Program-made: the position numbers and the translations under genes
The notes under the pieces: generated by a model
The model's database searches: none
What the model was told of the DNA's origin: nothing
The model's input: only the letters and a program-made list of their open reading frames with translations
Origin: Deltaproteobacteria bacterium
GTDB taxonomy: Bacteria > Desulfobacterota > Deferrimicrobia > Deferrimicrobiales > Deferrimicrobiaceae
DNA: 64,000 nt
NCBI GenBank assembly: GCA_050263095.1
Contig: JBLNEW010000027.1
Location: forward strand, 25,485-89,484
Reading direction: 5' to 3'
Shown here: positions 1 through 64,000 of the stretch, piece by piece
How positions within the stretch are numbered: the stretch's first letter is position 1
Layout: each line of letters begins with the position of its first letter

Positions 1-1486
1 GCTGCTTCTGCCCTCCGGAAAGGGAGATCCCCCGCTCTCCTATCACCGTCCGGAAGCCGTCCGGCATTTCGTCGATCTCGGCCAGGATCCGCGCCTGCCC
101 GGCCGCAAGCCGTGCAGCTCCGGCGTCCTGGGCGTCGAGTGCGAAGCAGATGTTTTCGAGGACCGTATCGGAGAAAAGGAACGGGTCCTGCGCGACCATG
201 CTCACGGAGCGCCGCAGCTCGTCCAGCGGGATGGCGTTGACGTCCCTGCCGTCAAGGTACAACGCGCCGGGGGGCACCGGGTACAGCCGCAGGATCAGGG
301 ACAGCAGCGTGCTCTTCCCGCTGCCTGTCGGACCCACGAGCCCCACAACCTCTCCGGCTTCCACGGTGAATGTGACATTCCGGAGTACTTCTCCTCTCCC
401 GTTCCCGGCCTCGTAGGAAAAAGAGAGGTTCTCAAGCCGAAGCTTCGGTAGCGAGGCCTCATGCGCAGCAGTCCGATCCTTCTTTTGGCGGTTAGCCGGT
501 TCCGAGGGCGAATCCCCTGTAACGGCCGGATCAATGGGGAGGCGAAGGAACTCGTTGATGCGGCCCATGGCGCTTCCGCCCCGCTGGACGAGATTTATGA
601 CCCATCCGAGCGCCATGGTCGGAAACGAAAGCATCGCAAGGTAGGCGTTGAACGCGACGAAGCCGCCCAGGGTCAGGCTCCCCCGGATGACGAGCCAGCC
701 TCCAAGCAGAAGAACCAGCGCGATTCCCGTTCCGGCGAGGAACCCGATCGCCCCGTGGAATACCGCCGAGGTCCTTGAGACCGCGATGTTCTGCCTGTAA
801 TACCCCTCGCAGATCCCGGCGAACCGGTTCTCCTCCTTCTCTTCCATGCCGTACGCCTTTACGAGCCGGATGCCGCTTACGTTTTCCTGCAGGGCAGCGT
901 TCATCGCGGCGAGCGACTCCTGCACCTTGCGATAGAGACGATGGAAGACCCTGCCGTATTCCCGCGACACCAGGATGATGACCGGCGCAAGGACGAGGGA
1001 AACGATCGTCAGGAGCAGGCTGATCCGGAACATGAAGAATAGCGCGAGCACGTATGAGATGACCGTTCCGACAAGCGTCAGCAGCCCCGGGCCGAGGAAG
1101 AGCCATACGGCCGAGACGTCGTTTGTCATGCGGGACATTACGTCGCCGGTCGGCGTTCTCCCGAAAAAGGAAAGAGGCAGGCGGATCACGTGGTCGAATA
1201 TGTCCCTGCGCAGGCGAAGCTCCACCCGCCGCGCCGATACGAGCATCCCACGCCTGGACAGGTACCTGAAGGAGCCGTGCAGCGCCGCGAACAGGAACAT
1301 CCAGGATACGGCCCGGACAAGCCGCTCCCTGCCGTCGGGCGCGGAAAGTCCGTCGATCGCCTCCCGCGTCATCCAGGGGATCAGCAGCCCGAACGTGCTG
1401 GAAACGAGAAGGCCCAGGGCGCACAGGACGAAGGCCGTCCGGTGGCGCTCCAGGTATGGGCGGAGGGTGATGAGCTCGCCGATGGC
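1..1486 (-). CDS. ABC transporter permease/ATP-binding protein (MsbA-like exporter); runs off the window edge at its 3' end; 5' start unresolved
   Basis: Minus-strand translation reads ...IGELITLRPYLERHRTAFVLCALGLLVSSTFGLLIPW... (six-helix exporter transmembrane domain), then Walker A GPTGSGKSTLLSLI and ...DELRRSVSMVAQDPFLF. This frame is missing from the ORF track because it has no in-frame ATG. An in-frame TGA (1487-1489) sits immediately 5' of the conserved N-terminus. Confidence 0.8.
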
Positions 1487-1497
1487 TCACACCCCCC

Positions 1498-2310
1498 TTA
1501 CATGGGAACTGGGTTCGGCGTGAAGCAGACCAGGAAAAGCGCCCCCGCCAGGATGCCGACCAGGCGACGGCCCCGGGAAAGCGGGACTTCGTCGTAGACG
1601 GGCCTGGGATGCGCCGTACCGAGCACGAAGAGCATCGCCGCCCAGATGACCCACCCACCCCACAGGAAACCCATGGGGAGAAGGACGAATGGGACCGCCC
1701 TTGCGATCTTCGAATACGACCCCCCGAAGAGTGCGTACGCTATGTGCCCGCCGTCGAGCTGGCCGGACGGAAGCAGGTTAAGCGCGGTGACCAGGAGCCC
1801 GATCCAGCCTGCGAATGCCACGGGGTGGAGAACCACGTCGTAACCGGACGGAACCTCGCCCAGAACGATGCGGGAGGCCGCCCGAAACAGCAGCGATTCC
1901 CCAAGGGGGATTCCCGACAATCCCGCCGACGGCCGGATTGCGGACAGATGGAGGCCTATTAATAGTATGGGGACCGCGACAATGGCGCCGGCGATAGGCC
2001 CGGAGGCGCCGATGTCCAGAAGCGCGTTCCGGTGGGGTACCGGAGACTTGATCTTTATGAACGCTCCGAACGTTCCGATGAACGAAGGGGCGGGAATGAA
2101 GTACGGGGGAGTCACCGCAACCTTATGGCGTTTTGCGGCGGCGTAGTGCCCCATCTCGTGTATGGAGAGGATCGCCAGCAGCGGGATCGAGAACATGAAG
2201 CCCAGCGCCAGGTCCGCCGGATTGCGGACCGGATTCCCTCCGGCCAGGAACGATCCGGCGACCAGCGTTGTGCAGAACGTCAATATGAACAGCAGGACCT
2301 GTGCCCCCAC
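1498..2310 (-). CDS. Site-2 protease family (M50) membrane metalloprotease
   Basis: HEMGH (HExxH) motif in a transmembrane helix and a later LLPSGQLDGGHI (LDG motif); a multi-transmembrane 270-aa protein. Confidence 0.8.
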   Translation of the reverse strand: MGAQVLLFILTFCTTLVAGSFLAGGNPVRNPADLALGFMFSIPLLAILSIHEMGHYAAAKRHKVAVTPPYFIPAPSFIGTFGAFIKIKSPVPHRNALLDIGASGPIAGAIVAVPILLIGLHLSAIRPSAGLSGIPLGESLLFRAASRIVLGEVPSGYDVVLHPVAFAGWIGLLVTALNLLPSGQLDGGHIAYALFGGSYSKIARAVPFVLLPMGFLWGGWVIWAAMLFVLGTAHPRPVYDEVPLSRGRRLVGILAGALFLVCFTPNPVPM

Positions 2311-2377
2311 CAGCTTTTCCTCCTTCTTTTCCTTTTTCGATTATATGATAAAGAAGAATGGAGGTTGGGTTCCTGAT

Positions 2378-2938
2378 ATGAAGCTCATCAGGCCTGCCGC
2401 GGATGGGGAAAACGTCCTCATCCACATTTGCTGCGCGCCGGACGCCTCATACGGAGTGCCGGCGATGCAGGAGAAATTCCGCGTCACTGGATTTTTCTTC
2501 AATCCGAACATACACCCGGGCGAAGAGTACGAGCGGCGGCTCGACGGCACGCGCCTTCTGCGGGACTTTCTCCCCTTCCCTCTCGAAGTGGTCGGCGGCG
2601 GGGATAAAGAATGGGACGCGGCCGTCCGAGGTCTTGAAGGGGAGCCGGAAAAGGGGCGGCGATGCGAGGAATGCATCCGGATGCGCCTGCGCCGCACGGC
2701 TAGTGAAGCAAAAACAAAAGGTATTCCGGCCTTCTGCACCGTCCTTACCGTAAGCCCGAAAAAGGACGCCGCAATGGTTAACCGCATTGGACGAGAAGAG
2801 GGTGAGCTCGCGGGCGTTTTCTTCATCGAAGCCGATATGAAGAAGAACGATGGTTTCCGCAAAAGCGTTGAAATATCCAAAAAGCTGGGAATATACCGCC
2901 AGGACTTCTGCGGATGCCGCTATTCGGTTAGGAAATGA
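2378..2938 (+). CDS. queH: Epoxyqueuosine reductase QueH (DUF208)
   Basis: N-terminal LIHICCAPDASY and C-terminal YRQDFCGCRYS cysteine motifs typical of QueH. GGAGG lies 14 nt upstream of the ATG at 2378. The listed ORF start at 2162 is an upstream extension. Confidence 0.65.
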   Translation: MKLIRPAADGENVLIHICCAPDASYGVPAMQEKFRVTGFFFNPNIHPGEEYERRLDGTRLLRDFLPFPLEVVGGGDKEWDAAVRGLEGEPEKGRRCEECIRMRLRRTASEAKTKGIPAFCTVLTVSPKKDAAMVNRIGREEGELAGVFFIEADMKKNDGFRKSVEISKKLGIYRQDFCGCRYSVRK

Positions 2939-2985
2939 AGAAACAATCCCACCTTGCCGATAACGATCACATGGCTGGAAATGAT

Positions 2986-3081
2986 TGGCGGAAGCGCGAG
3001 GGAATCGAACCCTCCGAAGACATTTCTGCCTCCCGGCCGGATTTGAAGTCCGGGGGGGCCACCAGCGCCCCATCCGCTTCC
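2986..3081 (-). tRNA. selC: tRNA-Sec (anticodon UCA), selC-like, about 96 nt with encoded CCA
   Basis: Minus-strand sequence GGAAGCGG...CCGGA-CTTCAAA-TCCGG...long GC-rich variable arm...GAGGGTTCGATTCCCTC-GCGCTTCC-G-CCA. The 7-nt anticodon loop has UCA at positions 34-36. The architecture (8-bp-type acceptor, long extra arm) closely parallels E. coli selC (GGAAG...GGACUUCAAAUCC...AGGUUCGACUCC...CUUCCGCCA). Confidence 0.85.
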
Positions 3082-3278
3082 GTCGTGCGCGAGCCGATCC
3101 CCCGCAGGGGAAAGGGATTTACTTCTGCTTCGTCGCTTCCTTGGCGCGCCGTTTCTTCGACTTGTCCTTCCGGTGCCGGCGCCGCCGGATTTCCCGTTTA
3201 CGTTCGGTCGTCATGCGAACCCCCGCGCAAATCTTTGGATACAGGCGCGGACATTATAGCAAAGGGAAGGGAGGAACG

Positions 3279-4043
3279 ATGAGACGAATCCTGATCCTTG
3301 CGGCGGTCATGTCCCTCATGGCGGCGGTACCCGCGAACGCCCTGGTCGACGGCGAGGTGGGCGCTCGAGCTATGTTCTGGTTCCCGGACCTCTCCGGAGA
3401 CGTGCAGACCGAGGTTTCCGGCGTCCAGGGGACAAAGTTCGACATCAAGGACGACCTCAACGTGGGAGACGAGAACTTCCCTTCGGGAGAGGCCTTCGTG
3501 CGCTTCGGGCGGCTCCATTTCCGGGTGGGATACACCCCGGTCAAGTTCGACGGCAACAAGCAGCTGACCCGCCAGATCGTCTTCAACAACCAGACGTTCA
3601 ACGTCAACGACAACGTCGTCTCGCAACTGGACCTGAAGATGATCGACGGGGAGGTGCAGTTCGATCTATTGAGGCCGGACATTGCCGTCGTCGGCTTCAA
3701 CCTGGGACTCATCCTGAAAGTTAAATACGTGGACGGCACCGTCGAGCTCAGAAGCACGACGGCGACCGAAACGAGGGACTTCAAGGCCCCCATCCCGATG
3801 GTGGGCGTTGCGGCGGGGGTAGGGATAATCAAGGACATGTTGCGGGCCGACGCGCGCGTCACCGGGATTTCCTATTCCGGCAACCACCTGTTCGAGGGGG
3901 ACGTTTTCGCATCCTTTTCCCCGCTCCCGTTCGTCGCGATCCAGGGAGGGTATCGACTCATCGATCTGAAGATCGACGAGGACGACATCGAAGCGACGCT
4001 GAAACTTAAGGGCCCGTATGTGGGCGCGCAGGTTTCCTTCTAG
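3279..4043 (+). CDS. Small outer-membrane beta-barrel protein (signal peptide, C-terminal Phe)
   Basis: Signal peptide MRRILILAAVMSLMAAVPANA. Alternating amphipathic beta-strand pattern. Terminal ...YVGAQVSF, ending in the aromatic Phe typical of outer-membrane barrel proteins. GGGAGG ribosome-binding site before the ATG at 3279. Confidence 0.55.
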   Translation: MRRILILAAVMSLMAAVPANALVDGEVGARAMFWFPDLSGDVQTEVSGVQGTKFDIKDDLNVGDENFPSGEAFVRFGRLHFRVGYTPVKFDGNKQLTRQIVFNNQTFNVNDNVVSQLDLKMIDGEVQFDLLRPDIAVVGFNLGLILKVKYVDGTVELRSTTATETRDFKAPIPMVGVAAGVGIIKDMLRADARVTGISYSGNHLFEGDVFASFSPLPFVAIQGGYRLIDLKIDEDDIEATLKLKGPYVGAQVSF

Positions 4044-4172
4044 GCGACAGCAAGTAAATTCATGACTTTTCAAGTACTTGAGAAAGGAGCAGATATCGGC
4101 GACATAAATAAATATCCGGTGATATAGTATCGCCATCTATCCGTTATAGAACAATTTCGGAGGAGGGGATCG

Positions 4173-4973
4173 ATGAAAAAGGCGCTCTTGCTCCTGATGC
4201 TGGTCTTCGTGTTTTCGAGTGCTGCCTTCGCTCAAACGGTGGTCAAGAAAAAGAGACCCCTCCCGTATGAATTCGGCAAGGTCGTCATAAGCAATTTTTC
4301 CGAAAAGTCAGGACTTGCGCCGGTGGTGTTCGACCATTGGCTTCACAGGGCGAAATATACCTGCAGGCTCTGCCACGTGGACATCGGCTTCGCGATGAAG
4401 GCGGGGGCAACCGGCATCAAGGCTTCCGACAACATCAACGGTTACTATTGCGGGGCGTGCCACAACGGCAAATTGGTCTCCGATAACAAGAAGGTGTTCG
4501 ATTCCTGCGGCAAGCTGTCGATAAGCCAGGACCGGGCCAATTGCTTTCGCTGCCACTCGTTGGGAAAGAACGTGAAGCCGGAGTACGATTTCAATCAATT
4601 CACGAAAAACTTCCCCAAAGGGCGGTTCGGAAACGGCATCGACTGGGAGAAGGCGGAAGAGGGGAAATGGATCAATCCCGTGGATTTTCTGGAGGGGATC
4701 TCCATTCAGCGGAAATCCATTTCCGAGCAGAAGGACTTCGCACTCGGAGCGAAGGTGGAAGGAATGCCCGATATCATCTTCTCCCACAAGAAGCACACCG
4801 TGTGGAACGGATGCGAGCTTTGCCATCCGGAAATATTCATCGGCGTGAAGAAGGGAGCGTCGAAATACTCTATGGTGGACATATTCGAAGGGAAATCCTG
4901 CGGCGTATGTCATACGACGGTGGCATTCCCATTGCTGGATTGCCAGCGTTGCCACACGAAACCGGTCAAGTAG
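4173..4973 (+). CDS. Periplasmic hexahaem c-type cytochrome (6 CxxCH)
   Basis: Signal peptide. Haem motifs CRLCH, CGACH, CFRCH, CELCH, CGVCH and CQRCH. GGAGGAGG ribosome-binding site. Confidence 0.85.
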   Translation: MKKALLLLMLVFVFSSAAFAQTVVKKKRPLPYEFGKVVISNFSEKSGLAPVVFDHWLHRAKYTCRLCHVDIGFAMKAGATGIKASDNINGYYCGACHNGKLVSDNKKVFDSCGKLSISQDRANCFRCHSLGKNVKPEYDFNQFTKNFPKGRFGNGIDWEKAEEGKWINPVDFLEGISIQRKSISEQKDFALGAKVEGMPDIIFSHKKHTVWNGCELCHPEIFIGVKKGASKYSMVDIFEGKSCGVCHTTVAFPLLDCQRCHTKPVK

Positions 4974-4988
4974 AAGAGCGACAACGGG

Positions 4989-5321
4989 ATGAAATCGCCA
5001 AGGAGAATTGCGATCTGGATTTTGTTTGCACTGATATGCTGCCTCGTCACGGCGGATGAAGGGGACATCGGCATCTTCCGGGCAGGAATCGCTCACGCAC
5101 AGGAGGATTGGAGGAAGGAGTTCGACGACGTCTGTTCCAGAACCCAGGACGCCATGGTGATTTCTTCCGGCGAATTGAAAAATCTCGTGGACAGATGCGA
5201 CAAGTTGAAACCGCGAATCGAAAAACTCGATGAATCGCAAAGGAAGGTTTATTTGAAGAGACTTCATATGTGCAGGGATCTGTATTTCTTCGTTCTGGAA
5301 TCCAGGGAGAAAAAGCAGTAG
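4989..5321 (+). CDS. Small hypothetical membrane/secreted protein
   Basis: 110-aa ORF with an N-terminal hydrophobic segment (IAIWILFALICCLVTA), sandwiched between two paralogous cytochrome genes. Confidence 0.4.
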   Translation: MKSPRRIAIWILFALICCLVTADEGDIGIFRAGIAHAQEDWRKEFDDVCSRTQDAMVISSGELKNLVDRCDKLKPRIEKLDESQRKVYLKRLHMCRDLYFFVLESREKKQ

Positions 5322-5325
5322 GTCG

Positions 5326-6114
5326 ATGAAGTTTTTAAAGAGTCTAGGTTACCTGCTCCTGCTCCTTTACCCGATTTCCGCGCCCTCCATGAGAATCACC
5401 CCTCCGCACGAATACGGCCGGGTGATACTTAACAACTTTTCAGGAAGTGCAGGCATCGCCCCTGTGGAATTCGACCACTGGCTTCACCGGGCCATGTTTA
5501 CCTGCCGGCTATGCCACGTAGACATCGGTTTCGCAATGGAAGGCGGAGCCACGAAAATAAAGGCGGCCACCAATCGGGACGGCTTTCACTGTGGCGCGTG
5601 CCATAACGGAAAAACCGCGTACAAGGGGAAAACGATCTTCCCTTCATGCGCGGATAATTCCGCCCGTGCGGGGTCAAGCCTTTGTGACATGTGTCATTCC
5701 GTGAAGGACAAAACCAACAGTAAAAAACAATTCGGCGAATTCATAGGGAAATTTCCCAAGAAAGGGCTTGGAAACACGGTTGACTGGGAAGAGGCGGAGG
5801 CGAAAGGATTTATCAGGCCGCTTGATTTCATGGAAGGCGTATCGATAAAGAGGTCACCTCTGAAAATGGAGAAAGAGATCTCCATAGAATCCAGGGTAAC
5901 CTGGATGTCGGATGTCATGTTCTCCCATAAAAAACACGCAGTGTGGAACGGCTGCGAAGTCTGTCACCCCGAGATCTTCCCCAGCACAAAACAGGGGACG
6001 CTGAAATACACAATGTTTCAAATAGTAAACGGTGAATATTGCGGCGTATGCCACGACAAGGTTGCGTTTCCCATCATCGAATGCCAGAGGTGCCATACCA
6101 AACCTGTTCGATGA
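5326..6114 (+). CDS. Periplasmic hexahaem c-type cytochrome, paralogue of 4173..4973
   Basis: Six CxxCH motifs (CRLCH, CGACH, CDMCH, CEVCH, CGVCH, CQRCH). Shares blocks such as FDHWLHRA.FTCRLCHVDIGFAM and CGVCH...AFP..CQRCHTKPV with the upstream gene. Confidence 0.85.
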   Translation: MKFLKSLGYLLLLLYPISAPSMRITPPHEYGRVILNNFSGSAGIAPVEFDHWLHRAMFTCRLCHVDIGFAMEGGATKIKAATNRDGFHCGACHNGKTAYKGKTIFPSCADNSARAGSSLCDMCHSVKDKTNSKKQFGEFIGKFPKKGLGNTVDWEEAEAKGFIRPLDFMEGVSIKRSPLKMEKEISIESRVTWMSDVMFSHKKHAVWNGCEVCHPEIFPSTKQGTLKYTMFQIVNGEYCGVCHDKVAFPIIECQRCHTKPVR

Positions 6115-6198
6115 CCCGCGAAGACGTCATGAATTCTCACGCAGAAAAAAATGTTTGCCATGGCAGAAGCTGAGGGTAAAATAATGGTTCTTCTGGAC

Positions 6199-6273
6199 GG
6201 GCGCTTAACTCAGCGGTAGAGTGCCACCTTCACACGGTGGAAGTCACAGGTTCAAGTCCTGTAGCGCCCACCA
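6199..6273 (+). tRNA. tRNA-Val (anticodon CAC) with encoded CCA
   Basis: GGGCGCT acceptor stem, D-arm ACTCAGCGGTAGAGT, anticodon stem CCACC/GGTGG with loop TTCACAC (CAC at positions 34-36), T-arm ACAGGTTCAAGTCCTGT, then AGCGCCC-A-CCA. Confidence 0.85.
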
Positions 6274-6462
6274 TGGCTTTGTCCCATGCCCGCGCTCTCC
6301 GTATACAGGACATGACCTTCACACCCGAAAATGGCCATCTAGAGAGGAAAATAAACCGTCTGGCACGCGCCAGGACCCGCTTGATTTGGAAAAACGCGGC
6401 GATGCCAATTCTAAAAACTTGCTAAACCGCCATGGGATAAGAGGCCGAACGGGAAGAGACCA

Positions 6463-9400
6463 ATGAAGAAAAAACATGAAAATATTTTTTTCCTGCTGTT
6501 TGCCGTTTCGGGGTTTTCTGGCCTCATTTACGAATCGATCTGGACGCATTATTTAAAGCTCTTTTTGGGTCATGCTGCGTATGCTCAAACATTGGTATTG
6601 GGGATCTTCATGGGGGGAATGGCGCTTGGCTCCTGGCTCTGCGCCAAATATTCCATTCGCTGGAAAAATCTTATTGCCGCATACGGCTTGGCTGAAGCCG
6701 CAATCGGACTGTTTGCCATTTTTTTCCATTCCATTTTTGTCCAAGCAATTAATTATTCCTATGAGGACGCCATTCCACGTCTGGAGTCCGCTACGACGAT
6801 AATTTTGTTCAAATGGATCCTATCCGCTTTGCTAATAACGCCTCAGTCCGTTCTGCTCGGAATGACATTTCCCCTGATGAGCGGAGGAATTCTTCGGGGA
6901 TCCACGCAAGGGCCCGGCAAGATCATAGCCATGCTCTATTTTACAAACAGCATCGGGGCATCGATCGGGGTATTGGCGAGCGGATTTGCCCTAATTCGTT
7001 TTGCGGGCCTGCCCGGGACCGTCATGGTTGCCGGATTCATCAATCTGGTTTTGGCAGCAATCATATTGTGGATGGCCAGAAACAATTCTCCATTTCAACA
7101 AGCACATTCCGTTGAAATTGAAAAGCCGGGAAAGCCTGCGATGGACGGTTGGATTCCGGGCTTCCTGGTGGTTTCATTGGTTACCGGGTCGGCGTCTTTC
7201 ATATACGAAATTGGATGGATAAGGATGCTGAGCTTAGTGTTGGGAAGCTCCACGCATGCATTTGAATTAATGCTTAGCGCGTTTATCCTGGGCCTTGCGC
7301 TCGGCGGGTTTTGGATCAAGGGCCGGCTGGACAGAATTGCCGATCCCGCGCGTTTCCTGTCGTACGTTCAGATCTTTATGGGACTTTTTGCCCTTTCTAC
7401 TCTCCTCGTTTATGAACATACATTCGTTGTCATGCAATGGCTGATGAAAGTTATAGATCGGTCCGAGACCGGATATTTCGCATTTAACCTGGCCAGTCAT
7501 GCCATCGCCATCTCCGTCATGCTCCCCGCAACATTTTGTGCGGGGATGACACTGCCGATTATAACCTTCCTCATGATTCGTCAAGGATACGGCGAAAAAA
7601 GCATTGGTGCAGTTTATACGGCGAATACGATCGGCGCAATCGCTGGTGTCTTTTTTGCCATTCATTTCGGCATGCCATTGTTGGGGCTTAAGGGATTAAT
7701 AACGCTCGGGGCCGCTCTGGACATGGCTCTTGGACTCTTGCTTTTATGGAAGGCATCAGCTTATAGCGGCAAGCGAATTCCAGCTGCAGCCACGGCAGCA
7801 ATCGCCTGCGTAGTAATGGCAACTGCGTATTTCGTTAAGCTCGATCCCTACAAAATGGCGTCGGGAGTTTATCGCTACGGCAGCCTGCTGACAGCGGAAG
7901 ACAGCAAGCTCATCTTTCACGAAGATGGCAAAACGGCGACCGTCAGTTTATCATTGCGAAGCGATGGCATTATCAATGTTCGCACGAATGGCAAGTCGGA
8001 TGGAGCGATCAACGTGGATTCGAAAGGCCAACCTGAAATCGACGAAAATACAACAGTCCTTCTCGCGGTTATACCTATGTCACTTAACCCCAACGCAAAG
8101 ATTACAGCAAATATCGGACTCGGCACGGGCCTGACAACACAGACGCTGCTAAGTTTTGACAGCATTACACAGGTAGACACCGTTGAAATAGAAACAGAGA
8201 TGGTCAAGGCTGCGAAACTTATCGGTCGTCGCGTAGAGGCTGTATATACGGATCCGAGGAGCAGAATCTACATCGACGATGCAAAAACGTTCTTTTCGGC
8301 AAGAAAAACAAAATACGACATTATTATCTCAGAACCGTCAAATCCATGGGTCAGCGGCGTCGCCGGACTTTTTTCCGAAGAATTCTATCATTTGATCAAG
8401 CGGAATCTTGCAGATAACGGATTATTCGTTCAGTGGCTGCAGCTTTACGAAATAGATGTAAACCTAATCATGTCGGTGTTGAAAGCTATGTCATTGCATT
8501 TCTCGGATTTCATCGCATACGCAGCACATAATGGCGACATGATCATCGTTGCAAAAGAGAATGGAGTTATTTCGGGCGCGGACTCATGGATTTTCAGGAA
8601 CCAAAAAGTCGCCGAGGATTTGAGAAGAATCAATATCGAAAGCATGCAAGACATCGATATTCGGAAGATAGGAAATAAGAAATTCCTACACAAGCTGGTG
8701 GAGTCGTCTCCCATAAAAGCGAATTCCGATTATTACCCGATTCTCGGTCAAAATGCTGCCCGTGCACGCTTTCTCAATGCAGATGCATATGCTTTGCATA
8801 ATTTATCTCATGAGCCTTTGCCGACGATGGATATGATTCTAGGAAGGACTGCTCCGTGGGAAACGATTGTTACACCGTCTGTAGTCCTTTCCAAAACGCA
8901 ACTCGCCCATAACGCTATGGGAATAAGGGATTTTTTCCTGTGCGGAAGGTTTGACGAGAAATACCGAAATGTTCCGGAGGTGATTAAGAAGGAAGCTGTA
9001 CTGCTCAAGCGTCAATATAACGAATGCGATTCTGGGCAAAGCGTTCCCGAAAGGATATCTGTCCTGTTTAATACGGCTGTTGCTATAACCCCATATTTAT
9101 CACCGCGAGAATTAGGTTATATCTGGGGGATAATCGAACGGAATTCGTGTGCATCATTCATTACGCCCGTAGAGAAAAATTGGATTTATTTATTCAAGGC
9201 GATTGGGAATCGAGACGCCAAAGCGATGGTCGACGGCGCAAAAACACTATTGAGAAGCGGGGAAATAAAGGAGATTATTGCATTGAAATATGTTGTCGCT
9301 TCCGGCATGCTTGGCTCTCTAATCCTGGAGGATAAAGAGGAGGCTTTCCGTTTCTGGTCCAGTTACAGGCCCGTGTTATTAATGGATGGCAACCCGGATT

Positions 9401-9468
9401 TGCTGTTTCAATTCCTTCTTTCACACTGCGTCCTTCCAAGGGAAGCAGGTTTGGGCCTTAATAATTAA
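6463..9468 (+). CDS. Fused multi-transmembrane domain plus spermidine-synthase-like (PABS-fold) domain protein
   Basis: About 12 predicted transmembrane helices across two blocks. A PABS-like region (VIPMSLNPNAKITANIGLGTGLTTQT...VDTVEIE...YDIIISEPSNPWVSG...GLFVQW). 1001 aa. Moderate G+C. Confidence 0.6.
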   Translation: MKKKHENIFFLLFAVSGFSGLIYESIWTHYLKLFLGHAAYAQTLVLGIFMGGMALGSWLCAKYSIRWKNLIAAYGLAEAAIGLFAIFFHSIFVQAINYSYEDAIPRLESATTIILFKWILSALLITPQSVLLGMTFPLMSGGILRGSTQGPGKIIAMLYFTNSIGASIGVLASGFALIRFAGLPGTVMVAGFINLVLAAIILWMARNNSPFQQAHSVEIEKPGKPAMDGWIPGFLVVSLVTGSASFIYEIGWIRMLSLVLGSSTHAFELMLSAFILGLALGGFWIKGRLDRIADPARFLSYVQIFMGLFALSTLLVYEHTFVVMQWLMKVIDRSETGYFAFNLASHAIAISVMLPATFCAGMTLPIITFLMIRQGYGEKSIGAVYTANTIGAIAGVFFAIHFGMPLLGLKGLITLGAALDMALGLLLLWKASAYSGKRIPAAATAAIACVVMATAYFVKLDPYKMASGVYRYGSLLTAEDSKLIFHEDGKTATVSLSLRSDGIINVRTNGKSDGAINVDSKGQPEIDENTTVLLAVIPMSLNPNAKITANIGLGTGLTTQTLLSFDSITQVDTVEIETEMVKAAKLIGRRVEAVYTDPRSRIYIDDAKTFFSARKTKYDIIISEPSNPWVSGVAGLFSEEFYHLIKRNLADNGLFVQWLQLYEIDVNLIMSVLKAMSLHFSDFIAYAAHNGDMIIVAKENGVISGADSWIFRNQKVAEDLRRINIESMQDIDIRKIGNKKFLHKLVESSPIKANSDYYPILGQNAARARFLNADAYALHNLSHEPLPTMDMILGRTAPWETIVTPSVVLSKTQLAHNAMGIRDFFLCGRFDEKYRNVPEVIKKEAVLLKRQYNECDSGQSVPERISVLFNTAVAITPYLSPRELGYIWGIIERNSCASFITPVEKNWIYLFKAIGNRDAKAMVDGAKTLLRSGEIKEIIALKYVVASGMLGSLILEDKEEAFRFWSSYRPVLLMDGNPDLLFQFLLSHCVLPREAGLGLNN

Positions 9469-9506
9469 TAATTGGAAGTTATATCCAGCGCAAATGAGGC
9501 AGGACA

Positions 9507-12476
9507 ATGATCTCTAATCTGAAATCCTTATTATTCCTGGTTTCAATCTATGTCGCCTTTTTTGCATCAGGCGCAGGCTGTCTTATCGCGGAGGTTACAT
9601 GGAATCGGATGCTTATTGTGGTTGTCGGCAACTCGATGAGCGCGGTGTCGATGATCATCGTCGTTTTTATGGGCGGGCTTGGACTCGGAAGCTATGTTGG
9701 AGGAAAGATCTTTGGTCATAGACGTCCATCTCTCGTACCTTATCTTTTATTGGAGATAATCATCGGCATATATGTCCTTCTCTCGCCTACGCTTTTCGAA
9801 TTTCTTGCCTACTTTTTCACGTCATTCGCGGAGCGTTTAAACGACAGGTCCATTTTGACGATCATACGACTTATCGTAAGCTTTGGCGCGCTTATCTTGC
9901 CTGCATTCATGATGGGATTGACTTTCCCGGCAATGATCTCCGGGGCAACCCTGTATAAACCGTCGGAACGAACAGCACGTACAAGCTACCTCTATAGCGT
10001 AAACACTCTCGGCGCTGCCATAGGTTGCTACGCGGCGGGATACCACCTCTTATTTGAGTTTGGCGTCAAGACCACTTTGGTCATTGCATTCGGCGTTTAT
10101 CTGAGTGCGGTCCTGTGCGCACTTGTGGCCATCATTATGGCTAAATCTAAATCCGAAGAGGCTCCGGAAAATATTCCTTGCACCGCGGATCATTCTTTCG
10201 CAGATGTTCGCCTGCGACGCTTCTTGAATATCGCGACTCTCGGGATAGGTTTCGTTGCACTCGCATACGAAGTTCTTCTGACGAGGCTCAGTATTTTATA
10301 TTTGGGCAATACCGTATCGGTATTCCCGCTTGTTCTTACGGGCTTTCTTATTGGAACGGGCATAAGCGCCTTATTGGGCACCTGGCTTTATGACATCTTG
10401 CGGCGCACTTCAAGCAAAAGCAACAACCTGTTCGGCTTCACCGCCTTGGGGGCGGGTGTATTCGTATTGTTGACACCGTACCTTCTCTTGACTGATTGGG
10501 TATTTGGGGGGGTCAAGTATGCCCGTTTTGCGGATTCTCCTCCTGTAAATCCATTGCCTATTTTGGGAATCATCATCGCTCCTACGATTCTGATCGGCGC
10601 CCTGTTGCCTCTAGCGATTAGAACTCTCCAACCGCGCGAGTACGGTGACGCAACTAGAGAGGCATCCACCCTTTATGCGCTTAATACCGCGGGGGGCCTA
10701 TTGGGCGCAGGATTGGTAAACCATTACCTTGTCCCGCTTATAGGAATTCAAGGAGTCTTGATATGCCTGACTTCAATCTGCTTTGCCGTGGGCATCATCT
10801 ATCTTCTATCGCTCGGTGCAAGCTATTTGCGTTGGGCAATTGCATTCCTAAGTGTTTTGGCGATATCGGCAGGCTTGGCGGGGATCCTTCCCGGGATGAT
10901 ATATATGTATGCGGGAAAGATCGCGGAATCGACGCAAGCCCATTCCGCTGAAATTCGACTTGTACACGAGGGCCGGGCTGCAACCGTCACGGTAATAGAC
11001 CAGAAAGACCCTAAAAGGGGTACTTACCGCGACATGTACCTAAACGGCGTCGAGGAAGCTTCTACGCGTTATTGGCATACCCAGTTATTCAAACTTTTGG
11101 GAATACTTCCGGTATTGGCTCATGAGTCCCATCCCACAAAACCAAAAGAGGCATTGGTGATTGCATTCGGCGCCGGAATAACGGCAGGCTCCGTATTGGC
11201 TTCCAGTCAGGTCTCATCGCTTGATGTCGTAGATCTCAATCCGGATGTGGAAGGCATCAACAATTTGTTTATCGATGTAAACGGAGATGTTTTCCACAAT
11301 CCCCGTTTCCATTTCATCAACGACGACGGACGTAACTTCCTGGTCACAAGCAACAAGAAATATGACTTGATCATTGCCGACTCTACACATCCCAGAGCTT
11401 ACGATAGCTGGATACTCTACACCGAAGAATTTTACAGGTCTGTCCGAAAGCGTCTACTTGCCGGCGGCGTGTTTGCGCAGTGGGTGCCGGTGCTCGGCTC
11501 GATGCGCGGAGATCTGTTCAAGATACATCTGAATACGTTCCGACGAGTGTTCCCGAACTCGACTTTTTGGTATATCTACGGCTCCGATCAGGCGTTTCTT
11601 CTGGCTACCCCCCAGCCTTTCTCGCTGGATATCAGGGAATTGCAGAATAAGCTGAATCAGCTGCCCGAATGGTTTCGCGCAAAGGAGTACCAGATCGACA
11701 CTGCGCCTCGCATCGCCGGATTTTTTTGGTTGGATGATTCATCGATGAAGAGAATGATCGGCTCCGAAACGAGAGTAAATACCGACGATTCCCATTTCTT
11801 CGACAAGCAATCCGCCGTACAACCGGCTCAACCGCAATGGCAACTGCCATATTTCCAGACAAGTGTTCTGCCCTATCTTGGACAAGCAAACGAAAACATG
11901 CACGTCGACGTCCGTAGGGAGCAGATCGTTGCGCAGTTTTTGGCAAGGTACGCTTTTTTTCAAAGCAAATCCGATCTATATCATGCATATTGCACGATGC
12001 CGGGAAACGGAACTGTAAGTTATTTCATGAATCTGGAATTCGCCGGCGAATTTCCCGACCACGAGACATTCTGCCAGGATATCGAGATAAATTTTTATCG
12101 CATGGCACTCGAAAAACTTCCAAACGACGTCCTTACACTAAACAATCTTGCTTATAAGCTTTCAGAAAAAGGTCAACTTGAAGAGGCATTAATGCTGGCA
12201 GAGAAGGCGGTTGCAATCGAGCCCCAAAACGGTATTTTCCTCGATACCTACGGATGGATTCTTTTTAAACAGAAAAAATATGGTCCGGCTATCGATGCAC
12301 TTAAAAAATCAGCTTCGTTTTTGCCGAACCACCCTATAGTTCTTTTCCATTTAGGAGCAGCCTATAACGCCACGGGGAAGTATGATTCCGCAAGAGAACA
12401 TCTATCAAAAGCCTTGAGAATTTCAAGCGATTTCAAAGAAGCACAACAGGCACGTGAACTATTGGGGCAGCATTAA
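9507..12476 (+). CDS. Paralogous fused transmembrane plus spermidine-synthase-like domain protein with C-terminal TPR repeats
   Basis: Same architecture as 6463..9468 (ALVIAFGAGITAGSV...VDVVDLNPDV...YDLIIADSTHPRAYDSW...GVFAQWVP), plus C-terminal TPR-like repeats (NNLAYKLSEKGQLEEALMLAEKAVAIEP...). Confidence 0.6.
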   Translation: MISNLKSLLFLVSIYVAFFASGAGCLIAEVTWNRMLIVVVGNSMSAVSMIIVVFMGGLGLGSYVGGKIFGHRRPSLVPYLLLEIIIGIYVLLSPTLFEFLAYFFTSFAERLNDRSILTIIRLIVSFGALILPAFMMGLTFPAMISGATLYKPSERTARTSYLYSVNTLGAAIGCYAAGYHLLFEFGVKTTLVIAFGVYLSAVLCALVAIIMAKSKSEEAPENIPCTADHSFADVRLRRFLNIATLGIGFVALAYEVLLTRLSILYLGNTVSVFPLVLTGFLIGTGISALLGTWLYDILRRTSSKSNNLFGFTALGAGVFVLLTPYLLLTDWVFGGVKYARFADSPPVNPLPILGIIIAPTILIGALLPLAIRTLQPREYGDATREASTLYALNTAGGLLGAGLVNHYLVPLIGIQGVLICLTSICFAVGIIYLLSLGASYLRWAIAFLSVLAISAGLAGILPGMIYMYAGKIAESTQAHSAEIRLVHEGRAATVTVIDQKDPKRGTYRDMYLNGVEEASTRYWHTQLFKLLGILPVLAHESHPTKPKEALVIAFGAGITAGSVLASSQVSSLDVVDLNPDVEGINNLFIDVNGDVFHNPRFHFINDDGRNFLVTSNKKYDLIIADSTHPRAYDSWILYTEEFYRSVRKRLLAGGVFAQWVPVLGSMRGDLFKIHLNTFRRVFPNSTFWYIYGSDQAFLLATPQPFSLDIRELQNKLNQLPEWFRAKEYQIDTAPRIAGFFWLDDSSMKRMIGSETRVNTDDSHFFDKQSAVQPAQPQWQLPYFQTSVLPYLGQANENMHVDVRREQIVAQFLARYAFFQSKSDLYHAYCTMPGNGTVSYFMNLEFAGEFPDHETFCQDIEINFYRMALEKLPNDVLTLNNLAYKLSEKGQLEEALMLAEKAVAIEPQNGIFLDTYGWILFKQKKYGPAIDALKKSASFLPNHPIVLFHLGAAYNATGKYDSAREHLSKALRISSDFKEAQQARELLGQH

Positions 12477-12521
12477 TGAAGATGGCATAATTTTTTTATA
12501 ATTATTGGCTTTAATGCGTCA

Positions 12522-14579
12522 TTATTTATTCATCAATAGATTTAATTGTTTTATCGCACCAGAATGATTTGGAATCAATTTAACAACTATATTAAATTGA
12601 TTCAATGCTTCGTCATATCGACTCTGCAGTTTATATGTGATGCCCAAATTATAATGCGCTTCAGCGTATTTTGGATTTAACTTTATGGCATTTTCAAACT
12701 CTTTTATAGCATCATCATATTGAGCAAGTTCCGCATATGATTTACCAAGATTATTATATCCTTCAGGGTTATCAGGATCCAGCATCGTTACGGCCTTGAA
12801 TTCACTTTTCGCTTCTTCAAAACGGCCCGTTTCTCCGTAAACGATACCAAGGTCATTATGCGCCTCCGCATAATAAGGCATACCTTTTATTGCAAGTTTA
12901 AATTCTCTAATCGCATTTTCGTATTGTCCTTTCTCAATATAATATCTGCCTGCATCGTAATGGCCTTTGGCATATGCGGTTTGAATCTCGCGGGTACCTT
13001 CTTCAAATCGACCTGTTTTTATAAATGCAATCCCAAGGTTGTTATGTGCATCGTAATAATCAGGTTTTATCTCGATCGCTTTTTTATACGATCTTATGGC
13101 GTCCTCATAAAGCCCCTTTTTATAATAGGACATCCCAAGCATGTTATATGGGCGGGATTTAGAAGGACTTTTACTTACCACATCCTTCCACAATCCAACT
13201 TCATCTTGCCATAATGTATTCCGTGAATAAGTCATTACGGCAAAAATAACTATAATTGAAGTAAAAAATAACATTAGTTTATTTATATACGTATGACTAA
13301 TTATATTCGTATGTCTTATGCTCACGACGGCCGTGACGATTGCAATAAAGAACCCTATCGAAGGCAAATATATTCGATGCTCAAATATAACATCCCGTAT
13401 GGGAATGATGCTTGATTCAACAGAATTGGCAATATAAAACCAAAAAACACCAAAAGATATTAACAACGCATATCCATTCTGTTTATTTCGACCTCTAATT
13501 ACAAGGTATATCGCAATGCAGATAATCAACAAATGAAATAACAATGATGTAAATACTTGCACATCTATCAACGAACGGAAAATAGTGTAATCATAATCAA
13601 TGTTCTGCCATACGGGAATAAATAATAATCTTATATAGGTAATAACAACTCTAAATTGTGTAATTAAATAATCGAAACGGCTTATCTCCGTAGTTTCTTG
13701 TGCGGCCATTGAAACGGAGTTTATGAAATTACCACTTAAATAACCGGTTTGGATTAAGTTTATTGGTATTATTAGCATCGTAAGCGAAAATGGAGCGACG
13801 TATAGTAATCTTTTTTTGAAATCACCATTACAAAGTATAAATTCATATAAAGCAATTAACACCGGCAATGTAAACGATATCTCTTTCGTCATCATTGCTA
13901 GCGCAGCCGACATTATTGATAGTAGGTAATATATGACGGCCTTAGGAGTTGATCCAGATAGACGGAATTTTGCATACAAGACGAATGAAAGAACGTAAAA
14001 CGTCGTGGCAAGTGATGTAAACCGTTGAACGATATAAGTTACGGCCTGAGTTTGCACTGGATGAACAATGAAAAGCGCCGCGGCGAAAAACGATATTACA
14101 TTATATAATATACACGTATTAAGATGGTCTTCCCCAGTTGCATCCATAAAATATGTGGTCTTAAATGTTATTATAAGTAAATAATAGATTAGTAACGAAT
14201 TGATAACATGGATTACTAGATTAACAAAATGGTATCCGGCGACATCTAGGTCGTTAATATTATAGTTAACCGCAAATGTAATGTATCCAATAATCCTATT
14301 CCTGGAAATACCTTGATAGTCTTGAGAATTTGGAAAATCATGATGATCATGCTTCAGCTTCAATGGATCTAAAATAAATTTGGGATCTTTAATGACGGGA
14401 TTGCGGACGATTTGGGTTTCATCATCCAATATAAAAGGCACATTGAAAGTATTAGAATAAACGATAGCGCCTAATAATATAAGCACTATTGCCGGGATTA
14501 CCTTACAATTAAATGCCTTTAATAATGCATCCCGTATCGATTGCGAGGAGTACGTGAGAAACTCCATAATTAAATTCAT
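12522..14579 (-). CDS. Multi-transmembrane PMT/glycosyltransferase-39-like domain fused to C-terminal TPR repeats
   Basis: N-terminal half has about 10 transmembrane helices. The C-terminus carries more than 6 TPR units (YNMLGMSYYKKGLYEDAIRSYKKAIEIKPDYYDAHNNLG...). The gene is strikingly AT-rich: a 60-nt sample at 12541-12600 has only 14 G/C. Confidence 0.6.
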   Translation of the reverse strand: MNLIMEFLTYSSQSIRDALLKAFNCKVIPAIVLILLGAIVYSNTFNVPFILDDETQIVRNPVIKDPKFILDPLKLKHDHHDFPNSQDYQGISRNRIIGYITFAVNYNINDLDVAGYHFVNLVIHVINSLLIYYLLIITFKTTYFMDATGEDHLNTCILYNVISFFAAALFIVHPVQTQAVTYIVQRFTSLATTFYVLSFVLYAKFRLSGSTPKAVIYYLLSIMSAALAMMTKEISFTLPVLIALYEFILCNGDFKKRLLYVAPFSLTMLIIPINLIQTGYLSGNFINSVSMAAQETTEISRFDYLITQFRVVITYIRLLFIPVWQNIDYDYTIFRSLIDVQVFTSLLFHLLIICIAIYLVIRGRNKQNGYALLISFGVFWFYIANSVESSIIPIRDVIFEHRIYLPSIGFFIAIVTAVVSIRHTNIISHTYINKLMLFFTSIIVIFAVMTYSRNTLWQDEVGLWKDVVSKSPSKSRPYNMLGMSYYKKGLYEDAIRSYKKAIEIKPDYYDAHNNLGIAFIKTGRFEEGTREIQTAYAKGHYDAGRYYIEKGQYENAIREFKLAIKGMPYYAEAHNDLGIVYGETGRFEEAKSEFKAVTMLDPDNPEGYNNLGKSYAELAQYDDAIKEFENAIKLNPKYAEAHYNLGITYKLQSRYDEALNQFNIVVKLIPNHSGAIKQLNLLMNK

Positions 14580-14626
14580 CTTCCGAATGAATTCGGTCTA
14601 CAGGAGAATGAAAGCTATACTCACGG

Positions 14627-15535
14627 CTACTGGGATGTAGAATATATTTGAATCCTGCTGTTTCCACGATCTGCGATGAATATGAATCCATTGTCATTTA
14701 CGCAAATTTGCGAAGGATAGTGCAGAAGCCCCTCTTTCCACCCCAAGTTCAATTGACGTCCCCTGAAGGAACCGTCGCGTCCCAAAATAACGATGCCGCT
14801 GCCGTTCTGATCAACTAAGAAAAGGTTTCCTCGATTGTCGGCTGCAATTGCAACGGGAAAATCTACATCTTCCTTCAGGCTTTCCGTGAGGGGTATTATT
14901 GAGGAAGAACCGGCGACTGACGTATAGACCCTCCTCCCGGTGCTATCGATAATGTAAAGATTGCCTGATGAATCTACCGTGAGATCGGAAAAGAATCCGT
15001 AATCTTCCGGAAAGGAGATCTCCCGTTGCACTTTGCCATCCGGCTGCAGAACTATCACTTTTTCAGACGATATGTCGAGGACGTATAAATTATCTTTTTT
15101 ATCTATGGTCATGCTTTTCGGCACGATGCCCCGCTGCGACGTTATAGTCGAAAAGTCGATATATCCCTTGAATTCTCCTCCAGAGGAAATTCTTCCGATT
15201 TTGCGATGTTTCCCATCAAGAACAAAAATATCCCCTATTGAATTCATCTGGACCCGTATGGGGTAAGGCAATTGAGGCAAGGAAATCTCGGAACCCGGAT
15301 TCAGGGTCTCCCCTGTGAAATTGAAACGTATAAGACGACCGTTACCAGTGTCAGCAACCACCAGAAGAGGCTTCTCGTTGCAGCTCACACCTTCCGGATG
15401 TTTCAGACCCGTTCCGCCCTCATCCGTATAACCGGATATCGCCGGCTTCAATTTCATCGTTTCCGCCGAAAACGAAGGAACCGGAGCAAAAAGGGCAATC
15501 AATGCGGGGGCGACATATTTTAAATATTTTCTCAC
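14627..15535 (-). CDS. Secreted NHL-repeat beta-propeller protein
   Basis: Six NHL-type repeats (LVVADTGNGRLIRF, IFVLDGKHRKIGRI, LYVLDISSEKVIVL, LYIIDSTGRRVY, LFLVDQNGSGIVIL, IFIADRGNSRIQIY). Signal peptide after a GTG at 15535, with GAGGTGA 4 nt upstream. An alternative ATG lies at 15559. Confidence 0.65.
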   Translation of the reverse strand: MRKYLKYVAPALIALFAPVPSFSAETMKLKPAISGYTDEGGTGLKHPEGVSCNEKPLLVVADTGNGRLIRFNFTGETLNPGSEISLPQLPYPIRVQMNSIGDIFVLDGKHRKIGRISSGGEFKGYIDFSTITSQRGIVPKSMTIDKKDNLYVLDISSEKVIVLQPDGKVQREISFPEDYGFFSDLTVDSSGNLYIIDSTGRRVYTSVAGSSSIIPLTESLKEDVDFPVAIAADNRGNLFLVDQNGSGIVILGRDGSFRGRQLNLGWKEGLLHYPSQICVNDNGFIFIADRGNSRIQIYSTSQ

Positions 15536-15539
15536 TTCA

Positions 15540-16811
15540 TCACCTCGTGAATTTGACATGGCACTGGACGCAAAGATCCATTTTAGGATCGAAATAAGCG
15601 AAAAGTTTCTTGTCGGTTCCATGCGACCGGTGGCAACTAAGGCAATCGAGGCTGAGATTGCGGTTACGCGGATCGACGATCTTCGCGCCGATCGGATGGG
15701 ACTTGTGTCTCTGCCAGTCATGGCAGGTTCCGCAAAGATCGATCGTCGATGCGTTATCCAACAAGAAAACATTATTCGAGGAATGCGGGGAGTGGCAACT
15801 CGAGCATTTCCCTTCCTCGACAGGTTTGTGTTTCGCAACCGACTTCTCTTGTCTAGCCATGGAATCCGCATGGCATGCCCCGCAAACCAATTTCACCTGC
15901 TCTTTCATAAGGCCATCCCATTTGGAGGAATGGGGATTATGACAGGTCAGACAACCCTCCTTACCCAGCAAAGGCCAGTGAACCCGGGTCTTTCCAAACG
16001 TATCGTTAAGCATGGAATTATGGCAGCCGCGGCATAATTCATATCCCGTCTTCCTGACTTTGAGCGCATTCGTCGAAGACGCTTCAAAGTGACATTGGTT
16101 GCACATCTTATTGGCAACGGGTCTATGGACATTCCCCCAGAAAAGCCCTCCCCTGTTGGAGCCGTGTGGATCATGGCAGGAGGTGCATCGCGACTTGGCC
16201 ACCGGATAGGCCTGATGCTGCCTAGCAAATGCGGGATTGGATGTCTTGTGACAATCGATACATAGGGATGGCACAGGATTTTTCAGCAGGAACGCGGAAC
16301 GTGTGGAAGCATGGGGATTGTGACAATTCAAGCAATCCGTCCCTACGGGGCCATGCTTGAACCTATATTTTTTAACGGCCTCGGATACTCCTTTATGGCA
16401 GCTGTAACACAGCTCGTTCCCCGAACTTCGCAAGTTAAACTTGTTATTGGATGCATGTGGGTCGTGGCAGGTCATGCAGTTTCCATCTGCTGCCGCCTGG
16501 TGGACACTTTGCGGCTTGGAAGGCAGTATGCCATCGTGACACGAAATACATATTTTATTTGCGCCAAGGGCTGTCAGTTTCCCGTGACCCGAGGTATGCG
16601 GATTGTGGCAGCTTGAACAGTCTCCCGACTTCACGGGGGAATGAACGAACGGCAGCTTCATTTTCTCGGCGAAATCCGTATGACAAGCGACGCAGATTTT
16701 CCCTTTCGCTCCCGGTTTCAATTTGAACTTATCCTGGGTATATGACGGGGATACCGACAGAATGGAAACGGGAACTAGAAACAGCAGGACAGCTTTCAGT
16801 CGCAAATTCAT
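15540..16811 (-). CDS. Multihaem c-type cytochrome with 16 CxxCH motifs
   Basis: Signal peptide MNLRLKAVLLFLVPVSILSV after an AGGAGA ribosome-binding site. 16 CxxCH motifs, many in the CxxCH(N/D)PH form typical of Geobacter-type polymerised c7/c3 domains. The start lies 10 nt after the stop of the upstream 26-haem gene. Confidence 0.85.
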   Translation of the reverse strand: MNLRLKAVLLFLVPVSILSVSPSYTQDKFKLKPGAKGKICVACHTDFAEKMKLPFVHSPVKSGDCSSCHNPHTSGHGKLTALGANKICISCHDGILPSKPQSVHQAAADGNCMTCHDPHASNNKFNLRSSGNELCYSCHKGVSEAVKKYRFKHGPVGTDCLNCHNPHASTRSAFLLKNPVPSLCIDCHKTSNPAFARQHQAYPVAKSRCTSCHDPHGSNRGGLFWGNVHRPVANKMCNQCHFEASSTNALKVRKTGYELCRGCHNSMLNDTFGKTRVHWPLLGKEGCLTCHNPHSSKWDGLMKEQVKLVCGACHADSMARQEKSVAKHKPVEEGKCSSCHSPHSSNNVFLLDNASTIDLCGTCHDWQRHKSHPIGAKIVDPRNRNLSLDCLSCHRSHGTDKKLFAYFDPKMDLCVQCHVKFTR

Positions 16812-16821
16812 GATTTCTCCT

Positions 16822-18801
16822 TTACTTCTTATCCACGATGTGACAATCCTCGCATGACCTTCCGGCAAACGGGGGGTGAACCTTGTTCTTGAAGAACTTC
16901 GGATCCTTCGAGGCATGCGGGTCATGACAGGATCGGCAATCCATTACCGCAGCATCGATGTATATATGTCCTTTTGCGAAGGACGCCGCATTTAGATCGT
17001 GGCATTCCCCGCACAATTTACCCGGAGGTTGGGAGAGCAAAGTCGTCTCGCTGGAGAAATGATGGGAATGACATCTCAGGCAATCCCGGGATGCGGGAGA
17101 GTGCGGCGTTTCCTTCTGGAGCTTCTCTTTTATGTCCTTATGGCATGCCAGGCACAGATCGGGACCTTGAACGAGGAGGAGTTTGCCTAATTTGGATTGG
17201 TGGGGATTGTGGCACTTCGTGCATTGTCCGGTCATAACCGGCGAGTGCGTGCTTTTACCGCTCTTCATTCCTGTGCCGAGTTCGGAATGACACTCGATGC
17301 AAATCTTCTCCTGCTTTCCCAGTATCATGCCAGGCAAGTTCGTCCCATGGGCATCGTGGCAGGTCAAGCATTCCCCCCCCTTGAAAGGCTCATGAGTTGA
17401 TCCACCGACTGACGATTTCGTCAGGTCTTCATGGCACTTCGAACATAGCGCCGCTCCAGCCAGACGGAGAAGCTTTTTCTCCTCCGAACCATGGGGATTG
17501 TGGCAGCCATCGCAATCCCCCTTAATTACCGGTTTATGAGAGTTGGTTTTTAAAAAACTCACTTCGGCGTCGGCGTGACACGCGTAACAAACCTTATCGA
17601 GACGATCCTTGACCAATGCATTGAAATTGGACCCGTGGGGATTGTGGCAAGCAGTGCATTTGTCCGAAATGAATGGCTGATGTCGGATTTTCGCCTTTTG
17701 TGCTGCCATCGTCTTGGGATGACATGTGAAGCATAACGTACTCCCTTTTTCCAGCAGGAGCCCCTTGTTCTTCGCGGCATGGGGGGCATGACAGGAAAGA
17801 CAGCCTTTCCCTCCGGTAACAGCGCCATGATTCCTGGCCACCGTTTCTCCCTTTTCCTTGTGGCACCCAAGGCACAGCGTTTTCCCCGGCTCCGCGAGAA
17901 GGGCAGGGTTTTCGGAAGAGTGGGGATTATGGCAGGATAGGCAATCCCCCTCCTTGTACGGGATATGTAAAAATTCTCCTCCGGCATTCAGCTTGCGATC
18001 ATCGTGACATTGATAACATAGAGCGCTTCCTTTCTCATTCACGCCGAACGGAGTTTTCGAGCCGGGCTTTGCATGGCAGGAGTCGCAGTTTCCCTCTACG
18101 ACGGGGCTATGGGCACTCGATTTCAGCAGCCTTGGCTGGCCTGATGAATGTGGATTGTGACAACCTGAGCAATTCGATTTTTCTACAGGGTAATTTCCAT
18201 GAGCCTTATTGAAGTTTGACTTGCCGGGGCCGTGACATGAAAGGCAAAGCGGAGTTGCAGCCTTTGTCAGCAGATTATCTTGGTCGGAACTGTGCGCAAG
18301 GTGACAGGCCTTGCATCCCTCCTTAATCATGATTTCATGGTTTATCTTGTCCTTGAACGATTCTTTCTTGTGACACTGGAAGCACATCTCCGCGCCTTCC
18401 GCCTTCAGCATGTGCTTTTCCTCGGAGGCATGCGGATTATGGCATTGCGTGCACTTGCCGGTTTTCATGGCTGAATGCACCTTGGACTTGTTCATGCCTA
18501 TTTTCCCCCGGTCATGACAAGACAAGCAAAGATCGTTTCCCTGTTTTTTCAGCAGGTTACTGGGAACAAGCCCGTGACGGAGATGACATTCCTCGCATTT
18601 CCCTTCCTTGACGTTCGGATGGATCGCCTTCATGGGAAAATATTTTGCGGAAAACTTTTTATGGCAGTCCAGGCACCCTTTTTTCTGGAAAGTTCTCACC
18701 TGCGCCCACGAAGGGACGTCGTACACAAGAAATGTTCCTCCGGAAACCAGAGCGAGTGTTACGACAACGAATAAAATTCTCCTGGATCCGCATGAAAGCA
18801 T
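16822..18801 (-). CDS. Multihaem c-type cytochrome with 26 CxxCH motifs
   Basis: 659 aa with a signal peptide. 26 CxxCH motifs, roughly one per 25 residues (CLDCH, CEECH, CLSCH, CTQCH ... CRSCH, CEDCH). Confidence 0.85.
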   Translation of the reverse strand: MLSCGSRRILFVVVTLALVSGGTFLVYDVPSWAQVRTFQKKGCLDCHKKFSAKYFPMKAIHPNVKEGKCEECHLRHGLVPSNLLKKQGNDLCLSCHDRGKIGMNKSKVHSAMKTGKCTQCHNPHASEEKHMLKAEGAEMCFQCHKKESFKDKINHEIMIKEGCKACHLAHSSDQDNLLTKAATPLCLSCHGPGKSNFNKAHGNYPVEKSNCSGCHNPHSSGQPRLLKSSAHSPVVEGNCDSCHAKPGSKTPFGVNEKGSALCYQCHDDRKLNAGGEFLHIPYKEGDCLSCHNPHSSENPALLAEPGKTLCLGCHKEKGETVARNHGAVTGGKGCLSCHAPHAAKNKGLLLEKGSTLCFTCHPKTMAAQKAKIRHQPFISDKCTACHNPHGSNFNALVKDRLDKVCYACHADAEVSFLKTNSHKPVIKGDCDGCHNPHGSEEKKLLRLAGAALCSKCHEDLTKSSVGGSTHEPFKGGECLTCHDAHGTNLPGMILGKQEKICIECHSELGTGMKSGKSTHSPVMTGQCTKCHNPHQSKLGKLLLVQGPDLCLACHKDIKEKLQKETPHSPASRDCLRCHSHHFSSETTLLSQPPGKLCGECHDLNAASFAKGHIYIDAAVMDCRSCHDPHASKDPKFFKNKVHPPFAGRSCEDCHIVDKK

Positions 18802-18829
18802 AATCTCTCCCCGTTGGCGTGCAGAAAAA

Positions 18830-20524
18830 TTATTTCACGAAATTTGAGATTATATCCTGTATTTGGGTATCGCCGGCAAGCACCTTGATCTCCGATGCCG
18901 CTCGCAGTTTTGCCGCATACTCTTCAATTGCGATTTGAAGGTTTTTATTAAACAATTTGCTTTTGATGTCCCCTTCCACCGAATTGAAAGGCTTCGGCCT
19001 GGAGGGGGTGACATCACGAATATAGAAAACATATATATGCCCTTCGGGACTCGTATAAATCCGAAAATCTCCAGGATTTGCCCCCGATACTGCTTTTCGT
19101 ACGTCATTCGGAATTTCGTCAAGCGGTAAAGCTTCTTCATCAAATTTCAGGAGATTTACCGCAATATCCTTTGATACTTGCCCGGAAGCATTCTCCATTA
19201 TCCAGAGGAAATCGGCTCCTTTCCTGAGCTTTTCGACAGCATCCAAGGCATATTCCTTATTTACGAAAACCAGGCTCTTAATTTTTAGAGATCCCGGAAG
19301 CGTATAATCCGCGATGTGCTCTGCGAAATAATTCTTTACTTCCTCATCTTCGACTTTAATCCCTGGAACAATAACATTTCTGATGAATGTACCAAACAGG
19401 ATGCTTCTCCTGTATTCTTCAACCTTATATTTGTATATTTTCATCCGATCAATTTTAAGTCGTTTCGCTTCCATTTCATAAACCGTTTTCATTACGATTT
19501 CATCGAGAACTTCCGCTTTTCTCCTGTTCACTTTCTTTTTTTCGCTTGCCCGTTCAACCCCGTGGAAAAATTTCTTTTGCAAGCTCTCAGAAAGACTTGA
19601 GACTGTTACCTGCTTGCCTCCCTTGATCCTGGCAATGATCCGGTTATCTCGCATAAGCGTCCCGTAATCCGGCTCAGGCACATCATAATCCAAGCCATCG
19701 AGGAGTTTCCTGTCCAGCTTCACATATTTTTTCTTCAATGCTTCCGAGTACGCCTTTAATGCGCGCAGTTTTTTTGCCTTTAAAGCTTCCTCGCGTGCAA
19801 GGGCAAGCGCATCGCTGTTTTCTGGAAAGCGGACATCCTCCAACATGCTTATGGAAAACCCGTTTCCGATTTTTACGATAGAGGTAATCGCGCCTATTTC
19901 AATCATGGATATTGCTTTTGCGACTTCCGGGAGCAGATCTTTATGTTTAATATACACTCCTTCTTGCCCGCCCTTGGCTTTCCCTTCACTGGCCAATTTC
20001 TTCGACAGAGACTCGAAATTCCCTCCTGATTTAATATCATCCTGGAATTTTCTTGCATCTTCCTCTGTGTTAATGAGAACGGAGGACAATTTCACTTCCT
20101 TGATCGATTCCCGATATAGTTTCCCGACCTCTTTTTTGTCCGGAGTTTTTATGCCCCTTATATGGTATGAATACAGCATCTGTCTGAGCGTAGAATTTTG
20201 ATACGTCGCAATATCTTTTATTACTTCATCGAGTTGGTCCAAACCGATGTTTTTCGATTCTTGAATGAACAATTCCATATTAATAAGCCGGTCGAGAAGT
20301 TCCGACTGGGTTTTCCGTACCGTTGTTTCTTCCTCGGACACGCCTTCATGCAGGGAAACAAGCGCTTTTTCGAATGCTTCGCGCGTTATCGGTACACCGT
20401 TCACGGTGGCAAGCGCAACATTACCGCCTCTCCCCCGCCCCTTGGCAGAACTCGTGAATCCCGTAGCGAAAAAAACAAATAACAATCCAAGCGCAATCGA
20501 TGCCGATAGAGTAGATTTCCTCAT
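18830..20524 (-). CDS. Periplasmic SurA/PrsA-like peptidyl-prolyl cis-trans isomerase (parvulin domain) chaperone
   Basis: Signal peptide. A long SurA-N-like helical region followed by a parvulin-type domain (...GGQEGVYIKHKDLLPEVAKAISMIEIGAITSIVKIGNGFSI...). Lower G+C than its neighbours. Confidence 0.65.
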   Translation of the reverse strand: MRKSTLSASIALGLLFVFFATGFTSSAKGRGRGGNVALATVNGVPITREAFEKALVSLHEGVSEEETTVRKTQSELLDRLINMELFIQESKNIGLDQLDEVIKDIATYQNSTLRQMLYSYHIRGIKTPDKKEVGKLYRESIKEVKLSSVLINTEEDARKFQDDIKSGGNFESLSKKLASEGKAKGGQEGVYIKHKDLLPEVAKAISMIEIGAITSIVKIGNGFSISMLEDVRFPENSDALALAREEALKAKKLRALKAYSEALKKKYVKLDRKLLDGLDYDVPEPDYGTLMRDNRIIARIKGGKQVTVSSLSESLQKKFFHGVERASEKKKVNRRKAEVLDEIVMKTVYEMEAKRLKIDRMKIYKYKVEEYRRSILFGTFIRNVIVPGIKVEDEEVKNYFAEHIADYTLPGSLKIKSLVFVNKEYALDAVEKLRKGADFLWIMENASGQVSKDIAVNLLKFDEEALPLDEIPNDVRKAVSGANPGDFRIYTSPEGHIYVFYIRDVTPSRPKPFNSVEGDIKSKLFNKNLQIAIEEYAAKLRAASEIKVLAGDTQIQDIISNFVK

Positions 20525-20611
20525 GGATTCCTTCCTGACGACATCATTTGATGCCGTCCTCCGACAAGTTTGTCGCAGGAATGGAAACTAAAAAATCGTT
20601 TATAAAAAGAT

Positions 20612-23600
20612 TCAGTCGCTGTCGGCTGATCCCAGCGCCCGTTCGATTACCTTATCGGTCATTTCCGCAGCGAGGGCATGGGATGTAGAAACTTTTCCCC
20701 AATCGAATAGAAACATGCAGTCGCTCCCGGTATTATAACTGGTGGAAGACCACGCCACCTTTTTTTTATTCGTGTCGATCGCCTGGCTTGAAAAATTCAC
20801 TAGCGGAAAGCCTGCCGGACCGATCGAATCCTGATAATCCCTCACGCTTCCGTAAAAAACCAGATCGGCATCCATCTCTTCACGCAGCAAGGCCGCCTGT
20901 GGAAGGGATAGTCCTCCCTCAAGGATCATCCGAGAACGCAATATGGCCATCCGAACTTCACCCGGATCGATCACGACAAGATCCCCTCTTTCTGCAAGAT
21001 GTTTCAAAAAATGCAGACGCATGATCTCACCGGCGTTTTTACGGGAACTATCGTTGAAAAAGGGAAGGACCGCGACCGATAGCGTTTTTCCGGTGCCTAG
21101 CGCAAAGTCCTTATTGCGAAAGAACTCCTTCGGATGGAATCGTTCACTTCTGCCGACACCGGAGCTGCGTCCAGTATTTTTTTTGATTCCACCAGTCTCT
21201 CCTGATAAAAGATGGCCGCTCATGGAATCTAGTATTTTGTTTACGACCCTGTCTCGGAGTATCCGTGAATCTCTTTCAAGACCTATGCCCAAGATTCCGG
21301 GAGCATCGTTTCCTGCCACGACGATGCTGTCCATCCAGATAATGGAGGCTTTCCTTCCGGTAGAGATAAGTCTGGATGTCAGGGCTACTCTTGGTGGGTA
21401 GTCTTCCGAAAATAAATCGATCGATATGGCAAGGACCGCGGCCGCGCCGGTTTCCTGTCTCAAGGCCTGCCCTGTATCCTTCGAAAGACCGGCGGCATAA
21501 CGGATCCGATGCCGTGTCATGAACTTTTCAAGGATTACTTCATCGACCACCTTGATCCCGTTCCTTTTCATTCGAGTTATAACGGATTGATTGATCTCTT
21601 TTACAGGAGCGGCGACACCGCTAAGGTTCTCAATCGGGAACACGGCGATCAACGAATCCAACCCGAGTTCTCTTGTAATTTCAAATCCCGAAGACCAGCC
21701 GCTGTCCGCGGTATTTCCAAGGGCGTCACGCAGTACCACCTTGACCCGATAGAAACCGGGTTGCTCGGGTCTCCATTCCAACACCGGCGACGGCCCTTTC
21801 TGCACGATGATCTCTTTGTTCCTTCTAGAAACATGGAACTCGTAGACGTACGCGCCGATGCCTCCGGAAGCGACTGCGGTCCACCGGATGACTGCGGATA
21901 CCGCTCTTTGTGGAAACGACACGTCAGGAACGAGGTTTATTACAGCGGGAGGCAACACAACCGCGTACGGCGGCGACCAACCGCTGCTTGCGATATTGCC
22001 CAGGGCATCACGCACAATCACATTTACCCGGTAACTGCCAGGCTCCCGAGGCGCCCATTCCAAGCTTGACGAAGGCCCTTCCTGCAATATTCTTTCTTCT
22101 TTCCCGTCGGATACCCGGAACTCGTATCTTTTTTCACCTACCCCCCCCGATGTCTTTGCAGTCCAACGGATGGTTGTTGTTCCGGCGGCTTGAGGGGGTT
22201 GCCTGTCGGGTGCCAGTAAATCGACTTTCAGTTGAGGCATCACCATGTATTCCGGAGACCATCCTCCATCCAGCCTGTTCCCGAGGGCATCCGTCGCGAT
22301 AACTTTTACTCGGTGTAGTCCCTCTTTCATCGGCGTCCACGCCAATACGGGCGAAGAACCCTTCTGCTCGCTTACCTCTTCCGTTCCATCAAAGCTTCGA
22401 AATTCATATAATCGGCTGCCGGCACCGCCCGACACGTCGGCCTTCCAATTAATCGTTGTGGTAACCGCAGTCTGAGGGGAGGGCTTGTCCGGATTAAATG
22501 ATTTCAGCAAAAGCGGCGGGGCAACTTCGTATTCCGGAGACCAACTACTATCCGCGACATTGCCGTGTAAATCCTTGACAGACACCTTCACACGGTAGAT
22601 GCCGGCATCTTGAGGTACCCATATCCATGTGGGCGACTCTCCCTTCTGCATTAATACGACCTCGTTATCCTTATGGAGATAGAAGGCGTAAGTCCGGGCG
22701 CCCATCCCTCCGTCGACGACCGAGATCCAGCGTATCTTGGCTGCATTCGCAACTTGTGGCGATGCCTTGTCTGATCCAAGAGAAGAAACCGAGAGTGGAG
22801 GAATAAATGTATATTCCCGGGACCATCCGCTATCCGCGGTATTGCCATGCGAATCGCGAATTATGACTTTTATACGACAGGTTCCGGCCACCGACGGTAT
22901 CCAATCCAAGGCCGGTGACGGCCCTTTCTTTCTGAAAACTTCCTTGCCGTTCCGTGTAATATGGAACTCGTATTCGAGCGTCCCGATTCCGCCAGAAGCT
23001 GCCGCAACCCACCTGAACGGATTCGAAGCTACCGCCGGAGACATATTATCTGATCGTAACGACTCAATAAACAACGGTGGAACAACTTCGAAAGGCGTTG
23101 ACCAGCCGCTGTCGGCCATGTTACCGGCTGAATCCCGTACTACAACCATCACACGATAGCTTCCGGCCTTTTTAGGCAACCAGCGCCATTCGTGTAACGG
23201 GCCCCTCTGTTCCAGCGTCTCTTCGACCGCATTTAAAATGCGAAATTCATAAGTCAACGCGCCAATACCGCCGGATGCAACAGCGGACCATCGAATCTGT
23301 GACGAAACCGCAGCCTGCGGAGAATTTCTGTCCGGCTTCAATGACACTATTTCAACCTTGGGGGCCACTTCAAACTCCGATAACCAGCCGCTGTCTACGG
23401 TATTTCCCAGCGCATCCCGAACGATCACTTTCAACCTATACGTTCCGGCATCCATTGGAATCCAGTCCCATGCCGGCGAAGGCCCCTTTTGAACCATAGT
23501 CTGCTTGTCGCCTGCCATGGTATGGAACTCATATGTGAATGGGCCTACCCCACCCTCTGCAGACGCCGTCCATCTGATTTTTGAGGAGGATGCCGCCTGT

Positions 23601-24034
23601 GGTGGAGCCTTGTCGGGTTTCATCGTTTTCAATCTTAGCGCCGGGAAAATTTCATATCCCGGCATCCAGCCGCTGTCTGCGATATTGCCCAGTGCATCCC
23701 GCACAACCGCCTTCACGCGATAAGTACCCGCATGCAAGGGTCTCCAGCCCCAGATATTGGAACTATCCTGCTGCTCTACAGACTCTTCGGTCCCCTTAAG
23801 GGTATGGAATGCAAATGTATATGGCGCTTCCCCTCCTGATGCCGAGGCCGACCAAAGGATTGTCGTCATCGTTGCCGCTTGCGGAGACACCTTGTCCGGC
23901 GAATGCAGTTTCACCGCCAGAACGGATGGGATTTCCCGCGAAGGCAGTTGTGTTGCCCGCGAGGAGGCGCAACCGCACAAAACAACGGTGGCTATCAGTA
24001 GGCAGAGATAACTATTTGCCGAATAGTTTATCAA
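20612..24034 (-). CDS. Giant lipoprotein: eight tandem Y_Y_Y-like (Ig-like) repeats plus two C-terminal LpoB/CsgG/DUF799-like domains
   Basis: Lipobox-like LCGCASS. Eight repeats of about 95 aa, each with ...PQAA..IRW.A.ASGG.G.YEF.....E...QKGPSP.W.W.P...G.YR.KV.VRDALGN.ADSGWS..FEV.P. The C-terminus has two copies of a (L/I)AV(F/L)PF.N.S...(40-60 aa)...VVI.PGEV... module also seen in the next gene. Confidence 0.7.
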   Translation of the reverse strand: MINYSANSYLCLLIATVVLCGCASSRATQLPSREIPSVLAVKLHSPDKVSPQAATMTTILWSASASGGEAPYTFAFHTLKGTEESVEQQDSSNIWGWRPLHAGTYRVKAVVRDALGNIADSGWMPGYEIFPALRLKTMKPDKAPPQAASSSKIRWTASAEGGVGPFTYEFHTMAGDKQTMVQKGPSPAWDWIPMDAGTYRLKVIVRDALGNTVDSGWLSEFEVAPKVEIVSLKPDRNSPQAAVSSQIRWSAVASGGIGALTYEFRILNAVEETLEQRGPLHEWRWLPKKAGSYRVMVVVRDSAGNMADSGWSTPFEVVPPLFIESLRSDNMSPAVASNPFRWVAAASGGIGTLEYEFHITRNGKEVFRKKGPSPALDWIPSVAGTCRIKVIIRDSHGNTADSGWSREYTFIPPLSVSSLGSDKASPQVANAAKIRWISVVDGGMGARTYAFYLHKDNEVVLMQKGESPTWIWVPQDAGIYRVKVSVKDLHGNVADSSWSPEYEVAPPLLLKSFNPDKPSPQTAVTTTINWKADVSGGAGSRLYEFRSFDGTEEVSEQKGSSPVLAWTPMKEGLHRVKVIATDALGNRLDGGWSPEYMVMPQLKVDLLAPDRQPPQAAGTTTIRWTAKTSGGVGEKRYEFRVSDGKEERILQEGPSSSLEWAPREPGSYRVNVIVRDALGNIASSGWSPPYAVVLPPAVINLVPDVSFPQRAVSAVIRWTAVASGGIGAYVYEFHVSRRNKEIIVQKGPSPVLEWRPEQPGFYRVKVVLRDALGNTADSGWSSGFEITRELGLDSLIAVFPIENLSGVAAPVKEINQSVITRMKRNGIKVVDEVILEKFMTRHRIRYAAGLSKDTGQALRQETGAAAVLAISIDLFSEDYPPRVALTSRLISTGRKASIIWMDSIVVAGNDAPGILGIGLERDSRILRDRVVNKILDSMSGHLLSGETGGIKKNTGRSSGVGRSERFHPKEFFRNKDFALGTGKTLSVAVLPFFNDSSRKNAGEIMRLHFLKHLAERGDLVVIDPGEVRMAILRSRMILEGGLSLPQAALLREEMDADLVFYGSVRDYQDSIGPAGFPLVNFSSQAIDTNKKKVAWSSTSYNTGSDCMFLFDWGKVSTSHALAAEMTDKVIERALGSADSD
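21634..23899 (-). repeat. Intragenic tandem repeats (8 units of about 285 nt) encoding the Y_Y_Y-like domains
   Basis: Recurrent protein blocks VRDALGN(I/T)(A/V)DSGW and YEFH at regular spacing on the minus strand. Coordinates are approximate. Confidence 0.6.
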
Positions 24035-24587
24035 GAAGATCGTTGACCGCCTTTTCAGTAACGATGTTCATCGGCTCGCCGCCTCCACCGAACAGACGGT
24101 CTGCTGTGGAGACTCCGCCTTTGGTGGAAGAACCAGACCACACAATCCTTCCAGTGCGGCCTTCGATCATCTGAAGGCTGACGGAGACTATATTGGCCAC
24201 GCTCGTTCCAGAACGAACCTCTCCGTATTCCCGCACAGTTCCTGTAACCACAGCGTCTGCCTTTACGATCGTCGCTAACTTCAGTATTTCTTCGGTTGTC
24301 GGCGCTGCCGGAGCAGTAATTCCTGCCCTTGATATCCCGCGCCCCACTTCTCCGGGGGGTATAACGTAGACTCCCTGGGTAGCGAGAAGCATAGTGATGA
24401 AAACATCTCTAACACGGTCAGCGGCGGATGTTTCCCTCGAAAGGTTGGCGAAAGGCATTACGGCCACGTTCTGCACAAGCCCAAAATCCATGTTCGGGTC
24501 CCGGAAGGATCCCTGAGTCGTGCCAAGGGTGGAAGCGCATCCGACTGAAACCACTATAAAGACGAGGATGATTCCGATTTTTTTCAT
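24012..24587 (-). CDS. Small lipoprotein with an LpoB/CsgG/DUF799-like domain
   Basis: MKKIGIILVFIVVSVGCAS lipobox. NVAVMPFANLSRETSAADRVRDVFITMLLATQGVYVIPPGEV...AVVTGTV matches the two C-terminal modules of the giant lipoprotein. The listed ORF start at 24620 is an upstream extension. Confidence 0.6.
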   Translation of the reverse strand: MKKIGIILVFIVVSVGCASTLGTTQGSFRDPNMDFGLVQNVAVMPFANLSRETSAADRVRDVFITMLLATQGVYVIPPGEVGRGISRAGITAPAAPTTEEILKLATIVKADAVVTGTVREYGEVRSGTSVANIVSVSLQMIEGRTGRIVWSGSSTKGGVSTADRLFGGGGEPMNIVTEKAVNDLLDKLFGK

Positions 24588-24646
24588 CCTGTCCCTCGTT
24601 TCTGTCGAGATAATTACCATTATATTCCGCTAAACCCCGCGCATGC

Positions 24647-26872
24647 TCAGAAAGCAAGATGCAAATTCGTACTCACGACCTCGTTCTTATTTTTTTGGGA
24701 AGGAGCATCGTTGTTAAGATACTGATAGGACAAATCAACATACCTACCCCTGTTGCCGCCTATATTCCACCGAAGGCTGGGGATGATTCTCCTTTCCCTG
24801 CTGTTGTCTTCCGTATGGATCGTCTCGTTGTAATTAAAGTTGAGGTTAAGTGTCCCGTCCGGGAAAGGTGACCAGTTCGCCGAATAATTCCATGTTGTTG
24901 TATTGGTCGAATTGCCCAAACTCGTACTCCTGGTTCTCTGCAATGAGCCGAAGATATAGAGAGTGCGGAGTGGATTATAGGTAACCGAAATCCCGCCAGT
25001 CCGCTGTTTATCAGTAGTCTCATCGGAGTTACCCCCAAGCGTCCGCATCGTGTCCGACTCAAAGTACGCGAGATTGACGGTCATCGTTCGATGGGGAACC
25101 AACGTCAGTCCTGCATTTAATTGAATGGTCTCGATCTTCGCAGCCGTACTCGATTTCTGTACGCTTCCTCCCGCTCCTATATTTGCATCCACACCATCAT
25201 ATAAATGCGCACTATTGACAAAGGTGATGGAGTTCGTTTCGTTTTTTTCCTGCCCGGATTCCCGCGTCTGTCCCGTGTATACGACAGAGTGGTGGAGCGT
25301 TTGCAACGGGGTCGCCGAGATCGAAGCGGTATATGTGTAACCCAACTGCTGTTCCCCTGTCTGATCCTTGCTGTCCTCCCGCGAAACCCTTGCGAATCCT
25401 GAAAATATCCGCCCGAACTCGCGGTTGAATGAAAGCCCGTTGGATAGATCGTATGCCGAAGGCAAGGAGGAATTCTTAAGCAGGAAGTACGAAAGCTCGT
25501 AATACAGGTTCTGATTTTTCAAGAGCTTCGCGCGTGCATTAAAGTTGTAGCGATGATTGGTTCTGACCACCTTAGGGTTTATATCGGCGGCCTGCCTCCT
25601 CAGCGTAGCCTGGAGTTCCGTCACGAGGATGTTCGGGAAGTTGTTCGCAAACGGAACGGCCGACGACAGCGGTCTGGTAACGACTTTGATGTATCGGGTT
25701 GTCACTGTATCGAAGTCGATCTGGAACCTGGTCACGAACGGCCCGAAAACCGCCGGGAACACCGCCCTGTGGAGATTCCAGGTCCTGTTGTCTTCGCTAG
25801 TATAGACTTCCCAGGAAAACGTTCCGGCGATATCTTGCGGAATATCCCTGTCGACCCAAACAAGGAGGGAATTCACCTGTGTATCCAGAAAAAAATCCAA
25901 GCCCATGCTTCGTGGTCGGGAGTCCCCCGAAGGCGGTGGCAGTCCGAGATTGATTCCCGTCCCGGCGGCGAAATCCCCATCAATGAGGGCCGGATTGGAG
26001 TCAAGAGTAATCAGCAATGGAGTGTCGTTTATCGATGAAAGACCGGCGACCGGAGAAAGAGGAAAGCTTACCTCGCCTGAACCTCCTTTGGAAAATTCCG
26101 TATCACTATGAAAAATATAATAATTCGAACTAATCGAGATCCGGTTTTTCCACCACGATTCCGAATAGGTCACGCTGCCCTCGTGGGACGTATTCCGGCT
26201 TTCGATATTTTGCAGATTGTTGCGGTTTTTGTTTATTGCTCCGCCGTATCGTAGACTAACCGATTTTACAGGTTGATAATTCGCGGTCAACTGGAAGCTG
26301 TCATCGGTACCATCGTTTATCCTGCGTTCCTTGTCGAAAGTGTCCGTATGGAAATATCGGAAAAATGTTTCGGGAAACCCATCCGGCCTCCACCCCAGGG
26401 TTGCGAAGTATGTCTGTCTCACTGTCGTTAGCGGTGTGGTTGTAGAGGTCTTGACTTCTTGTTCCGTCCGGCTGTATCCCCCTTCGGCCTGATATAGAGG
26501 CGTTCTAAGGTTCAGGATTATGAATGGCCTCATTTTCGTATCGGCAATATTGTTCTCACGACCTTCAAGTTCCGTTATCAATGCATTCCGCTCAAACAGC
26601 CCGCCTGCGACTACGCCAAGATTGGGGAAAATACGTTTGTCGAGCGTCAAAGAATACCGCTGGATGAACGAATCGCTTTTCGATTCGGTTGTAAGTCCGG
26701 CTGCATCCTCGTTCTTGGAAGCCGCCTTCGTGAATATGAAATCCATATATCCGTTCATCCCATCCGCTGCGACTTGCTCAACGATAAGGACCGAAATCAT
26801 AAATAATACAGCAGAGAATCGCAGCGCAGGGAAATTCCTTTTTCCCGATGGTATCCTTGCTTCCTTTCGCAC
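24647..26872 (-). CDS. Large (741 aa) outer-membrane beta-barrel protein, uncharacterised
   Basis: Signal peptide. Extensive alternating beta-strand pattern rich in Y, N, T and G. C-terminus ...VVSTNLHLAF, ending in the terminal Phe signature of outer-membrane barrel proteins. Sits 5 nt downstream of the YVTN gene. Confidence 0.6.
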   Translation of the reverse strand: MRKEARIPSGKRNFPALRFSAVLFMISVLIVEQVAADGMNGYMDFIFTKAASKNEDAAGLTTESKSDSFIQRYSLTLDKRIFPNLGVVAGGLFERNALITELEGRENNIADTKMRPFIILNLRTPLYQAEGGYSRTEQEVKTSTTTPLTTVRQTYFATLGWRPDGFPETFFRYFHTDTFDKERRINDGTDDSFQLTANYQPVKSVSLRYGGAINKNRNNLQNIESRNTSHEGSVTYSESWWKNRISISSNYYIFHSDTEFSKGGSGEVSFPLSPVAGLSSINDTPLLITLDSNPALIDGDFAAGTGINLGLPPPSGDSRPRSMGLDFFLDTQVNSLLVWVDRDIPQDIAGTFSWEVYTSEDNRTWNLHRAVFPAVFGPFVTRFQIDFDTVTTRYIKVVTRPLSSAVPFANNFPNILVTELQATLRRQAADINPKVVRTNHRYNFNARAKLLKNQNLYYELSYFLLKNSSLPSAYDLSNGLSFNREFGRIFSGFARVSREDSKDQTGEQQLGYTYTASISATPLQTLHHSVVYTGQTRESGQEKNETNSITFVNSAHLYDGVDANIGAGGSVQKSSTAAKIETIQLNAGLTLVPHRTMTVNLAYFESDTMRTLGGNSDETTDKQRTGGISVTYNPLRTLYIFGSLQRTRSTSLGNSTNTTTWNYSANWSPFPDGTLNLNFNYNETIHTEDNSRERRIIPSLRWNIGGNRGRYVDLSYQYLNNDAPSQKNKNEVVSTNLHLAF

Positions 26873-26877
26873 CCAAC

Positions 26878-28278
26878 CTACCTTTCTCCCATGATTGTCA
26901 CCCGGAACGGCTCTTCTCCTACTTCGATTTCCGCAAAGGCTTCCTTGCTCACCAAACGGATTCCCTTGACCGTTTTTTCTCCCGGAAGCACGAGGAAAAG
27001 GCTGTTCCCCTCACCGTCGATCGCCATAAAGGCGACCTCGCCCGGCACGGCGATAAAATCGATGGGAAGAAACGAGAAGGGATCGTAGATATCAATCTTG
27101 CCGGTATGCTGTCGCGCCAGGTAGATCCAGTTGTTTTGGTGATCCACCTTCAACGCGGTCGCTCCTGTTCCCACGCGGATCTTGTTGATGATCGAAAAGG
27201 AAAATGGATTAATCACGTATAAATACGGGGAAGATCGATGAGCGACATAAAATCGGCTCCCGTCCCGATTGAATCCCCCACTTACGGGCTCCGAATCCGT
27301 GGATATCGTTGCCGCCACCTGTTGGCTTGGCAGGTCGATCACAGAAACAGAGTTGGATAAGCGGTTCAATATGTACGCTCTTCTGCCGTTCTGATCTATT
27401 TGAAGCGACTCCGGTCCTTTCCCCACATTGATTCGCAAAACTTCAATCAGGGACGCGGTGTTGATCACGCTTACCGTGTTCGATCCGACATTTACGGAAA
27501 GAAGTTTTCCTCCATCCGGCGTCAATGCAAGTTCGCGCGGATAATCTCCGCCGGCGAGATGCAGGCGGTTGTCGACCTCGCCCGTGAGGACGTCGATGAC
27601 TTCGACGGCATCTTCTCCGGAAAGGGCGACATATAATTTTGCTTTCCTTCGGTCCAGCGCCAACCCGGAAGGTGCCGTTCCGGTGGGGACCACGGAAATC
27701 ACATGTCCGGTCAGCTTGTCAAATATCGTCACCGTGTTCGAGTCGCGGCTGGAAGCATACCCAATCAATCCACTTGGAATTTTACCCGGGATGTCGATGT
27801 CAAATACGGGTGATATGCGGAAGCCGCCGTGAAGGGAATCCTGATATCTATATGAAAGTTTAAGGACGGTGCCGCGTTTCCTGCCAACCGTGAAGGGGAT
27901 CACTGTACGAGTGGCTTCCGAAGGCACAAGCACCACAGCTTCCCCTTCCTCCCCTTTCAGCGAGGCAGACTCGATCTTAAAGGCGATGCCAGCATACCGC
28001 CCGGGAGGAAGCGTACCGGAGGCGATCATTCGCTCCTTCGTAACCTCGATTCGATTCACGTCCGTTAAGGAAAGAACCATAGGAAATTCCGCCCCGTCTT
28101 CGCGCAGCGCGGAAATTCCTCCGATGCGGAATGAAAGCCGTCCCGCTTCTTGGGAGAGAGGGGCGATATACAGATAAATCGCTCCATCGTCCTCAAGTGC
28201 AGGTCTGACAAGGGATTTTTTTGCCTGGCATCCCCATAACGGCAGAAATACAGCAAGAATGATCGCAATGCGCTTCAA
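26878..28278 (-). CDS. Lipoprotein with a YVTN-family beta-propeller
   Basis: Lipobox LWGCQA. Repeated YVTN-like units of about 40 aa (SGLALDRRKAKLYVALSGEDAVEVIDVLTGEV; PRELALTPDGGKLLSVNVGSNTVSVINTASL; SLQIDQNGRRAYILNRLSNSVSVIDLPS...). Confidence 0.65.
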   Translation of the reverse strand: MKRIAIILAVFLPLWGCQAKKSLVRPALEDDGAIYLYIAPLSQEAGRLSFRIGGISALREDGAEFPMVLSLTDVNRIEVTKERMIASGTLPPGRYAGIAFKIESASLKGEEGEAVVLVPSEATRTVIPFTVGRKRGTVLKLSYRYQDSLHGGFRISPVFDIDIPGKIPSGLIGYASSRDSNTVTIFDKLTGHVISVVPTGTAPSGLALDRRKAKLYVALSGEDAVEVIDVLTGEVDNRLHLAGGDYPRELALTPDGGKLLSVNVGSNTVSVINTASLIEVLRINVGKGPESLQIDQNGRRAYILNRLSNSVSVIDLPSQQVAATISTDSEPVSGGFNRDGSRFYVAHRSSPYLYVINPFSFSIINKIRVGTGATALKVDHQNNWIYLARQHTGKIDIYDPFSFLPIDFIAVPGEVAFMAIDGEGNSLFLVLPGEKTVKGIRLVSKEAFAEIEVGEEPFRVTIMGER

Positions 28279-28375
28279 GACTTGCTCCGGTTTTTTTCGC
28301 CAATCATTCGATGACGCGATGTAACAAGCCTATCCCACAGAGCGTTTGCGGGCAATTGATAAAAGGTTATCGACT

Positions 28376-28412
28376 AATAAAAAGGGGCCGGCGTACAAGG
28401 CCGGCCCCTTTG
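28376..28412 (-). terminator. Rho-independent terminator downstream of the OmcS-like gene
   Basis: Perfect 9-bp GC stem GGGGCCGGC / GCCGGCCCC (28384-28392 / 28400-28408) with loop GTACAAG. On the minus strand it is followed by a T-run (rc of TAAAAAGG). Confidence 0.7.
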
Positions 28413-28459
28413 ATTATGCCTTCCTCGCCGGATTGTTTAATTCCGGCAAGCCCGCGAAC

Positions 28460-29710
28460 TTAATCCTTCGCGTGGCACTTGTTGCAAAGAACTCTCTGAT
28501 ATGCGCCAAAGCTGGATGCAGGGCGGTTATAGTATGCGGCATTTGCCTGCTCCTGGTTGCGGCCAATCGAGCTAGACGGCCAAAGCACGTTGCCGCCAGA
28601 TACAGTGGTAAGGAACTCGCTCTCACCGTACCAACGCAGCATTTCCGGGAATCCGGAGGCATGGGCGCGGTGGCAAGAAAGGCACATCACCTGGGCGCCT
28701 TGTGTGGGATAGGTCAAGTTTGAGTCATTGTCATTCGCAAAAGACTTGATCACATTGTATGAACCGGAGTTTACGGCGTACGGTACAAGCGAAAGATACG
28801 AGTTGTCGCTGGTGTTCGTCATTTTCCCCGAGCTCATATACGTCTGGTAGTTGCTTGCAAATGTGTTATTCAATGTTTGGTCGACCGGGTGGACGGTATT
28901 GCCCGAGCTGTGCATGCCCGCATGGCACGTCTTGCACCAATTGCCCCATGTGGTATTGCCGGCTGCGTTGCCGACTCCGTAGGAGACGCGCACCTGGTTG
29001 TCCGACTCATCGTGGTTATAGCTGCTGGGCGATATCGCCGCAGGAGCTCCAAGGTAGCCGATCGCGCCAGCCGCAGTCGTCGAGTACCCGGAGCCGGCAA
29101 GCAGACGATATGTACCTACGGCTGCTGTAGCAGTCGGAGCCGCTTTCGTCGTGGAGCCGGAGCCCATAATGGGATATCCCGTCTTGACGATAGTATCATC
29201 AACCAGCCTGCGGAACTGTCCGTGCTGATCATGGCAGGAATTGCAGTGAAGCGCGTTGGACTGGAATGACCCGCCGGGAGCCTGGGCGTTCGTGGCGTCG
29301 GCGGTCATACCATGGTCGACGGCAACGATGTTATGTCCGTGGCTGTCACCTGTTTCATTCGTCGTTTCGCCGTGCGCGGTGAAGGTGAAGGGAATGCGAA
29401 CCCACTGAAAATCTCCGCCCGGCGTATAATTGGCGGGTTTCCCGCCCAGGGCGATTCTGTCCGCATCGGTGGTGAGAATATGATAGCTGCTGGGCGTAGT
29501 AGCGCCCGCTACCATGTGGCAGTTAAGACAAGTGGAGCTTGGATCGCTGCCTTTCAGCAATAAAGTTCCGCTGCCTGCGGCGGGGGAATGCATGCTATGG
29601 CAGCCGGCGCAATCGGCAACGCCGCCCCCGTGAAATGCGTAAGTAGTGCCCGCCCCTAGCGCCAAAAAGGCCGCCGCAAGGATGATGACGCTTACTTTCA
29701 TCGCTTTCAT
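28460..29710 (-). CDS. OmcS-family hexahaem c-type cytochrome (candidate extracellular nanowire subunit)
   Basis: Signal peptide, then the mature N-terminus FHGGGVADCAGCHSMH. Six CxxCH motifs (CAGCH, CLNCH, CNSCH, CKTCH, CLSCH, CNKCH). Conserved blocks shared with Geobacter OmcS as I recall it: SSTCLNCH, PSSYHI, TPGGDF.WV, GHNIVA, LHC.SCHD.HG.FRR.VD, G.YR.L.G.GY, CLSCHRAHASGF, AAYY.R, F..YQR.LCNKCHAKD at the C-terminus. Thr/Ser/Gly/Ala-rich. Confidence 0.8.
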   Translation of the reverse strand: MKAMKVSVIILAAAFLALGAGTTYAFHGGGVADCAGCHSMHSPAAGSGTLLLKGSDPSSTCLNCHMVAGATTPSSYHILTTDADRIALGGKPANYTPGGDFQWVRIPFTFTAHGETTNETGDSHGHNIVAVDHGMTADATNAQAPGGSFQSNALHCNSCHDQHGQFRRLVDDTIVKTGYPIMGSGSTTKAAPTATAAVGTYRLLAGSGYSTTAAGAIGYLGAPAAISPSSYNHDESDNQVRVSYGVGNAAGNTTWGNWCKTCHAGMHSSGNTVHPVDQTLNNTFASNYQTYMSSGKMTNTSDNSYLSLVPYAVNSGSYNVIKSFANDNDSNLTYPTQGAQVMCLSCHRAHASGFPEMLRWYGESEFLTTVSGGNVLWPSSSIGRNQEQANAAYYNRPASSFGAYQRVLCNKCHAKD

Positions 29711-29942
29711 TTCCCCTCCTCTTTCGCTCCGGCAGCCCGGCCGTCCTTCCTTTCAGCCTATCCAGGACCCGTCGGCTTTGCGCCCCCACCTCTCGATGGG
29801 TTTACCCTTTTCGGAGGAGTGTCTTGGGTTGAATGCCGGTAACCACGCCCTCAATGACTCTTTCTCCTCTGAACGAGAATCTCGATTCCCCTGCAAGCCA
29901 CCCCCTCTCCCTCATGACATGGATTCCACTGCCTTCAATCAA

Positions 29943-30935
29943 TCAGTTCGCGGTAACGGAAAAAACGCTGACTCCAGCCTTCGGAGACTGCGTGACGTAG
30001 ACCTGTCCATTGTTCCCTAACGCTACGGACGCAGGAGCGATCAGGTTGCCGGGTGCGCTTCCCCTAAATCCAAACTCCGTGAGGAATTTGAAGTTTCGGT
30101 TGAAGACCATCACAACGCACTTCAACTTATCGGTCACAAAAATATTTCCGTCGTTATCCACCGCGATACCGGACACAACGCCGAACATTCCGGGGGCGCC
30201 GCCTGGCTTTCCGAAAGAAAATACTTTTCCCTCAGGGGAAACCTTGTATGCCTTGAAATTCACTGGCACCGTGAAGTAGAAGTTTTCTTCCCGGTCGACA
30301 TAGAAACCAAAAAATTCGGTATCGGGGCGCTCGTTCTCATCAACCCCGATAATCGCGCCGAAATTGAAACCCTTTTCGAAAACTCCCCTTTTATCCGTAA
30401 CTATCGCCGTCATCCCTCTCAAGTTGGCGAAAAAGAATCGCCCATTGCGGTAATACATGCAGTTCGGTCCATATTCGGAATATTCCGGGGGGAGGTTCGA
30501 TAACGTGATTTTTTCTATAAGTTTTCCCCGGTAATTACACCTGCAAAGGTAAAACCTGCGCTTCGCGATTCCTTCCGCGGAAGGGTAGTCGGAAGGGGGA
30601 TAATCATAGGAAAGCAGATAGATGTCGCCATCCTCGTCTACGACAATCCCGTAAATCCCGCCCAGTTCCTGCGTCTCAAGGAAAGAATAGATTTCCATGC
30701 CGCTTTCGTTGAAAATACGGACCGATCCCCCGTCGTCAACGTAGACCTCATTGTGTTGGCTATCGACGGAGACCCTCACCTGACTGTATGGAATAGTGCC
30801 GGAAAAATCAGAAAGTTTATAAAGATATCTGGCCGTGATTCCCGATTGAGCGATAGATGGAAATATCGAAAATATGAACGGGACCCACATAAGTGAAAGA
30901 AAAAGTCGAGTCGCATTATTTATAGCAGCATGCAT
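29943..30935 (-). CDS. Secreted NHL-like beta-propeller protein (first gene of the cluster)
   Basis: NHL-type units (GIVVDEDGDIYLL, GIAVDNDGNIFVTD, NNGQVYVTQ). Signal-like MHAAINNATRLFLSLMWVPFIFSIFPSIAQS. The listed ORF starts at 30977; the ATG at 30935 gives a cleaner signal peptide. Confidence 0.55.
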   Translation of the reverse strand: MHAAINNATRLFLSLMWVPFIFSIFPSIAQSGITARYLYKLSDFSGTIPYSQVRVSVDSQHNEVYVDDGGSVRIFNESGMEIYSFLETQELGGIYGIVVDEDGDIYLLSYDYPPSDYPSAEGIAKRRFYLCRCNYRGKLIEKITLSNLPPEYSEYGPNCMYYRNGRFFFANLRGMTAIVTDKRGVFEKGFNFGAIIGVDENERPDTEFFGFYVDREENFYFTVPVNFKAYKVSPEGKVFSFGKPGGAPGMFGVVSGIAVDNDGNIFVTDKLKCVVMVFNRNFKFLTEFGFRGSAPGNLIAPASVALGNNGQVYVTQSPKAGVSVFSVTAN

Positions 30936-31156
30936 GGCGTCGTATGATTCTGCAATGGACATGCCACAACTTAGCATGCAAAATAACCAGCAATATAAGC
31001 CATTTACGGCATTGAGAAACAGCAGAAAAGCATGAGTTGGTGGAAATCCTTATCTCCCCCGGGGAAATCACCAATTGTGTGAATGAAGCAGGTCAGGCAA
31101 GCGGAAAGCTTACTTCGCGTGCGTCAGGTAGAAGAATCGCACGTTAGAATGGGTAA

Positions 31157-31202
31157 TATCACCATATATTCATGGGTGTTATCACCATAGATCCATATGG
31201 AT
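31157..31202. promoter_or_regulatory. Candidate operator repeats in the divergent intergenic region
   Basis: Direct repeats TATCACCATA at 31157-31166 and 31180-31189 (23-nt phasing), immediately followed by the perfect 12-bp palindrome ATCCATATGGAT (31191-31202). An AT-rich 330-nt region between the NHL/OmcS cluster and the REC-PilZ gene. Confidence 0.35.
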
Positions 31203-31311
31203 AATTGAATCTGGTTTTATCCCGGAAGACCTAACTGTTCGATTTGAAACGTTGCTTGCTGACATTAAATGAATTGATTATTAAGGCATGTAAATTGCTC
31301 ATGGTTTAAGC

Positions 31312-31989
31312 ATGCCTGAAATGCCCAGTAATCGGGTTCTCATCGTCGACGACGATATGCTGATATGTTGGGCGCTCGACAAGGAGTTCGCAGGCCTGGG
31401 CCTTTCGACCCATGTCGTCGAAACGGGGGAGGATGCGCTGGCGGAGTTTCGGCGGCGTCCCTATGACATCGTCTTTCTCGATATCCATCTGCCCGATTCG
31501 AATGGAATAGATCTACTCGGAGAGTTCAACAGGATCGCGCCGGATGCGAAGATCATCATCATGAGCGGCGATGCCAGCGAATCGAACCGGCAACGGGCAT
31601 TGTCGGGCGGCGCTCTGCAGTTTCTCGAAAAACCGTTCGACCTGTCCGAAGTACATGGCATCCTCAACAGTACAAGCGGCGTATACGTGCAGAAACGGAA
31701 GCACCCGAGGCACATCTGCCGCGCTCCCCTCCGTATTTCCATCCTGGAACCCGCGCCTGAAGAAGCGCTATACGACCTTCATAACCTGAGCGCCCTGATC
31801 GCGGATGTCGGCTCGGGGGGCTTGAGACTCCGCACGGAATATCCGTTGAAAGTGGGACAAAACGTCCGGGCGTACGTCTCCGCCGGAAACGATCCGGTCC
31901 TTAAACTAGTCCCCTCGGAAGCCGACGCCGAGGTGGTGTGGGTGGCCCCATCCCAGGAGGGCATAACCGCAGGGCTGAAATTCCTGTAA
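31312..31989 (+). CDS. Response regulator with receiver domain fused to a PilZ (c-di-GMP-binding) domain
   Basis: Receiver domain (VLIVDDD...DIVFLDIHLPDSNG...IIMSG...KPF). C-terminal PilZ motifs RKHPR (RxxxR) and DVGSGGLRL (DxSxxG). Confidence 0.75.
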   Translation: MPEMPSNRVLIVDDDMLICWALDKEFAGLGLSTHVVETGEDALAEFRRRPYDIVFLDIHLPDSNGIDLLGEFNRIAPDAKIIIMSGDASESNRQRALSGGALQFLEKPFDLSEVHGILNSTSGVYVQKRKHPRHICRAPLRISILEPAPEEALYDLHNLSALIADVGSGGLRLRTEYPLKVGQNVRAYVSAGNDPVLKLVPSEADAEVVWVAPSQEGITAGLKFL

Positions 31990-31996
31990 TGCTGAT

Positions 31997-33384
<1,388 letters not shown>

Positions 33385-33388
<4 letters not shown>

Positions 33389-34839
33389 GCCTCTTGCTCT
33401 GCGGGCTTGATGCTCAAGGGGATCCTGATCCTGAAAACCGTGCCGACGGGTGTATTTGATCCTACCGAAATGGTTCCTCCGTGCTGCTCGACCAGCTGCT
33501 TCGAAATCGCCAGCCCCAGCCCGGTTCCCTTCGGTTTCGTGGTGAAAAACGGCTGGAATATCTGGTCGGCGTGCTCCCTGCTGATCCCCTTGCCCGTGTC
33601 GGAAATCTCTACGTGGATCAGATCGGGCCCCTTTTCGAAGTATGTCCTGACGCCGAGCGTCCCGCCGTTCGGCATGGCGTCGACGGCGTTCAGCACTATG
33701 TTCAGGAATATCTGCTGCAGCTGCATCGGATCCGCCATCGTTTCCGGAACGGGCTGAAGGTCCTTCGCGATGACCATGGCGTTGGGGCGTTCCGGCGCGG
33801 CCGTTCGGCTTTTCACGTAAAAGGCGAGAATGGTGTTAATGAGATTGTTGACGTTCAGCTCCGCAAGCCGCGGCTTGGCCGGCTTGGCGAAATTAAGGAA
33901 GTTCTTCATAAGGGATTCGAGCCGCACAACCTCCTGGCCGACCTTTTTCACGACGCCCCGATCTTCCTCCGACAACCCCGCTTCCTCGGACAGGACCTGC
34001 ATCGCCACCTTGATCCCCGCCAGCGGGTTCTTGATCTCGTGCGCCAGGCCCGCCGCCAGCTCGCCTACAACCACCAGCTGTTCCGTGCGCTGCATCTTGT
34101 GCATCTGCTCCTTGAGCGAACCGGCCATCTCGTTTATGGAGGACGCCAATTCCCCGAACTCGTCCTTCAAGCCTACCACTCGGTGGTCCAGGTCCCCACC
34201 TTTCAACTTCCTGGTGGATTCGACAAGCACCTTGACCGGTCGTGTCAGGCCCGTTATGAAGATAAACCCCAGCAGCGCCGAAACGAGCGGGCCGATCGCC
34301 ACTAGCCCGTAGAGGATGTATTTCGTCCGGGAGATCTGGTCCATCGCCTTTTGGGTGTTCTCAGCAAGCCGGGACGTGGTTATAGCGATCATGTCCTGGA
34401 CCTTGACTATCAGTTTGTCGCCGGTCCTGAATGCGGCGTCCTTTTCCGCGGAGAACCTGGAGGCGTTGGCCCTTATGGTCAACACCCTGCTCAGCTCGTC
34501 CTTATACTTTTCCGTCTCGGCCTTGAGATCCTTAAGCCGCTCCGTCCCGCGGGGCGAGTGGTGGCAGTCGAAACAGGTGTCGATGGTCCTGCCCATGTTC
34601 ATGACATTCATCACAACGGTTTCGAAGCTTCTCGAATAGCGCGTATCCATCAGGGTGAGGTCCGACTGCACCCGTTTGATCTGCAGAAGGTAGTGCTCTC
34701 TCAGGATTTCGACTTGATGGAGTGTTATCAACTTGTCCAGGTCGGCCGTGGCGGACCGGATCGTCTGGACGACATAAACTCCTGCCAGGAGGAATATGAC
34801 GGAATAAATGGACAGTCCGAGAACGATTTTTCTTTTCAT
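33385..34839 (-). CDS. Sensor histidine kinase with a periplasmic haem-c (CxxCH) sensor domain, HAMP, HisKA and HATPase
   Basis: Two transmembrane helices flank a periplasmic domain of about 150 aa containing CFDCHH. H-box ELAAGLAHEIKNPL. G-boxes DTGKGI, GTGLGL. Its ATG overlaps the stop of the upstream binding-protein gene (TGATG). Confidence 0.8.
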
Positions 34840-35747
34840 CAGTCGTTGGTGTAATCGTAGGAGGTCAGGTTCAGGTGTATGGCTTCGGCATACTTCACTA
34901 CGACGTCGTAATCCTCGTTCGTGGTCTCCGTGAACCTCAGCGCTCCCAAGCGTTCAAGCGCCTTTTTCCCTTCAGGGTCCGTGTGCATGCTCAGGAGGGC
35001 ATCCTTCAGCCGCATTCGCATCGGTTCATCTATGTCCTTGCGCAGGGCGATCGCGTTCTCCGGCACGTCGGGGGACCGTTCCAGGACCGACAGCTCATCC
35101 CGTATCCTTGGATGCTCCGCTGCCATCCGGTTGAAAACCGTGTTTTTCGCCGCTCCTATATCCGCCTTCTTGTTCAGCACGTCGTATATGGCGTCCTCGT
35201 GCGTGCCGGCGAAATAGGCCTCCTTGAGGTATACCTTGTAATCCGATATTCCGTGCCTGCGAAAGTATTCCAACGGAAGAAGATAGCCGGCGGTCGTCGC
35301 CTTGTCCACAAACGCGAAACGCTTTCCCCTCATGCCGCCGATATTCCTGATGCTGCTGTCTTTCCGAACTATGATCAGGCCATGATACGTGGAGGTATTA
35401 TCGTTAGCCACTGGCCGTGCGAGGACTTCCACGCCGAGCTTCGCGTGGGCAAGCGCATAGGTGAAGCTGCCGAAAAAGGCGCCGTCCAGCCCGGCCGATT
35501 TGAAGTTATCGATGATGTTCCCGTATCGCCGCAGGATCTTTAGCTTTACCTTCGCGCCTGTTTTCATGGAGAGATAACCGGCCAGCGGCTCGTATCGTTC
35601 GAGCTGGTTGAATATGTTCTGCTCGGGGATAAGCCCGATCAATAAAGTCTTTCGCGGAACCGTCTCGGATTTCGGGGGGGGCGCCTCCTGGGCGCACCCT
35701 GCCAGGACAAAAAAGCAAAGGAAAGCGGTAATCAGTCGTCGAATCAT
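34839..35747 (-). CDS. PhnD-like periplasmic substrate-binding lipoprotein (phosphonate/phosphite-binding family), probable sensor partner
   Basis: Lipobox LAGCAQ. PhnD/SsuA-type periplasmic-binding fold pattern (LLIGLIPEQN...YHGLIIVRKDS...FAFVD..TTAGYLLP). Co-operonic with the kinase and response regulator. Confidence 0.6.
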   Translation of the reverse strand: MIRRLITAFLCFFVLAGCAQEAPPPKSETVPRKTLLIGLIPEQNIFNQLERYEPLAGYLSMKTGAKVKLKILRRYGNIIDNFKSAGLDGAFFGSFTYALAHAKLGVEVLARPVANDNTSTYHGLIIVRKDSSIRNIGGMRGKRFAFVDKATTAGYLLPLEYFRRHGISDYKVYLKEAYFAGTHEDAIYDVLNKKADIGAAKNTVFNRMAAEHPRIRDELSVLERSPDVPENAIALRKDIDEPMRMRLKDALLSMHTDPEGKKALERLGALRFTETTNEDYDVVVKYAEAIHLNLTSYDYTND

Positions 35748-35796
35748 CCGGGGAAGGATACCACAATCCCTATTTGTCCGGCCATAACTGGAACTG

Positions 35797-36771
35797 TCAC
35801 AGCTTGGCGGAGACGATGCCTACCCCCCTCAGGTCGGGCTTGTCGGCGGCCACCTTGCGGAATCCGGCGGCCTGGAGCATCGCGGCGATCTCGCCGGCGG
35901 TGTAGGCCCTGCCGCCTTCGGTTACCGCCGCCATGTGGACCGAGAAGAATGCGGGTCCCGGCGGGGAGGTCCTGTTTTCTTCAAGCAGGAACTCCTGCAC
36001 GGCCACCCTGCCGTCCGGTGCCAGAGCCATTCGGGCCTTGCGCAGAAGGGCGCGGCACTCCTTTTCGGAAAAGGCGTGCAAAATCTGGGAGATCCAGATG
36101 AACTCGTACGGCCCGCCGAGCGCGTCTTTGAGGAAGTCCCCCTCCCGCAGCCGCACCAGGCGGGAAACCCCTTTCTCGCGAAGGATCTTCCGGGTTACGC
36201 GCAGTGTCTCCGGCGTGTCGAATACCGTTATTTCCGCGTAGGGATATCTCTTCGCCCACTCCACCGCGTAGGTGCCGGGGCCGCCCCCCAAATCCAGGAC
36301 CCGCTCGCCCTTGCCGATGGGAATGCCCGCAGCAACGAGGACAGCCCGCTCGCGGGCGTTGTCCTCCATCCCCCGGATGAAATTTTCCTGGTAACCGGCG
36401 CGGTCCGGTCCGCCTTTGCGCCCCCCGCGCACCTTCCTTTCGAGCCCTGACCACTCTCCCCAGCAGTCCAGGTGGTGAAGCAGGATGGACCGTTTCGATC
36501 GTGGCCCCGACGAAAGATATTCCAGGGCCAGTTGCGTGCCGCGGTACTTCTTCCCCTCTATTTCGAGCAGCCCCATCGCGACCAGCGCGTTCAGCAGGAT
36601 GGAGAGGTTGCCGGGCTCCGCCGAAACCCTGCGGGCCAGCGTCCGCGCATCCGCCGCGCCCCCCGCCAGCGCGGAAAACACATCGAGCCGCAGCGCCACG
36701 AACAGCGCCATCGACCGCTGATACCCGTGCGCCATCTCCATCAGGTCGTCCAGCGATTTCAACGGAATCAT
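35797..36771 (-). CDS. SAM-dependent O-methyltransferase (class I, family 2-like)
   Basis: VLDLGGGPGTYA glycine-rich SAM motif and an N-terminal dimerisation/winged-helix region. Confidence 0.65.
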   Translation of the reverse strand: MIPLKSLDDLMEMAHGYQRSMALFVALRLDVFSALAGGAADARTLARRVSAEPGNLSILLNALVAMGLLEIEGKKYRGTQLALEYLSSGPRSKRSILLHHLDCWGEWSGLERKVRGGRKGGPDRAGYQENFIRGMEDNARERAVLVAAGIPIGKGERVLDLGGGPGTYAVEWAKRYPYAEITVFDTPETLRVTRKILREKGVSRLVRLREGDFLKDALGGPYEFIWISQILHAFSEKECRALLRKARMALAPDGRVAVQEFLLEENRTSPPGPAFFSVHMAAVTEGGRAYTAGEIAAMLQAAGFRKVAADKPDLRGVGIVSAKL

Positions 36772-36784
36772 CCGATAGCTCCCT

Positions 36785-38185
36785 TCACAGCTTTCTCAGG
36801 CGGGCATGCCCGCCGCCGATGTCGACGATATCGTACCCGGCCTCGCGGATCTTTGCGCGGAGCGCGTCGGCTTCCGCGTAGTTTCCCGCCTTTCGGGCTG
36901 CCTCACGCCGAGCGGCGAGATCCGCCACTTCCATGGGAACCGGCGCCTCCGTACCTGTTGCGGAAGCGTCAAGCAGCCCCAATCCCAGCACACCATCCCA
37001 TTCAGAGGCGAGCTCCCGAAGCGTTTCTCCGGATAGCCCGGCGTGCGCGGCCTCGTGCAGCACTCCTACCGCCAGGGGAAGATTCAAGTCGTCCTCCACG
37101 GCTTCCCGGAACCGGCGCCTGAAGGACTCCGCGGCCTCGGGAGCCGCCACTCCGCCCGCGGCCGGCCTGCCCAGGGATTCCTTCAGCCGGGAAAACGCTC
37201 TCGCGGCCGCCGCCTGCCCCTCCCATGTGAAGTTCATCGGGGTCCGATAATTTAATGTGAGGCAGTAGTAGCGGAAGTCCATCGGGTAGACTCCGCGGGC
37301 CTCAAGATCGTCCAGCGTGTATTCGTTCTTGAGCGACTTGGACATCTTGTGCCCCTCCACCAGAAGGTGGGCCGCGTGCATCCACAGCGCGGCGAACCGC
37401 CCGCCCGTGGCCGTCATGGCCATCGCCCGCGAATTCTCGTGATGGGGGAAGCGAAGGTCGATCCCGCCGACGTGTATGTCGAACTCGGCCCCCAGGTACT
37501 TTACCGCCATCGCGGCGCATTCAACGTGCCATCCGGGCCACCCGCGCCCCCAGGGGCTGTCCCAGCTGAACTCCCTGCCCGGCTCGGCCGGAAGCCACAG
37601 CGTGAAGTCCTCGGGCCGCTTCTTGTGCGTGTGTATGGAGACGTCCGTTCGTGCAGCCGCCTCCCCCTCGCCGAGCTGCGCGCCCGACAGTTCTCCGTAC
37701 CCTTTCGCACGGGTCACGTCGAAGTAGACGTAATCGCCTTCCCTGTACGCAGCGCCCCTTCCCTCCAGCTCCCGCGCTATTGCGATCATCTCCGGGACGT
37801 GCGCCGACGCCCTAGGGTATTCGTCGGCCGGAAGGAAGTTCATGCGCCGGCAGTCCCGGAAAAACGCCCCGGTGAAGAATTCCGCGATCTCGCGCGCCGT
37901 CTTGCCCGCCGTCCTGGCGGCGGCGATCACCTTGTCCTCCAGTCGGTCCAGGGCCTCCTCGTGCATGTGCCCCATGTCGGTTATGTTCTGGACGGCGAAT
38001 GTGGAAATCCCTTCGAACCTGAGGGCGCGGACCAGCAGGTCGGTCAACAGGTAGGTGCGCAGATTTCCGATGTGGGCGTATCGGTAGACGGTCGGGCCGC
38101 AGGTATAGATACCCGCCCTTCCCGGGCGAAGCGGCTCGAAACGGATTTTCTTCCTCGAAGCGGTATCGTAAAGGGAGAGCGCCAC
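36785..38185 (-). CDS. cysS: Cysteinyl-tRNA synthetase
   Basis: CGPTVY zinc-site Cys, HIGN (HIGH motif), WHVECAAM, KMSKS. 466 aa. Confidence 0.85.
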   Translation of the reverse strand: MALSLYDTASRKKIRFEPLRPGRAGIYTCGPTVYRYAHIGNLRTYLLTDLLVRALRFEGISTFAVQNITDMGHMHEEALDRLEDKVIAAARTAGKTAREIAEFFTGAFFRDCRRMNFLPADEYPRASAHVPEMIAIARELEGRGAAYREGDYVYFDVTRAKGYGELSGAQLGEGEAAARTDVSIHTHKKRPEDFTLWLPAEPGREFSWDSPWGRGWPGWHVECAAMAVKYLGAEFDIHVGGIDLRFPHHENSRAMAMTATGGRFAALWMHAAHLLVEGHKMSKSLKNEYTLDDLEARGVYPMDFRYYCLTLNYRTPMNFTWEGQAAAARAFSRLKESLGRPAAGGVAAPEAAESFRRRFREAVEDDLNLPLAVGVLHEAAHAGLSGETLRELASEWDGVLGLGLLDASATGTEAPVPMEVADLAARREAARKAGNYAEADALRAKIREAGYDIVDIGGGHARLRKL

Positions 38186-38200
38186 GCTTCCCCCGGCCGG

Positions 38201-38398
38201 TCACATCTCCTGGTAGATCTCCTTCTCGATCTCCTCCTGGAGAAGCTTCACGTGCTTTTTTTCCTCAGCCGCGAGGAAAAGGAACATCTCGCGGATGGAG
38301 GGCTCCTCCGCCGTCTTGGCGTATTCGGTGTAGTCGCGGACCGCGTCCTTTTCCCTACCCAGCGCCAATTGGATGATCTCGATCGGAGTCTTCGGCAT
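38201..38398 (-). CDS. Small ferritin-like/rubrerythrin-fragment protein (65 aa)
   Basis: FLFLAAEEKKHVKLLQEEIEK (E..H diiron-site-like half motif). Paralogue of 40527..40724. Confidence 0.5.
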   Translation of the reverse strand: MPKTPIEIIQLALGREKDAVRDYTEYAKTAEEPSIREMFLFLAAEEKKHVKLLQEEIEKEIYQEM

Positions 38399-38431
38399 GG
38401 TTTCCTCCAGTGATGACTGTTCGTTGATGTA

Positions 38432-38902
38432 CTACAGCTCCTTAAGATACCCCTCGATCTTCGCGAGGTGTATTTTCTCCTCGCCTTCCAGCTCCGCGAA
38501 CAGCTCCTTCGTGTTCCTGTCCTCCACGACGACTGCGGCGCGGCCATAGAAATCGATGGCGTGCGATTCCGCCTTCCTGGCGATCAGGAGCCCCTTGCGG
38601 ACGGCTTCGAAACCGGCGGCGGCTTCCGCCTCCACGCCATCCTCCCACGCAAGCCTGTCCAGGTCGATCAGGTAGGGGAGATATTTCTCCTCCCAGCCCG
38701 CTTCGAACCGCGGGACGCCGAACTTGGCGGAGAGCTTCTTGATATGCCCCTCCTCCTCGCCGGCAAGAAAGGCGTACAGGTCTCCGGCGGGATATTTGGA
38801 ATGTCGGGAGGCGAGGCGCTCGTAGAATTTACGCGCCCTCTCCTCGTGTATGATCGCCACCTGGAGGATTTCGGTCTCGTTGAGGTCGATCATGCCTGCC
38901 AC
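38432..38902 (-). CDS. Rubrerythrin/ferritin-like diiron protein (no rubredoxin domain)
   Basis: Two E-x-x-H pairs (EEEGH, EGEEKIH) in a four-helix-bundle-type sequence. 156 aa. Confidence 0.6.
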   Translation of the reverse strand: MAGMIDLNETEILQVAIIHEERARKFYERLASRHSKYPAGDLYAFLAGEEEGHIKKLSAKFGVPRFEAGWEEKYLPYLIDLDRLAWEDGVEAEAAAGFEAVRKGLLIARKAESHAIDFYGRAAVVVEDRNTKELFAELEGEEKIHLAKIEGYLKEL

Positions 38903-38909
38903 GCCTCCA

Positions 38910-39293
38910 TCAGCCGGGATTTTTCTTCGCGTAATCGTCCAGCGCGGACTTGACGGCCTGCTCCGCCATGACGGAGCAGTGGATCTTCACCGGGGGGAGC
39001 CCGTCCAGTGCATCGGCGACGTGCTGGTTCGTGATGGCGCGCGCCTCGTCGAGCGTCTTGCCCTTGATCATCTCGGTCAGCATGGAGCTGGAGGCGATCG
39101 CCGCGCCGCACCCGAAGGTGCGGAACTTGGCCTCCACGATTTTCCCTTCTGCCACCTTGAGATAGAGCCTCATCATGTCTCCGCAGGCGGGGTTGCCGAC
39201 TTCGCCGATCCCGTCCGCGTTCTCGATCTCCCCGACGTTCCTGGGATTCATGAAGTGGTCCATCACCTTCGCGCTGTATGGTCCGCCCGCCAT
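38910..39293 (-). CDS. Fe-S cluster scaffold protein NifU/IscU (N-terminal domain type)
   Basis: [40 protein letters not shown] (three conserved Cys). GGGAGG ribosome-binding site before the ATG at 39293. The listed ORF start at 39731 is an Arg-rich upstream extension. Confidence 0.85.
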
Positions 39294-39295
39294 GG

Positions 39296-40510
39296 CTATC
39301 GGCCTCCCTGGGCTTTCTGCTTCTGGTAATCCAGATACGTCGGCGACATCTCCCAGAGCCGCTTCGCGATACCCGGAAGAACGCTCAATACCTCTTCGAC
39401 CTCCGCCTCGGTATTTCCCTTGCCCATGCTGAACGTGATCGAGCCAGTGCATATGTCGGACGGGACCCCGATCGCCCGCAGCACGGGCGAGGCCACGAGG
39501 TCCTCCTCGTCGTGCCCCCGCAGGTTCGAGCTGCATGCCGATCCCGACGCCGCCATGACCCCGTGGACGTTCAAGAACAGCAGCAGCGACTCGCCTTCCG
39601 CGTACTCCACCCAGAAGCTCACGTGCCCCGGGAGCCTGTCTGTCGGGTGCCCCGTGAAATGGAGATGCTCGACGCCGGCCGCCACGCCGTCCCAAAGCCG
39701 CCTGCCGAGCCGGCGCAGCCGGGTATCCCATTCCCCCATCTCGCCCTTGGCGATCCTGGCCGCAACGCCCATGCCGACGATGCCGGGGACGTTTTCGGTG
39801 CCCGCGCGATACCCCCTCTCCTGGAACCCTCCGTCGATCTGGGAAACCAGCTGCACCCCCTCGCGTATGAAGAGCGCGCCGGTCCCTTTCGGGCCGTAGA
39901 AGTTGTGCGCGGACAGCGTGACAAGGTCCGCGCCGACCTCCCGGACGTCGAGCGGGATATGCCCGGCGGAGGCGGCGGCGTCCGTATGGAAGAGGACCCC
40001 GCGCTCCCGGGCGATCCGGCCTATTTCGGCCACCGGCTCGATCGTGCCGATCTCCGAATTGGCGTGCATCACCGAGACCAGCACGGTGTCGTCGCGTATG
40101 GCCTTTCGGACGTCGCCGGGATCCACCTTGCCGTCGGAGTCCACCTTGACGCTGGTCACCTCGTACCCGCGGTTGCGCAGGGGAAGCAGTGCGTTATGCA
40201 CGGAAAAGTGCTCCACGTCCGAGACGACCACGTGCCTGCCTTTCCTCCCGCCCGCTTCCGCGGCGCCCTTTACCGCCAGGTTGTTGGACTCCGTCGCCCC
40301 GGAGGTAAAGACTATTTCCCCCGGTGCGGCATGGATCAGCGACGCCACTTCCGCTCTTGCCGCGTCCACCGCCCTTAGCGCCGCCTGCCCCTGGTCGTGT
40401 ATGTGCGACGAAGGGTTGCCGTAAAACTCCAGGAAATACGGCTTCATCGCCTCGAAAACGCGCTGGTCAAGCGGTGTGGCGGAGATGTGGTCGAAGAAGA
40501 TTCGCGCCAT
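39296..40510 (-). CDS. Cysteine desulfurase (NifS/IscS family)
   Basis: PLP-enzyme blocks [19 protein letters not shown] (active Lys), and the catalytic loop ASGSACSS. Confidence 0.9.
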
Positions 40511-40526
40511 GGACGGTCTCCGGACG

Positions 40527-40724
40527 CTATTCCTTCACCTTGAATTCGGCCATCTTGTCGCGGATCAGCTTGATGTGATGCTTCTCCTCTTCGGCAAGGA
40601 ACGCGAACATCGCCTTCAAGGAGGGGATATCGGATTCCTGCGCCCCTTTCTGGTATTCGCCGTAGTTCTGCAGCTCGAGCCTCAGCGCCATGCGCAGCAC
40701 TTCCTCCATGCTCCATTTCGCCAT
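40527..40724 (-). CDS. Small ferritin-like/rubrerythrin-fragment protein (65 aa), paralogue of 38201..38398
   Basis: MAKWSMEEV...AMFAFLAEEEKHHIKLIRDKMAEF. GGGAGG ribosome-binding site before the ATG at 40724. The listed ORF start at 40844 is an upstream extension. Confidence 0.5.
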   Translation of the reverse strand: MAKWSMEEVLRMALRLELQNYGEYQKGAQESDIPSLKAMFAFLAEEEKHHIKLIRDKMAEFKVKE

Positions 40725-40852
40725 CGGTGTCCTCCCTTTAGGTGATCCGGCTGAAGCGGGCGCGTCTTTGCCGTTGCGACTGGTTCTTCGATTGCGTTTG
40801 CCGTTTACGTTAATAGGATACTTGAGGATCGAGTTGTTGTACAATTGTTCGG

Positions 40853-41395
40853 ATGAAGAAACTCCCCCTGGACCTTGCCGGGATCCTCGCGCTGGCGTTC
40901 ATCGCATCCTTTTTCCTGCACGGCGGCTGTACGCCCTCATCGCGTGAATCCGCCGAAAGCCCGGTTTCCGCAGGTGCGAACGCCGGCAGGATGGCCCCGC
41001 CGTTTTCGCTCCCGGACATAAGCGGAAACAGCGTCAGCTCCTCCAGGTTCATGGGGAAGCCGACCGTCATCAACTTCTTCGCCACCTGGTGTCCTCCCTG
41101 CCGGGAGGAGATCCCCGGGTTCGTGGAAGTGTTCAACAAGTACCGCGGAAGCGGATTCGAGCTTGTCGGGATATCGCTCGACCTGGAAACCAGGTCGCAT
41201 CTTCCCGCGTTCCTGGTACAGAACGGGATCGAGTACCGCATACTCATGGGCGACGTGGCCACCGCCCGGGCATACGGCGGCGTAAGCTCGATTCCCACCA
41301 CGTTCTTCGTAGGCAAGGACGGGCTGATCAGGAACGTCCACGTCGGCTACATCGACAAGGACACCTTCGAGCGCGAGGTCCGGAAACTCCTTTAA
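40853..41395 (+). CDS. TlpA/ResA-like thiol-disulfide oxidoreductase (thioredoxin fold), membrane-anchored or lipoprotein
   Basis: INFFATWCPPCREEIP active site. N-terminal hydrophobic anchor. Confidence 0.8.
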   Translation: MKKLPLDLAGILALAFIASFFLHGGCTPSSRESAESPVSAGANAGRMAPPFSLPDISGNSVSSSRFMGKPTVINFFATWCPPCREEIPGFVEVFNKYRGSGFELVGISLDLETRSHLPAFLVQNGIEYRILMGDVATARAYGGVSSIPTTFFVGKDGLIRNVHVGYIDKDTFEREVRKLL

Positions 41396-41404
41396 AAAAG
41401 CGAT

Positions 41405-41434
41405 GGGAGGCGAAAAGGTGTGCTTTCGCCTCCC
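41405..41434. terminator. Bidirectional hairpin terminator between convergent genes
   Basis: GGGAGGCGAAA-AGGTGTGC-TTTCGCCTCCC (11-bp stem), with an A-run on the left (a U-run for the minus-strand ferredoxin transcript). Confidence 0.55.
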
Positions 41435-41463
41435 GTCGGTGTTCCGTTCGCGGAATGAGCCGC

Positions 41464-41634
41464 TACGCCGGAACGCACGCAGCGGTGGGACATACGCCCG
41501 CGCACGCGGCGCAATCGGTGCACTTGCTCGCATCGATGATGTAGATGGGGTCCCCCTCCGCGATGCACTGGGCGGGGCACTCCGGTACGCACGCGCCGCA
41601 GGCGATGCATTCCTCCGTGATCTTGTACGCCATT
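41464..41634 (-). CDS. 2x[4Fe-4S] ferredoxin (56 aa; below the ORF-track size cutoff)
   Basis: Minus-strand translation gives MAYKITEECIACGACVPECPAQCIAEGDPIYIIDASKCTDCAACAGVCPTAACVPA, with two CxxCxxCxxxCP clusters. Confidence 0.75.
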
Positions 41635-41659
41635 TCGCCTCCCTAGAATGTCTTTTGGT

Positions 41660-41878
41660 TCACACCGATTCCACCCGCTGAACCGAGGGAATCTCTTCCT
41701 TGAGCGCCGCCTCGATGCCGCCTTTAAGCGTCATCGTCGCCATGGGGCACCCACCGCATGCGCCTGTCAGGCGCACCTTCACCACTCCCCCCTCGACGTC
41801 CACGAGTTCCACGTCTCCCCCGTCCGCCTGGAGGGCCGGGCGAATCTTGTCCAATACCTTTTCGACTTCCAATTTCAT
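41660..41878 (-). CDS. NifU C-terminal (Nfu-type) Fe-S cluster carrier domain protein
   Basis: [64 protein letters not shown] (CxxC Nfu motif). Confidence 0.75.
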
Positions 41879-41950
41879 GTAAATGCCTCCCTTCCGCACC
41901 TTACTTGATTATACGATGTCATTCGACGCTCCGACGTTCCTTGACGAAAA

Positions 41951-42589
41951 TCAATCCGCTGACAGTATTTCGTATCCGCCCTTCTTCAGTGCGGCCTTCA
42001 ACAGCTTGTAATTCTTCGTTTCGATGCGAAGGATCAGGATCTTCTTTCCCTGCTCGTCGTGCGACGCCGTCGCCACCGAGACGACGTTGGCGTCGAAATC
42101 CTTCATGAGCTTCAAAACCTCGTAAAGCATCCCCGGCTTGTTAGCCAGGGCCAGCTCCATGCGGTAGCCCGGCCCGCTGACGCCCATCGATTCTATGAAC
42201 GCGTCCAGGATGTCGGTCTCCGTCAGGATTCCCACCAGCCTGCCTTCCTCGACCACCGGCAGGCAGCCAATCCTCTTCTCGCGCATTATGAGGGCTGCCT
42301 CCTCGATGGGGGCGGTAGACGATATCGTGTACGGCCGGCGGGTCATTATCTGCTTTACCTTGACCTTGTCCAGCAGGTAGTAGATCTCCCGGATCTCGAG
42401 GGCGGTCGCAGGGGACGGCGAGGCCTGCTTGATGTCGCGCTCGGTGACGATCCCGACCAGCTTTTCCCCGTCCTTGAGCACCGGGAGGTGCCGGATCTCC
42501 CGGTCCTTGAGCAGGTCCATGGCCTTCTTCATCGAGTCGTTTTCATCGACGAACACCGGGTTCCGCATCATGCGCTTCGCGACGATCAT
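41951..42589 (-). CDS. CBS-pair plus ACT domain protein (AcuB-like)
   Basis: Two CBS motifs (IMTRRPYTISSTAPIEEAALIMREKRIGCLPVV...GILTETDIL) and a C-terminal ACT-like region (MELALANKPGMLYEVLKL...). Confidence 0.65.
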   Translation of the reverse strand: MIVAKRMMRNPVFVDENDSMKKAMDLLKDREIRHLPVLKDGEKLVGIVTERDIKQASPSPATALEIREIYYLLDKVKVKQIMTRRPYTISSTAPIEEAALIMREKRIGCLPVVEEGRLVGILTETDILDAFIESMGVSGPGYRMELALANKPGMLYEVLKLMKDFDANVVSVATASHDEQGKKILILRIETKNYKLLKAALKKGGYEILSAD

Positions 42590-42627
42590 GGTGTCCTCCT
42601 GTGGTGTCCCGCCGTAATGAGCACCGG

Positions 42628-43137
42628 TCAGGTGAAATATTGTCTGACGAGGTCGAACGTTCGCGTCAGGTCGGCCCCGGATACAAGGAAGTACATCACT
42701 CCTTCCTTCTCCCAGAACACGAAAGAGTACCCCTCCCTCTCCCAGGAGAGGAAGGATGACTCGGAAAACAACGGCGACGGCTCCGCTTCGCGTATCGGAC
42801 CCGGCCGCACGATCACCAGCAGGTAGCGGTCTTCCGCGAAGGTCAGGCGCACCGCCGCGGCGTCCTTTTTCCCTATCCGCTCGCGGGTCGCGCTCCCGTA
42901 GGAAAAAAGGTGCTCGTCCCTCGGAAGCTCCACGCTCACCCCCAGCCAGCCCTTGATCCGCTCCTCGATCTCCCCGGCATCCGCGGAGTCGCCCGGGGCT
43001 TCCGCCTTCAGGGACGCGGCGAAGATGTGCTGCGCTTCCGCAGCCATCCCCTCCACCCTCCGGGTCCCCGGATCGCGCGTGACGTGATAGCCGACGACGG
43101 CGACGGTGAGGGTCAGGAAGATCAGTACGACCGCCAT
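42628..43137 (-). CDS. Hypothetical single-transmembrane protein
   Basis: Likely start MAVVLIFLTLTVAVVGYHV (one transmembrane helix). The listed ORF start at 43281 is an Arg/Gly-rich upstream extension. Confidence 0.35.
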   Translation of the reverse strand: MAVVLIFLTLTVAVVGYHVTRDPGTRRVEGMAAEAQHIFAASLKAEAPGDSADAGEIEERIKGWLGVSVELPRDEHLFSYGSATRERIGKKDAAAVRLTFAEDRYLLVIVRPGPIREAEPSPLFSESSFLSWEREGYSFVFWEKEGVMYFLVSGADLTRTFDLVRQYFT

Positions 43138-43189
43138 GCGGGGCCGGAAGTTAACCAGCCCGAAAAGCGAAGACCGCTGGGCCCCCGGA

Positions 43190-45091
43190 TCACCACTCAA
43201 CGATTTCCACCCCGAGGTCGCGCATAAGCGCCCTCGTCGCGGAGTGCACCCTCCCGCCGAAGAATAAAACTTCCCGCACATTCCTTCCCGCCAACCATTC
43301 CTTCGACGTTATGAACGACCCCGTGGCCTTGACGGCGTACCCGTCCTTTTCCCCGCCGGAGAGCAGGAAGTCACTGCGCGCCTCCGTGGAGACGCCCGCC
43401 TCCTTCAGAATCCTCTGGAAGATCCCTTTCCCGGTCTCGTCCTTATGTATCCCGAAAACCGTGTACCCCGAGTCCTTGACGAGCGTTTTCAGGGCGGGCG
43501 ACAGCTTTCCGGTGTCCGCCACGTACCGCCGTCCTCCGGTCTCGAAAATCCGCTCCGGCTGGACGATCAACTGGAAGGCGTCCGATCTCCCGCCTATCTT
43601 CAGGCGCTCGTCCTCCTTCTTCGGAATGCCCGCGTAGTCCAGCGCGAAATCGAGTGCGGCAAGGCCCCCCGGCGGCACCGCAACGCGCGGCGGCTCGCCG
43701 GCCCCGGCTTCGTCGTCGATCCCGACCAGGAATCCCTCCAGCGCCGAAGGGTCGGCGGAGAACGGCAGCACGCGGATGCCCACCCTGTCGGCATATATGA
43801 GCACGGAGGCAAGATCGCCGGAGGGCTTCTCGGGGACCTCCTTGATCAGGATCACCTCGCCGGTCAGAAGGCTCTTGGGCGTCCTCAGCACCACCCAGCC
43901 CGCCGGCAGCGTAACCGATACCCCCTCGCCGATGACCAGGGGGCGGGAAAGCCCCTCCTTGACCGAATGATACCCGGCGGCCTGCAGCAGCCTGTTTATG
44001 ATCTCCCCCGCGTCCCGGGTCCCCTCCATTGAAACCACCCTGTAGTTCTTCCAGGTTTCCGTTATGAGGGCCCGAACGTTCCGGGGGAGCGATCCCCGGA
44101 AATCCATCAATGCGTGCGTGCCGTTCGAGAACCGTGCGACGGGGAAATCCTCCAGGTTCAGGATCACCTCCCCTCCGGACGGAACGGGAAGGTAAAGCGT
44201 CCCGCGGTCGACCAGCTTCTCCCCAAGGCCAGCGAGAATATCGGTTAGCAGACCCCGGTAGGGAGGCCTGGGGGCAGGGGCCGCGATATCTTCCTTCTTC
44301 GCGGGCTCGGTTTTCGCAAGGTCCTTCGATGTTTCCATCGCCGGCGCGGCCGCCTGGGGCGTCGAGGGTTGGCGAATCTGCGCCTCCGGCTTTGCCGGTT
44401 CCGCTGCCGCAGCGCCCGGCTCCGGCGGAACGTCCCGGGACAGCACGACGGCCGGCTCTTCTCCGGATGCAGGCGTGGGCTGCGCGTCCTTCGGCGCTTC
44501 GGCCGACGCAGTCGCTGGAGGCGCTTCATCCCCCCCGCCGAAGTACTCGTCCGTCGGCAACAGGATTGTCGATCCCGCAAGTATCCTGTTCACGTCGCGG
44601 ACGGATTCGTTTATCTCCTTGACCGCCTCAAGGTAGCGGGGAAGATCCCTGCGCTGGACCCCTTTTTTCCTGAGCAGTTTCGTCAGGTTGTCGCCCTTTG
44701 CAACGCGGTGCGGGACCGCCTTCCCCGCAAGGGCAGGAATATCCGGCGCCGGAGTCGGAGCCGGAAGCAGGATTTTCTGGCCGGGCTTTAGCTTTCCCGG
44801 ATCGGCGATCGCGGGGTTTGCCCGCTTGAACTCCCTGAGCAGGGAGGCGTAATCCGCGGGACGGACGGGATTTTTGCGGTTGAGGATTCTCCAGAGGCTC
44901 TCCCCTTGCGAGACGGTGTGGACCTCGTAGAAGCTTTTCTTCCCCTCGGAGGTGTCCGCGAAGATCTTCTTTTCAAGGAAGATTTTCGGACGATCCTCAT
45001 CCTGCGCCATCGCGGCGGAGCACAGAAGCAGAACCGCGGCTCCGGCCGCCAATATCGCCGCCCTCAATATCCCTCCCCCGTGAAAGTGCAT
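43190..45091 (-). CDS. Secreted LysM-domain protein with a Pro/Ala-rich linker
   Basis: Signal peptide. Two LysM motifs (YEVHTVSQGESLWRIL; HRVAKGDNLTKLL). An APxxP-rich low-complexity middle region. Confidence 0.65.
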   Translation of the reverse strand: MHFHGGGILRAAILAAGAAVLLLCSAAMAQDEDRPKIFLEKKIFADTSEGKKSFYEVHTVSQGESLWRILNRKNPVRPADYASLLREFKRANPAIADPGKLKPGQKILLPAPTPAPDIPALAGKAVPHRVAKGDNLTKLLRKKGVQRRDLPRYLEAVKEINESVRDVNRILAGSTILLPTDEYFGGGDEAPPATASAEAPKDAQPTPASGEEPAVVLSRDVPPEPGAAAAEPAKPEAQIRQPSTPQAAAPAMETSKDLAKTEPAKKEDIAAPAPRPPYRGLLTDILAGLGEKLVDRGTLYLPVPSGGEVILNLEDFPVARFSNGTHALMDFRGSLPRNVRALITETWKNYRVVSMEGTRDAGEIINRLLQAAGYHSVKEGLSRPLVIGEGVSVTLPAGWVVLRTPKSLLTGEVILIKEVPEKPSGDLASVLIYADRVGIRVLPFSADPSALEGFLVGIDDEAGAGEPPRVAVPPGGLAALDFALDYAGIPKKEDERLKIGGRSDAFQLIVQPERIFETGGRRYVADTGKLSPALKTLVKDSGYTVFGIHKDETGKGIFQRILKEAGVSTEARSDFLLSGGEKDGYAVKATGSFITSKEWLAGRNVREVLFFGGRVHSATRALMRDLGVEIVEW

Positions 45092-45849
45092 ACTCCCCCG
45101 TTCACTCCGACGGTCTTGTACATCTTCGGGCTTTCCCACGGCTCGTCCAGAATGCCGTCGTGAATCGCCCAGCTCCTGCCTCGGACCGTCTTCCAGAACT
45201 CCGGCTTGCGGAACGGCGTGCTCCCGTCCAGCCGGGCGTGGAGCGCGCCCCCCGGGCGGAATTCCCGGTCGATATATTCCATATTGTCCTTTCCCTTGAC
45301 ATATTGGAAGCCGCCGCGTTCGTAGAGGATGGCGCTGTTGTAGCTCAAGGGCTCAAGAAAGTAGAACCTGTGCCCGACGCGGTCGAAGAAGACGTCCCAG
45401 CACGCGATGAGGTCCCGCATGGCCCGCAGGCCCCGCCGCACCTGGGCCGGAGCCAGGCCCGCCTCCATCGCGCGGATCTCTTCCGGGAGGTTCCTTCGCG
45501 CGGTCCCGAAGTATGTGTCCTGCCCGTTTTCGTCGACGTCGATGTTGTACCGCTCCCCGTCGGGGTCGTTTATTATGATGAACGAGATCTCCATCTGGCC
45601 GAACGGCGAGTTCGATACGTCGAGAAAGTAGGCGGCGTCCCTGTCGCCGGGATCGCGCCGCAGGTCGATCTGGAAAAAAGGCATGTTCTCGGGGCAGGCG
45701 AACTTCACGCACCGCTCCCCCGCGGGATTCAGGTACGTTTCCGCGTCTATGGAGAACAGCTCGAGGAAGCGCGCCGGGATAAGTGCGGACAGCAGCCGCT
45801 CGCGCTCCTTTTCCTCCATCTTGTTGATTTCGTAGACCGATGTGGGCAA
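45064..45849 (-). CDS. Hypothetical cytoplasmic protein
   Basis: 261-aa ORF with realistic composition and no recognisable motif. Tightly packed against its neighbours. Confidence 0.4.
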   Translation of the reverse strand: MPTSVYEINKMEEKERERLLSALIPARFLELFSIDAETYLNPAGERCVKFACPENMPFFQIDLRRDPGDRDAAYFLDVSNSPFGQMEISFIIINDPDGERYNIDVDENGQDTYFGTARRNLPEEIRAMEAGLAPAQVRRGLRAMRDLIACWDVFFDRVGHRFYFLEPLSYNSAILYERGGFQYVKGKDNMEYIDREFRPGGALHARLDGSTPFRKPEFWKTVRGRSWAIHDGILDEPWESPKMYKTVGVNGGVCTFTGEGY

Positions 45850-45858
45850 GGGGCTATG

Positions 45859-47652
45859 CTAGTCCTTCTCGTAAAGGGCGTCGAGCAGAATGCCGTACTT
45901 CTGGATGACCACCTTGCGCTTGACCTTCAGCGTGGGGGTAAGCTCGCCGGTCTCCTGCGAGAAGTCCGTGCCGAGCAGGACGAACTTCTTGATCTGTTCG
46001 AACGGGGCCAGCGAACGGTTCAGTTCCTCCACCCGGGCGCGCATCATCGCCTCGGTCCGCGGGTCCTTGGCCAGGGCGGCGGGATCCCTCCCGTCCACGC
46101 CGTTCTCGGCCGCCCACTTGACGATTTCGTCCGCCGATAGCGTCATCAGGGCTGTGAGGTATTTCTTCCTGTCGCCGTAGACGAACGCCTGGCTGACCAT
46201 CTTGTCGGTCTTCAGAAGGTTCTCGATGTTCTGCGGCGCGACGTTCTTCCCCCCGGAGGTCACTATGATGTCCTTTTTCCGGTCGGTGATCCTGAGGAAC
46301 CCTTCCGCGTCCATCGTGCCGATGTCCCCGGAGTGGAACCACCCTTCCGGGTCGATCGCCTCGCGCGTTCCCGCCGGGTCGCGGAAATATTCCTTGAAGA
46401 CGTGCGGGCCGCGGATGAGGATTTCCCCGTCTGAAGCGATCTTCACCTCGACGCCGGGCAGGGGCTTCCCGATGGTCCCGAACTTGAAGTCGTCGACGCG
46501 GTTGACCGACGTCACGGAAGGGGTTTCCGTCAGGCCGTACCCTTCGAGGATCAGGATGCCCATGGCGTGGAAGAACTCCGCGATCTCGCGGGAGAGCGGC
46601 GCGCCGCCTGAGACGAAGAACCGGAGCCGCCCCCCCAGCCGTTCCCGGATCTTGGCGAACACGAGCCGGTCGGCGATGGAGAACTTCACCCCCAGCAATC
46701 CCCCGACAGGCTCCCGGCGCTGCCTGCGCGCGGAAACCTCGCGCCCCACCCCAAGCGCCCAGCCGAAGATGGCTTTCTTAAGCCCCGTGTCCTGGCTCAC
46801 CTTGGCCAGCACGGCGGCGTAGAACTTCTCGTACAGGCGCGGGACGCTGACCATGATATGCGGGCGGACCGCCGGCAGGTCCTCGGCCACCGTCTGGATT
46901 CCCCGAGCGAACGCCGTCACGGTCATGGCGTCGAACGAGAGGAAATGCTCGAACCGCCCCAGGACGTGGGCAAGCGGGAGGAACTGGAGCATCACGGATC
47001 CTCTCGGAACGGGGACCACCTCGAGTGCGGACGTAACGTCGAAGGCGACGTTGCTGTGGCGGATCACGGCGCCCTTCGGCGGGCCCGTGGTGCCGGAAGT
47101 GTAGATGATCGTCAGGTCGTCCTCCGGGCGGATTTCCTCCGCCCGCGACTCCAGTGCGCCGGGGTGCGCGGCCGCGTATTCGGCGCCCTTCGCGCGGAAC
47201 TCCGCAAGGCCGACGGCCCCATCCATTCCCTCGGGACTTCCCGTGAGAAGTACGACGGCGGACAGCTCCGGCAGCCTCTTCCTCGCTCCGGCCACCTTGT
47301 TCCACTGGTACTCGTCCTCGACGAACGCCGCGCGGGCGCCGGAGTGGGCAAGTATGTACTCCACCTGGTCGGGCAGGTTCGAAGGGTAGATCGGGACGGT
47401 GACGAATCCGCACAGGATCCCGGCGATGTCGGCGAGCGTCCACTCGACCCTGGTCGAGCAGAGGATCGCGACTTTCTCCCCCTTGGCCAGCCCCAGGCTC
47501 AAAAGCCCGCAGGCCATTTCCCGCGCCGCCGCCCCGACCTCCCGGTACGTCATGGGCTCCATCTTCCCGTCGCGCGGAACGAGGTAGCGGACAGCGTCGC
47601 CGCCTTCTTTTATCCGGTTCAGGAACATCCTTGCAATCGTTGCTTCCTTCAT
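45859..47652 (-). CDS. fadD: Long-chain fatty-acid--CoA ligase (AMP-dependent synthetase)
   Basis: AMP-binding motif IIYTSGTTGPPKGAV, GYGLTE and the adenylation core. 597 aa. Confidence 0.8.
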   Translation of the reverse strand: MKEATIARMFLNRIKEGGDAVRYLVPRDGKMEPMTYREVGAAAREMACGLLSLGLAKGEKVAILCSTRVEWTLADIAGILCGFVTVPIYPSNLPDQVEYILAHSGARAAFVEDEYQWNKVAGARKRLPELSAVVLLTGSPEGMDGAVGLAEFRAKGAEYAAAHPGALESRAEEIRPEDDLTIIYTSGTTGPPKGAVIRHSNVAFDVTSALEVVPVPRGSVMLQFLPLAHVLGRFEHFLSFDAMTVTAFARGIQTVAEDLPAVRPHIMVSVPRLYEKFYAAVLAKVSQDTGLKKAIFGWALGVGREVSARRQRREPVGGLLGVKFSIADRLVFAKIRERLGGRLRFFVSGGAPLSREIAEFFHAMGILILEGYGLTETPSVTSVNRVDDFKFGTIGKPLPGVEVKIASDGEILIRGPHVFKEYFRDPAGTREAIDPEGWFHSGDIGTMDAEGFLRITDRKKDIIVTSGGKNVAPQNIENLLKTDKMVSQAFVYGDRKKYLTALMTLSADEIVKWAAENGVDGRDPAALAKDPRTEAMMRARVEELNRSLAPFEQIKKFVLLGTDFSQETGELTPTLKVKRKVVIQKYGILLDALYEKD

Positions 47653-47670
47653 CCGATCGGGCTCCGTCGC

Positions 47671-49371
47671 CTATCTGAAAAACGGCAATACGTCATCGTA
47701 TGTTACCATCCCCCGGCGCAGCAGGTCATTCACCGACTCGAGACCCGAGTAGAACTCCTCCTGCAGCAGGAGCCCGAGCTTTTCCTCCAGCCACACGTCC
47801 GAGGCCACGAGGTTCTCGACGGCCGGCGTGAACGGCAGCAGGTCCACGAGCGCCATCTTCCCCGAGAATCCCGTCCCTCCGCAATGCGGGCAGCCCGCGG
47901 GGATGTATAACGAGGACCCCTCGACGATCTTCTCGAGCTGGTCGCGGTATCTCTCCCCCACCATCCGGAGGGACGGCTTCGCCGGGACGGGGCGTCGGCA
48001 CTCCTGGCAGAGGAGGTTCACCAGCCGCTGGTGCATGACGATCCGCACTACGCGCGCCATGATGAACGGGTCCACGTCCAGGGAGAGCAGGGTGCGCAGC
48101 GTCCTGTCGAAATTGAACCGGCGAATGCCGCACAAAACGGTCACGCCGCCTTGAGCCAGATGTATCAGGTCCGAAAAGTCGGACGGATCGGATACGTTCT
48201 CTATCATCAGGGCGCCAGGCTCCAGCGATTCGGCGAGGCGCACCCAGTTCCCGGCGAACTGTTTGTCTACGTCGCGTCGCTCAAGCTGTATGAATCCCTC
48301 GTTCCGGAACCGGAACTGCTCCTCGACTGTCACCACGCGGGTCCGCGGACGGTAGACCTCCCTAAGCAGGGCGAACAGGGTCGTGGCGATGCCCTCGGGC
48401 CCCGGCGACGACAGGAGGTATAGCCCGCTTGCCTTGGCCAGGACCCTCCGCGTGATGTCGATCTGCTCCTGGTTCATGCCTACGGAATCCAGCGTGATCC
48501 CCGCCCTCTGGTTCGGCAGCATCTTGACGATCACCTCCACCCCGGACAGGCCGCGCACGAAACTGAGCTTGAACGAGGAGACGCCCGAAGCGGACTCCAG
48601 CTGGAAGATGCGTTCGGAAACCCCTCCGATCGGGGCCGCAATTTGCGCCAGTTCCGCGAAGGCGTCTATCAGGAGGCGCCGGAAACGCAGCGGCAGCGAC
48701 AGGAGCAGCTCCGAACCCGATTCCTTCCTGCCCTTGAGCAGCGCCTTCTCCCCGGCCGGGAACAGCCTGACGCTCGTGATCCCTATCGCCGCGGCATGAA
48801 GGAGCACCTTCTCCACGACCCGCCTGGCCCCTCCCTGGGAAACCCATTTTTCCGCCTCCTCGCCGCTTATGAGGCCGCCGGAGACGTCGCCCGAAGAAAG
48901 CTGGAAGGAGTCGGGATAGAACCGTCCAAGGATCGCGGCGATAGTGCGGCGCGGGCAGACCACGATCCGGACGCGCAGGCCTGTCTTGGACTCGATGGCG
49001 GAAAAGACCTCGTGGCAGAAGGGGTCGGCCACCGCAAGCGTCAGCCGGCCGTTCTCCTTCGAAATCGGCGCCACCAGGTTCTCGCGGGCGAGCGATTCCG
49101 GCAGGATGCCGCCGAGGGACAGCGGGACGGACTCGGGATCTATCTCCAGGAAGGAGATGCCCAGCCTTTCGGCCAGCACCCATCCCTTGGCGTCCTGATC
49201 CAGGAGGTTATCGAGCAGCGCGGCCTCGACAGGGTCGATTCCGCGGTTGGCCGCCTTGACCTTCAAGGCCTGGACTGCATCGGAAGAGATGTAGCCGAGC
49301 CTGAGGAACGTCTCCAGCAGCTCCGTTTGGGATCCGCCCACGTCGGCCCGCCTTTTCATCGTTGTTTTCAA
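47671..49371 (-). CDS. GspE/PilB-like secretion ATPase homologue with a degenerate Walker A (probable pseudo-ATPase)
   Basis: N-terminal GspE_N-like domain. The core aligns to GspE, but GPTGSGKST is replaced by SPGPEGIATT (no Lys). The C-terminal tetracysteine motif is retained (CQECRR...CPHCGG). Confidence 0.6.
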   Translation of the reverse strand: MKTTMKRRADVGGSQTELLETFLRLGYISSDAVQALKVKAANRGIDPVEAALLDNLLDQDAKGWVLAERLGISFLEIDPESVPLSLGGILPESLARENLVAPISKENGRLTLAVADPFCHEVFSAIESKTGLRVRIVVCPRRTIAAILGRFYPDSFQLSSGDVSGGLISGEEAEKWVSQGGARRVVEKVLLHAAAIGITSVRLFPAGEKALLKGRKESGSELLLSLPLRFRRLLIDAFAELAQIAAPIGGVSERIFQLESASGVSSFKLSFVRGLSGVEVIVKMLPNQRAGITLDSVGMNQEQIDITRRVLAKASGLYLLSSPGPEGIATTLFALLREVYRPRTRVVTVEEQFRFRNEGFIQLERRDVDKQFAGNWVRLAESLEPGALMIENVSDPSDFSDLIHLAQGGVTVLCGIRRFNFDRTLRTLLSLDVDPFIMARVVRIVMHQRLVNLLCQECRRPVPAKPSLRMVGERYRDQLEKIVEGSSLYIPAGCPHCGGTGFSGKMALVDLLPFTPAVENLVASDVWLEEKLGLLLQEEFYSGLESVNDLLRRGMVTYDDVLPFFR

Positions 49372-49443
49372 CTTTATAAAAAAGGGGGGGGAAAGTAAAA
49401 TGATTACTATTCTGCCAAACCGCCAGAATTCCGGAGGAAAAGA

Positions 49444-50364
49444 GTGAAAGGAAATATGTTGCGGGCCGTGGTTTACATCCTTGCGTCATGTCTTGCGGCA
49501 GGCGGCTGCATGGTCACAAGCTCCAAGTACGAGATGAAGACCAAGGAGGCCGACACCCTCCGGGACGCGGTCGCCTCGGCCAACAAGGAGAAAACCGTTC
49601 TGGCTGCAAGGAACGAAGCGCTCCAGAAGCAGCTTGCCGACCTCAAGAATTCGGAAGCGGCGCTTTCGGCGCGCATCCAGGCGCAGGATGAGGAGATAAG
49701 GCGTTTCGGGGAGGAGTTCGCCTCGGCGCGTAAAAACTACGAGGGAACCCGCATAACCCGCGAGCAGTTCATCACCGAGCTGCTTGAGAAGGAGAAGGCC
49801 ACGGGCAAGCGGATCCAGGAACTGAACGCGAAAGCGCAGGCGTGCGAGGCATCTCTGGAAGCGCTTCGCAGGGAAGCCGCGGCCCGCGACACCGAGCTGG
49901 GGCATTTACGGGATCAGGAAGGGAAACCCGTCGATAACGAGGCGCTGAAAAGGGAACGCGACACCTTGCTGGGACGCGTGGAACGCCTCACGGAGGAGCA
50001 CAGGAACGAGGAAAAGCGCAGGGACGACCGGTTCGCCGCGCTCGCCGGGTCCATAGGCAAAATATCCGGCAACGCCGCGGTACATGTCCTGGGACCCTCC
50101 CTGAGCGTGTCACTTCCGGAAAACCTGCTGTTTCAGAAAGGCAAGACCGTCCTTTCCGAAACCGGCAGGAAGGTCGCCGCCTCGGTAGGCAAGGTTGCGA
50201 CGGAGTTCCCCTCGGCCTCGATCGTCATTTCGGCGGGAAACAAGAAGATCGCCGGGGATATCCGGGCGGCACTGGCCAATCCGGGGAAGATTCCGCCGGA
50301 TCGCATACTCACAAGGGTGCGGGAAAAGGAAAAGGGCGCGGAACTTCTGCTGCTGGTCCCTTAA
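49444..50364 (+). CDS. Coiled-coil lipoprotein with a C-terminal OmpA-like domain
   Basis: Lipobox LAAGGC. A long heptad-like region (LQKQLADLKNSEAALSARIQAQDEEIRRF...). C-terminal SLPENLLFQKGKTVLSETG... resembles the OmpA_C core. Confidence 0.5.
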   Translation: MKGNMLRAVVYILASCLAAGGCMVTSSKYEMKTKEADTLRDAVASANKEKTVLAARNEALQKQLADLKNSEAALSARIQAQDEEIRRFGEEFASARKNYEGTRITREQFITELLEKEKATGKRIQELNAKAQACEASLEALRREAAARDTELGHLRDQEGKPVDNEALKRERDTLLGRVERLTEEHRNEEKRRDDRFAALAGSIGKISGNAAVHVLGPSLSVSLPENLLFQKGKTVLSETGRKVAASVGKVATEFPSASIVISAGNKKIAGDIRAALANPGKIPPDRILTRVREKEKGAELLLLVP

Positions 50365-50430
50365 CCCCCGGCGTACGTTATGTGCTATTTTGGGAAGTCG
50401 CGAAATCGCATCCGTTAAGGAGGAGCGGGG

Positions 50431-51036
50431 ATGGATGTCTTCGAGGCGATGAAGGGTCGGCAAAGCGTGCGCAAGTTCCGCAAGGATCCGGTCCCCAGGC
50501 CGCTTCTGCTCAAGATGGTGGAGGCGGCGACGTGGGCGCCGTCGGCGGGCAACGCGCAGAACGTCCGGTTCATCATCGTCGAGGACAAGGAACTCCTGAC
50601 CAGGATGAAGGGAATAGTGGACGAAGTGGTGTCACGTACCACAGGGAAGTCCATCGCCCAGGACAAGATAAACAATTACAACCTGTTCTGGGGCGCTCCC
50701 GCAGCCGTTTGCGCGGTCGGATCGCCGTACGAATCCGCTACCGACCGCCTGCTGCGCGAAAAGGACCCTGAGAGGCACCGGACACGCCGGTTCCAGGTCA
50801 ACGCCGGGCTGCAAAGCGTCTCGGCGGCGGTCACGCAGTTCCTTCTCGCCGCGCATGCGTTGGGATACGGGACGTGCTGGATGACCGGGCCGCTTATCGC
50901 GAAGGCGGAGCTGGAATCGGCCCTGTCGATCCGCTTCCCCGACGAGCTCCTCTCGATGATCGCGATCGGTAAGCCGGACTCCCCTCCGTCGAAACCCCCC
51001 CGCAAGCCGGCTGCCGAGGTCACGGAATTCCGGTAG
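50431..51036 (+). CDS. Nitroreductase-family flavoprotein
   Basis: RQSVRKF...APSAGNAQNVRFIIV...CWMTGP pattern of the NfnB/NfsA fold. Confidence 0.75.
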   Translation: MDVFEAMKGRQSVRKFRKDPVPRPLLLKMVEAATWAPSAGNAQNVRFIIVEDKELLTRMKGIVDEVVSRTTGKSIAQDKINNYNLFWGAPAAVCAVGSPYESATDRLLREKDPERHRTRRFQVNAGLQSVSAAVTQFLLAAHALGYGTCWMTGPLIAKAELESALSIRFPDELLSMIAIGKPDSPPSKPPRKPAAEVTEFR

Positions 51037-52294
51037 GAGCCGTCTTCTCGATCCGGAGGCGCCGGATCCGGTAGCGCTCGGTTTCCGCAACCGTGATCCG
51101 GTATCCGTGGGCAAGGAACGTCACCATGCCTTCCGGGACATCCTGCAGGTAATCCATCACGAACCCTCCCGCGGTCTCGTACGCGGCACCCTGGGGTATG
51201 TCGATGCCGTACTCCTCGCGGAGCACCCGGACCGGCGTCGAAGCGGGGACCGACAGGGCCCCGTCCTTTTCCCACTCAGGCCCGTCCTGCGTTTCTGCTC
51301 CGTCGGCGAGCCTGCCTACGATCTTTTCCAGCAGGTCGTGGATCGTGATAACGCCGCAAAGCTTGCCGTGCTCGTCGATCGCCACCGCCATGTGCACGTT
51401 TGCGCGCTGGAACCGGCGCAACAGGTCCGAAACCTTCATCGACCCGGGAACGTACATCGGCTTTTCGAGAAAACCTTCCCAACGCCCGTCCGGCGGCAGC
51501 CGGAACAGGCTGGACGAGGACAGGATTCCCACCACCTCCTCTCCGCTGCGGGACAGCACCGGATACCTCGAGTAGCCGGATTCCCCGACGATCCCGGTCA
51601 CTTCGTCGTGCGGAGTGCCTTCCCGCAGGAACACGACCGCCGCCCAGGGCGTCATTCCTTCCGCGACAGTTGTATCCCCGAACCGAAGGACACCCTCTAT
51701 CATCTTCTCCTCGGTGGCGTCGATCGTCCCGTGCTCCGCCCCCTCCTCGATGACGTCCAGGATCCCCTCCTCGGATCCGAACCGGATGTCCATAAGCGCC
51801 TCGGGGGAGTATCGCCCGCCGAAAAGAAGCCTGCCCAGGCCGTCGAAGAGGCGGGCAGGCAGGACCGAAGCGCGCAGCGCCGCCAGGCAGACTCCTTCCC
51901 AGCGCAGGAACCGCCGCGGGTTCGCCATCGTCCCGCATGCCGCGACGTTTTCCAGGAAGAAGAGAAAAAGGAGGTAGGCAGCCAGCCAGCCGGCCCCGGC
52001 GCCGACGCCGGTCCATCCTCCGAGGGCGTGCCCCAGCGCAACGGACGACGCTCCTGCCGCGAGCGCCGAGGCTGCTTTCAGGACGCATGCCAGCGCCCAA
52101 AGGGAAAAGGGGTGCCGGAACGACGGATCGCGCACCGCTGCGAGCAGGCGCGCAGCCTTCCCGTCGCCGCGCACGCTTTCCTCTGCCAGCCCCTCCTCCC
52201 CCAGGATCAGAAGGGAGGACCTGATCGCCGTCGCCGCGGACGCGGCTAGGGACAGGACAAGCGCAGGCAGCGCCAGCAGCAGGTACGTCTTCAT
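51020..52294 (-). CDS. CNNM/CorC-HlyC family membrane protein (DUF21, CBS pair, CorC_HlyC)
   Basis: N-terminal four-transmembrane DUF21, a CBS pair (MTPWAAVVFL...SRYPVL...), and C-terminal YRITVAETERYRIRRLRIEK. Confidence 0.7.
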   Translation of the reverse strand: MKTYLLLALPALVLSLAASAATAIRSSLLILGEEGLAEESVRGDGKAARLLAAVRDPSFRHPFSLWALACVLKAASALAAGASSVALGHALGGWTGVGAGAGWLAAYLLFLFFLENVAACGTMANPRRFLRWEGVCLAALRASVLPARLFDGLGRLLFGGRYSPEALMDIRFGSEEGILDVIEEGAEHGTIDATEEKMIEGVLRFGDTTVAEGMTPWAAVVFLREGTPHDEVTGIVGESGYSRYPVLSRSGEEVVGILSSSSLFRLPPDGRWEGFLEKPMYVPGSMKVSDLLRRFQRANVHMAVAIDEHGKLCGVITIHDLLEKIVGRLADGAETQDGPEWEKDGALSVPASTPVRVLREEYGIDIPQGAAYETAGGFVMDYLQDVPEGMVTFLAHGYRITVAETERYRIRRLRIEKTAPTGIP

Positions 52295-52346
52295 TTCTTC
52301 ACTATATCCGATTCTGCTATAGTGAAAAGGCCCGCATGGAGATCCG

Positions 52347-53318
52347 ATGAACAGCGTCGCGTTCGTCTATCATCCCGACTATCTTCTGCATGTTCCCCCC
52401 TTCGAGCATCCGGAGTCCCCGGAACGGCTCGAGGCCATCAACCGGCACCTGGCGGACAGGGGACTCCTCGACAACATGGTTCCCGTGACGCCGGACTACC
52501 CGGACGAAACCGACATCCTGCGCGTCCACGATCCTTCCTACCTTCGCAAGATCGAGATGGCCTGCCGGCGCGGCGACCTGACGCTGGATGCGGAAGACAC
52601 CTATCTCAGCAGCAACTCCTACACGGTCGCCCTGCTTTCGGCGGGCGGCGCGATTGCGGGAGCGGAATCCGTGGCCACCGGCAAAACCCGCCGCGCGTTC
52701 TGCGCGATACGCCCGCCCGGCCACCACGCCGACAGCCGGACGGGCATGGGCTTCTGCCTCCTGAACAACGTGGCCATCGCGGCCCGTTACCTGCAGGCGC
52801 GGCACGGAATTTCCCGGATCTTCATCGTGGACTGGGACGTGCACCATGGTAACGGAACGCAGAACATCTTCCTGGAGGATCCTTCCGTCTACTTCTTCAG
52901 CATCCACGAGCACCCCTCCTTTCTCTACCCGGGAACGGGCAGGAGGTGGGAAACGGGCAGGGGGGCGGGAGAGGGAACGACGCTGAACGCGCCGATGGCG
53001 CCCGGGGCGGGGGACGACGAGTACCGGCTGGCGTTCGAGCAGATGCTGCGCCCGGCCATGGAGGCCTTCCGCCCGGAGATGATCCTCGTCTCCGCCGGGT
53101 TCGACGCCCACAAGGACGACCCGCTGGCCGACATCCAGCTTACCGAGGAAGGATTCCGGTTCATGACGCGGTTCGTCGTCGAGATGGCCGACAGGCATTG
53201 CGGCGGAAGAGTCGTCTCCCTGCTCGAGGGGGGATACGATCTCGCATCCGTCACAACATCGGTGGAAGCGCATCTGCAGGAACTGTTCGGGGATATGCTA
53301 CGGAAAGAGGAGGAATAA
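52347..53318 (+). CDS. Histone-deacetylase-family amidohydrolase (AcuC/HDAC-like)
   Basis: FCAIRPPGHHA, IVDWDVHHGNGTQ, SAGFDAHKDDPL zinc/active-site blocks. Confidence 0.85.
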   Translation: MNSVAFVYHPDYLLHVPPFEHPESPERLEAINRHLADRGLLDNMVPVTPDYPDETDILRVHDPSYLRKIEMACRRGDLTLDAEDTYLSSNSYTVALLSAGGAIAGAESVATGKTRRAFCAIRPPGHHADSRTGMGFCLLNNVAIAARYLQARHGISRIFIVDWDVHHGNGTQNIFLEDPSVYFFSIHEHPSFLYPGTGRRWETGRGAGEGTTLNAPMAPGAGDDEYRLAFEQMLRPAMEAFRPEMILVSAGFDAHKDDPLADIQLTEEGFRFMTRFVVEMADRHCGGRVVSLLEGGYDLASVTTSVEAHLQELFGDMLRKEEE

Positions 53319-53321
53319 GCC

Positions 53322-53981
53322 ATGTTCGTCGTCAGGAGAATGCAGCGAAACGTCGTCACGATATCCCCGATCGCGTCGCTTTTCGAGGCCCGCGAGAGAA
53401 TGCGGCGCCACAACATCCACCAGCTCCCGGTGGCGGACGGGAACGGCAAGCTCATCGGCATCCTGTCCAACCGCGACATACGGGAGGCGACGCTGCCGGT
53501 CGCGCTCCTGCGGGGCGCGACGGAGAAGGAGGCCGAAGACCTCCTCAAGGAGACCCTCGTCGAGAAGGTGATGACGCGGAAGGTCGTCACGGCCACGCTC
53601 GCGGACACCCTGGAGGACGCCCTTGTCCTCCTGCACGATTTCCGCGTGAACTCCCTCCCGGTGCTCGACAGCGAAGGACGGGTCTCGGGGATCATCTCCC
53701 GGACCGACGTCCTGAAGGCGTTCATAGAGGTGCTGGGCGTCGGAGAAATAAGCTCCAGGCTGGAAGTCGTGGTGCCGGACCGTCCGGGGGGGCTGGCGCA
53801 GATCATTTCCATAATCAAGGGATTCAAGGTCAACATCACCAGCGTCCTGACCACCGGGCACGCCGAGGAAGGAAAGCGGGCCATTTTCTTCCGCGTCGCC
53901 ACGCTGAACGTCGCCCCGCTGAAAAAAGCGATCCAGGAGGCGGGATTCCAGATACTCGATCCGTTGTCCTTTCACCTATGA
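53322..53981 (+). CDS. CBS-pair plus ACT domain protein (AcuB-like), paralogue of 41951..42589
   Basis: CBS motifs (VTISPIASLFEARERMRRHNIHQLPV; VVTATLADTLEDALVLLHDFRVNSLPV) and a C-terminal ACT-like region. Confidence 0.65.
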   Translation: MFVVRRMQRNVVTISPIASLFEARERMRRHNIHQLPVADGNGKLIGILSNRDIREATLPVALLRGATEKEAEDLLKETLVEKVMTRKVVTATLADTLEDALVLLHDFRVNSLPVLDSEGRVSGIISRTDVLKAFIEVLGVGEISSRLEVVVPDRPGGLAQIISIIKGFKVNITSVLTTGHAEEGKRAIFFRVATLNVAPLKKAIQEAGFQILDPLSFHL

Positions 53982-54979
53982 AGGCGATGCTGCTTTCCGC
54001 AATCAAGCCGGTGGCGGCTGCGCCCCTGGCGCTTGCGGAGCTGCCCGTCCCTTCGCCCGGGCCGGGCGAGATCCTCGTGAAGGTGGCTGCCTGCGGCATC
54101 TGCCGGACCGACCTGCACGTGATCGAGGGCGATCTCCCCCCGGCCCGGCTCCCGCTGGTCCCCGGGCACCAGGTAGTCGGGACGGTTGACTTGCGTGGAG
54201 AGGGCGCGAATCGCTTTCCCCCGGGAGCGAGGGTCGGGATCGCGTGGCTGCGGCACACTTGCGGATCGTGCGCCTTCTGCGCGGCGGGGAAGGAAAACCT
54301 GTGCGAAGCGCCGCTGTTCACGGGCTATCACCGGGACGGGGGATTCGCTGAGTACGCTGTCGTTCCGGAGGCGTTCGCCTATCCGATCCCTTCGGCGTTC
54401 TCCGACGCGGAGGCCGCGCCGCTTTTATGCGCCGGCATCATCGGATACAGGGCATTGCGGCGCGCCGAGCTTCCCCGGGGAGGGCGGCTGGCGATCTACG
54501 GATTCGGATCTTCCGCGCACATCGTCATCCAGCTTGCGCTCCACAGGGGCTGCGAGGTATTCGTCTGCACGCGCGGGGAACTCCACCGGAAGCTCGCACT
54601 CGGGATGGGCGCCTCCTGGGCGGGTGAGAACCCGGACGAGATACCGGTCCCCGCGGATTCGGCGATCATTTTCGCCCCGGCCGGGGAGCTTGTGCCGCCC
54701 GCGCTGCGGGCGCTCAAAAAAGGCGGGACGCTGTCGCTGGCGGGCATCCACATGAGCGACGTCCCCTCCATGAAATACGGGGAATGCCTCTTTTACGAGA
54801 AGAACGTGCGCAGCGTCACCGCAAACACCCGGAAGGACGGCCTCGATCTTCTGCGGGAGGCGGCGGAGATCCCGGTACGCCCCAAGGCGATCCTCTTCCC
54901 GCTCGCCGAGGCCAACCGCGCCCTCCAGATGCTCAAGGCCGACGAGATCCAGGGCACGGGCGTCCTCGTCGTCTCCTGA
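53978..54979 (+). CDS. Zinc-dependent alcohol dehydrogenase (MDR family)
   Basis: GICRTDLHV...GHQVVG (catalytic Zn), CGSCAFCAAGKENLC (structural Zn), GFGSSAH nucleotide fold. The ATG overlaps the upstream stop (ATGA). Confidence 0.85.
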   Translation: MKAMLLSAIKPVAAAPLALAELPVPSPGPGEILVKVAACGICRTDLHVIEGDLPPARLPLVPGHQVVGTVDLRGEGANRFPPGARVGIAWLRHTCGSCAFCAAGKENLCEAPLFTGYHRDGGFAEYAVVPEAFAYPIPSAFSDAEAAPLLCAGIIGYRALRRAELPRGGRLAIYGFGSSAHIVIQLALHRGCEVFVCTRGELHRKLALGMGASWAGENPDEIPVPADSAIIFAPAGELVPPALRALKKGGTLSLAGIHMSDVPSMKYGECLFYEKNVRSVTANTRKDGLDLLREAAEIPVRPKAILFPLAEANRALQMLKADEIQGTGVLVVS

Positions 54980-55332
54980 CGCGCCGAGTCCGCAATCGGC
55001 GCACTCAGTGCCACGGGTACTCGCCCAAACGGAAGTCGCTGCGCCTCCGGCAGCTCCGTGCTCGCTCTCGCCTTCGGCTCCCCTGCATAGGGTATTACGT
55101 GCCAATCGATACTTCCCCGCTCTTCGGTCACCCTGTGCGGTCCACCAAGCCGGTTTGTTCCAAGACTGGTAATGCCGAACCGGACGGTTCCGCCTCGGCG
55201 ACCCGCTGCGCCGGACCTGCCATCGGCGTCTCGCGCCTTCCGTTGACGGGGCGTTACGCGGCGGGGAGCCCTCCGGGAGGAATCAAGCGGGACCAGGGAA
55301 CGCAGCCGGCCGCGGCGAACGGGAACTGAGGG

Positions 55333-56706
55333 CTACGCTTTTCCTTCCTTGCGCAGGATACCCTCGGCGGCGAGCATCCCGTTGAGGGCGGCGCCGACGA
55401 TCCCTCGGGACTTGCCCACGCCGTCCCCCGCGACGAACAGGTCGTGGACGTTCGTCTCAAGGTGCCGGTCCGTCTCGTACTTGGTGTCGTAGAACTTGAT
55501 CTCGGGCACATAGACGGTCGTGGACGGGTGCGATACGCCCGGGATGACACGGGACAGAAGCAGGAGGCTCTCCCGCAGGTTGTCGACGATCCTGCCGGGA
55601 TACGCGAACGATATGTCCCCCGGAGTGACTCCGGGCCCCGGCGGCAGCGTCGGCTCCATCTTGTCGAAGCCCAGCGCGGCGGAGTTGAACGTTTCAGGCT
55701 TGGAGCGCCTTCCGGCGGTCAAGTCCCCCCACCGCTGGACCACAAGGCTGTCCCCTCCGCCCCAGAAATTCGCGAACTCCATTATCTTCCGCCCCATCTC
55801 CGTTGTGTCCTGGAGCGGCTCCGTCATCGAGACCGTGTTGAGGATCGCGAAGTTGGTGCAATTGGTCTTCCGTTTTTTGAGCGCGTCCCCGTTGACCAGC
55901 CGGCAACCGTTCCTTATCTCCACGCGCACCCTGCCGCCCGGGTTCGTGCAGAAGGTGCGCGTTCTGTCCCCGTGCGTCGGAGTGACGAAAAGGAACTTGG
56001 GGTCGTAAAGGACGTGCGTGATCTCGTCGTAGACGGGCAGGGCCACTTCCACCCTGCACCCGATGTCGATCGCCCCCCACCGCGTTTTTACGCCGAGGGA
56101 ACGCGCGACCTCCCTGAACCAGTACGCGCCTTCCCTCCCCGGCGCGGCGACAAGGTATCGCGACGCGAAGCGCCCTTTGGAAGTAATGACCCTGAACGGT
56201 CCGCCGCGGTCCAGCCGGATATCCTCCACCTTCGTCCGAAGAGAGAAAGCCACGCCGTTCCCGGCGATCGATTCGGTCATCCGGGCCACGACCCTGTGCG
56301 CCATGTCGGTCCCCATGTGGCGCTGGCGCGCAGGAAGGAGCGTGATGTCCCACTCCCCCTTCGCCGTGGCGCGCCGGACCCAGGATACCCTGTCCAGCCA
56401 CAGGTTGATCCGGTCCGTGTCGACGCCGTAAAGGGTCTTGTCGGCGCCATGCTCCAGAAACGCCTCGTCGATCAGGGCGATCCTTGCGCCCGCTTCCTCC
56501 TTCGAAATCCGAAGCTCCTCCAGGTCGAGCCCGATCTGCGGCGAGAGGTTGAGCTTCCCGTCGGTCATCGCCCCGGAGCCGCCCGTGCGGCCCTTTTCTT
56601 CGAGCACCAGGACGGAAAGCCTGCCGGACAGCGCTTTCGCGGCGAACAGGCCCGCTGGGCCGGCGCCGATGACGATGACGTCCCAGATTTTAGCGCCTGG
56701 AGACAC
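55333..56706 (-). CDS. FAD-dependent oxidoreductase (COG2509-like)
   Basis: N-terminal WDVIVIGAGPAGLFAA dinucleotide-binding motif and C-terminal VAGDGVG..RGIVGA. Confidence 0.65.
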   Translation of the reverse strand: MSPGAKIWDVIVIGAGPAGLFAAKALSGRLSVLVLEEKGRTGGSGAMTDGKLNLSPQIGLDLEELRISKEEAGARIALIDEAFLEHGADKTLYGVDTDRINLWLDRVSWVRRATAKGEWDITLLPARQRHMGTDMAHRVVARMTESIAGNGVAFSLRTKVEDIRLDRGGPFRVITSKGRFASRYLVAAPGREGAYWFREVARSLGVKTRWGAIDIGCRVEVALPVYDEITHVLYDPKFLFVTPTHGDRTRTFCTNPGGRVRVEIRNGCRLVNGDALKKRKTNCTNFAILNTVSMTEPLQDTTEMGRKIMEFANFWGGGDSLVVQRWGDLTAGRRSKPETFNSAALGFDKMEPTLPPGPGVTPGDISFAYPGRIVDNLRESLLLLSRVIPGVSHPSTTVYVPEIKFYDTKYETDRHLETNVHDLFVAGDGVGKSRGIVGAALNGMLAAEGILRKEGKA

Positions 56707-57709
56707 GCGGACCTCCCGAAAGACGGAATGGGAGCACGGCGAATCCCTCGGATGCGAGGAACGCCTCCACTTTTCCCCGCTCTTCCGGGGCGCGAAGAAG
56801 GCCGAACGCCACCCCTCCCCCGCCTGCCCCGCACAACTTGACGCCGGTGACGCGTTTCCTGAATTCCCTCGATGCGAACGTCTTCTCCACCCTGATCGGA
56901 CAGACCCCGGAAGCCAGGGTTTTCCGGATCCTCCATTCGCGCGCTACGGCCTCCCCCGCGGCGTCGATCCGGCCGTCCCTCACCGCGTCCCACGCGTCGC
57001 GCGAGGCGGCCGCGATTCCGCGAAACCTGCGAAGGATCTCCGCATTGCCTTTCATGGCCCCGCGGATCATACGCCAGTTGACCTCGGCGGAATGGTGCGC
57101 CTTCCCGGATCCCGCGACGAACCCGTGCGACTCGAGCAGCCTGCCGGCGTCGCTGGCCGGCGAAATCCTTTCCGCCTCAACGCGGCCGGGCAGGAAGCGG
57201 ATCCCCTGGATGCCGCCCCGCAGCGCCGCGATGTGGTCCTGGCGTCCCGCAAGGCACCGCAGGTGCCCCGCCTCGATTTCCATCGCCGCGAGCGCCGTCT
57301 CCTCCCAGCCGCGCCTGAGGCCGAGATAGGCGTCCATGGCGATCATTGTAGCCACGAGGAGCGACGACGACGCCCCCAGCCCCGATCCCAGCGGCGCCTC
57401 GTTCCGGAAGCGGAGCTCCACTCCGCCGATCGGAGGGAAGAACCTCAGCGCGGCGGCGATCAGGCCGAGCTTGCCCTCCGCCGAAAACCGGTGCGTGTCG
57501 GCCGCGCTCGCCTTGATCGAAAAATCCTCCGAATGCAGGCGGGCGGGGCCGCGGACGGGCGTCACCTCCACGCGGCTGCGGATCCCGATCGCCGCGTTAA
57601 CCGTCATCGATCCCGGGACGAGGAGGTAGAGCGGGAATATGTCGAGCGTGCCCCCCGCCAGATCCACGCGGTTGGGGACGACCACGCTGATTCGTGAAGA
57701 GGTTAACAT
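56690..57709 (-). CDS. GHMP-family sugar kinase (possibly heptose-7-phosphate kinase)
   Basis: PLGSGLGASSS phosphate-binding loop. 339 aa. Lies next to gmhA. Confidence 0.55.
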   Translation of the reverse strand: MLTSSRISVVVPNRVDLAGGTLDIFPLYLLVPGSMTVNAAIGIRSRVEVTPVRGPARLHSEDFSIKASAADTHRFSAEGKLGLIAAALRFFPPIGGVELRFRNEAPLGSGLGASSSLLVATMIAMDAYLGLRRGWEETALAAMEIEAGHLRCLAGRQDHIAALRGGIQGIRFLPGRVEAERISPASDAGRLLESHGFVAGSGKAHHSAEVNWRMIRGAMKGNAEILRRFRGIAAASRDAWDAVRDGRIDAAGEAVAREWRIRKTLASGVCPIRVEKTFASREFRKRVTGVKLCGAGGGGVAFGLLRAPEERGKVEAFLASEGFAVLPFRLSGGPRVSRR

Positions 57710-57835
57710 GGGTCTCGCACCATCGTCGTTTTACCATGGTAGCCCCGGTCAGCGAAAGGCGCCATTTCCTTCTTGAAGGGGACGCGACAACACCGGTATA
57801 AATGAAATCATCCAAAGCGCTGGGAGGATCTCCGC

Positions 57836-58537
57836 ATGCCGCCCGTCAAGATCCGATGGTTCGGACATTCCGGCTTCTCCATCCAGGACCCCTCCGGCAA
57901 GACCGTACTGGTAGATCCCTGGTTCCAGGGAAATCCTTCCGCGCCGAGCGGCCCGGAAGGCATCGCCAAAGCGGATTTCCTCCTTCTCACCCACGACCAC
58001 TTCGATCATGCCGCGGACGCCGCCCTGCTCGCCCGCCGGACCGGGGCGCTCGTCGTGGGCATCTTCGAACTGGTCGGAGACCTGAAGGCCAAGGGGGTTC
58101 CGGAATCCCAGCTCCTGCACGGGGGAGTGGGCATGAACGTCGGCGGGACCGTCGTCCTCGACGGCTTCTCGTTCACGATGACCGAAGCGAGGCATTCCTG
58201 CTCGCTGGGCGCTCCGGTCGGCTACGTCATAAAGACCCCTTCCGGCGCCACGATCTATCACTCCGGGGACACCGGCATCTTCGCCGGGATGTCGCTCATC
58301 GGCGAGCTTTACCCGATAGACGCGGCGCTTCTGCCGATCGGATCGGTCTTCACCATGGATTATCGCCAGGCCGCGAAAGCGGCTTCCCTGCTCCAGGCGA
58401 AAACGGTCATCCCGATGCACTTCGGGACATTCCCGATCCTCGAGCCCAACGCGGACAGGTTCGTCGCTGAAATGAAGAGGGTCGCCCCGGGGACCCGCGT
58501 CGTCGTGCTGAGCCCCGGCGAGGAGACCGCGCTGTAG
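57836..58537 (+). CDS. Metallo-beta-lactamase-fold hydrolase (UPF0173-like)
   Basis: LLLTHDHFDHA (HxHxDH motif). 233 aa. Confidence 0.75.
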   Translation: MPPVKIRWFGHSGFSIQDPSGKTVLVDPWFQGNPSAPSGPEGIAKADFLLLTHDHFDHAADAALLARRTGALVVGIFELVGDLKAKGVPESQLLHGGVGMNVGGTVVLDGFSFTMTEARHSCSLGAPVGYVIKTPSGATIYHSGDTGIFAGMSLIGELYPIDAALLPIGSVFTMDYRQAAKAASLLQAKTVIPMHFGTFPILEPNADRFVAEMKRVAPGTRVVVLSPGEETAL

Positions 58538-58540
58538 CCT

Positions 58541-59710
58541 CTACCGGGAGCGGCCGGGCGATATTCTGCCCAGAACCGCAGGATGGCCGCCCGTGGCGAC
58601 CGGGACGTTGCCGGGCTGGCGGGAAAGCGCAAGGTAGGCGAGGTACGCGAACGCCGCGGCCTCGACGTACTGCGGGGGAAGCCCGAGCGTTTCTGGAGAC
58701 CGGATCTTGAGCCCCGGCATCCTGGCCGCCAGCGACGCGGCAAGGGCCGGATTCTTCCCTCCTCCGCCTCCCAGGAATATCTCCTTCACGGGCCATTTCG
58801 GCAGGACGAAGCGGTCGAACGCCAACCGCACCGTCTCTGCGGCGTAGGCGGTGAGCGTGGCGACGAGATCCTCCCTGGAGAGCCCCTCGCTGCGCGCCGC
58901 GGCTATTATCTTATCGAGTCGCTGCCGGCCGTACCGCTCCCGGCCGGTGCTCTTGGGAGGCGGAAGCGAGAGGAAACGGTCGTCCCGGACCAGGCGCGCG
59001 AGGAACTTCTCATGCGCCTTTCCCCGCAGCGCCCACGCGCCGTCCCTGTCCATCGATTTGCGTCCGGCGGAGAACCGGCGGACCGCTCCGTCGATCAGCA
59101 TGTTACCCGGCCCCGTGTCGAATGCGGCCAGGACCTTTCCCTGCGGACTCGCCACCGTGACGTTCCCGATCCCTCCCATGTTCTGGAAGGACGAGAAACA
59201 GCCGCGGCCGCGCAGGAGGATGCCATGGAAAGCCGGCACGAGCGGCGCGCCCATGCCTCCCGCCGCCATGTCCGCCGGCCGGAAGTCGGACACAGTGGTG
59301 ATCCCCGTCCTCTGCGCGATGAAGGAGGGCTCTCCCACCTGCATGGTCGCCCCGGTTTCCGCGCGGAAGCCGCGCCGCTTTTCGGGGAAGTGGCCAACCG
59401 TCTGGCCGTGGCAGCCGACGGCCGCCACATCCTCCGCCCGGATCCCGAGGAACGCAAGAGCCTTCTCGATCGCCGCGGCATAAAAATCCCCGAGCGCCAT
59501 CGAGAGGCGGCACAACTCCTCCTTGTCCACTTCCCCGGCCGCCGAAACCCGCAGGACCCTCTCGCGAATGCCCCTGGGAAACGGCACCGTGAAAAAACTG
59601 CGGACATGGCAGGAGATGTTGCCGCGCACGGGCATGAAGGAGACGAAGGCGATGTCGGCACCGTCGGCCGAGGTGCCCGACATGATCCCGGCGTGGAGCG
59701 TGGCTACCAC
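58541..59710 (-). CDS. anmK: Anhydro-N-acetylmuramic acid kinase
   Basis: N-terminal GIMSGTSADGAD (AnmK G-loop) and ASKHA-fold blocks. Confidence 0.75.
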   Translation of the reverse strand: MVATLHAGIMSGTSADGADIAFVSFMPVRGNISCHVRSFFTVPFPRGIRERVLRVSAAGEVDKEELCRLSMALGDFYAAAIEKALAFLGIRAEDVAAVGCHGQTVGHFPEKRRGFRAETGATMQVGEPSFIAQRTGITTVSDFRPADMAAGGMGAPLVPAFHGILLRGRGCFSSFQNMGGIGNVTVASPQGKVLAAFDTGPGNMLIDGAVRRFSAGRKSMDRDGAWALRGKAHEKFLARLVRDDRFLSLPPPKSTGRERYGRQRLDKIIAAARSEGLSREDLVATLTAYAAETVRLAFDRFVLPKWPVKEIFLGGGGGKNPALAASLAARMPGLKIRSPETLGLPPQYVEAAAFAYLAYLALSRQPGNVPVATGGHPAVLGRISPGRSR

Positions 59711-60639
59711 AACTTTTCCGCCACCGCCGCCATGAAAAGCGGAAAGAGGATCTCGTGAGGTCCGATCAGGTGGTATCCCTTGCCCCGGGGCCTGGTGGGG
59801 CGGGTCACGACGTTTACGTCCGGACGGTAATGGCGGATGAAGTCCATGTTCACGGTGGTGATCCGCGAGAGAGGCCTGCCCAAATTCCTTGCCACGGTCA
59901 CGGCCTTCAGGAAGACTTCGGGCAGGACCACGGCGGAGCCGACGTTGAGATAGACCCCCCGTTCCATGCCGGCGACCATCTCGCAGAACCGGCGGAAATC
60001 CCTCTGGGACGCTTCCCCCATCGCGGCGCCGTCCGCCTCCGGGTGCATGTGGATGATGTCGGATCCGATGCAGACGTGGACCGTAACCGGCACTTTAAGG
60101 CGGTACGCCGCCGCCAGGAGGCTCTTATGCCTGTGGCGGGCGCGCGAGGCGGCGATGGCTTTCCCCACCGATTCGCCGAATCCCAGGCCCGCCGGAACCC
60201 CCGACGCCAGGGCGGAATGGATGAAACAGGCCGTCTCCCGGGCCATCCCGAAAGAGCCGTCGGAGAGCTGCTCCGCCACGTCTTCGGAGGTCTTGCCCGC
60301 AAGCGCCAGCTCGGTGTCGTGTATAACGCCTGCGCCGTTCATCGAGACGCAGTCGAAAAGTCCCTTCTCGAGCCCCTGTATGAGAAGGGGGGAGAGCCCG
60401 ACCTTTATGAAGTGCGCGCCGATCCCCAGCAGGACTGGGGCGCCCCGCCTCCTGGCTGCCGCCACCGCCTCCACTACGGCCCGGAAGTCCTTCGCGGCGA
60501 GGTAATCGGGAAGCCCGTCGATGAACGCGCCGAGCGACATTCCCTTGCGGACCCCGGATCCGAATCCCTTGAACGTGACCTTGCTCTTTCTCGAAAAGAG
60601 CGAAGTCCTTCGCAGGAGCGCGGGGTCTATGCCGGTCAT
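59704..60639 (-). CDS. Conserved hypothetical protein
   Basis: 311-aa ORF translationally coupled to anmK and gmhA. No motif I can place confidently. Confidence 0.35.
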   Translation of the reverse strand: MTGIDPALLRRTSLFSRKSKVTFKGFGSGVRKGMSLGAFIDGLPDYLAAKDFRAVVEAVAAARRRGAPVLLGIGAHFIKVGLSPLLIQGLEKGLFDCVSMNGAGVIHDTELALAGKTSEDVAEQLSDGSFGMARETACFIHSALASGVPAGLGFGESVGKAIAASRARHRHKSLLAAAYRLKVPVTVHVCIGSDIIHMHPEADGAAMGEASQRDFRRFCEMVAGMERGVYLNVGSAVVLPEVFLKAVTVARNLGRPLSRITTVNMDFIRHYRPDVNVVTRPTRPRGKGYHLIGPHEILFPLFMAAVAEKLW

Positions 60640-61217
60640 CGCTTGCCGACCTGCCGGAACAGGAGTGTGTCCGTCAGGTCGCAGAGGATGTGTCCGATGG
60701 CGATGTGCGCCTCCTGGATGCGCGGGGTGCTCCGGGATGGGACGGCAAGTGCGATGTCGGCGCTCGAGGCCATCTTTCCCCCCTCCGCCGTGATCGCGAT
60801 GGTGACCATGCCCATCTTCTTGGCCACGCGCACGGCCTTGAGCACGTTGGACGAATTGCCGCTCGTGGAGATGCCGATCGCGATGTCGCCTTTTCTGCCG
60901 AGGGCCTTTATCTGCTTGCTGAACACCTCGTCGAACGCGTAATCGTTCGAGATGCTGGTAAGGATGGACGTGTCCGTGGTCAGCGCTATCGCGGGAAGCG
61001 GCGGGCGCTCGATCTGGAAGCGGTTCATGAACTCGGCGGCTATGTGCTGCGAGTCCGCGGCGCTGCCGCCGTTCCCGAACAGGAGTACCTTCCGGCCGGC
61101 CTTGAACGCATGGGCGATGGCCTGGGCCGCTTCCAGGATGGCGCCTGTCATAGTCTCCATCATCTGCAGGCGCAGGTCCGCCCCTTCCTTAAGCATTTTC
61201 GCGATTGCTTCCTGCAA
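60636..61217 (-). CDS. gmhA: Phosphoheptose isomerase (SIS domain)
   Basis: VLLFGNGGSAADSQH, IGISTSGNS, EAHIAIGHILC blocks typical of GmhA/DiaA. Confidence 0.8.
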   Translation of the reverse strand: MQEAIAKMLKEGADLRLQMMETMTGAILEAAQAIAHAFKAGRKVLLFGNGGSAADSQHIAAEFMNRFQIERPPLPAIALTTDTSILTSISNDYAFDEVFSKQIKALGRKGDIAIGISTSGNSSNVLKAVRVAKKMGMVTIAITAEGGKMASSADIALAVPSRSTPRIQEAHIAIGHILCDLTDTLLFRQVGKR

Positions 61218-61362
61218 GGAGGCCCCTCCGGAAGGGATAGGGAATAATGATCGCTTTTCCTGCCGGTCGCTGTCAAGAATCGCCGCGCCGGCGTTGACAC
61301 CGTCGCCTTTATTTTACGGGAAAACCGTTGTAGCATGATCGGCATCTATAAATATCGAAAGA

Positions 61363-61773
61363 ATGGAATATACCGTGAGCGCGTTGATAGACAGGATCCT
61401 CTCGGAGGCGAAAACCGTGGCGGTCGTCGGCATCTCCGACAAGCCGGAGCGCCCGAGCAACGCGGTTGCCCGCTACCTGCAGGGAAGAGGGTACCGGATC
61501 ATACCGGTGAATCCGCTCCTGACCGAGGTGCTGGGAGAGAAGGCCTACAAATCGCTGTCGGACATCCCCGCGAAAGTGGACCTGGTCGACGTTTTCCGGA
61601 AATCCGAGGACGTCCCGCCGATCGCGGAGGAAGCCATCCGCATCGGCGCCCGGTTTTTCTGGATGCAGGAAGGCGTCGTGAGCGAAAACGCCAGGGACCG
61701 GCTGGAGCGAGCGGGGATACCCGTGGTTATGGACCTTTGCATCAAAAAGGAAATCGCGAAACGCGGAAAGTGA
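61363..61773 (+). CDS. CoA-binding domain protein (YccU/YneT family)
   Basis: TVAVVGISDKPERPSNAV...GYRIIPVNP pattern. Confidence 0.7.
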   Translation: MEYTVSALIDRILSEAKTVAVVGISDKPERPSNAVARYLQGRGYRIIPVNPLLTEVLGEKAYKSLSDIPAKVDLVDVFRKSEDVPPIAEEAIRIGARFFWMQEGVVSENARDRLERAGIPVVMDLCIKKEIAKRGK

Positions 61774-61781
61774 GGGAGCGA

Positions 61782-62108
61782 ATGGCCGGCAACATCCTGG
61801 AACTTAACGGCGGAAACTTCAAGTCTACAGTGGACAGCGGCCCGACACCGGTTCTCGTGGACTTCTGGGCGCCCTGGTGCGGCCCCTGCAGGGTCATAGC
61901 CCCCATACTGGAGGAAGTCGCGAGGGAGATGGAGGGAAAGGTGCGGATCGCCAAGGTAAACGTGGACGACAGCCCCGACATCGCCTCGCAGTTCGGCGTT
62001 CGAGGGATTCCCACGCTCATCCTGTTCAAGGAGGGACAGATCAAGGGGCAGATGGTGGGCGTCAACCCGAAGTCCAATATCGTCCAGCTGATCCAGAAGA
62101 ACCTGTAA
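61782..62108 (+). CDS. trxA: Thioredoxin
   Basis: VLVDFWAPWCGPCRVIAP active site. 108 aa. The listed ORF start at 61335 is an upstream extension. Confidence 0.9.
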   Translation: MAGNILELNGGNFKSTVDSGPTPVLVDFWAPWCGPCRVIAPILEEVAREMEGKVRIAKVNVDDSPDIASQFGVRGIPTLILFKEGQIKGQMVGVNPKSNIVQLIQKNL

Positions 62109-62677
62109 TGGCGGGGGGATTCCCCGCTGCTCTCGCAAGCGTTCTCGCCGCAATCCTCCTTGCGGCATGCAGCAGGAATGTCATTTCCGTGGGATCGGTC
62201 CCGTTCCCCGCGCAAAAGCCGGTCTTCGCGGATGCCTCCGGACAGCCGCAGGCTGGCCTGCCCGAATCGCAGGAGCCGCTCCGGCTCGTCCTTCTCGATT
62301 ACGTCTGGTGCCCGCCGTGCGCGGACGCATGGAAAGCGATCAAGGCCGCCTCCCGGGAGATTCCCGAAGGGTCGGTGCGCGTCTACAGGATTCTTTTCGA
62401 CAGGGAGCGCGTTATAAGCGGCGACGGGACCGACGAGGTCGCGCCCCTGCGGCTGCCCGCGCCCCCCGATGCGGGAACCCTGCCGGTCACTACCGTGGTC
62501 GCCCTGCCGCGCGCCTTCAAGGAGCAGTTCGGACCGGCGCAGGCCCCGTTGCTTCTGCTGACGGACCGCGGAGGGAAAGTGATCAAGCGATGGGCCGGCG
62601 CCTCGTCCGCTCTTTCCGCCGATATAGCCAATGAGATCAAGCGCTTATCGAGCGCTCCCCCCCTCCTTGAAATGTAA
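62108..62677 (+). CDS. Thioredoxin-fold lipoprotein (WCPPC)
   Basis: Lipobox LLAACS. VLLDYVWCPPCADAWK motif. Confidence 0.55.
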   Translation: MAGGFPAALASVLAAILLAACSRNVISVGSVPFPAQKPVFADASGQPQAGLPESQEPLRLVLLDYVWCPPCADAWKAIKAASREIPEGSVRVYRILFDRERVISGDGTDEVAPLRLPAPPDAGTLPVTTVVALPRAFKEQFGPAQAPLLLLTDRGGKVIKRWAGASSALSADIANEIKRLSSAPPLLEM

Positions 62678-63764
62678 ATCTGCTCCTGGCGAGGTTGGCA
62701 ATGATTCCGAGGGCCATCATGTTCGTAAGCATCGAGGACCCGCCGTAGCTTACGAACGGCAGCGGAATCCCTACCACAGGAAACAGCCCGCACACCATGG
62801 CAAGGTTTATGGAGATGTGGGCCAGGAAATAAACGGTCAGCCCGCCGCATGCGAACGACGCAAACCGTGTCTGCGACCTGGATGCAAGGTGAAATCCCCG
62901 GTAAACAAGGCACACGAAGAGGGCCAGGAGCAAAATGGTCCCGATGAATCCCCACTCCTCCGCCAAAACAGCGAACGCGAAATCCGTATGCTGCTCCGGG
63001 AGGAACCTCAGCGACCCCTGCGTCCCGCGCAGATAACCCTTGCCGAGGAACCCTCCGGAACCGACGGCTATCTTCGACTGGATCACGTGGTAACCAGCCC
63101 CCAGCGGGTCCCGCTCCGGGTCCAGGAACGTAAGTATCCTCTGCTTCTGGTAGTCCTTCATCATCATCCAGAGTCCCGGGACCGCCAGCGCGCCGGCGCC
63201 CCCTATCAGAAGGAGCACCTTGCCCTTCACGCACGCGACGACGATCATTCCGACCAGGACGATCATGAACACCCCTGCGGTCCCAAGGTCCGGCTGAAGC
63301 GCGACCAGCAGGAAGGGAATCAACACCAGCGCCACGGCGGGCACCGTCTCGTAGAATCCGATTCCCCCGTAATGGTATCGGTCCGAAAAATACTTCGCGA
63401 GCACGAGCACGACCGCTACCTTGGCGAATTCCGACGGCTGCAGATTGAAGCCCCCCAAGGATATCCACCTCTGGGCGCCGCCGCGAACCTTGCCGACGGC
63501 CAGCACGACGACGAGTATGACGAGGGACCCCCAGAATACGGGCCAGGCTATCTCTTCTATGAAGCCGTCGCTGGTCAAATAGCAGGCGAAGAAGGCAATT
63601 ATTCCAAGGCAGATCCATGCCAGCTGCTTGACGAACAACGGCGTTCCGCCGGTTCCGATGACCCGCGTGCCGCTGTAGACGTTCAGCAGGCCTACGCCGG
63701 AAAGCAGGAGGGCCAGCAGGAGGATCTGCCAATCCAGCCTCGCCATCTTGCCCCGCTTGATCAT
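62637..63764 (-). CDS. rodA: Rod shape-determining protein RodA (SEDS family)
   Basis: Ten-transmembrane FtsW/RodA pattern (QPSEFAKV, GGSS...). GGGAGGG ribosome-binding site before the ATG at 63764. The listed ORF start at 63923 is an Arg-rich extension. Confidence 0.85.
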   Translation of the reverse strand: MIKRGKMARLDWQILLLALLLSGVGLLNVYSGTRVIGTGGTPLFVKQLAWICLGIIAFFACYLTSDGFIEEIAWPVFWGSLVILVVVLAVGKVRGGAQRWISLGGFNLQPSEFAKVAVVLVLAKYFSDRYHYGGIGFYETVPAVALVLIPFLLVALQPDLGTAGVFMIVLVGMIVVACVKGKVLLLIGGAGALAVPGLWMMMKDYQKQRILTFLDPERDPLGAGYHVIQSKIAVGSGGFLGKGYLRGTQGSLRFLPEQHTDFAFAVLAEEWGFIGTILLLALFVCLVYRGFHLASRSQTRFASFACGGLTVYFLAHISINLAMVCGLFPVVGIPLPFVSYGGSSMLTNMMALGIIANLARSRFTFQGGGERSISA

Positions 63765-64000
63765 TTGCCCTCCCTCGCCTGCTCCACCTGCTTCTTCCTG
63801 AAGTATTCCTGCATGACCGCCTTGACGACGGGAGCGGCGGCGGAGCCGCCGTGGCCGCCGTGCTCCAGCATCGCCACGACGCAGATCTCGGGTTCGGCCA
63901 CCGGCGCAAATGCCACGAACCATGCGTGGTCGCGGAGAAGGTATGGCAGGTTCTCGGACTTGATCATCTTTCCCTTGACCGCCGCCACCTGCGCCGTCCC
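63761..64000 (-). CDS. mrdA: Penicillin-binding protein 2 (transpeptidase), C-terminal fragment; runs off the window edge
   Basis: ...VAFAPVAEPEICVVAMLEHGGHGGSAAAPVVKAVMQEYF matches the PBP2 C-terminus. Overlaps the rodA start as in mrdA-mrdB operons. Confidence 0.7.
   Translation of the reverse strand, partial: GTAQVAAVKGKMIKSENLPYLLRDHAWFVAFAPVAEPEICVVAMLEHGGHGGSAAAPVVKAVMQEYFRKKQVEQAREGK

What the first reader, a model, noticed from the sequence alone, without database searches (positions are those of the whole stretch)
2986..31311. tRNA-Sec (selC-like) gene at the edge of a roughly 28-kb lower-GC accessory block carrying the cytochrome loci
A 96-nt tRNA with a UCA anticodon, a long variable arm and E. 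coli selC-like arms sits at 2986..3081. To its left the DNA is core-like and GC-rich. From about 3.1 kb to about 31.3 kb G+C is visibly lower and patchy: about 45-55% in most cytochrome-cluster genes, with a 6.3-14.6 kb island that is strongly AT-rich. It returns to about 65% from the regulator genes onward. selC is a classic integration hotspot for genomic islands in enterobacteria. No integrase or direct repeat of the tRNA 3' end was found, so this may be an old, decayed insertion or simply compositional heterogeneity. The tRNA also implies a selenoprotein toolkit (selABD) elsewhere in the genome.
Basis: partly seen in the sequence, partly recalled or inferred. Interest (0 to 1): 0.55.

Follow-up and report, generated by a model that had tools for sequence, protein, structure and literature searches.

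The report
Swapped nanowire-cytochrome cassette beside tRNA-Val
The selenocysteine tRNA is real but is an uninvolved neighbour: the low-GC DNA is mostly a 25-kb, horizontally acquired gene cassette for OmcS-type cytochrome "nanowires", and it sits in a variable spot that starts at the end of a different tRNA gene (tRNA-Val).

Summary
The tRNA-Sec gene (2986..3081, minus strand) and the GC drop are both real, but the selC-island reading fails. The 3' end of the tRNA faces QueH, 47 bp away. The low-GC DNA lies on its 5' side, behind an outer-membrane-protein gene (OMP) of core composition. The order tRNA-Sec(-) / OMP / tRNA-Val(CAC)(+) recurs across 32 Deferrimicrobiaceae-type MAG loci.

DNA homology with the two closest relatives stops exactly at the tRNA-Val 3' end (6274). 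It resumes at 31336, inside the RR-PilZ gene. Between these anchors the window has 25.06 kb, and relatives have about 19.5 kb, 14.3 kb or only 0.2 kb.

The cassette is 48.5% G+C (GC3 0.53, against 0.80 in core genes). It encodes an OmcS homologue behind a c-di-GMP-type riboswitch, an eight-gene companion block like the Geobacter osc block, two fused MFS/spermidine-synthase-like genes, and a 35%-GC TPR gene.

The sister genome has the same gene order at this site, but its proteins are only 43-59% identical (flanks 79-97%). Six of seven cassette proteins are closer to a more distant genome than to the sister. No integrase or att repeat is present in the window. One relative carries a restriction-modification islet bounded by a 47-nt tRNA-Val repeat.

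Verdict: ordinary lateral cassette exchange at a tRNA-Val plasticity zone.

The parts
2986..3081 (-). tRNA-Sec (anticodon UCA, CCA encoded). A conserved core landmark, not an island junction.
   Evidence: ARAGORN. Rfam RF01852, 73.1 bits. Same position and orientation in 30 of 32 family loci.
3119..3214 (-). 31-codon, very basic ORF (MTTERKREIRRRRHRKDKSKKRRAKEATKQK) directly upstream of tRNA-Sec on the same strand.
   Evidence: Read from the sequence. Found in 9 of the 22 loci examined, including the window; absent from those with short gaps.
3279..4043 (+). Outer-membrane beta-barrel protein gene (OMP) of core composition (GC3 0.84). It separates tRNA-Sec from the low-GC DNA.
   Evidence: Homologues at 97, 87 and 77% identity and below, named 'outer membrane protein' by JGI. 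GC3. In 32 family loci it lies between tRNA-Sec and tRNA-Val.
4173..6114 (+). Clade-specific insertion between the OMP gene and tRNA-Val. It holds two hexahaem cytochromes, each with two c7-type trihaem domains (4173-4973 and 5326-6114), and a 110-aa ORF (4989-5321). GC3 0.61-0.74.
   Evidence: Pfam Cytochrome_C7. NCBIfam nanowire_3heme. Present in L005-L009 at 78-96% aa identity. Absent from all 32 more distant loci, where the OMP-to-tRNA-Val gap is at most 181 bp.
6199..6273 (+). tRNA-Val(CAC). Its 3' end is the left boundary of the variable region.
   Evidence: ARAGORN and Rfam. Nucleotide homology with L005 and L006 ends at 6274. A 47-nt direct repeat of its 3' part bounds a restriction-modification islet in L032.
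6274..31335 (.). 25.06-kb cassette of foreign composition (48.5% G+C, about 95% coding) between tRNA-Val and RR-PilZ.
   Evidence: Both junctions are spanned at 99.7-100% identity by separate assemblies: L046, L048 and L049 on the left, L001 and L002 on the right.
6463..12476 (+). Two paralogous ~1000-aa fused MFS/spermidine-synthase-like membrane proteins (6463-9468 and 9507-12476). The second has C-terminal TPR repeats.
   Evidence: Pfam Spermine_synth, MFS_1 and TPR. NCBIfam NF037959.
12522..14579 (-). 685-aa TPR protein gene, 35% G+C, GC3 0.32. It is a compositional outlier even within the cassette and is probably a nested, younger acquisition.
   Evidence: delta* of 157 against the rest of the block.
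14627..20524 (-). Distal half of the osc-like block. NHL beta-propeller (14627-15535), 16-CxxCH cytochrome (15540-16811), 26-CxxCH 659-aa cytochrome (16822-18801), and SurA-like PPIase (18830-20524).
   Evidence: Pfam. CxxCH counts. Gene calls from L046. The literature describes GSU2495 as ~70 kDa with 26 haems, and GSU2496 (OscH) as a prolyl isomerase (bioRxiv 10.1101/2025.11.06.686851; PMC13194489).
20612..28278 (-). Proximal half of the osc-like block. 1140-aa Ig/PKD-repeat protein (20612-24034), GNA1162-like lipoprotein (24012-24587), ~720-aa protein with no known domain (24647-26800), and beta-propeller (26878-28278).
   Evidence: Pfam. NCBIfam. Gene calls from L001. Same order in sister locus L042 and in L052.
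28460..29710 (-). Hexahaem OmcS homologue (416 aa).
   Evidence: phmmer against PDB 6EF8 OmcS: E 2.4e-95, full length. The six CxxCH motifs and the His aligned with OmcS His16 are kept.
29727..29815 (-). Cyclic-dinucleotide riboswitch aptamer (GEMM-I clan) in the leader of the OmcS gene.
   Evidence: Rfam RF03167, 62.6 bits against a gathering score of 59. Homologous leaders in the sister score as RF01051. The aligned leaders show 85% mean column identity.
29943..30962 (-). NHL/beta-propeller protein, the last gene of the cassette.
   Evidence: Pfam. Gene call from L001.
31312..35747 (.). Conserved right flank. RR-PilZ (+), sigma54-type response regulator (-), HAMP histidine kinase (-), and periplasmic phosphonate-binding-like protein (-). 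Homology with relatives resumes at 31336.
   Evidence: Pfam. 79-90% aa identity to the sister. Associated with OmcS-like genes in L024, L032 and L052.

Best explanation
The interval is a composite of four pieces.
(1) tRNA-Sec, a small basic ORF and an OMP gene (2986-4043) are core DNA.
(2) A pair of c7-type cytochrome genes (4.1-6.1 kb) is an older insertion, shared only with the closest relatives.
(3) tRNA-Val(CAC) lies at 6199-6273.
(4) A 25-kb cassette (6274-31335) fills a plasticity zone between the 3' end of tRNA-Val and the RR-PilZ gene.

The cassette is a complete OmcS-type cytochrome-filament module. It holds an OmcS homologue behind a cyclic-dinucleotide riboswitch and an eight-gene companion block: beta-propeller, three putative secretion components, PPIase, 26-haem and 16-haem cytochromes, and an NHL protein. 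It also carries two fused MFS/spermidine-synthase-like genes and an AT-rich TPR gene.

It came by horizontal transfer from a lower-GC lineage that is hardly sampled. It displaced, or arrived instead of, the version carried by the sister genome.

Inferred, not shown: the present arrangement most likely arose by recombination in the conserved flanks (tRNA-Val and the c7 genes on the left, RR-PilZ and the sigma54 regulator on the right). The zone itself was probably opened by site-specific integration into tRNA-Val. tRNA-Sec plays no part.
For: Boundaries. Nucleotide homology with the sister (L005/L042, GCA_040960215.1) runs 1-6274 at 86-94% and 31336-42016 at 88%. With the 87% relative (L006/L044) it stops and restarts at the same two points.

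Variable content between the same anchors:
- window: 25.06 kb;
- sister: about 19.5 kb;
- L006/L044: 14.3 kb, with TetR, an RND efflux system and other genes;
- L013 and L040: 220-250 bp;
- L033, L012 and L016: tRNA-Val lies 18-90 bp from the methyltransferase gene that sits at 35.8 kb in the window.

Foreign composition. GC3 is 0.53 in the cassette and 0.80 in core genes, p = 2e-6; delta* is 101 against 22.

Divergence. Cassette proteins are 43-59% identical to the sister's copies, which are in the same order. Flanking proteins are 79-97% identical.

Incongruence. In 6 of 7 genes the window's protein is closer to L052 (50-71%) than to the sister. L052's regulators are only 44-60% identical to the window's.

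Isolation. The best non-self hit of the PPIase among 5.8 billion proteins is 50% identical (66% over a fragment). The OMP gene has hits at 97, 87 and 77%. The only close relative of the cassette, L055, is equally low in G+C (48.7%; 76.6% nt identity).

Not a property of this gene class. The same cluster has GC3 0.81-0.92 in L052 and 0.66-0.79 in the sister.

tRNA-Val is used as an attachment site in the family. L032 carries a 3.2-kb XamI-type restriction-modification islet between tRNA-Val and a 47-nt repeat of its 3' part, followed by the conserved native downstream motif.

Identity falls toward both junctions: from 92-95% to about 80% on the left, and it climbs from 73% to 87% on the right.

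Both junctions are spanned by other assemblies.

OmcS identity is shown. The description of the osc block comes from PMC13194489 and bioRxiv 10.1101/2025.11.06.686851.
Against: - The window contains no integrase, transposase, att repeat or displaced native downstream motif, so the entry mechanism is inferred.
- The direction of replacement is inferred from composition alone. It could be the window's cassette, the sister's, or both.
- The falling identity near the junctions could reflect relaxed constraint rather than recombination tracts.
- The donor lineage was not identified.
- About 4.9 kb of the sister's block was not seen.
- Orthology with the Geobacter osc genes rests on gene order, domains and haem counts. 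Apart from OmcS, no direct sequence comparison was possible.
Confidence: 0.75

Rival explanations
1. Integrase-mediated genomic island at tRNA-Val. The 25-kb cassette, or an ancestor of it, entered by site-specific recombination into the 3' half of tRNA-Val. The integrase gene and the distal att repeat were later deleted. This overlaps with the best explanation and differs only in the last step.
For: The cassette abuts the CCA end of tRNA-Val exactly. L032 shows a textbook 47-nt tRNA-Val 3' repeat bounding foreign cargo. L024 and L025 carry typical accessory genes (SRAP, HipA) within a few kb downstream of tRNA-Val.
Against: There is no recombinase domain in any main ORF, and 95% coding density leaves no room for a pseudogene. 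No tRNA-Val repeat with up to 4 of 25 mismatches was found, and no native downstream motif, anywhere in 64 kb. The sister holds a cluster in the same gene order in the same slot. Allelic exchange explains that more simply than two independent integrations.
Confidence: 0.3
2. selC-anchored genomic island, old and decayed. The block from 3.1 to 31.3 kb integrated at tRNA-Sec.
For: tRNA-Sec is real and lies within 1 kb of the start of the GC decline. Three relatives (L013, L034, L035) carry 21-28-nt repeats of the tRNA-Sec 3' end, so tRNA-Sec has been an attachment site in this family.
Against: Those scars lie on the 3' (QueH) side. In the window that side has only 47 bp. The low-GC DNA is on the 5' side, beyond an OMP gene with GC3 0.84 that holds the same place in 32 loci. 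No tRNA-Sec repeat exists in the window. Synteny breaks at tRNA-Val, not at tRNA-Sec.
Confidence: 0.03
3. Vertical inheritance with fast evolution. The cluster was present in the common ancestor of the window and the sister. It diverged quickly, as multihaem cytochrome loci are reported to do, and drifted to low G+C.
For: Same gene order and same site in the sister. Elevated substitution rates and turnover are reported for Geobacter multihaem cytochromes (bioRxiv 10.1101/2025.11.06.686851).
Against: The non-cytochrome genes (PPIase, propellers, lipoprotein, Ig-like protein) are as divergent as the cytochromes. The drop of roughly 0.2-0.3 in GC3 affects every gene and stops sharply at both anchors. 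The three-taxon comparison groups the window with L052, against the species signal, in 6 of 7 genes. A 76.6%-identical low-GC relative exists on another contig.
Confidence: 0.07
4. Assembly or binning chimera. A low-GC fragment from another organism was joined at the conserved tRNA-Val sequence.
For: tRNA genes are conserved repeats at which metagenome assemblers can mis-join. Several sibling contigs (L047, L050, L051) end at 6155-6195.
Against: Separate assemblies from other samples span the left junction (L046 at 100% over 3647-16114; L048; L049) and the right junction (L001 at 100% over 23606-32736; L002). Both flanks belong to the same syntenic backbone. Relatives hold a homologous cluster in the same slot.
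Confidence: 0.02

Closest known systems
Geobacter sulfurreducens omcS-osc ('omcS companion') operon, GSU2504-GSU2493
   Same: A hexahaem OmcS homologue (E 2.4e-95 to PDB 6EF8), preceded by a GEMM-I-clan riboswitch. It is followed by a beta-propeller, three genes in the position of OscE/F/G, a PPIase, a ~70-kDa 26-haem cytochrome, a second multihaem cytochrome and an NHL protein. This is the order described for GSU2500-2493 (PMC13194489; bioRxiv 10.1101/2025.11.06.686851).
   Different: The host is a Deferrimicrobiaceae-type (MBNT15-related) MAG lineage, not Desulfuromonadia. The cluster has only one OmcS paralogue, with no OmcT or GSU2501-type copy. OmcS identity is about 45%. Fused MFS/spermidine-synthase-like and TPR genes are attached. 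Filament formation has not been tested.
selC-associated islands of Enterobacteria (for example LEE and SHI-2; from general knowledge)
   Same: A tRNA-Sec gene lies close to low-GC accessory DNA.
   Different: Those islands lie at the 3' end of selC, start with a P4-like integrase gene and are bounded by selC-derived repeats. Here the block is on the 5' side, behind core genes, with no integrase or repeat.
tRNA-linked islets and plasticity zones with att duplication (example in this family: L032)
   Same: Foreign DNA starts immediately after the CCA end of tRNA-Val. Content differs among close relatives.
   Different: The window lacks the 47-nt distal repeat and any recombinase. Its cargo is 25 kb of respiratory and secretion genes rather than a restriction-modification system.
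Cassette-type surface-structure loci exchanged through conserved flanks (O-antigen and capsule loci; from general knowledge). This is a working analogy only.
   Same: Conserved flanking genes, functionally equivalent but highly divergent alleles in the same slot, and lower G+C than the genome.
   Different: The products are extracellular cytochrome filaments and their export machinery, not polysaccharides. Diversifying selection has not been shown.

Membership tests
tRNA-Sec (Rfam RF01852) | Covariance-model score above the gathering threshold, UCA anticodon and a long variable arm | tested here: met
   73.1 bits against 47, E 4e-13, full model 1-91. ARAGORN reports tRNA-SeC(tca), 96 nt.
selC-anchored genomic island | Island DNA directly abuts the 3' end of the tRNA-Sec gene | tested here: not met
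   The 3' end at 2986 faces QueH (stop at 2938). The low-GC DNA is on the 5' side, beyond 3119-4043, which is core DNA.
selC-anchored genomic island | Distal direct repeat of the tRNA-Sec 3' part | tested here: not met
   No second copy of the 27-mer at up to 3 mismatches. The 18-mer gives only two 3-mismatch hits, at 20838 on the opposite strand and at 58958 well outside the block; I read both as chance. One search finds nothing further in the window.
selC-anchored genomic island | Integrase gene at the tRNA-proximal end | tested here: not met
   Pfam on all main ORFs from 531 to 35747 shows no recombinase.
tRNA-Val-anchored island / plasticity zone | Foreign DNA begins at the 3' end of the tRNA, and content varies among close relatives | tested here: met
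   Homology with L005 and L006 ends at 6274. Between the same anchors there are 25.06, ~19.5, 14.3 or ~0.2 kb.
tRNA-Val-anchored island / plasticity zone | Atypical base composition and codon usage | tested here: met
   GC3 0.53 against 0.80, p = 2e-6; delta* 101 against 22.
tRNA-Val-anchored island / plasticity zone | Integrase and flanking att repeats in the window | tested here: not met
   An att-type 47-nt repeat occurs only in relative L032.
OmcS-type cytochrome filament subunit | Full-length homology to OmcS, with six CxxCH motifs and the inter-subunit His16 ligand | tested here: met
   E 2.4e-95 over residues 26-416 against 1-407 of 6EF8. The alignment shows FHGGGVADCAGCHSMH against FHSGGVAECEGCHTMH. 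Six CxxCH motifs.
omcS-osc cluster | Eight-gene companion block downstream of the hexahaem gene (propeller, OscEFG-like, PPIase, 26-haem cytochrome, multihaem cytochrome, NHL) | tested here: met
   Gene order, domains and haem counts match the published description (PMC13194489; bioRxiv 10.1101/2025.11.06.686851).
omcS-osc cluster | Sequence orthology of each companion gene to GSU2500-GSU2493 | not testable with these tools
omcS-osc cluster | Assembly of conductive filaments | not testable with these tools
   This needs experiments.

The most novel reading that the evidence does not exclude
In this uncultured lineage, OmcS-filament modules may behave like surface-antigen cassettes. Whole omcS-osc clusters, highly divergent but functionally equivalent and low in G+C, would be swapped through conserved flanks at a single tRNA-Val-linked slot next to their c-di-GMP/sigma54 regulators. 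That would imply diversifying selection on extracellular nanowires, for example from phage, predators or mineral niche, and a gene pool from an unsampled low-GC donor.
Probability: 0.15. Interest if true: 0.55.

Novelty: new member of a known kind. Interest (0 to 1): 0.3.

Why it matters
- It corrects a plausible but wrong landmark. The nearest "classic" tRNA (selC) is not the anchor; the neighbouring tRNA-Val is. tRNA orientation alone would have shown this.
- It documents lateral exchange of an entire OmcS nanowire-assembly cluster as one 25-kb unit in a Deferrimicrobiaceae-type lineage. Close relatives carry alternative contents in the same slot. This fits the proposal that multihaem cytochrome repertoires turn over by horizontal transfer.
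- It cautions against inferring extracellular electron transfer capacity for a whole MAG lineage from one genome.
- It is not a new kind of element or mechanism.

Tried and rejected
- Searched for repeats of the tRNA-Sec 3' and 5' ends, the tRNA-Val 3' end, and the family's native post-tRNA-Val motif in the window. Nothing credible was found: two 3-mismatch hits to the tRNA-Sec 18-mer, at 20838 and 58958, look like chance.
- Looked for words shared between the two cassette ends. The longest is 9 nt, inverted, which is within chance (shuffle mean 8.5, maximum 11).
- Ran Pfam on ORFs downstream of tRNA-Val in L019, L024, L025, L029 and L032 to find an integrase. None was found; hits were restriction-modification genes, HipA, SRAP, an exonuclease and a response regulator. 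Many of these ORFs were picked by length alone in high-GC DNA and may be out of frame, so this is a weak negative.
- Tested whether MAG contigs break more often just downstream of tRNA-Val: 10 against 3 within 1 kb. This is only a trend (p = 0.09).
- Searched for the donor. The OmcS protein gave at most 50% identity in JGI metagenome contigs and no match in plasmids. 8 kb of cassette DNA gave no match in plasmids.
- Looked for selA, selB or selD in the window. None was found among the ten large ORFs tested in the right-hand 21 kb (43-64 kb).
- The published osc paper (Shen et al. 2025) is not in the searchable library. Its content is cited second-hand from PMC13194489 and bioRxiv 10.1101/2025.11.06.686851.
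- The first look-up with the long QueH ORF failed because the start codon was wrong.

Full report
OBSERVATION. ARAGORN finds a 96-nt tRNA-Sec (anticodon UCA) at 2986..3081 on the minus strand, and a tRNA-Val(CAC) at 6199..6273 on the plus strand. Rfam confirms both: RF01852 at 73.1 bits against a gathering score of 47, and RF00005 at 69.7 bits. It also reports a GEMM-I-clan riboswitch at 29727..29815 on the minus strand.

The compositional drop is real:
- 1-4043: 61.4% G+C
- 4044-6198: 50.5%
- 6274-31311: 48.5%
- 12.2-14.6 kb: 35.6%
- 31312-64000: 63.1%

Third-position G+C (GC3) separates the gene sets completely. Nineteen core genes average 0.80+-0.05 and 13 block genes average 0.53+-0.08 (Mann-Whitney p = 2e-6). 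The dinucleotide distance delta* between the block and the right-hand core is 101, against 22 between the two halves of the core.

Three details of the description need correcting. G+C does not fall at the tRNA-Sec gene, because 3082-4043 is core-like. Only 12.2-14.6 kb is strongly AT-rich. And the tRNA-Sec gene is on the minus strand.

GEOMETRY AROUND tRNA-Sec. The CCA end of tRNA-Sec is at 2986. The QueH gene stops 47 bp further left, at 2938. On the 5' side lie a 31-codon basic ORF (3119..3214, minus strand) and an outer-membrane beta-barrel (OMP) gene (3279..4043, GC3 0.84). From general knowledge, elements that use tRNA genes as attachment sites lie at the 3' side of the tRNA. The low-GC DNA is on the wrong side here. 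No copy of either end of tRNA-Sec occurs elsewhere in the window.

COMPARATIVE DATA. The OMP gene has many close homologues, at 97, 87 and 77% identity and below. Source names point to 'Candidatus Deferrimicrobium' and similar 65%-GC 'Deltaproteobacteria' MAGs.

A scan of species-representative genomes returned 32 loci. Thirty carry tRNA-Sec(-) just upstream of the OMP gene. Wherever the contig continues, except in two divergent loci (L039, L041), tRNA-Val(CAC)(+) follows the OMP gene within 181 bp. The family-wide order is M50 peptidase(-), QueH(+), tRNA-Sec(-), OMP(+), tRNA-Val(+). After tRNA-Val there are two common patterns:
- In L033, L012 and L016 the methyltransferase and CysS genes follow directly, 18-90 bp after tRNA-Val. 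The same two genes lie at 35.8-38.2 kb in the window.
- In L013 and L040 the order is RR-PilZ(+), histidine kinase(-), periplasmic binding protein(-), then those two genes. RR-PilZ starts 220-250 bp after tRNA-Val.

So tRNA-Sec and the OMP gene are a fixed core landmark. The c7-type cytochrome pair (4173-6114) occurs only in the window and its nearest relatives, L005-L009. It is a separate insertion upstream of tRNA-Val.

BOUNDARIES OF THE BLOCK. The sister genome is GCA_040960215.1, seen through loci L005 and L042. Its nucleotide homology with the window runs 1-6274 at 86-94% and 31336-42016 at 88%. Nothing lies between except the riboswitch and two weak multihaem or lipoprotein matches. The 87% relative (one JGI contig, seen through L006 and L044) stops and restarts at the same two positions.

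From record coordinates, the distance from the tRNA-Val 3' end to the RR-PilZ start is about 19.5 kb in the sister and 14.3 kb in the 87% relative. In the window it is 25.06 kb. The 87% relative fills the slot with different genes: a transglutaminase-like gene, TetR, an RND efflux system, TPR, a spermidine-synthase-like gene and an OmcS-like gene.

The window's block is therefore 6274..31335. About 95% of it is coding, by 13 genes.

CONTENT. The 416-aa cytochrome at 28460..29710 is a full-length OmcS homologue. It matches PDB 6EF8 at E 2.4e-95. All six CxxCH motifs and the histidine aligned with OmcS His16 are conserved. The riboswitch precedes it.

Downstream on the same strand come, in order:
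- a beta-propeller;
- a ~720-aa protein with no known domain;
- a GNA1162-like lipoprotein;
- a 1140-aa Ig/PKD-repeat protein;
- a SurA-like PPIase;
- a 659-aa cytochrome with 26 CxxCH motifs;
- a cytochrome with 16 CxxCH motifs;
- an NHL propeller.

This is the order described for the Geobacter sulfurreducens 'omcS companion' (osc) genes GSU2500-GSU2493. In that system the proposed roles are OscD in filament morphology, OscE/F/G in secretion and OscH, a prolyl isomerase, in folding. GSU2495 is described as ~70 kDa with 26 haems (PMC13194489; bioRxiv 10.1101/2025.11.06.686851). I could not compare the companion proteins with Geobacter sequences directly.

The left third of the block holds two fused MFS/spermidine-synthase-like genes (NCBIfam NF037959) and a 685-aa TPR gene at 35% G+C and GC3 0.32. 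The TPR gene is a compositional outlier even within the block (delta* 157), so it is probably a nested, later arrival.

VERTICAL OR LATERAL? The sister carries the same gene order in the same slot, plus two extra OmcS paralogues. Its proteins are only 43-59% identical to the window's, whereas flanking proteins are 79-97% identical. Its GC3 there is 0.66-0.79.

A more distant genome, L052 (GCA_040960625.1), has regulators only 44-60% identical to the window's. Yet its companion proteins are closer to the window's (50-71%) than the sister's are. In 6 of 7 genes the three-way comparison groups the window with L052, against the species signal. In L052 the cluster has GC3 0.81-0.92, so low G+C is not a property of this gene class.

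The window's PPIase has no non-self hit above 50% full-length identity among 5.8 billion proteins. The only closer relative is a 3.5-kb JGI contig, L055. It is 76.6% nt identical to window 16353..19843 and is itself 48.7% G+C. The OmcS protein has no relative above 50% in JGI metagenome contigs and none on plasmids.

These results fit lateral acquisition or exchange of the whole cassette from a poorly sampled, lower-GC source. They do not fit fast vertical divergence. Non-cytochrome genes are as divergent as the cytochromes, and the compositional shift ends sharply at both anchors.

ARTEFACT CHECK. Separate assemblies from sibling samples span the left junction: L046 at 100% over 3647-16114, L048 and L049. 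Others span the right junction: L001 at 100% over 23606-32736, and L002. Some sibling contigs end at 6155-6195. One of them (L047) continues with unrelated AT-rich sequence, which hints at population heterogeneity just before tRNA-Val.

MECHANISM OF ENTRY. No recombinase domain was found in any main ORF. There is no att-type repeat. The motif that follows tRNA-Val in several relatives (CGGAAAGTCGTCGAACCGG) is absent from the window. The two ends of the block share no word longer than 9 nt.

tRNA-Val is nevertheless a real attachment site in this family. In L032, a 3.2-kb islet encoding a XamI-type endonuclease and an Eco57I-like methylase lies between tRNA-Val and a 47-nt direct repeat of its 3' part. 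The native downstream motif follows that repeat.

Identity to the sister declines toward both junctions. On the left it falls from 92-95% to about 80%. On the right it climbs from 73% to 87%.

My inference is as follows. The zone was opened by site-specific integration at tRNA-Val. The present cassette most likely arrived by recombination in the conserved flanks, replacing a homologous cluster. The alternative is integrase-mediated entry followed by loss of the integrase and the distal repeat. I weight that alternative at about 0.3.

THE selC IDEA AT FAMILY LEVEL. Three relatives (L013, L034, L035) carry direct repeats of the tRNA-Sec 3' end, 140-350 bp beyond it on the QueH side. The repeats are 21-22 nt and perfect in L013 and L034, and match at 28 of 34 positions in L035. 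So tRNA-Sec has been used as an attachment site in the family, and on the expected side. The window shows no such scar, and the low-GC block is unrelated to it.

COMPARISON AND NOVELTY. The cargo is a new member of the known omcS-osc kind, in a lineage related to MBNT15/Deferrimicrobium. The one paper on that lineage in the library does not mention OmcS (PMC9386147). The setting is an ordinary tRNA-linked plasticity zone. Horizontal gain and loss of omcS-like genes has already been proposed for Geobacter (bioRxiv 10.1101/2025.11.06.686851).

What is specific here is the clean three-state polymorphism of one slot in near relatives, and the whole-cluster swap.

VERDICT. The accessory and foreign nature of 6274-31335 is well supported. 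Interest is modest.

Noticed in passing
window 3119..3214 (-): A 31-codon, extremely basic ORF (MTTERKREIRRRRHRKDKSKKRRAKEATKQK) lies immediately upstream of tRNA-Sec on the same strand. A nearly identical N-terminus is found in 9 of the 22 loci examined, including the window. It is absent where the tRNA-Sec/OMP gap is only 84 nt. It may be a real small protein gene co-transcribed with the tRNA.
   Followed up: partly
L013 ~8725-8751, L034 ~4516-4542, L035 ~6092-6118: Direct repeats of the tRNA-Sec 3' end lie 140-350 bp beyond the tRNA on its 3' (QueH) side. L013 and L034 have GATTCCCTCACGCTTCCGCCA, perfect. L035 matches at 28 of 34 positions. These look like att-type scars of past integration at tRNA-Sec in relatives. 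The window has none.
   Followed up: partly
L032 10828..14157: A 3.2-kb islet encodes a XamI-type restriction endonuclease and an Eco57I-like methylase. It is bounded by tRNA-Val and a 47-nt direct repeat of the tRNA's 3' part, which ARAGORN miscalls as a second tRNA-Val. No integrase was seen in it.
   Followed up: partly
window 29727..29815 (-); L042 7112..7192 (-); L005 16603..16684 (+): The riboswitch in the OmcS leader scores as the c-di-GMP-I-GGC variant (62.6 bits, just above the gathering score of 59). The sister's two homologous leaders score as canonical c-di-GMP-I. The aligned leaders show 85% mean column identity, and the window has a longer insert in one loop. The ligand (c-di-GMP or cGAMP) is open. 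The RNA is far better conserved than the downstream protein (43-45%).
   Followed up: partly
window 12522..14579 (-): This 685-aa TPR protein gene has 35% G+C and GC3 0.32, far below even the rest of the low-GC cassette. Its N-terminal ~440 residues have no domain hit. It is likely a nested, more recent acquisition from a still lower-GC source.
   Followed up: partly
L055 (JGI 3300038409, Ga0436468_0045268), matching window 16353..19843: This 3.5-kb contig at 48.7% G+C is the only close relative of the cassette found. It is 76.6% nt identical, and its 26-haem cytochrome is 79% aa identical. It comes from the same metagenome as the 87% relative, and its genomic background is unknown.
   Followed up: partly
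L047 10831..10905 (corresponds to just after window 6155): A sibling-sample contig is identical to the window up to 6155, 44 bp before tRNA-Val. It then continues with 75 nt of unrelated AT-rich sequence (GTTAAGAGCAAATAGAAATGTCCGG...) that is not found in the window or in any other fetched locus. This could be a strain variant or the end of a mobile element.
   Followed up: partly
L005 10909..13920 (-), against window 4044..4172: The sister genome has a 1003-aa spermidine-synthase-like membrane protein gene inserted between the OMP gene and the first c7 cytochrome gene, where the window has a 129-bp spacer. It is only 25-29% identical to the window's two paralogues at 6463-12476.
   Followed up: no
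L024 and L032 (about 1-4600); L052 1-19000: An OmcS-like gene lies next to the sigma54 response regulator, histidine kinase and periplasmic binding protein genes in several family members, even where this module sits elsewhere (upstream of the M50 gene, or wrapped around the osc block). This suggests that the two-component system regulates the cytochrome cluster.
   Followed up: no
L038 10996..19547 and L028 5781..7247: In some relatives the DNA after tRNA-Val looks like a NiFe-hydrogenase large subunit (N-terminus MARTI.IDPITRLEGHGKIEIFLND), with further large ORFs beside it in L038. These identifications rest only on reading the N-terminal sequences and were not tested. Genes of this class are often selenoproteins in related bacteria, which may bear on the tRNA-Sec neighbour.
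   Followed up: no

Follow-up and report, generated by a model that had tools for sequence, protein, structure and literature searches.

The locus described here raises the question of whether a gene for an OmcS-like hexahaem cytochrome and the genes packed around it form a system for building and exporting a cytochrome filament and, if so, whether that system is new. The first-pass annotation of the window (the whole 64,000-nucleotide stretch of DNA analysed) had proposed that a ten-gene cluster couples this gene to export and assembly machinery and to two giant cytochromes. ORF and domain calls agree with that layout: ten minus-strand ORFs lie within 14627-30977 in exactly the order proposed. 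The first five encode an NHL protein, the OmcS-like hexahaem protein, a YVTN lipoprotein, a 741-aa protein that matches no Pfam family and a GNA1162/LpoB-like lipoprotein; the last five encode a 1140-aa Ig-repeat lipoprotein, a protein with SurA-N and parvulin PPIase domains, two multihaem cytochromes and another NHL protein. The three cytochromes have 6, 26 and 16 CxxCH motifs. The genes and their downstream neighbours are:

29943..30935, minus strand: NHL beta-propeller, the operon's first gene (Pfam NHL; GSU2505 counterpart)
28460..29710, minus strand: OmcS-family hexahaem cytochrome, putative nanowire subunit (416 aa, six CxxCH)
26878..28278, minus strand: YVTN beta-propeller lipoprotein (TIGR02276 E=1e-37, Pfam YNCE, lipobox LWGC; OscD / GSU2500 counterpart)
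24647..26872, minus strand: outer-membrane beta-barrel, 741 aa (AF2 model; OscE / GSU2499 counterpart)
24012..24587, minus strand: PelC/GNA1162-like lipoprotein (Pfam GNA1162-like E=1.5e-12; OscF / GSU2498 counterpart)
20612..24034, minus strand: 1140-aa lipoprotein (Pfam Y_Y_Y/PKD/Big; expanded form of the OscG / GSU2497 counterpart)
18830..20524, minus strand: SurA-like chaperone with parvulin PPIase domains (Pfam SurA_N_2/3, Rotamase, Rotamase_2; OscH / GSU2496 counterpart)
16822..18801, minus strand: 26-haem periplasmic cytochrome (26 CxxCH, 13 paired-CXXCH domains; OscI / GSU2495 counterpart)
15540..16811, minus strand: 16-haem periplasmic cytochrome (16 CxxCH; OscJ / GSU2494 counterpart)
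14627..15535, minus strand: NHL beta-propeller, last of the eight-gene block (Pfam NHL E=1e-17; GSU2493 counterpart)
12522..14579, minus strand: multi-TM and TPR protein of GT-C / PMT_2-TPR type, possible eleventh gene (Pfam TPR)
6463..12476, plus strand: two fused membrane / spermidine-synthase-like proteins, 1001 and 989 aa (Pfam Spermine_synth; GSU2502 counterparts)

Some boundaries needed correction. Although all ten ORFs are present, three of the limits first listed are longest-ORF artefacts, and the true starts are likely GTG 15535 (supported by its Shine-Dalgarno sequence and by a signal peptide), ATG 16811 (preceded by AAGGAG) and ATG 30935 or 30890; compared with the last two, ATG 30977 is doubtful because it would overlap a sigma-54 promoter. 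The gaps had been put at 5-90 nt, apart from a 181-nt spacer with a terminator after the OmcS-like gene. The spacer and its terminator are there, but the first NHL gene stands 232 nt away from the OmcS-like gene, and this gap (29711-29942) contains a riboswitch. If the 1140-aa gene starts at TTG 24034, it overlaps the 202-aa gene by 23 nt. The gene at 12522-14579 lies only 47 nt downstream on the same strand, so the unit may extend past 14627.

The same set of genes has been described in Geobacter, where GSU2505-GSU2493 were named osc (omcS companion) and roles were proposed from experiment for OscH in folding, for OscE/F/G in secretion and for OscD in filament morphology (Shen et al. 2025, Cell Chem Biol 32:239, cited in PMC13194489 and bioRxiv 10.1101/2025.11.06.686851). 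The eight-gene block GSU2500-2493 has been linked to nanowire maturation and secretion; a hexahaem gene always precedes it, and every genome with the block has a GSU2501-type gene directly upstream (bioRxiv 10.1101/2025.11.06.686851). From the first NHL gene through the final one, the window has the same genes in the same order as osc of G. sulfurreducens. Because it is a copy of an already published cluster, the region, which comes from the MAG of an uncultured deltaproteobacterium, adds another complete osc-type locus to a known kind of system and does not define a new one. The roles reported by Shen et al., as cited, also mean that the functional reading of the first-pass annotation was right, whereas its statement that filament export is essentially uncharacterised is outdated.

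This correspondence extends well beyond Geobacter. Of 51 loci retrieved by anchoring on the barrel, 27, from several phyla, carry all ten genes, 24 of these colinearly, and another 17 of the 51 are colinear as far as contig ends allow. The arrangement is far from chance, and the accessory genes are indeed conserved beside OmcS homologues. A Geobacter omcS locus (L056), which encodes an OmcS with 94% identity to the one of solved structure, matches the window gene for gene, although protein identities are just 38-60%: 40% for GSU2505 (full length, to a 315-aa protein before omcS), 45% for GSU2504, 41% for GSU2500, 38% for GSU2499 and 60% for GSU2498. For GSU2497-2493, counterparts were assigned indirectly, by way of Geomobilimonas luticola and further loci and not by comparison with G. 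sulfurreducens itself. Homology, haem ligands, synteny and the Geobacter correspondence thus all support the proposed coupling of the OmcS-like gene to export and assembly genes and the two large cytochromes.

The two loci differ in several respects. Geobacter osc has three hexahaem genes (omcS, omcT and GSU2501), whereas the window has one. The GSU2502-type gene is inside Geobacter osc, where a 1017-aa protein is encoded between omcT and the GSU2501-like gene; the window has two copies on the other strand beyond the cluster, 25-29% identical to it over about 870 aa, and homologues adjoin the cluster in seven related loci. The OscG-like protein is 1140 aa with eight extra Ig-like repeats, as against about 370-445 aa in Geobacter osc. 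The repeats have a 94-aa period and are followed by two C-terminal PelC-like domains (last 382 aa: AF2 pLDDT 82, PelC match E about 1e-8, TM 0.7-0.82). Most homologues have merely 340-500 aa, and from the sequences the repeats are a lineage-variable extension.

The predicted outer-membrane barrel is borne out by an AF2 model (pLDDT 84.7) with about 28 strands and a discoidin / galactose-binding-like insert at residues 267-427. The lipoprotein encoded at 24012..24587 had been labeled LpoB/CsgG-like, which is imprecise because its best matches are PelC (9H80, E=1e-5) and GNA1162 (E=3e-5; phmmer against PDB). The genes for the SurA-like chaperone (30-48% identity), the 16-haem cytochrome and the last NHL protein are syntenic in related loci, and GSU2495 itself is a 26-haem protein of about 70 kDa (bioRxiv 10.1101/2025.11.06.686851).

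Control elements lie upstream of the cluster and on both sides of the subunit gene:

34839..35747, minus strand: PhnD-like periplasmic binding protein, first gene of the upstream sensor operon (Pfam Phosphonate-bd E=7e-62)
33385..34839, minus strand: HAMP/HisKA sensor histidine kinase (Pfam; GSU2507 counterpart)
31997..33388, minus strand: sigma-54-dependent response regulator, or bEBP (Pfam Response_reg, Sigma54_activat and HTH_8; GSU2506 counterpart)
31312..31989, plus strand: response-regulator receiver and PilZ protein, divergent from the cluster (Pfam)
31149..31189, minus strand: direct repeat TATGGTGATAACACCCAT / TATGGTGATATTACCCAT (sequence reading; 16/18 identical, 23 nt start to start)
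30951..30966, minus strand: sigma-54 (-24/-12) promoter TGGCATGTCCATTGCA (10/11 consensus positions, correct GG-N10-GC spacing)
29727..29815, minus strand: GEMM-I cyclic-dinucleotide riboswitch, c-di-GMP-I-GGC variant (Rfam RF03167)
28381..28411, minus strand: intrinsic terminator / attenuator hairpin (12-bp stem, 9 G-C pairs, then TTTTTATT)

As in Geobacter osc, a histidine kinase and a sigma-54 regulator lie upstream and a GEMM-I riboswitch precedes the subunit gene. The kinase shares 31% identity with its 621-aa Geobacter counterpart and 61-68% with its versions in three related loci, where the PhnD-like protein (69-76% identity) also occupies the same position. The regulator shares 45% identity with that of Geobacter, and its gene adjoins the cluster in many related loci. 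The receiver-PilZ gene between regulators and cluster is absent from Geobacter osc, but homologues occur just upstream of the NHL gene, on the opposite strand, in about 15 loci.

The only sigma-54 site of its kind in the window precedes the first gene of the cluster, whereas the only good site in the Geobacter locus precedes the GSU2501-like gene. Of 36 loci, 24 have an equivalent site in the 300 nt preceding the NHL gene, compared with an expectation of 0.027 per locus (P about 3e-29). The direct repeat lies some 185-240 nt before the -24/-12 element and may serve the sigma-54 activator as an enhancer site. In an RpoN-overexpressing strain, omcS was up 2.6-fold (PMC2725144, Additional file 1).

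The riboswitch scores 62.6 bits (gathering score 59, E=2e-12) and ends 16 nt short of the start codon of the OmcS-like gene. A search of 52 related loci found an element of this type ahead of that gene in 25, and in 23 of these it ends 2-19 nt before a hexahaem ORF; 97.9% of cells in the alignment pair, with compensatory changes at 13 pairs. The riboswitch of the Geobacter omcST operon reportedly responds to cGAMP and c-di-GMP (PMC6456294). The strong hairpin and T-run after the subunit gene also recur: 20 of 42 related loci passed a scan for this arrangement, with the hairpin 27-76 nt past the stop codon in about 17 of them.

We consider it probable that the locus is an osc-type nanowire biogenesis locus operating as follows. 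The PhnD-like, kinase and NtrC-type sensor module would activate the sigma-54 promoter before the NHL gene, and the riboswitch, abutting the Shine-Dalgarno sequence, would gate subunit expression. The hairpin may allow partial readthrough into the accessory genes, giving much subunit and little machinery by analogy with pilin operons. OscH could keep the Sec-exported, haem-loaded subunit assembly-competent, and the barrel may be its exit or mount. The PelC-like lipoproteins (one domain in OscF, two in OscG) might sit beneath the barrel as the PelC ring does under PelB; we infer this ring and its stoichiometry, as we do attenuation at the hairpin. Both kinds of propeller, YVTN and NHL, may act on the filament, OscD having been linked to morphology, while the 26- and 16-haem cytochromes would serve as the periplasmic path by which electrons reach the filament base. 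What OmcS filaments contribute physiologically to electron transfer is itself disputed (PMC11077965).

One alternative is that the hexahaem protein is a monomeric or membrane-associated paralogue, like OmcT and GSU2501, and that the cluster matures a non-filamentous surface cytochrome. Wire formation in Geobacter has been shown only for OmcS, not for these paralogues (bioRxiv 10.1101/2025.11.06.686851), and it is a GSU2501-type gene that consistently adjoins the eight-gene block. The window protein is also about equally distant from OmcS (45.5% identity), OmcT (42%) and GSU2501 (40%). However, it aligns end to end with OmcS (PDB 6EF8, E=2.4e-95) and keeps all 12 haem-ligand histidines; the six distal ones (H2, H16, H110, H147, H257 and H335) and the six CxxCH motifs are invariant in 52 aligned sequences. 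Of the distal ligands, His16 coordinates the haem of an adjoining subunit in the OmcS structure. The mature N-terminus (FHGGG) resembles that of OmcS (FHSGG), and the cluster has no other hexahaem gene. In addition, the riboswitch is present as in Geobacter omcS but absent from two Geobacteraceae loci that have only the GSU2501-type gene. We therefore regard this alternative as unlikely, and the protein as a putative subunit whose polymerization is predicted from its sequence.

It seems similarly improbable that the barrel and the two large cytochromes are instead an Mtr/Pcc-type porin-cytochrome conduit, in which the barrel, instead of being the pore for export, sheathes the 26-haem chain as an electrical feed-through to an extracellular OmcS-like acceptor that exits elsewhere. 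Both cytochromes do exceed the cut-off of the DmsE/MtrA decahaem model TIGR03508 (295 and 221 versus 192 bits), and nearly every locus has both of their genes along with that for the barrel. Compared with MtrAB (PDB 6R2Q), though, they carry 26 and 16 haems, not 10, and the cluster has no MtrC/OmcB-type outer-membrane lipoprotein cytochrome. It adds propellers as well as PelC-like lipoproteins and a SurA-like chaperone, the latter two being used by no known porin-cytochrome complex. Genetics, as cited in PMC13194489, link OscE/F/G to OmcS secretion. Conduit and export functions are nonetheless compatible with each other.

Far less likely is export of a polysaccharide that anchors cytochromes, with the OmcS-like gene merely co-regulated. 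The PelB-PelC exporter (PDB 9H80, 5T10, 5T11) likewise sets an outer-membrane barrel beside small PelC/GNA1162-fold lipoproteins, PelC is the top structural and sequence match of both lipoproteins, and the barrel has its galactose-binding-like insert. The adjoining GT-C/TPR gene (GC3 0.32) encodes a protein 24% identical over 555 aa to a PMT_2+TPR protein that, with a family-2 glycosyltransferase, flanks the Geobacter cluster. Domain searches of the ten-gene block, however, found no polysaccharide synthase, polymerase or Wza/PelB-type TPR scaffold, and the published assignment, as cited in PMC13194489, is OmcS secretion. The window also differs from PelB-PelC in having two different PelC-like proteins, one with tandem domains, and a cargo that is presumably a haem protein. 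Chance adjacency or mis-assembly, which the low-GC block adjoining tRNA-Val might suggest (GC3 0.32-0.65 versus 0.78-0.88 in the flanks), is refuted by colinear order in dozens of genomes and by an independent assembly (L001, SRR7777797) that is 100% identical over 23606-32736, spanning the GC junction.

An osc-type export locus also shares features with other systems. Chaperone-usher loci (PapC/FimD) similarly encode subunit, periplasmic chaperone and large outer-membrane barrel together, with a terminator after the subunit gene, and usher barrels are among the fold matches of the 741-aa protein. In the window, however, the chaperone is SurA/parvulin-like instead of an Ig-fold PapD type, the barrel lacks usher plug and N/C domains, and subunits would be held together by haem ligation in place of donor-strand exchange. 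Clusters of omcE comprise two multihaem cytochromes, two beta-propeller lipoproteins, a subunit and a large beta-barrel, and often adjoin GT39/TPR glycosylation genes (bioRxiv 10.1101/2025.10.22.684050). By that published description they follow the same logic as the window with a different subunit family, the tetrahaem OmcE.

Between 14627 and 30977, the ORF list shows an uninterrupted run of ten minus-strand genes in the order given by the first-pass annotation, and nearly all of its domain labels were confirmed by profile searches. The first and last proteins contain NHL repeats, the 466-aa lipoprotein contains YVTN repeats (TIGR02276, E=1e-37), the 564-aa PPIase contains SurA-N and two parvulin domains, and the 1140-aa lipoprotein contains Y_Y_Y/PKD/Big repeats with a weak C-terminal GNA1162-like match, while the 741-aa protein is assigned no family by these searches. 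Motif counts returned the expected 6, 26, and 16 CxxCH motifs in the three cytochromes, and the two large ones comprise 13 and 8 paired-CXXCH units. The 202-aa lipoprotein has GNA1162-like/LpoB profile matches. Its earlier label, "LpoB/CsgG-like," names the right fold group but not its closest member, which is PelC. Likewise, the 181-nt spacer with a terminator does follow the subunit gene, but 232 nt separate the first NHL gene from the OmcS-like gene, which is outside the range of 5-90 nt that had been described. Three of the ORF limits are longest-ORF artefacts, with likely starts at 15535, at 16811, and at either 30935 or 30890. The cluster and the features around and within it are as follows.

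2986-3081, minus strand: tRNA-Sec gene (ARAGORN and Rfam, 73 bits)
4173-4973 and 5326-6114, plus strand: genes for two ~265-aa proteins with two cytochrome-c7 domains each, just left of tRNA-Val
6199-6273: tRNA-Val gene
6463-9468 and 9507-12476, plus strand: genes for fused membrane/spermidine-synthase-like proteins of ~1000 aa each, one with C-terminal TPRs
12522-14579, minus strand: gene for a 685-aa TPR membrane protein
14627-30977, minus strand: ten-gene cluster
25591-26074, minus strand: part of the barrel gene encoding the predicted insert
29727-29815, minus strand: GEMM-I type riboswitch
30951-30966, minus strand: predicted sigma-54 element
31149-31189, minus strand: two 18-nt direct repeats
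31312-31989, plus strand: receiver-PilZ gene

The proposal that the OmcS-like gene is coupled to assembly and export genes and to giant cytochromes was functionally sound, and the window locus is a further example of the published osc (omcS companion) cluster. The osc operon includes omcS, omcT, and oscC, with GSU2501 designated oscC, GSU2495 oscI, and GSU2494 oscJ (PMC13194489); the assignments of OscD (GSU2500) through OscH (GSU2496) used herein follow by arithmetic from these three stated pairs. An eight-gene block, GSU2500-GSU2493, has been tied to the maturation and secretion of nanowires; a GSU2501-type hexahaem gene always precedes it, one of its genes encodes a 26-haem protein (GSU2495), and Geomobilimonas luticola is among its carriers (bioRxiv 10.1101/2025.11.06.686851). 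The genetic evidence for roles of the osc accessory genes in filament folding, secretion, and morphology comes from G. sulfurreducens only (Shen et al. 2025, as cited in PMC13194489). Thus, the description of this process as "essentially uncharacterised" no longer applies, and, as both the cluster and its role appeared in print in 2025, the window cluster raises no new question. Its value is as a compact, single-subunit OmcS nanowire biogenesis locus from outside Geobacter. Several features reported here go beyond the initial reading: the riboswitch, sigma-54 promoter, and terminator shared across phyla; the resemblance of the lipoproteins to PelC; the width of the barrel and its discoidin-like insert; the variable Ig extension; and the compositional island. 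All of these may already be contained in Shen et al. 2025.

The suggested synteny comparison with the Geobacter omcS locus was made using L056, the Geobacter locus that carries the top match to the solved OmcS (94% identical, and named OmcS). Its gene order is PMT_2+TPR protein, 621-aa kinase, sigma-54 regulator, 315-aa protein, OmcS, OmcT, 1017-aa spermidine-synthase-like protein, third hexahaem protein, YVTN protein, 718-aa barrel, and GNA1162-like protein. Blastp of the window proteins against this locus aligned near-full lengths and identified gene-for-gene counterparts of GSU2505, GSU2504, GSU2500, GSU2499, and GSU2498, as well as of the regulators GSU2506 and GSU2507.

Identity of window proteins to proteins encoded at the Geobacter omcS locus (blastp)
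Window protein; Geobacter protein; identity
Upstream NHL; 315-aa protein (GSU2505); 40%
OmcS-like; OmcS (GSU2504); 45.5%
OmcS-like; OmcT (GSU2503); 42%
OmcS-like; third hexahaem protein (GSU2501); 40%
YVTN lipoprotein; YVTN protein (GSU2500); 41%
741-aa barrel; 718-aa barrel (GSU2499); 38%
202-aa lipoprotein; GNA1162-like protein (GSU2498); 60%
Sigma-54 regulator; GSU2506; 45%
Histidine kinase; GSU2507; 31%
989-aa and 1001-aa spermidine-synthase-like; 1017-aa protein (GSU2502); 29% and 25%
TPR membrane protein; PMT_2+TPR protein; 24%

The sequence of this Geobacter locus ends inside the GSU2498-like gene, and we infer the counterparts of GSU2497-GSU2493 (OscG to the last NHL protein) from matches through five other loci (L025, L027, L045, L050, and L053), Geobacteraceae loci among them, together with the published gene numbering. 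In the first of these, from G. luticola, a carrier named in bioRxiv 10.1101/2025.11.06.686851, the osc gene block is colinear. Whereas the Geobacter osc cluster has three hexahaem genes, the window cluster has one, and its gene-by-gene matches identify it as a minimal form of the osc cluster. The assignment of the subunit is unambiguous, since no other hexahaem gene is present in it.

The relationship extends to the genes beyond the cluster. The pair of spermidine-synthase-like proteins is homologous to the 1017-aa protein encoded at the GSU2502 position inside the Geobacter osc cluster, and homologues adjoin the cluster in several other loci as well. An eleventh gene on the same strand begins 47 nt after the last cluster gene (12522-14579), has a GC content of 35%, and encodes a protein whose N-terminal part has many membrane helices and whose C-terminal part carries TPRs. 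Its 24% identity to the Geobacter-flanking PMT_2+TPR protein (GT-C type) hints at a link to glycosylation, as has been reported for omcE clusters.

The 416-aa OmcS-like protein is homologous to G. sulfurreducens OmcS (PDB 6EF8/6NEF) from end to end. Its residues 26-416 align with residues 1-407 of the 6EF8 chain, from the first to the last mature residue (phmmer E=2.4e-95, 45% identity). We also aligned the window protein and solved OmcS with 50 hexahaem ORFs from related loci, and the six CxxCH motifs and H2, H16, H110, H147, H257, and H335 (OmcS numbering) are invariant in all 52 sequences. In the OmcS structure, His16 is the ligand that one subunit gives to its neighbour's haem. Because all the CxxCH motifs and the six distal histidines, including His16, are conserved, the putative subunit keeps what a filament needs. 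This family is large, with more than 4000 proteins found at E<=1e-10 in a search with solved OmcS. The paralogues OmcT and GSU2501 are not known to polymerise (bioRxiv 10.1101/2025.11.06.686851); the identities of the window protein to OmcS (45.5%), OmcT (42%), and the GSU2501-like protein (40%) of the Geobacter locus differ too little to place it in the OmcS clade or the GSU2501 clade.

Of the candidates scored, 283 are homologues of the barrel, and nearly all lack annotation. A scan with a 741-aa protein alignment, covering a single genome for each species, yielded 51 loci anchored on the barrel, labelled as Thermodesulfobacteriota, Nitrospirota, Acidobacteriota, Deferrimicrobiaceae, Rokubacteria, Geomonas, and Geomobilimonas, in which the presence and order of genes were scored by tblastn of the ten window proteins. 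All ten genes are found in 27 of the 51 loci, and 24 of these 27 are colinear. In a further 17, contig ends cut the cluster and the remaining order is colinear; 10 are incomplete or rearranged, mostly by relocation of the PPIase-cytochrome part. Because the barrel served as the anchor, this set shows that the barrel always travels with an OmcS-like gene, and the converse does not follow from it.

Three conserved elements provide testable handles on the timing of nanowire production. The first is a riboswitch of the GEMM-I type (clan CL00126), which matches the c-di-GMP-I-GGC variant (RF03167) at 62.6 bits, above the gathering threshold of 59. It is located in the 232-nt gap, ends 16 nt before the start codon of the subunit gene, and is followed directly after its 3' strand by the Shine-Dalgarno sequence. 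Among 13 loci tested with Rfam, 8 carry the same riboswitch ahead of the OmcS-like gene, and Geobacter omcS is one of the 8. A covariance model of nine copies was searched against 52 related loci and matched 25 of them (E<=5e-22) from several phyla, with 23 of the 25 matches ending 2-19 nt before a hexahaem ORF. The structure is supported by covariation, in that 97.9% of cells are paired across 26 instances, compared to 32-48% for slid controls, and 13 pairs show compensatory changes. The aptamer's conserved 5' CUCCUCC could pair with the Shine-Dalgarno sequence, which suggests translational control. These features fit the known system, since a riboswitch sensitive to cGAMP and c-di-GMP has already been reported for the Geobacter omcST operon (PMC6456294). 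A receiver-PilZ gene lies divergently between the sigma-54 regulator gene and the cluster and occupies the same position in ~15 loci; this gene and the riboswitch both point to control of the cyclic-di-GMP type.

The second element is a predicted sigma-54 -24/-12 element (TGGCATGTCCATTGCA) of the GG-N10-GC form before the first NHL gene, with a 10/11 match to TGGCAC-N5-TTGCA. Because 0.55 such sites are expected per window by chance, a single site is weak alone. In 24 of 36 loci, the 300 nt upstream of the NHL gene contain an equivalent site, versus an expectation of 0.027 per locus (P about 3e-29). In addition, an operon for a PhnD-like protein, a kinase, and a sigma-54 regulator with a Sigma54_activat domain adjoins the cluster and is conserved in related loci. 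Given where the element lies, the ATG annotated at 30977 is probably not the real NHL start. No further sigma-54 sites were found before the OmcS-like gene or in other gaps of the window, and a scan for the sigma-70 consensus gave no more sites than in shuffled sequence. About 200 nt upstream of the element are two 18-nt direct repeats (TATGGTGATAACACCCAT and TATGGTGATATTACCCAT), spaced 23 nt from start to start, which are possible binding sites of the adjacent sigma-54 activator.

In the Geobacter omcS locus, by contrast, the sole strong sigma-54 site (TGGCACTGGCCTTGCT; positions 15519-15534 of L056, plus strand; 10/11) does not precede the NHL gene. It falls within the last part of the spermidine-synthase-like gene, 364 nt upstream of the GSU2501-like hexahaem gene. 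Such a placement suggests a later addition of omcS, omcT, and GSU2502 upstream of an older unit consisting of promoter, hexahaem gene, and osc genes. In the PMC2725144 supplements, omcS is up 2.6-fold in an RpoN-overexpressing strain, and GSU2506-2507 are listed among operons downstream of predicted RpoN promoters.

The third element is the terminator in the 181-nt spacer, which consists of a G+C-rich hairpin with a 12-bp stem and a T-run after it. When post-subunit spacers were scanned for a hairpin plus T-run, 20 of 42 loci passed, and in ~17 the hairpin lies 27-76 nt past the stop codon. This fits high expression of the subunit and low expression of the machinery.

The view of the 741-aa protein as an outer-membrane barrel is upheld by an AlphaFold2 model (mean pLDDT 84.7 from a 23-sequence alignment). 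The protein has a signal peptide and a terminal Phe. The model contains 11 long strands, a beta-sandwich insert (residues 267-427), and 17 more strands, for a predicted total of ~28. The insert, between strands 11 and 12, resembles discoidin or galactose-binding domains. Its match to the F5/8-type-C/galactose-binding families is weak here (E ~0.01) and exceeds the Pfam threshold in a homologue of the barrel (P0014). Placed after 11 strands, the insert would face outward. Fold searches with the barrel did not separate the usher, MtrB, LptD, and TonB-dependent receptor classes.

The 202-aa and 1140-aa lipoproteins each combine a lipobox (SVGC and LCGC) with the alpha/beta fold of PelC and GNA1162. 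By sequence, the 202-aa protein matches PelC of the PelBC exporter (E=1e-5), GNA1162 (E=3e-5), and PF05643 (E=1.5e-12). The C-terminal 382 residues of the 1140-aa protein are modelled as two tandem alpha/beta domains (pLDDT 82), whose best Foldseek matches are PelC (E ~1e-8, TM 0.70-0.82), followed by GNA1162, LpoB, and TolB-N, with CsgG more distant. Because PelC forms a ring beneath an outer-membrane barrel, the match suggests, by analogy, that a PelC-like ring under the barrel could be the concrete arrangement. Most homologues of the C-terminal part, including those of Geobacteraceae, are only 340-500 aa long, and because of this the eight 94-aa Ig-like repeats of the window protein are a lineage-variable extension. 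The extension also occurs in five other loci (L008, L015, L017, L038, and L040) and, judged from a full-length match, in L005.

These PelC-like folds and the wide barrel offer a structural hypothesis for how a folded multihaem filament passes through or onto the outer membrane. It is possible, if rather doubtful as a complete scheme, that the OscE/F/G-like trio is a PelBC-like machine for protein cargo, in which a ring of PelC fold lies under a wide barrel of ~28 strands with a discoidin-like domain at the surface. Such a machine would export or anchor the folded, haem-loaded filament and let the 26-haem cytochrome contact the filament base, making one pore both secretion port and electrical feed-through, under three levels of control conserved across phyla: the sigma-54 two-component system, the riboswitch at the ribosome-binding site of the subunit, and the attenuator after the subunit gene. 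A porin-like mounting has been hypothesized elsewhere, and large barrels are found in most OmcE and OmcS regions (bioRxiv 10.1101/2025.10.22.684050). The likeness to PelBC is incomplete, as the cluster does not match the full arrangement of a PelB-type barrel with its TPR scaffold and a dodecameric ring docked beneath it. A literature search combining PelC and OmcS returned nothing relevant. An Mtr-type porin-cytochrome complex would be compatible with the barrel fold and with the DmsE-family domains in the cluster, but it comprises a porin, a periplasmic decahaem cytochrome, and a surface lipoprotein decahaem cytochrome, and the cluster encodes no lipoprotein cytochrome. A chaperone-usher system finds only generic barrel matches to ushers, as the cluster has no PapD or usher Pfam matches that would indicate a PapD-like Ig-fold chaperone or an usher with plug and N/C domains.

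The cluster is part of a low-GC block of ~6.3-31.0 kb, which starts right after the tRNA-Val gene and ends at the first cluster gene. GC3 ranges from 0.46 to 0.65 across the ten cluster genes; it is 0.51-0.52 for the spermidine-synthase-like pair and 0.32 for the TPR membrane gene, versus 0.78-0.88 in the flanks; the related loci show no such dip. A chimeric assembly was ruled out, because an independent assembly reproduces the GC junction exactly. In pairwise comparisons of the window with three related loci (L005, L009, and L031), cluster genes are 40-65% identical and flanks 61-76% in all pairs, with greater conservation of the flanking regulators. Because the cluster genes are equally divergent in every pair, identity does not set this lineage apart, and among these four loci there is no window-specific signal of a foreign allele having replaced the native one in place; the one oddity is the composition. 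A search for att-like direct repeats at the island borders found only a 17-nt match to a tRNA-Val fragment inside the 1140-aa gene, which is probably due to chance. Horizontal acquisition or replacement of the low-GC block is plausible, and since the cluster sits in such a block beside a tRNA gene, the locus adds to the evidence that the osc machinery is widespread and moves between lineages. The two genes with cytochrome-c7 domains (4173-4973 and 5326-6114) have a GC content between that of the low-GC block and that of the flanks.

Follow-up and report, generated by a model that had tools for sequence, protein, structure and literature searches.

The path that electrons take between the inner membrane and cytochrome nanowires remains a matter of dispute, with small diffusing Ppc cytochromes and fixed conduits among the candidates. 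The window, the whole 64,000-nucleotide stretch of DNA analyzed here, raises this question through two adjacent genes for giant multihaem cytochromes, A and B: what are these proteins, and with which partners would they work?

16822..18801, minus strand: 26-haem cytochrome of putative OscI type (A), 659 aa, a signal peptide followed by 13 Paired_CXXCH_1 units
16812..16821, minus strand: 10-nt spacer between the stop of A and the start of B, AGGAGAAATC, with the ribosome-binding site of B, as seen in the sequence itself
15540..16811, minus strand: 16-haem cytochrome of putative OscJ type (B), 423 aa, its own signal peptide followed by 8 Paired_CXXCH_1 units

A motif count bears out the haem numbers given in the earlier note, 26 CxxCH motifs in the 659 aa of A (along with 53 Cys and 54 His) and 16 in the 423 aa of B, and neither protein contains the variant haem motifs CxxxCH, CxxxxCH or CxxCK. 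The 10-nt stop-to-start gap with AGGAGA that had been read between the genes is also there: B begins with ATG after this spacer behind the TAA stop of A, in a frame that differs from that of A. The longest ORF for B (461 aa) has its start further upstream, within A. Haems are packed at one per ~24-25 aa in both proteins, and mature A has a computed mass of ~68 kDa (68.0) without haem and ~84 kDa with it. Both N-termini resemble cleavable Sec signals and show no lipobox or anchor. B is a paralogue of A (32% identity). Among the orthologues, 26 CxxCH motifs occur in 13 of 14 full-length A proteins (47-61% identity to A) and 16 in all 15 B proteins.

Repeats pose a general risk in metagenome assemblies, and the earlier note had allowed that the CxxCH arrays might stem from mis-assembly or repeat collapse. 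We found nothing else that speaks for collapsed or chimeric arrays, and three lines of evidence exclude them. Three separate assemblies (ERZ27292721, ERZ27292723 and Logan SRR7777797) each carry the gene for an identical 659-aa A. The CxxCH repeats have diverged at the DNA level, with only 60-75% identity over <=40 nt, and Tandem Repeats Finder found nothing in the arrays. Finally, haem counts, lengths and spacing are kept in 15 other genomes, which leaves an artefact a negligible chance.

A and B had been taken for strings of c7/c3-like domains, with most motifs reading CxxCH(N/D)PH, a description that did not survive closer analysis. CxxCH[ND]PH accounts for only 12 of the 42 motifs and CxxCHxxH for 19; because the repeat is a two-haem unit of ~47 aa, the signature falls on at most every second motif. 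The matching Pfam family is Paired_CXXCH_1 (PF09699 / TIGR01905), a repeated ~41-aa domain with two CxxCH motifs, found in 13 stretches of A (E=1.7e-148) and 8 of B (4e-86), with 482.5 and 282.9 bits against a cutoff of 20.6. Cytochrome_C7 reaches 102 bits compared with 482 for Paired_CXXCH_1, and parsing against c7 polymers was equally unfavorable, the c7-polymer model TIGR04257, the 'nanowire_3heme' domain, matching neither A nor B. The same model does match two hexahaem proteins elsewhere in the window, at 4173-4973 and 5326-6114. The c7 polymers of Geobacter (GSU1996, GSU0592 and GSU2210) are likewise long periplasmic low-spin haem chains of small repeated domains and have, like A and B, been proposed as wires or capacitors, but their unit is a ~70-aa trihaem c7 domain.

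By fold, the one relative of known structure is MtrA. Both proteins score above the cutoff (192.2 bits) of the DmsE/MtrA family TIGR03508, A with 295.4 bits in 5 stretches and B with 219.5 in 3. A profile search of the PDB put MtrA at the top (E=4.8e-31), and its matches at E<=0.01 included no c7 or GSU1996 chain, bar one 'c7-like' chain at 2.4e-4. An AF2 model of A (pLDDT 88.2, pTM 0.69) has a single significant PDB fold match, again MtrA (6R2Q_A, E=5e-9, target-normalized TM 0.63). With the MtrA/DmsE/PioA decahaem cytochromes (TIGR03508; 6R2Q chain A), A and B share the Paired_CXXCH_1 block, predicted bis-His ligation and the layout of an elongated, peptide-minimized haem rod. They differ in size, MtrA-type proteins holding ten haems in ~300 aa, A 26 in 659 aa and B 16 in 423 aa, and in setting, a porin-cytochrome operon for the MtrA type and an OmcS filament cluster for A and B, near which lies no MtrB/PioB-family porin and no MtrC-type gene. 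Invariant non-motif His residues number 24 in A and 17 in B across orthologues, and the only invariant Met, aside from the start codon of A, is M236 of B. All haems of both proteins are predicted to be bis-His ligated, which argues for electron carriage and not catalysis. A and B are MtrA-like rods of two-haem Paired_CXXCH_1 units, not c7/c3 polymers.

The two rods have a one-piece counterpart. Among the best 120 database matches, 66 contain exactly 42 CxxCH motifs in ~1065 aa and 35 contain 26. The motif-spacing vector of the 42-motif chains is collinear with A and then B, irregular values included, and 61 of the 66 chains space the motifs across the junction by 20-24 aa. Since so many single chains align in this way with a 26-haem and then a 16-haem part, A and B are, by this collinearity, a split 42-haem protein, two halves of a polypeptide that other phyla make as one chain. 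When A and B were aligned by tblastn to five fused loci, the best segment for A was the first part of the fused protein and that for B the abutting last part, at 31-36% and 32-37% identity respectively. The tail of A (HPPFAGRSCEDCHIVDKK) and the head of mature B (..KLKPGAKGKIC) together recreate the fused linker (..CHVAPKPGA..KG..LC), and the junction is ordered in the AF2 model of one fused protein (pLDDT 75-91). The single-chain proteins, which match A plus B motif for motif, occur in Zixibacteria, the FCB group, Gemmatimonadota, Krumholzibacteria and other MAGs. They have one signal peptide, with a lipobox in some, and are annotated only as 'cytochrome c3 family protein'; we found no description of them in the literature accessible to us. 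Their genes often lie near those for an NHL propeller, GNA1162/LpoB-like lipoproteins and small multihaem cytochromes. An NHL propeller directly follows the fused gene in three of the five loci (L048, L049 and L051) and a PPIase directly precedes it in one (L048), and the Zixibacteria locus L047 has none of the companion genes.

The neighbors of A and B in the window are these:

29943..30977, minus strand: second NHL-like beta-propeller, 344-aa ORF, start tentative
28460..29710, minus strand: hexahaem OmcS homologue, 416 aa, 6 CxxCH motifs, heading the cluster
28381..28411, minus strand: strong terminator-like hairpin, 12 pairs of which 9 are GC, then a T run, 49 nt past the OmcS-like stop
26878..28278, minus strand: YVTN-type beta-propeller lipoprotein, 466 aa, OscD position, TIGR02276 E=1.1e-37, YNCE/Lactonase propeller families
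24647..26872, minus strand: 741-aa ORF (717 aa as called), OscE position, signal-like N-terminus and C-terminus ...LHLAF
24012..24587, minus strand: GNA1162/LpoB-like lipoprotein, 191 aa as called, OscF position, 46-64% identity across loci
20612..24034, minus strand: lipoprotein, OscG position, start tentative, ~nine N-terminal Ig-like (Y_Y_Y/PKD) repeats and a GNA1162-like C-terminus
18830..20524, minus strand: SurA/PpiD-like periplasmic parvulin PPIase, 564 aa, OscH position, Pfam SurA_N_2/3, Rotamase_2 and Rotamase
14627..15535, minus strand: NHL-repeat beta-propeller, 302 aa, signal peptide, Pfam NHL E=1.3e-18

The OmcS homologue matches OmcS (PDB 6EF8) over its full length (E=2.4e-95, residues 26-416 against 1-407) and is likely a nanowire subunit. 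Across loci the OscD-position propeller is kept after the OmcS gene. The 741-aa protein, a putative outer-membrane channel, has no Pfam, NCBIfam or PDB match, MtrB/PioB included, even by profile. Within the cluster, conservation is highest for the OscF-position lipoprotein; in its OscG-position neighbor, the portion kept in orthologues is the GNA1162-like C-terminal ~340-440 aa. At the other end, the NHL gene starts with GTG at 15535, 4 nt past the stop of B, and a separate, independent gene prediction for the source contig (L044) gave the identical 302-aa call. With 28 nt from the end of the PPIase gene to A, the gaps from PPIase to A, A to B and B to NHL are 28, 10 and 4 nt, and the stretch from the OscD-position propeller gene to the NHL gene is free of terminator-like sites; the earlier placement of the pair behind a periplasmic PPIase and ahead of an NHL propeller thus stands. 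The PPIase gene is directly upstream of A in every orthologous split locus that extends that far, and an NHL gene directly follows B in 13 of the 14 that extend past B. The complete order (OmcS homologue, propeller, 741-aa protein, GNA1162 lipoprotein, lipoprotein with GNA1162-like C-terminus, PPIase, 26-haem and 16-haem cytochromes, NHL propeller) recurs in 11/11 related loci with enough upstream DNA, including that of Geomobilimonas luticola and spanning Geobacteraceae, Syntrophales, Desulfurivibrio and others. What the earlier note overlooked is this wider context: gene order places A and B at the tail of an OmcS-nanowire (osc-type) cluster.

Such a pair and its neighborhood have already been described and named, as OscI/OscJ and the osc cluster. 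According to PMC13194489 (citing Shen et al. 2025, Cell Chem Biol 32:239), GSU2495 is oscI and GSU2494 is oscJ of the osc (omcS-companion) operon of Geobacter sulfurreducens; GSU2494 is also called PccJ (PMC9248073). The same text proposes that OscH acts in folding of the OmcS nanowire, OscE/F/G in secretion and OscD in morphology, and cites PSORT-type predictions that place GSU2495 and GSU2494 in the periplasm (PMC13194489); the papers accessible to us state no role for OscI or OscJ. GSU2495 has 26 haems and ~70 kDa (PMC2996986; bioRxiv 2025.11.06.686851), and A, with 26 CxxCH motifs and 68.0 kDa for the mature apo-protein, has the same profile. The order of locus tags and letters (C=2501, I=2495, J=2494) puts D (the propeller) and H (the PPIase) exactly at their positions in the window. 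To orthologues from Geobacteraceae, including the isolate Geomobilimonas luticola, where synteny is kept, A is 52-57% and B 48-55% identical. Position, haem count, size and these orthologues, rather than a direct alignment to the GSU proteins, lead us to assign A and B to the GSU2495/GSU2494 type.

The likeness between the two clusters extends further. In both, the cytochrome pair sits after a PPIase (OscH) and before one or more NHL propeller genes, an OmcS homologue stands at the head, a beta-propeller (OscD) and three channel-type proteins (OscE/F/G) are present, and the pair is predicted to be periplasmic. The differences are that the window comes from an uncultured, high-GC bacterium, closest among named relatives to 'Deltaproteobacteria bacterium' and Candidatus Deferrimicrobium MAGs, instead of G. 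sulfurreducens, that it holds a single OmcS paralogue as against omcS, omcT and oscC in G. sulfurreducens, that its OscG-like protein carries ~nine extra Ig-like repeats, and that its second NHL gene has been relocated upstream of omcS. In other genomes a homologue of this second propeller gene lies downstream of the first NHL gene.

We consider it probable that A and B are the OscI/OscJ-type cytochromes of this cluster and form one 42-haem periplasmic wire or buffer for an OmcS-type filament system. The observations cover the structure of the genes, their domain composition, the conserved ligands, the class of fold, synteny and the split or fused state of the pair; from them we infer that the proteins reside in the periplasm and dock end to end, which way electrons flow and which partners take part. 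On this model, predicted from sequence with respect to location, haem loading and partners, A and B would each be exported via Sec, loaded with haem in the periplasm and folded into an MtrA-like rod. Since other phyla make A and B as one 42-haem polypeptide, the last haem of A, at its C-terminus, would most likely abut the first haem of B, at its N-terminus, giving a continuous 42-haem chain. MtrA spans about 8 nm with its 10 haems. Scaled from this value, the chain would be ~30 nm long, roughly the width of the periplasm. Electrons entering the A-B chain on the inner-membrane side could then be handed towards the OscE/F/G-like complex of the outer membrane and the OmcS-type filament. The NHL propeller may be a docking partner of the chain, and the PPIase in the OscH position would act as general chaperone of the cluster. 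The wire or capacitor role suggested earlier is therefore reasonable for chains with dense predicted bis-His haems, Sec-type signals and tight linkage to PPIase and NHL genes. As to its importance, PpcA-E and OmcS are reportedly sufficient for long-range electron transfer (PMC10954620), so that a wire of the A/B type would be at best redundant in laboratory conditions. The gene oscJ is frameshifted in the long-evolved, highly electrogenic KN400 line (PMC13194489), and a GSU2494 (pccJ) mutant was reportedly wild-type-like on Fe(III) oxide (PMC9248073, citing Aklujkar 2013).

The MtrA-like sequence and fold of A and B, above the DmsE-family cutoff, also invite the idea of a porin-cytochrome conduit, in which B or the A-B rod would thread the 741-aa OscE-like protein as MtrA threads MtrB and deliver electrons straight to the base of the OmcS-type filament. 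In that case OscE/F/G, the 'channel-like' complex, would conduct electrons besides, or in place of, serving as a secretion pore. The 741-aa protein has a signal-like N-terminus and ends in ...LHLAF, as is typical of outer-membrane proteins, and the giant cytochrome co-occurs with a family-less protein of 550-740 aa and GNA1162/LpoB-like lipoproteins both in split loci and in four of the five distant fused ones, including loci whose small cytochromes resemble OmcS only weakly. This candidate barrel nevertheless matches no Pfam, NCBIfam or PDB family, even by profile, 42 haems far exceed what crossing the outer membrane would need, published work assigns OscE/F/G to OmcS secretion (PMC13194489), and the mutant data (PMC9248073) point to dispensability, so we regard such a conduit as unlikely. 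The absence of a deletion phenotype in that source (PMC9248073) would equally suit a periplasmic capacitor, with A and B as free soluble stores of 42 electrons per pair that have no fixed partner or direction and buffer respiration while external acceptors are transiently absent; very high haem density (~24-25 aa per haem, all predicted bis-His) and soluble-type signal peptides would fit as well. A pure store, however, needs neither exactly 42 haems nor a conserved split point, nor an NHL gene conserved directly downstream across phyla, and the strictly kept gene order with OmcS and OscD-H speaks for a specific partner, which makes free storage an improbable account.

The earlier note itself favored a dedicated folding and trafficking route, for which we find little support. 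The PPIase would be reserved for A and B, and these, as cargo and not as partners of OmcS, would be carried to the outer membrane or out of the cell, perhaps through the OscE/F/G-like proteins. A prolyl isomerase could plausibly be required by chains this long, repetitive and rich in proline (xPH), and the PPIase gene is the direct upstream neighbor in every split locus that reaches so far and in one fused locus (L048). Against this, it is missing beside the fused gene in the other four of five loci, OscH, which occupies the PPIase position, is proposed for folding of the OmcS nanowire, and GSU2495/GSU2494 are periplasmic by the predictions cited in PMC13194489; we judge a private chaperone to be very unlikely.

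A stronger version of the wire that we prefer would make A plus B an obligate one, a ruler of fixed length across the periplasm which, together with the NHL and OscE/F/G-like proteins, forms a trans-envelope conduit into the base of the OmcS-type filament. We hold this version to be doubtful. If true, the nanowire 'secretion/assembly' machine would double as an electrical socket, and Zixibacteria, Gemmatimonadota and other phyla would use this socket, in its single-chain 42-haem form, for small cytochromes of different kinds.

Giant cytochromes of the OscI/OscJ type are conserved beside OmcS genes, and the window provides an environmental, non-Geobacter example of a full osc-type cluster. Conservation of the total of 26 + 16 = 42 haems, together with the existence of this chain as a single protein in many phyla, leads to the testable hypothesis that the two halves dock end to end into a wire of fixed length. 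A simple genomic marker for the system is a Paired_CXXCH protein with 42 or 26+16 haems and an NHL propeller after it.

We refer to the two multihaem cytochrome genes of the window as A (26 haems) and B (16 haems). Together with their immediate neighbours they are arranged as follows:

18830-20524 (-), peptidyl-prolyl isomerase (PPIase), a SurA/PpiD-like parvulin; its 3' end lies 28 nt upstream of A
16822-18801 (-), A, 26-haem cytochrome of 659 aa with 26 CxxCH motifs
15540-16811 (-), B, 16-haem cytochrome of 423 aa with 16 CxxCH motifs
GTG start at 15535 (-), NHL propeller gene, beginning 4 nt past B

Motif counts and lengths in the sequence bear out those of the earlier note, as do the PPIase upstream, the NHL gene downstream and the 10-nt spacer AGGAGAAATC between the TAA of A and the ATG of B. 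Gene calls made on the source contig by an independent caller agree, and no variant haem motifs are present in A or B. The feature is real and the observation right. Assembly artefact or repeat collapse had been named as a possible cause of the CxxCH arrays. The DNA repeats inside A and B are at most 40 nt long, 60-75% identical and spaced at multiples of ~141-147 nt, and Tandem Repeats Finder reports no tandem arrays in either gene. The window corresponds to ENA metagenome contig ERZ27292721 k141_251777, and an identical 659-aa A occurs in two more assemblies (ERZ27292723 and Logan SRR7777797). Lengths and haem counts are kept in the orthologues of 15 other genomes, with one A orthologue, from a groundwater Deltaproteobacteria MAG (L012, 4305-6299), carrying 25 CxxCH motifs. 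These short, diverged repeats, the three assemblies and the conserved orthologues rule out an artefact. Fusion of the two proteins by read-through or frameshifting can be rejected for the window, since B is read in a different frame from A and carries a conserved signal peptide of its own.

Both proteins are built from the two-haem Paired_CXXCH_1 unit (PF09699/TIGR01905; Pfam and NCBIfam), with 13 copies in A (E=1.7e-148) and 8 in B (E=4e-86), and the two score above the threshold for TIGR03508, the DmsE/MtrA decahaem family. Their matches to Cytochrome_C7 and c3 models are much weaker, the c7-polymer model TIGR04257 gives no match to either, and profile search favours MtrA, so the strings of c7/c3-like domains proposed earlier have to be given up. 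Nor do most motifs read CxxCH(N/D)PH, as had been stated: CxxCH[ND]PH accounts for 12 of the 42 and CxxCHxxH for 19 of the 42, which puts the signature on every second motif at most. The consensus repeat spans ~47 aa (LCxxCH-x12-13-HxPxxxGxCxxCHxPH). Across orthologues, 24 non-motif His residues are invariant in A and 17 in B, and the only invariant Met, the start codon of A aside, is M236 of B; this conservation implies that essentially every haem is bis-His. Judged by profile matches, the c7-polymer type in the window is represented not by A and B but by two hexahaem proteins (4173-4973 and 5326-6114, both +), each with two c7-type trihaem domains (TIGR04257 'nanowire_3heme', E ~1e-29). Homologues of these lie near the cluster in three of the homologous loci (L001, L004 and L006).

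Mature A has a mass of 68 kDa as apoprotein and ~84 kDa with haem, and mature B 44 and 54 kDa, respectively. A and B, like their orthologues and the fused forms described below, begin with what look like ordinary cleavable Sec signals; a membrane anchor or Tat signal on A ('SRRILF', 20-residue helix) was considered and rejected, given the AxA-type Sec signals in orthologues and fused forms. A and B share 32% identity and are, by sequence, paralogues. AlphaFold2 models A with confidence (pLDDT 88.2, pTM 0.69), and the sole significant match of the model among PDB folds is 6R2Q chain A (E=5e-9, TM 0.63 on target). The same chain is found by sequence search (E=1.8e-20) and by profile search (E=4.8e-31), the next-best match being 19 orders of magnitude weaker. 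In the sequence file it is named 'Cystathionine beta-synthase', a labelling error to beware of in match tables; since the entry is titled 'Structure of the Mtr complex', the label is wrong; the protein is MtrA, a decahaem cytochrome.

The relationship between A and B becomes apparent from their relatives. Among the best 120 database matches of A, 66 are single chains of ~1065 aa with exactly 42 CxxCH motifs, and 35 have 26. Motif spacing in the 42-haem chains is collinear with A then B, down to the irregular spacings: 28 at steps 8 and 25 of A and, in the B part, 28/30 at step 8 and an end of 30 then 24. Of the 66 chains, 61 have a step of 20-24 aa where A would pass into B. In five loci with a fused gene, the best tblastn segments place A in the first two-thirds and B in the abutting last third (in L048, 10139-12046 and 12044-13207). 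Joined together, the tail of A (..HPPFAGRSCEDCHIVDKK) and the head of mature B (..FKLKPGAKGKIC) reproduce the linker of the fused form (..HAPFINRDCTSCHVAPKPGA..KGRALC), and the 24-residue spacing is identical. In a model of the fused protein (pLDDT 81.7, pTM 0.60) the junction is ordered, with pLDDT of 75-91 in blocks over residues 641-710. By these sequence comparisons, A and B are a split 42-haem protein. The fused chains, collinear with A then B, are Rosetta-stone evidence that the two would function as a single unit, haem 26 lying beside haem 27. MAGs of Zixibacteria, the FCB group, Gemmatimonadota and Krumholzibacteria often encode single-chain 42-haem Paired_CXXCH cytochromes (L047-L051; P0002-P0080), and in L047, L048 and L051 a conserved uncharacterised protein of ~155 aa precedes the gene. 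A literature search on '42 haem' cytochromes returned noise only and no description of such proteins.

The earlier note had placed the cytochromes between a chaperone and an NHL propeller. This linkage holds, but the context was incomplete, since the OmcS-type cluster that continues upstream was missed:

20612-24034 (-), lipoprotein at the OscG position, with a GNA1162-like C-terminus and ~nine Ig-like repeats ahead of it
24012-24587 (-), GNA1162/LpoB-like lipoprotein of 191 aa, next upstream of the Ig-repeat lipoprotein
24647-26872 (-), 741-aa protein with no family match
26878-28278 (-), YVTN beta-propeller lipoprotein, upstream of the 741-aa gene
28411-28381 (-), strong terminator-like hairpin, a 12-bp GC-rich stem and T run directly past the OmcS-like gene
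28460-29710 (-), OmcS-like hexahaem protein of 416 aa, a full-length match to PDB 6EF8 (E=2.4e-95)
29943-30977 (-), second NHL-like propeller, upstream of the OmcS-like gene

A genome scan with A yielded 43 loci, G. sulfurreducens not among them, and full-length relatives of A (47-61% identity) in 15. Their hosts include Geobacteraceae (among them the isolate Geomobilimonas luticola), Syntrophales, Nitrospiria, Desulfurivibrio and Acidobacteriota. When all window proteins were compared with these 15 loci by tblastn, the order OmcS-like, propeller, 741-aa, lipoprotein, lipoprotein, PPIase, A, B, NHL was found in all 11 loci with enough upstream DNA. The Ig-like repeats of the OscG-position lipoprotein (each ~100 aa; Y_Y_Y/PKD/Big) are lacking in its orthologues, which share just the C-terminal ~340-440 aa, the GNA1162-like part.

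PMC13194489 describes, after Shen et al. 2025, an operon of omcS companion (osc) genes in G. sulfurreducens, in which GSU2495 is oscI and GSU2494 is oscJ, both periplasmic by prediction. GSU2495, which lies within the omcS region (PMC3495685), has 26 haem motifs, as noted with its G. bemidjiensis orthologue (PMC2996986), and a literature mass of ~70 kDa. The letters and locus tags (C=2501, I=2495, J=2494) imply that D is a propeller gene and H a PPIase gene, just as in the window. From gene order and position, haem count, size, the locus-tag series and the Geobacteraceae orthologues, we identify A as probably OscI-type and B as probably OscJ-type. Repeat words dominated a protein search with A to the point of hiding even a 61% orthologue, and G. 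sulfurreducens was absent from the best 120 matches listed in searches with the OscF-like lipoprotein and a Geobacteraceae OscH profile.

Past the hairpin at 28381-28411, downstream genes would need read-through or an internal promoter, and no internal promoter was identified there; transcription of the nanowire subunit is probably much above that of the downstream genes, both cytochromes included. At the cluster head lies a sigma-54-like -24/-12 element, TGGCATGTCCATTGCA (30951-30966, -), beside a sigma-54 activator and histidine kinase pair (31997-34839, -); the sigma-54 pattern has 17 matches across the window against 21 expected by chance, and is not significant. A kinase and sigma-54 activator are also directly upstream in the fused-form locus L049. 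GC content is 36-55% over the cytochrome/osc region (~4000-31000) versus 60-66% in the flanks, which suggests a horizontally acquired island, a reading that would fit reports of frequent gain and loss of omcS-like genes. Between the hexahaem genes and the NHL gene are two ~1000-aa fused membrane/spermidine-synthase-like proteins (6463-9468 and 9507-12476, both +), one with TPR repeats, and a 685-aa TPR membrane protein (12522-14579, -; 36% GC) on the same strand as the NHL gene and 47 nt past it. Their homologues trail the NHL gene in L001, L009, L010-L012 and L028, and these proteins may belong to the same system.

MtrA carries 10 haems over ~8 nm. Beyond the demonstrated composition, ligands, fold class, linkage and split/fusion relationship, we propose that A and B, both presumably periplasmic, would join at their ends to form a chain of 42 haems which, scaled from MtrA, would be ~30 nm long, comparable to a periplasm. 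It could carry or store electrons between the inner-membrane side and an outer-membrane OscE/F/G-like complex with its OmcS-type filament. The earlier suggestion of a wire or capacitor is partly retained, with its domain type and context corrected. An MtrAB-like conduit, in which the haem rod threads the 741-aa protein, would share the MtrA fold match; the 741-aa protein has no family in Pfam, NCBIfam or PDB profile search (best E ~1, CBM32 and Ttg2D), and we consider this arrangement unlikely. A free capacitor, with A and B as an electron store, would suit the 24 aa per haem of mature A, whereas the constant place of the pair in an OmcS-type cluster speaks against it; its probability is similarly low.

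The fused loci bear on the partners of the proposed chain. Four of the five contain GNA1162/LpoB-like lipoproteins, an NHL propeller, a family-less protein of 550-724 aa (741-aa-like in two) and small multihaem cytochromes; the fifth (Zixibacteria) has none of these. The NHL gene is directly downstream of the fused gene in three of the five, and the propeller would be the most consistently linked partner. The PPIase adjoins A in the window and is directly upstream of the fused gene in only one of the five; we regard the private chaperone and trafficking route envisaged in the earlier note as very improbable.

Several reports temper this proposal. A GSU2494/pccJ mutant was reported to be wild-type-like, despite induction of the gene on Fe(III) oxide. 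In an evolved KN400 line with high current, oscJ carries a frameshift (PMC13194489). Transcript levels of gsu2495 drop along with those of omcS during Pd(II) reduction and increase in a gsu1771 mutant. OmcS is reported to be charged directly by PpcA-E, which are said to suffice. The proposed 42-haem chain is therefore probably redundant or conditionally useful. Collectively, the system in the window is an environmental example of the already named osc kind, and the arithmetic of 26+16=42, together with the single-chain relatives, is a useful addition that leaves the kind of system unchanged.
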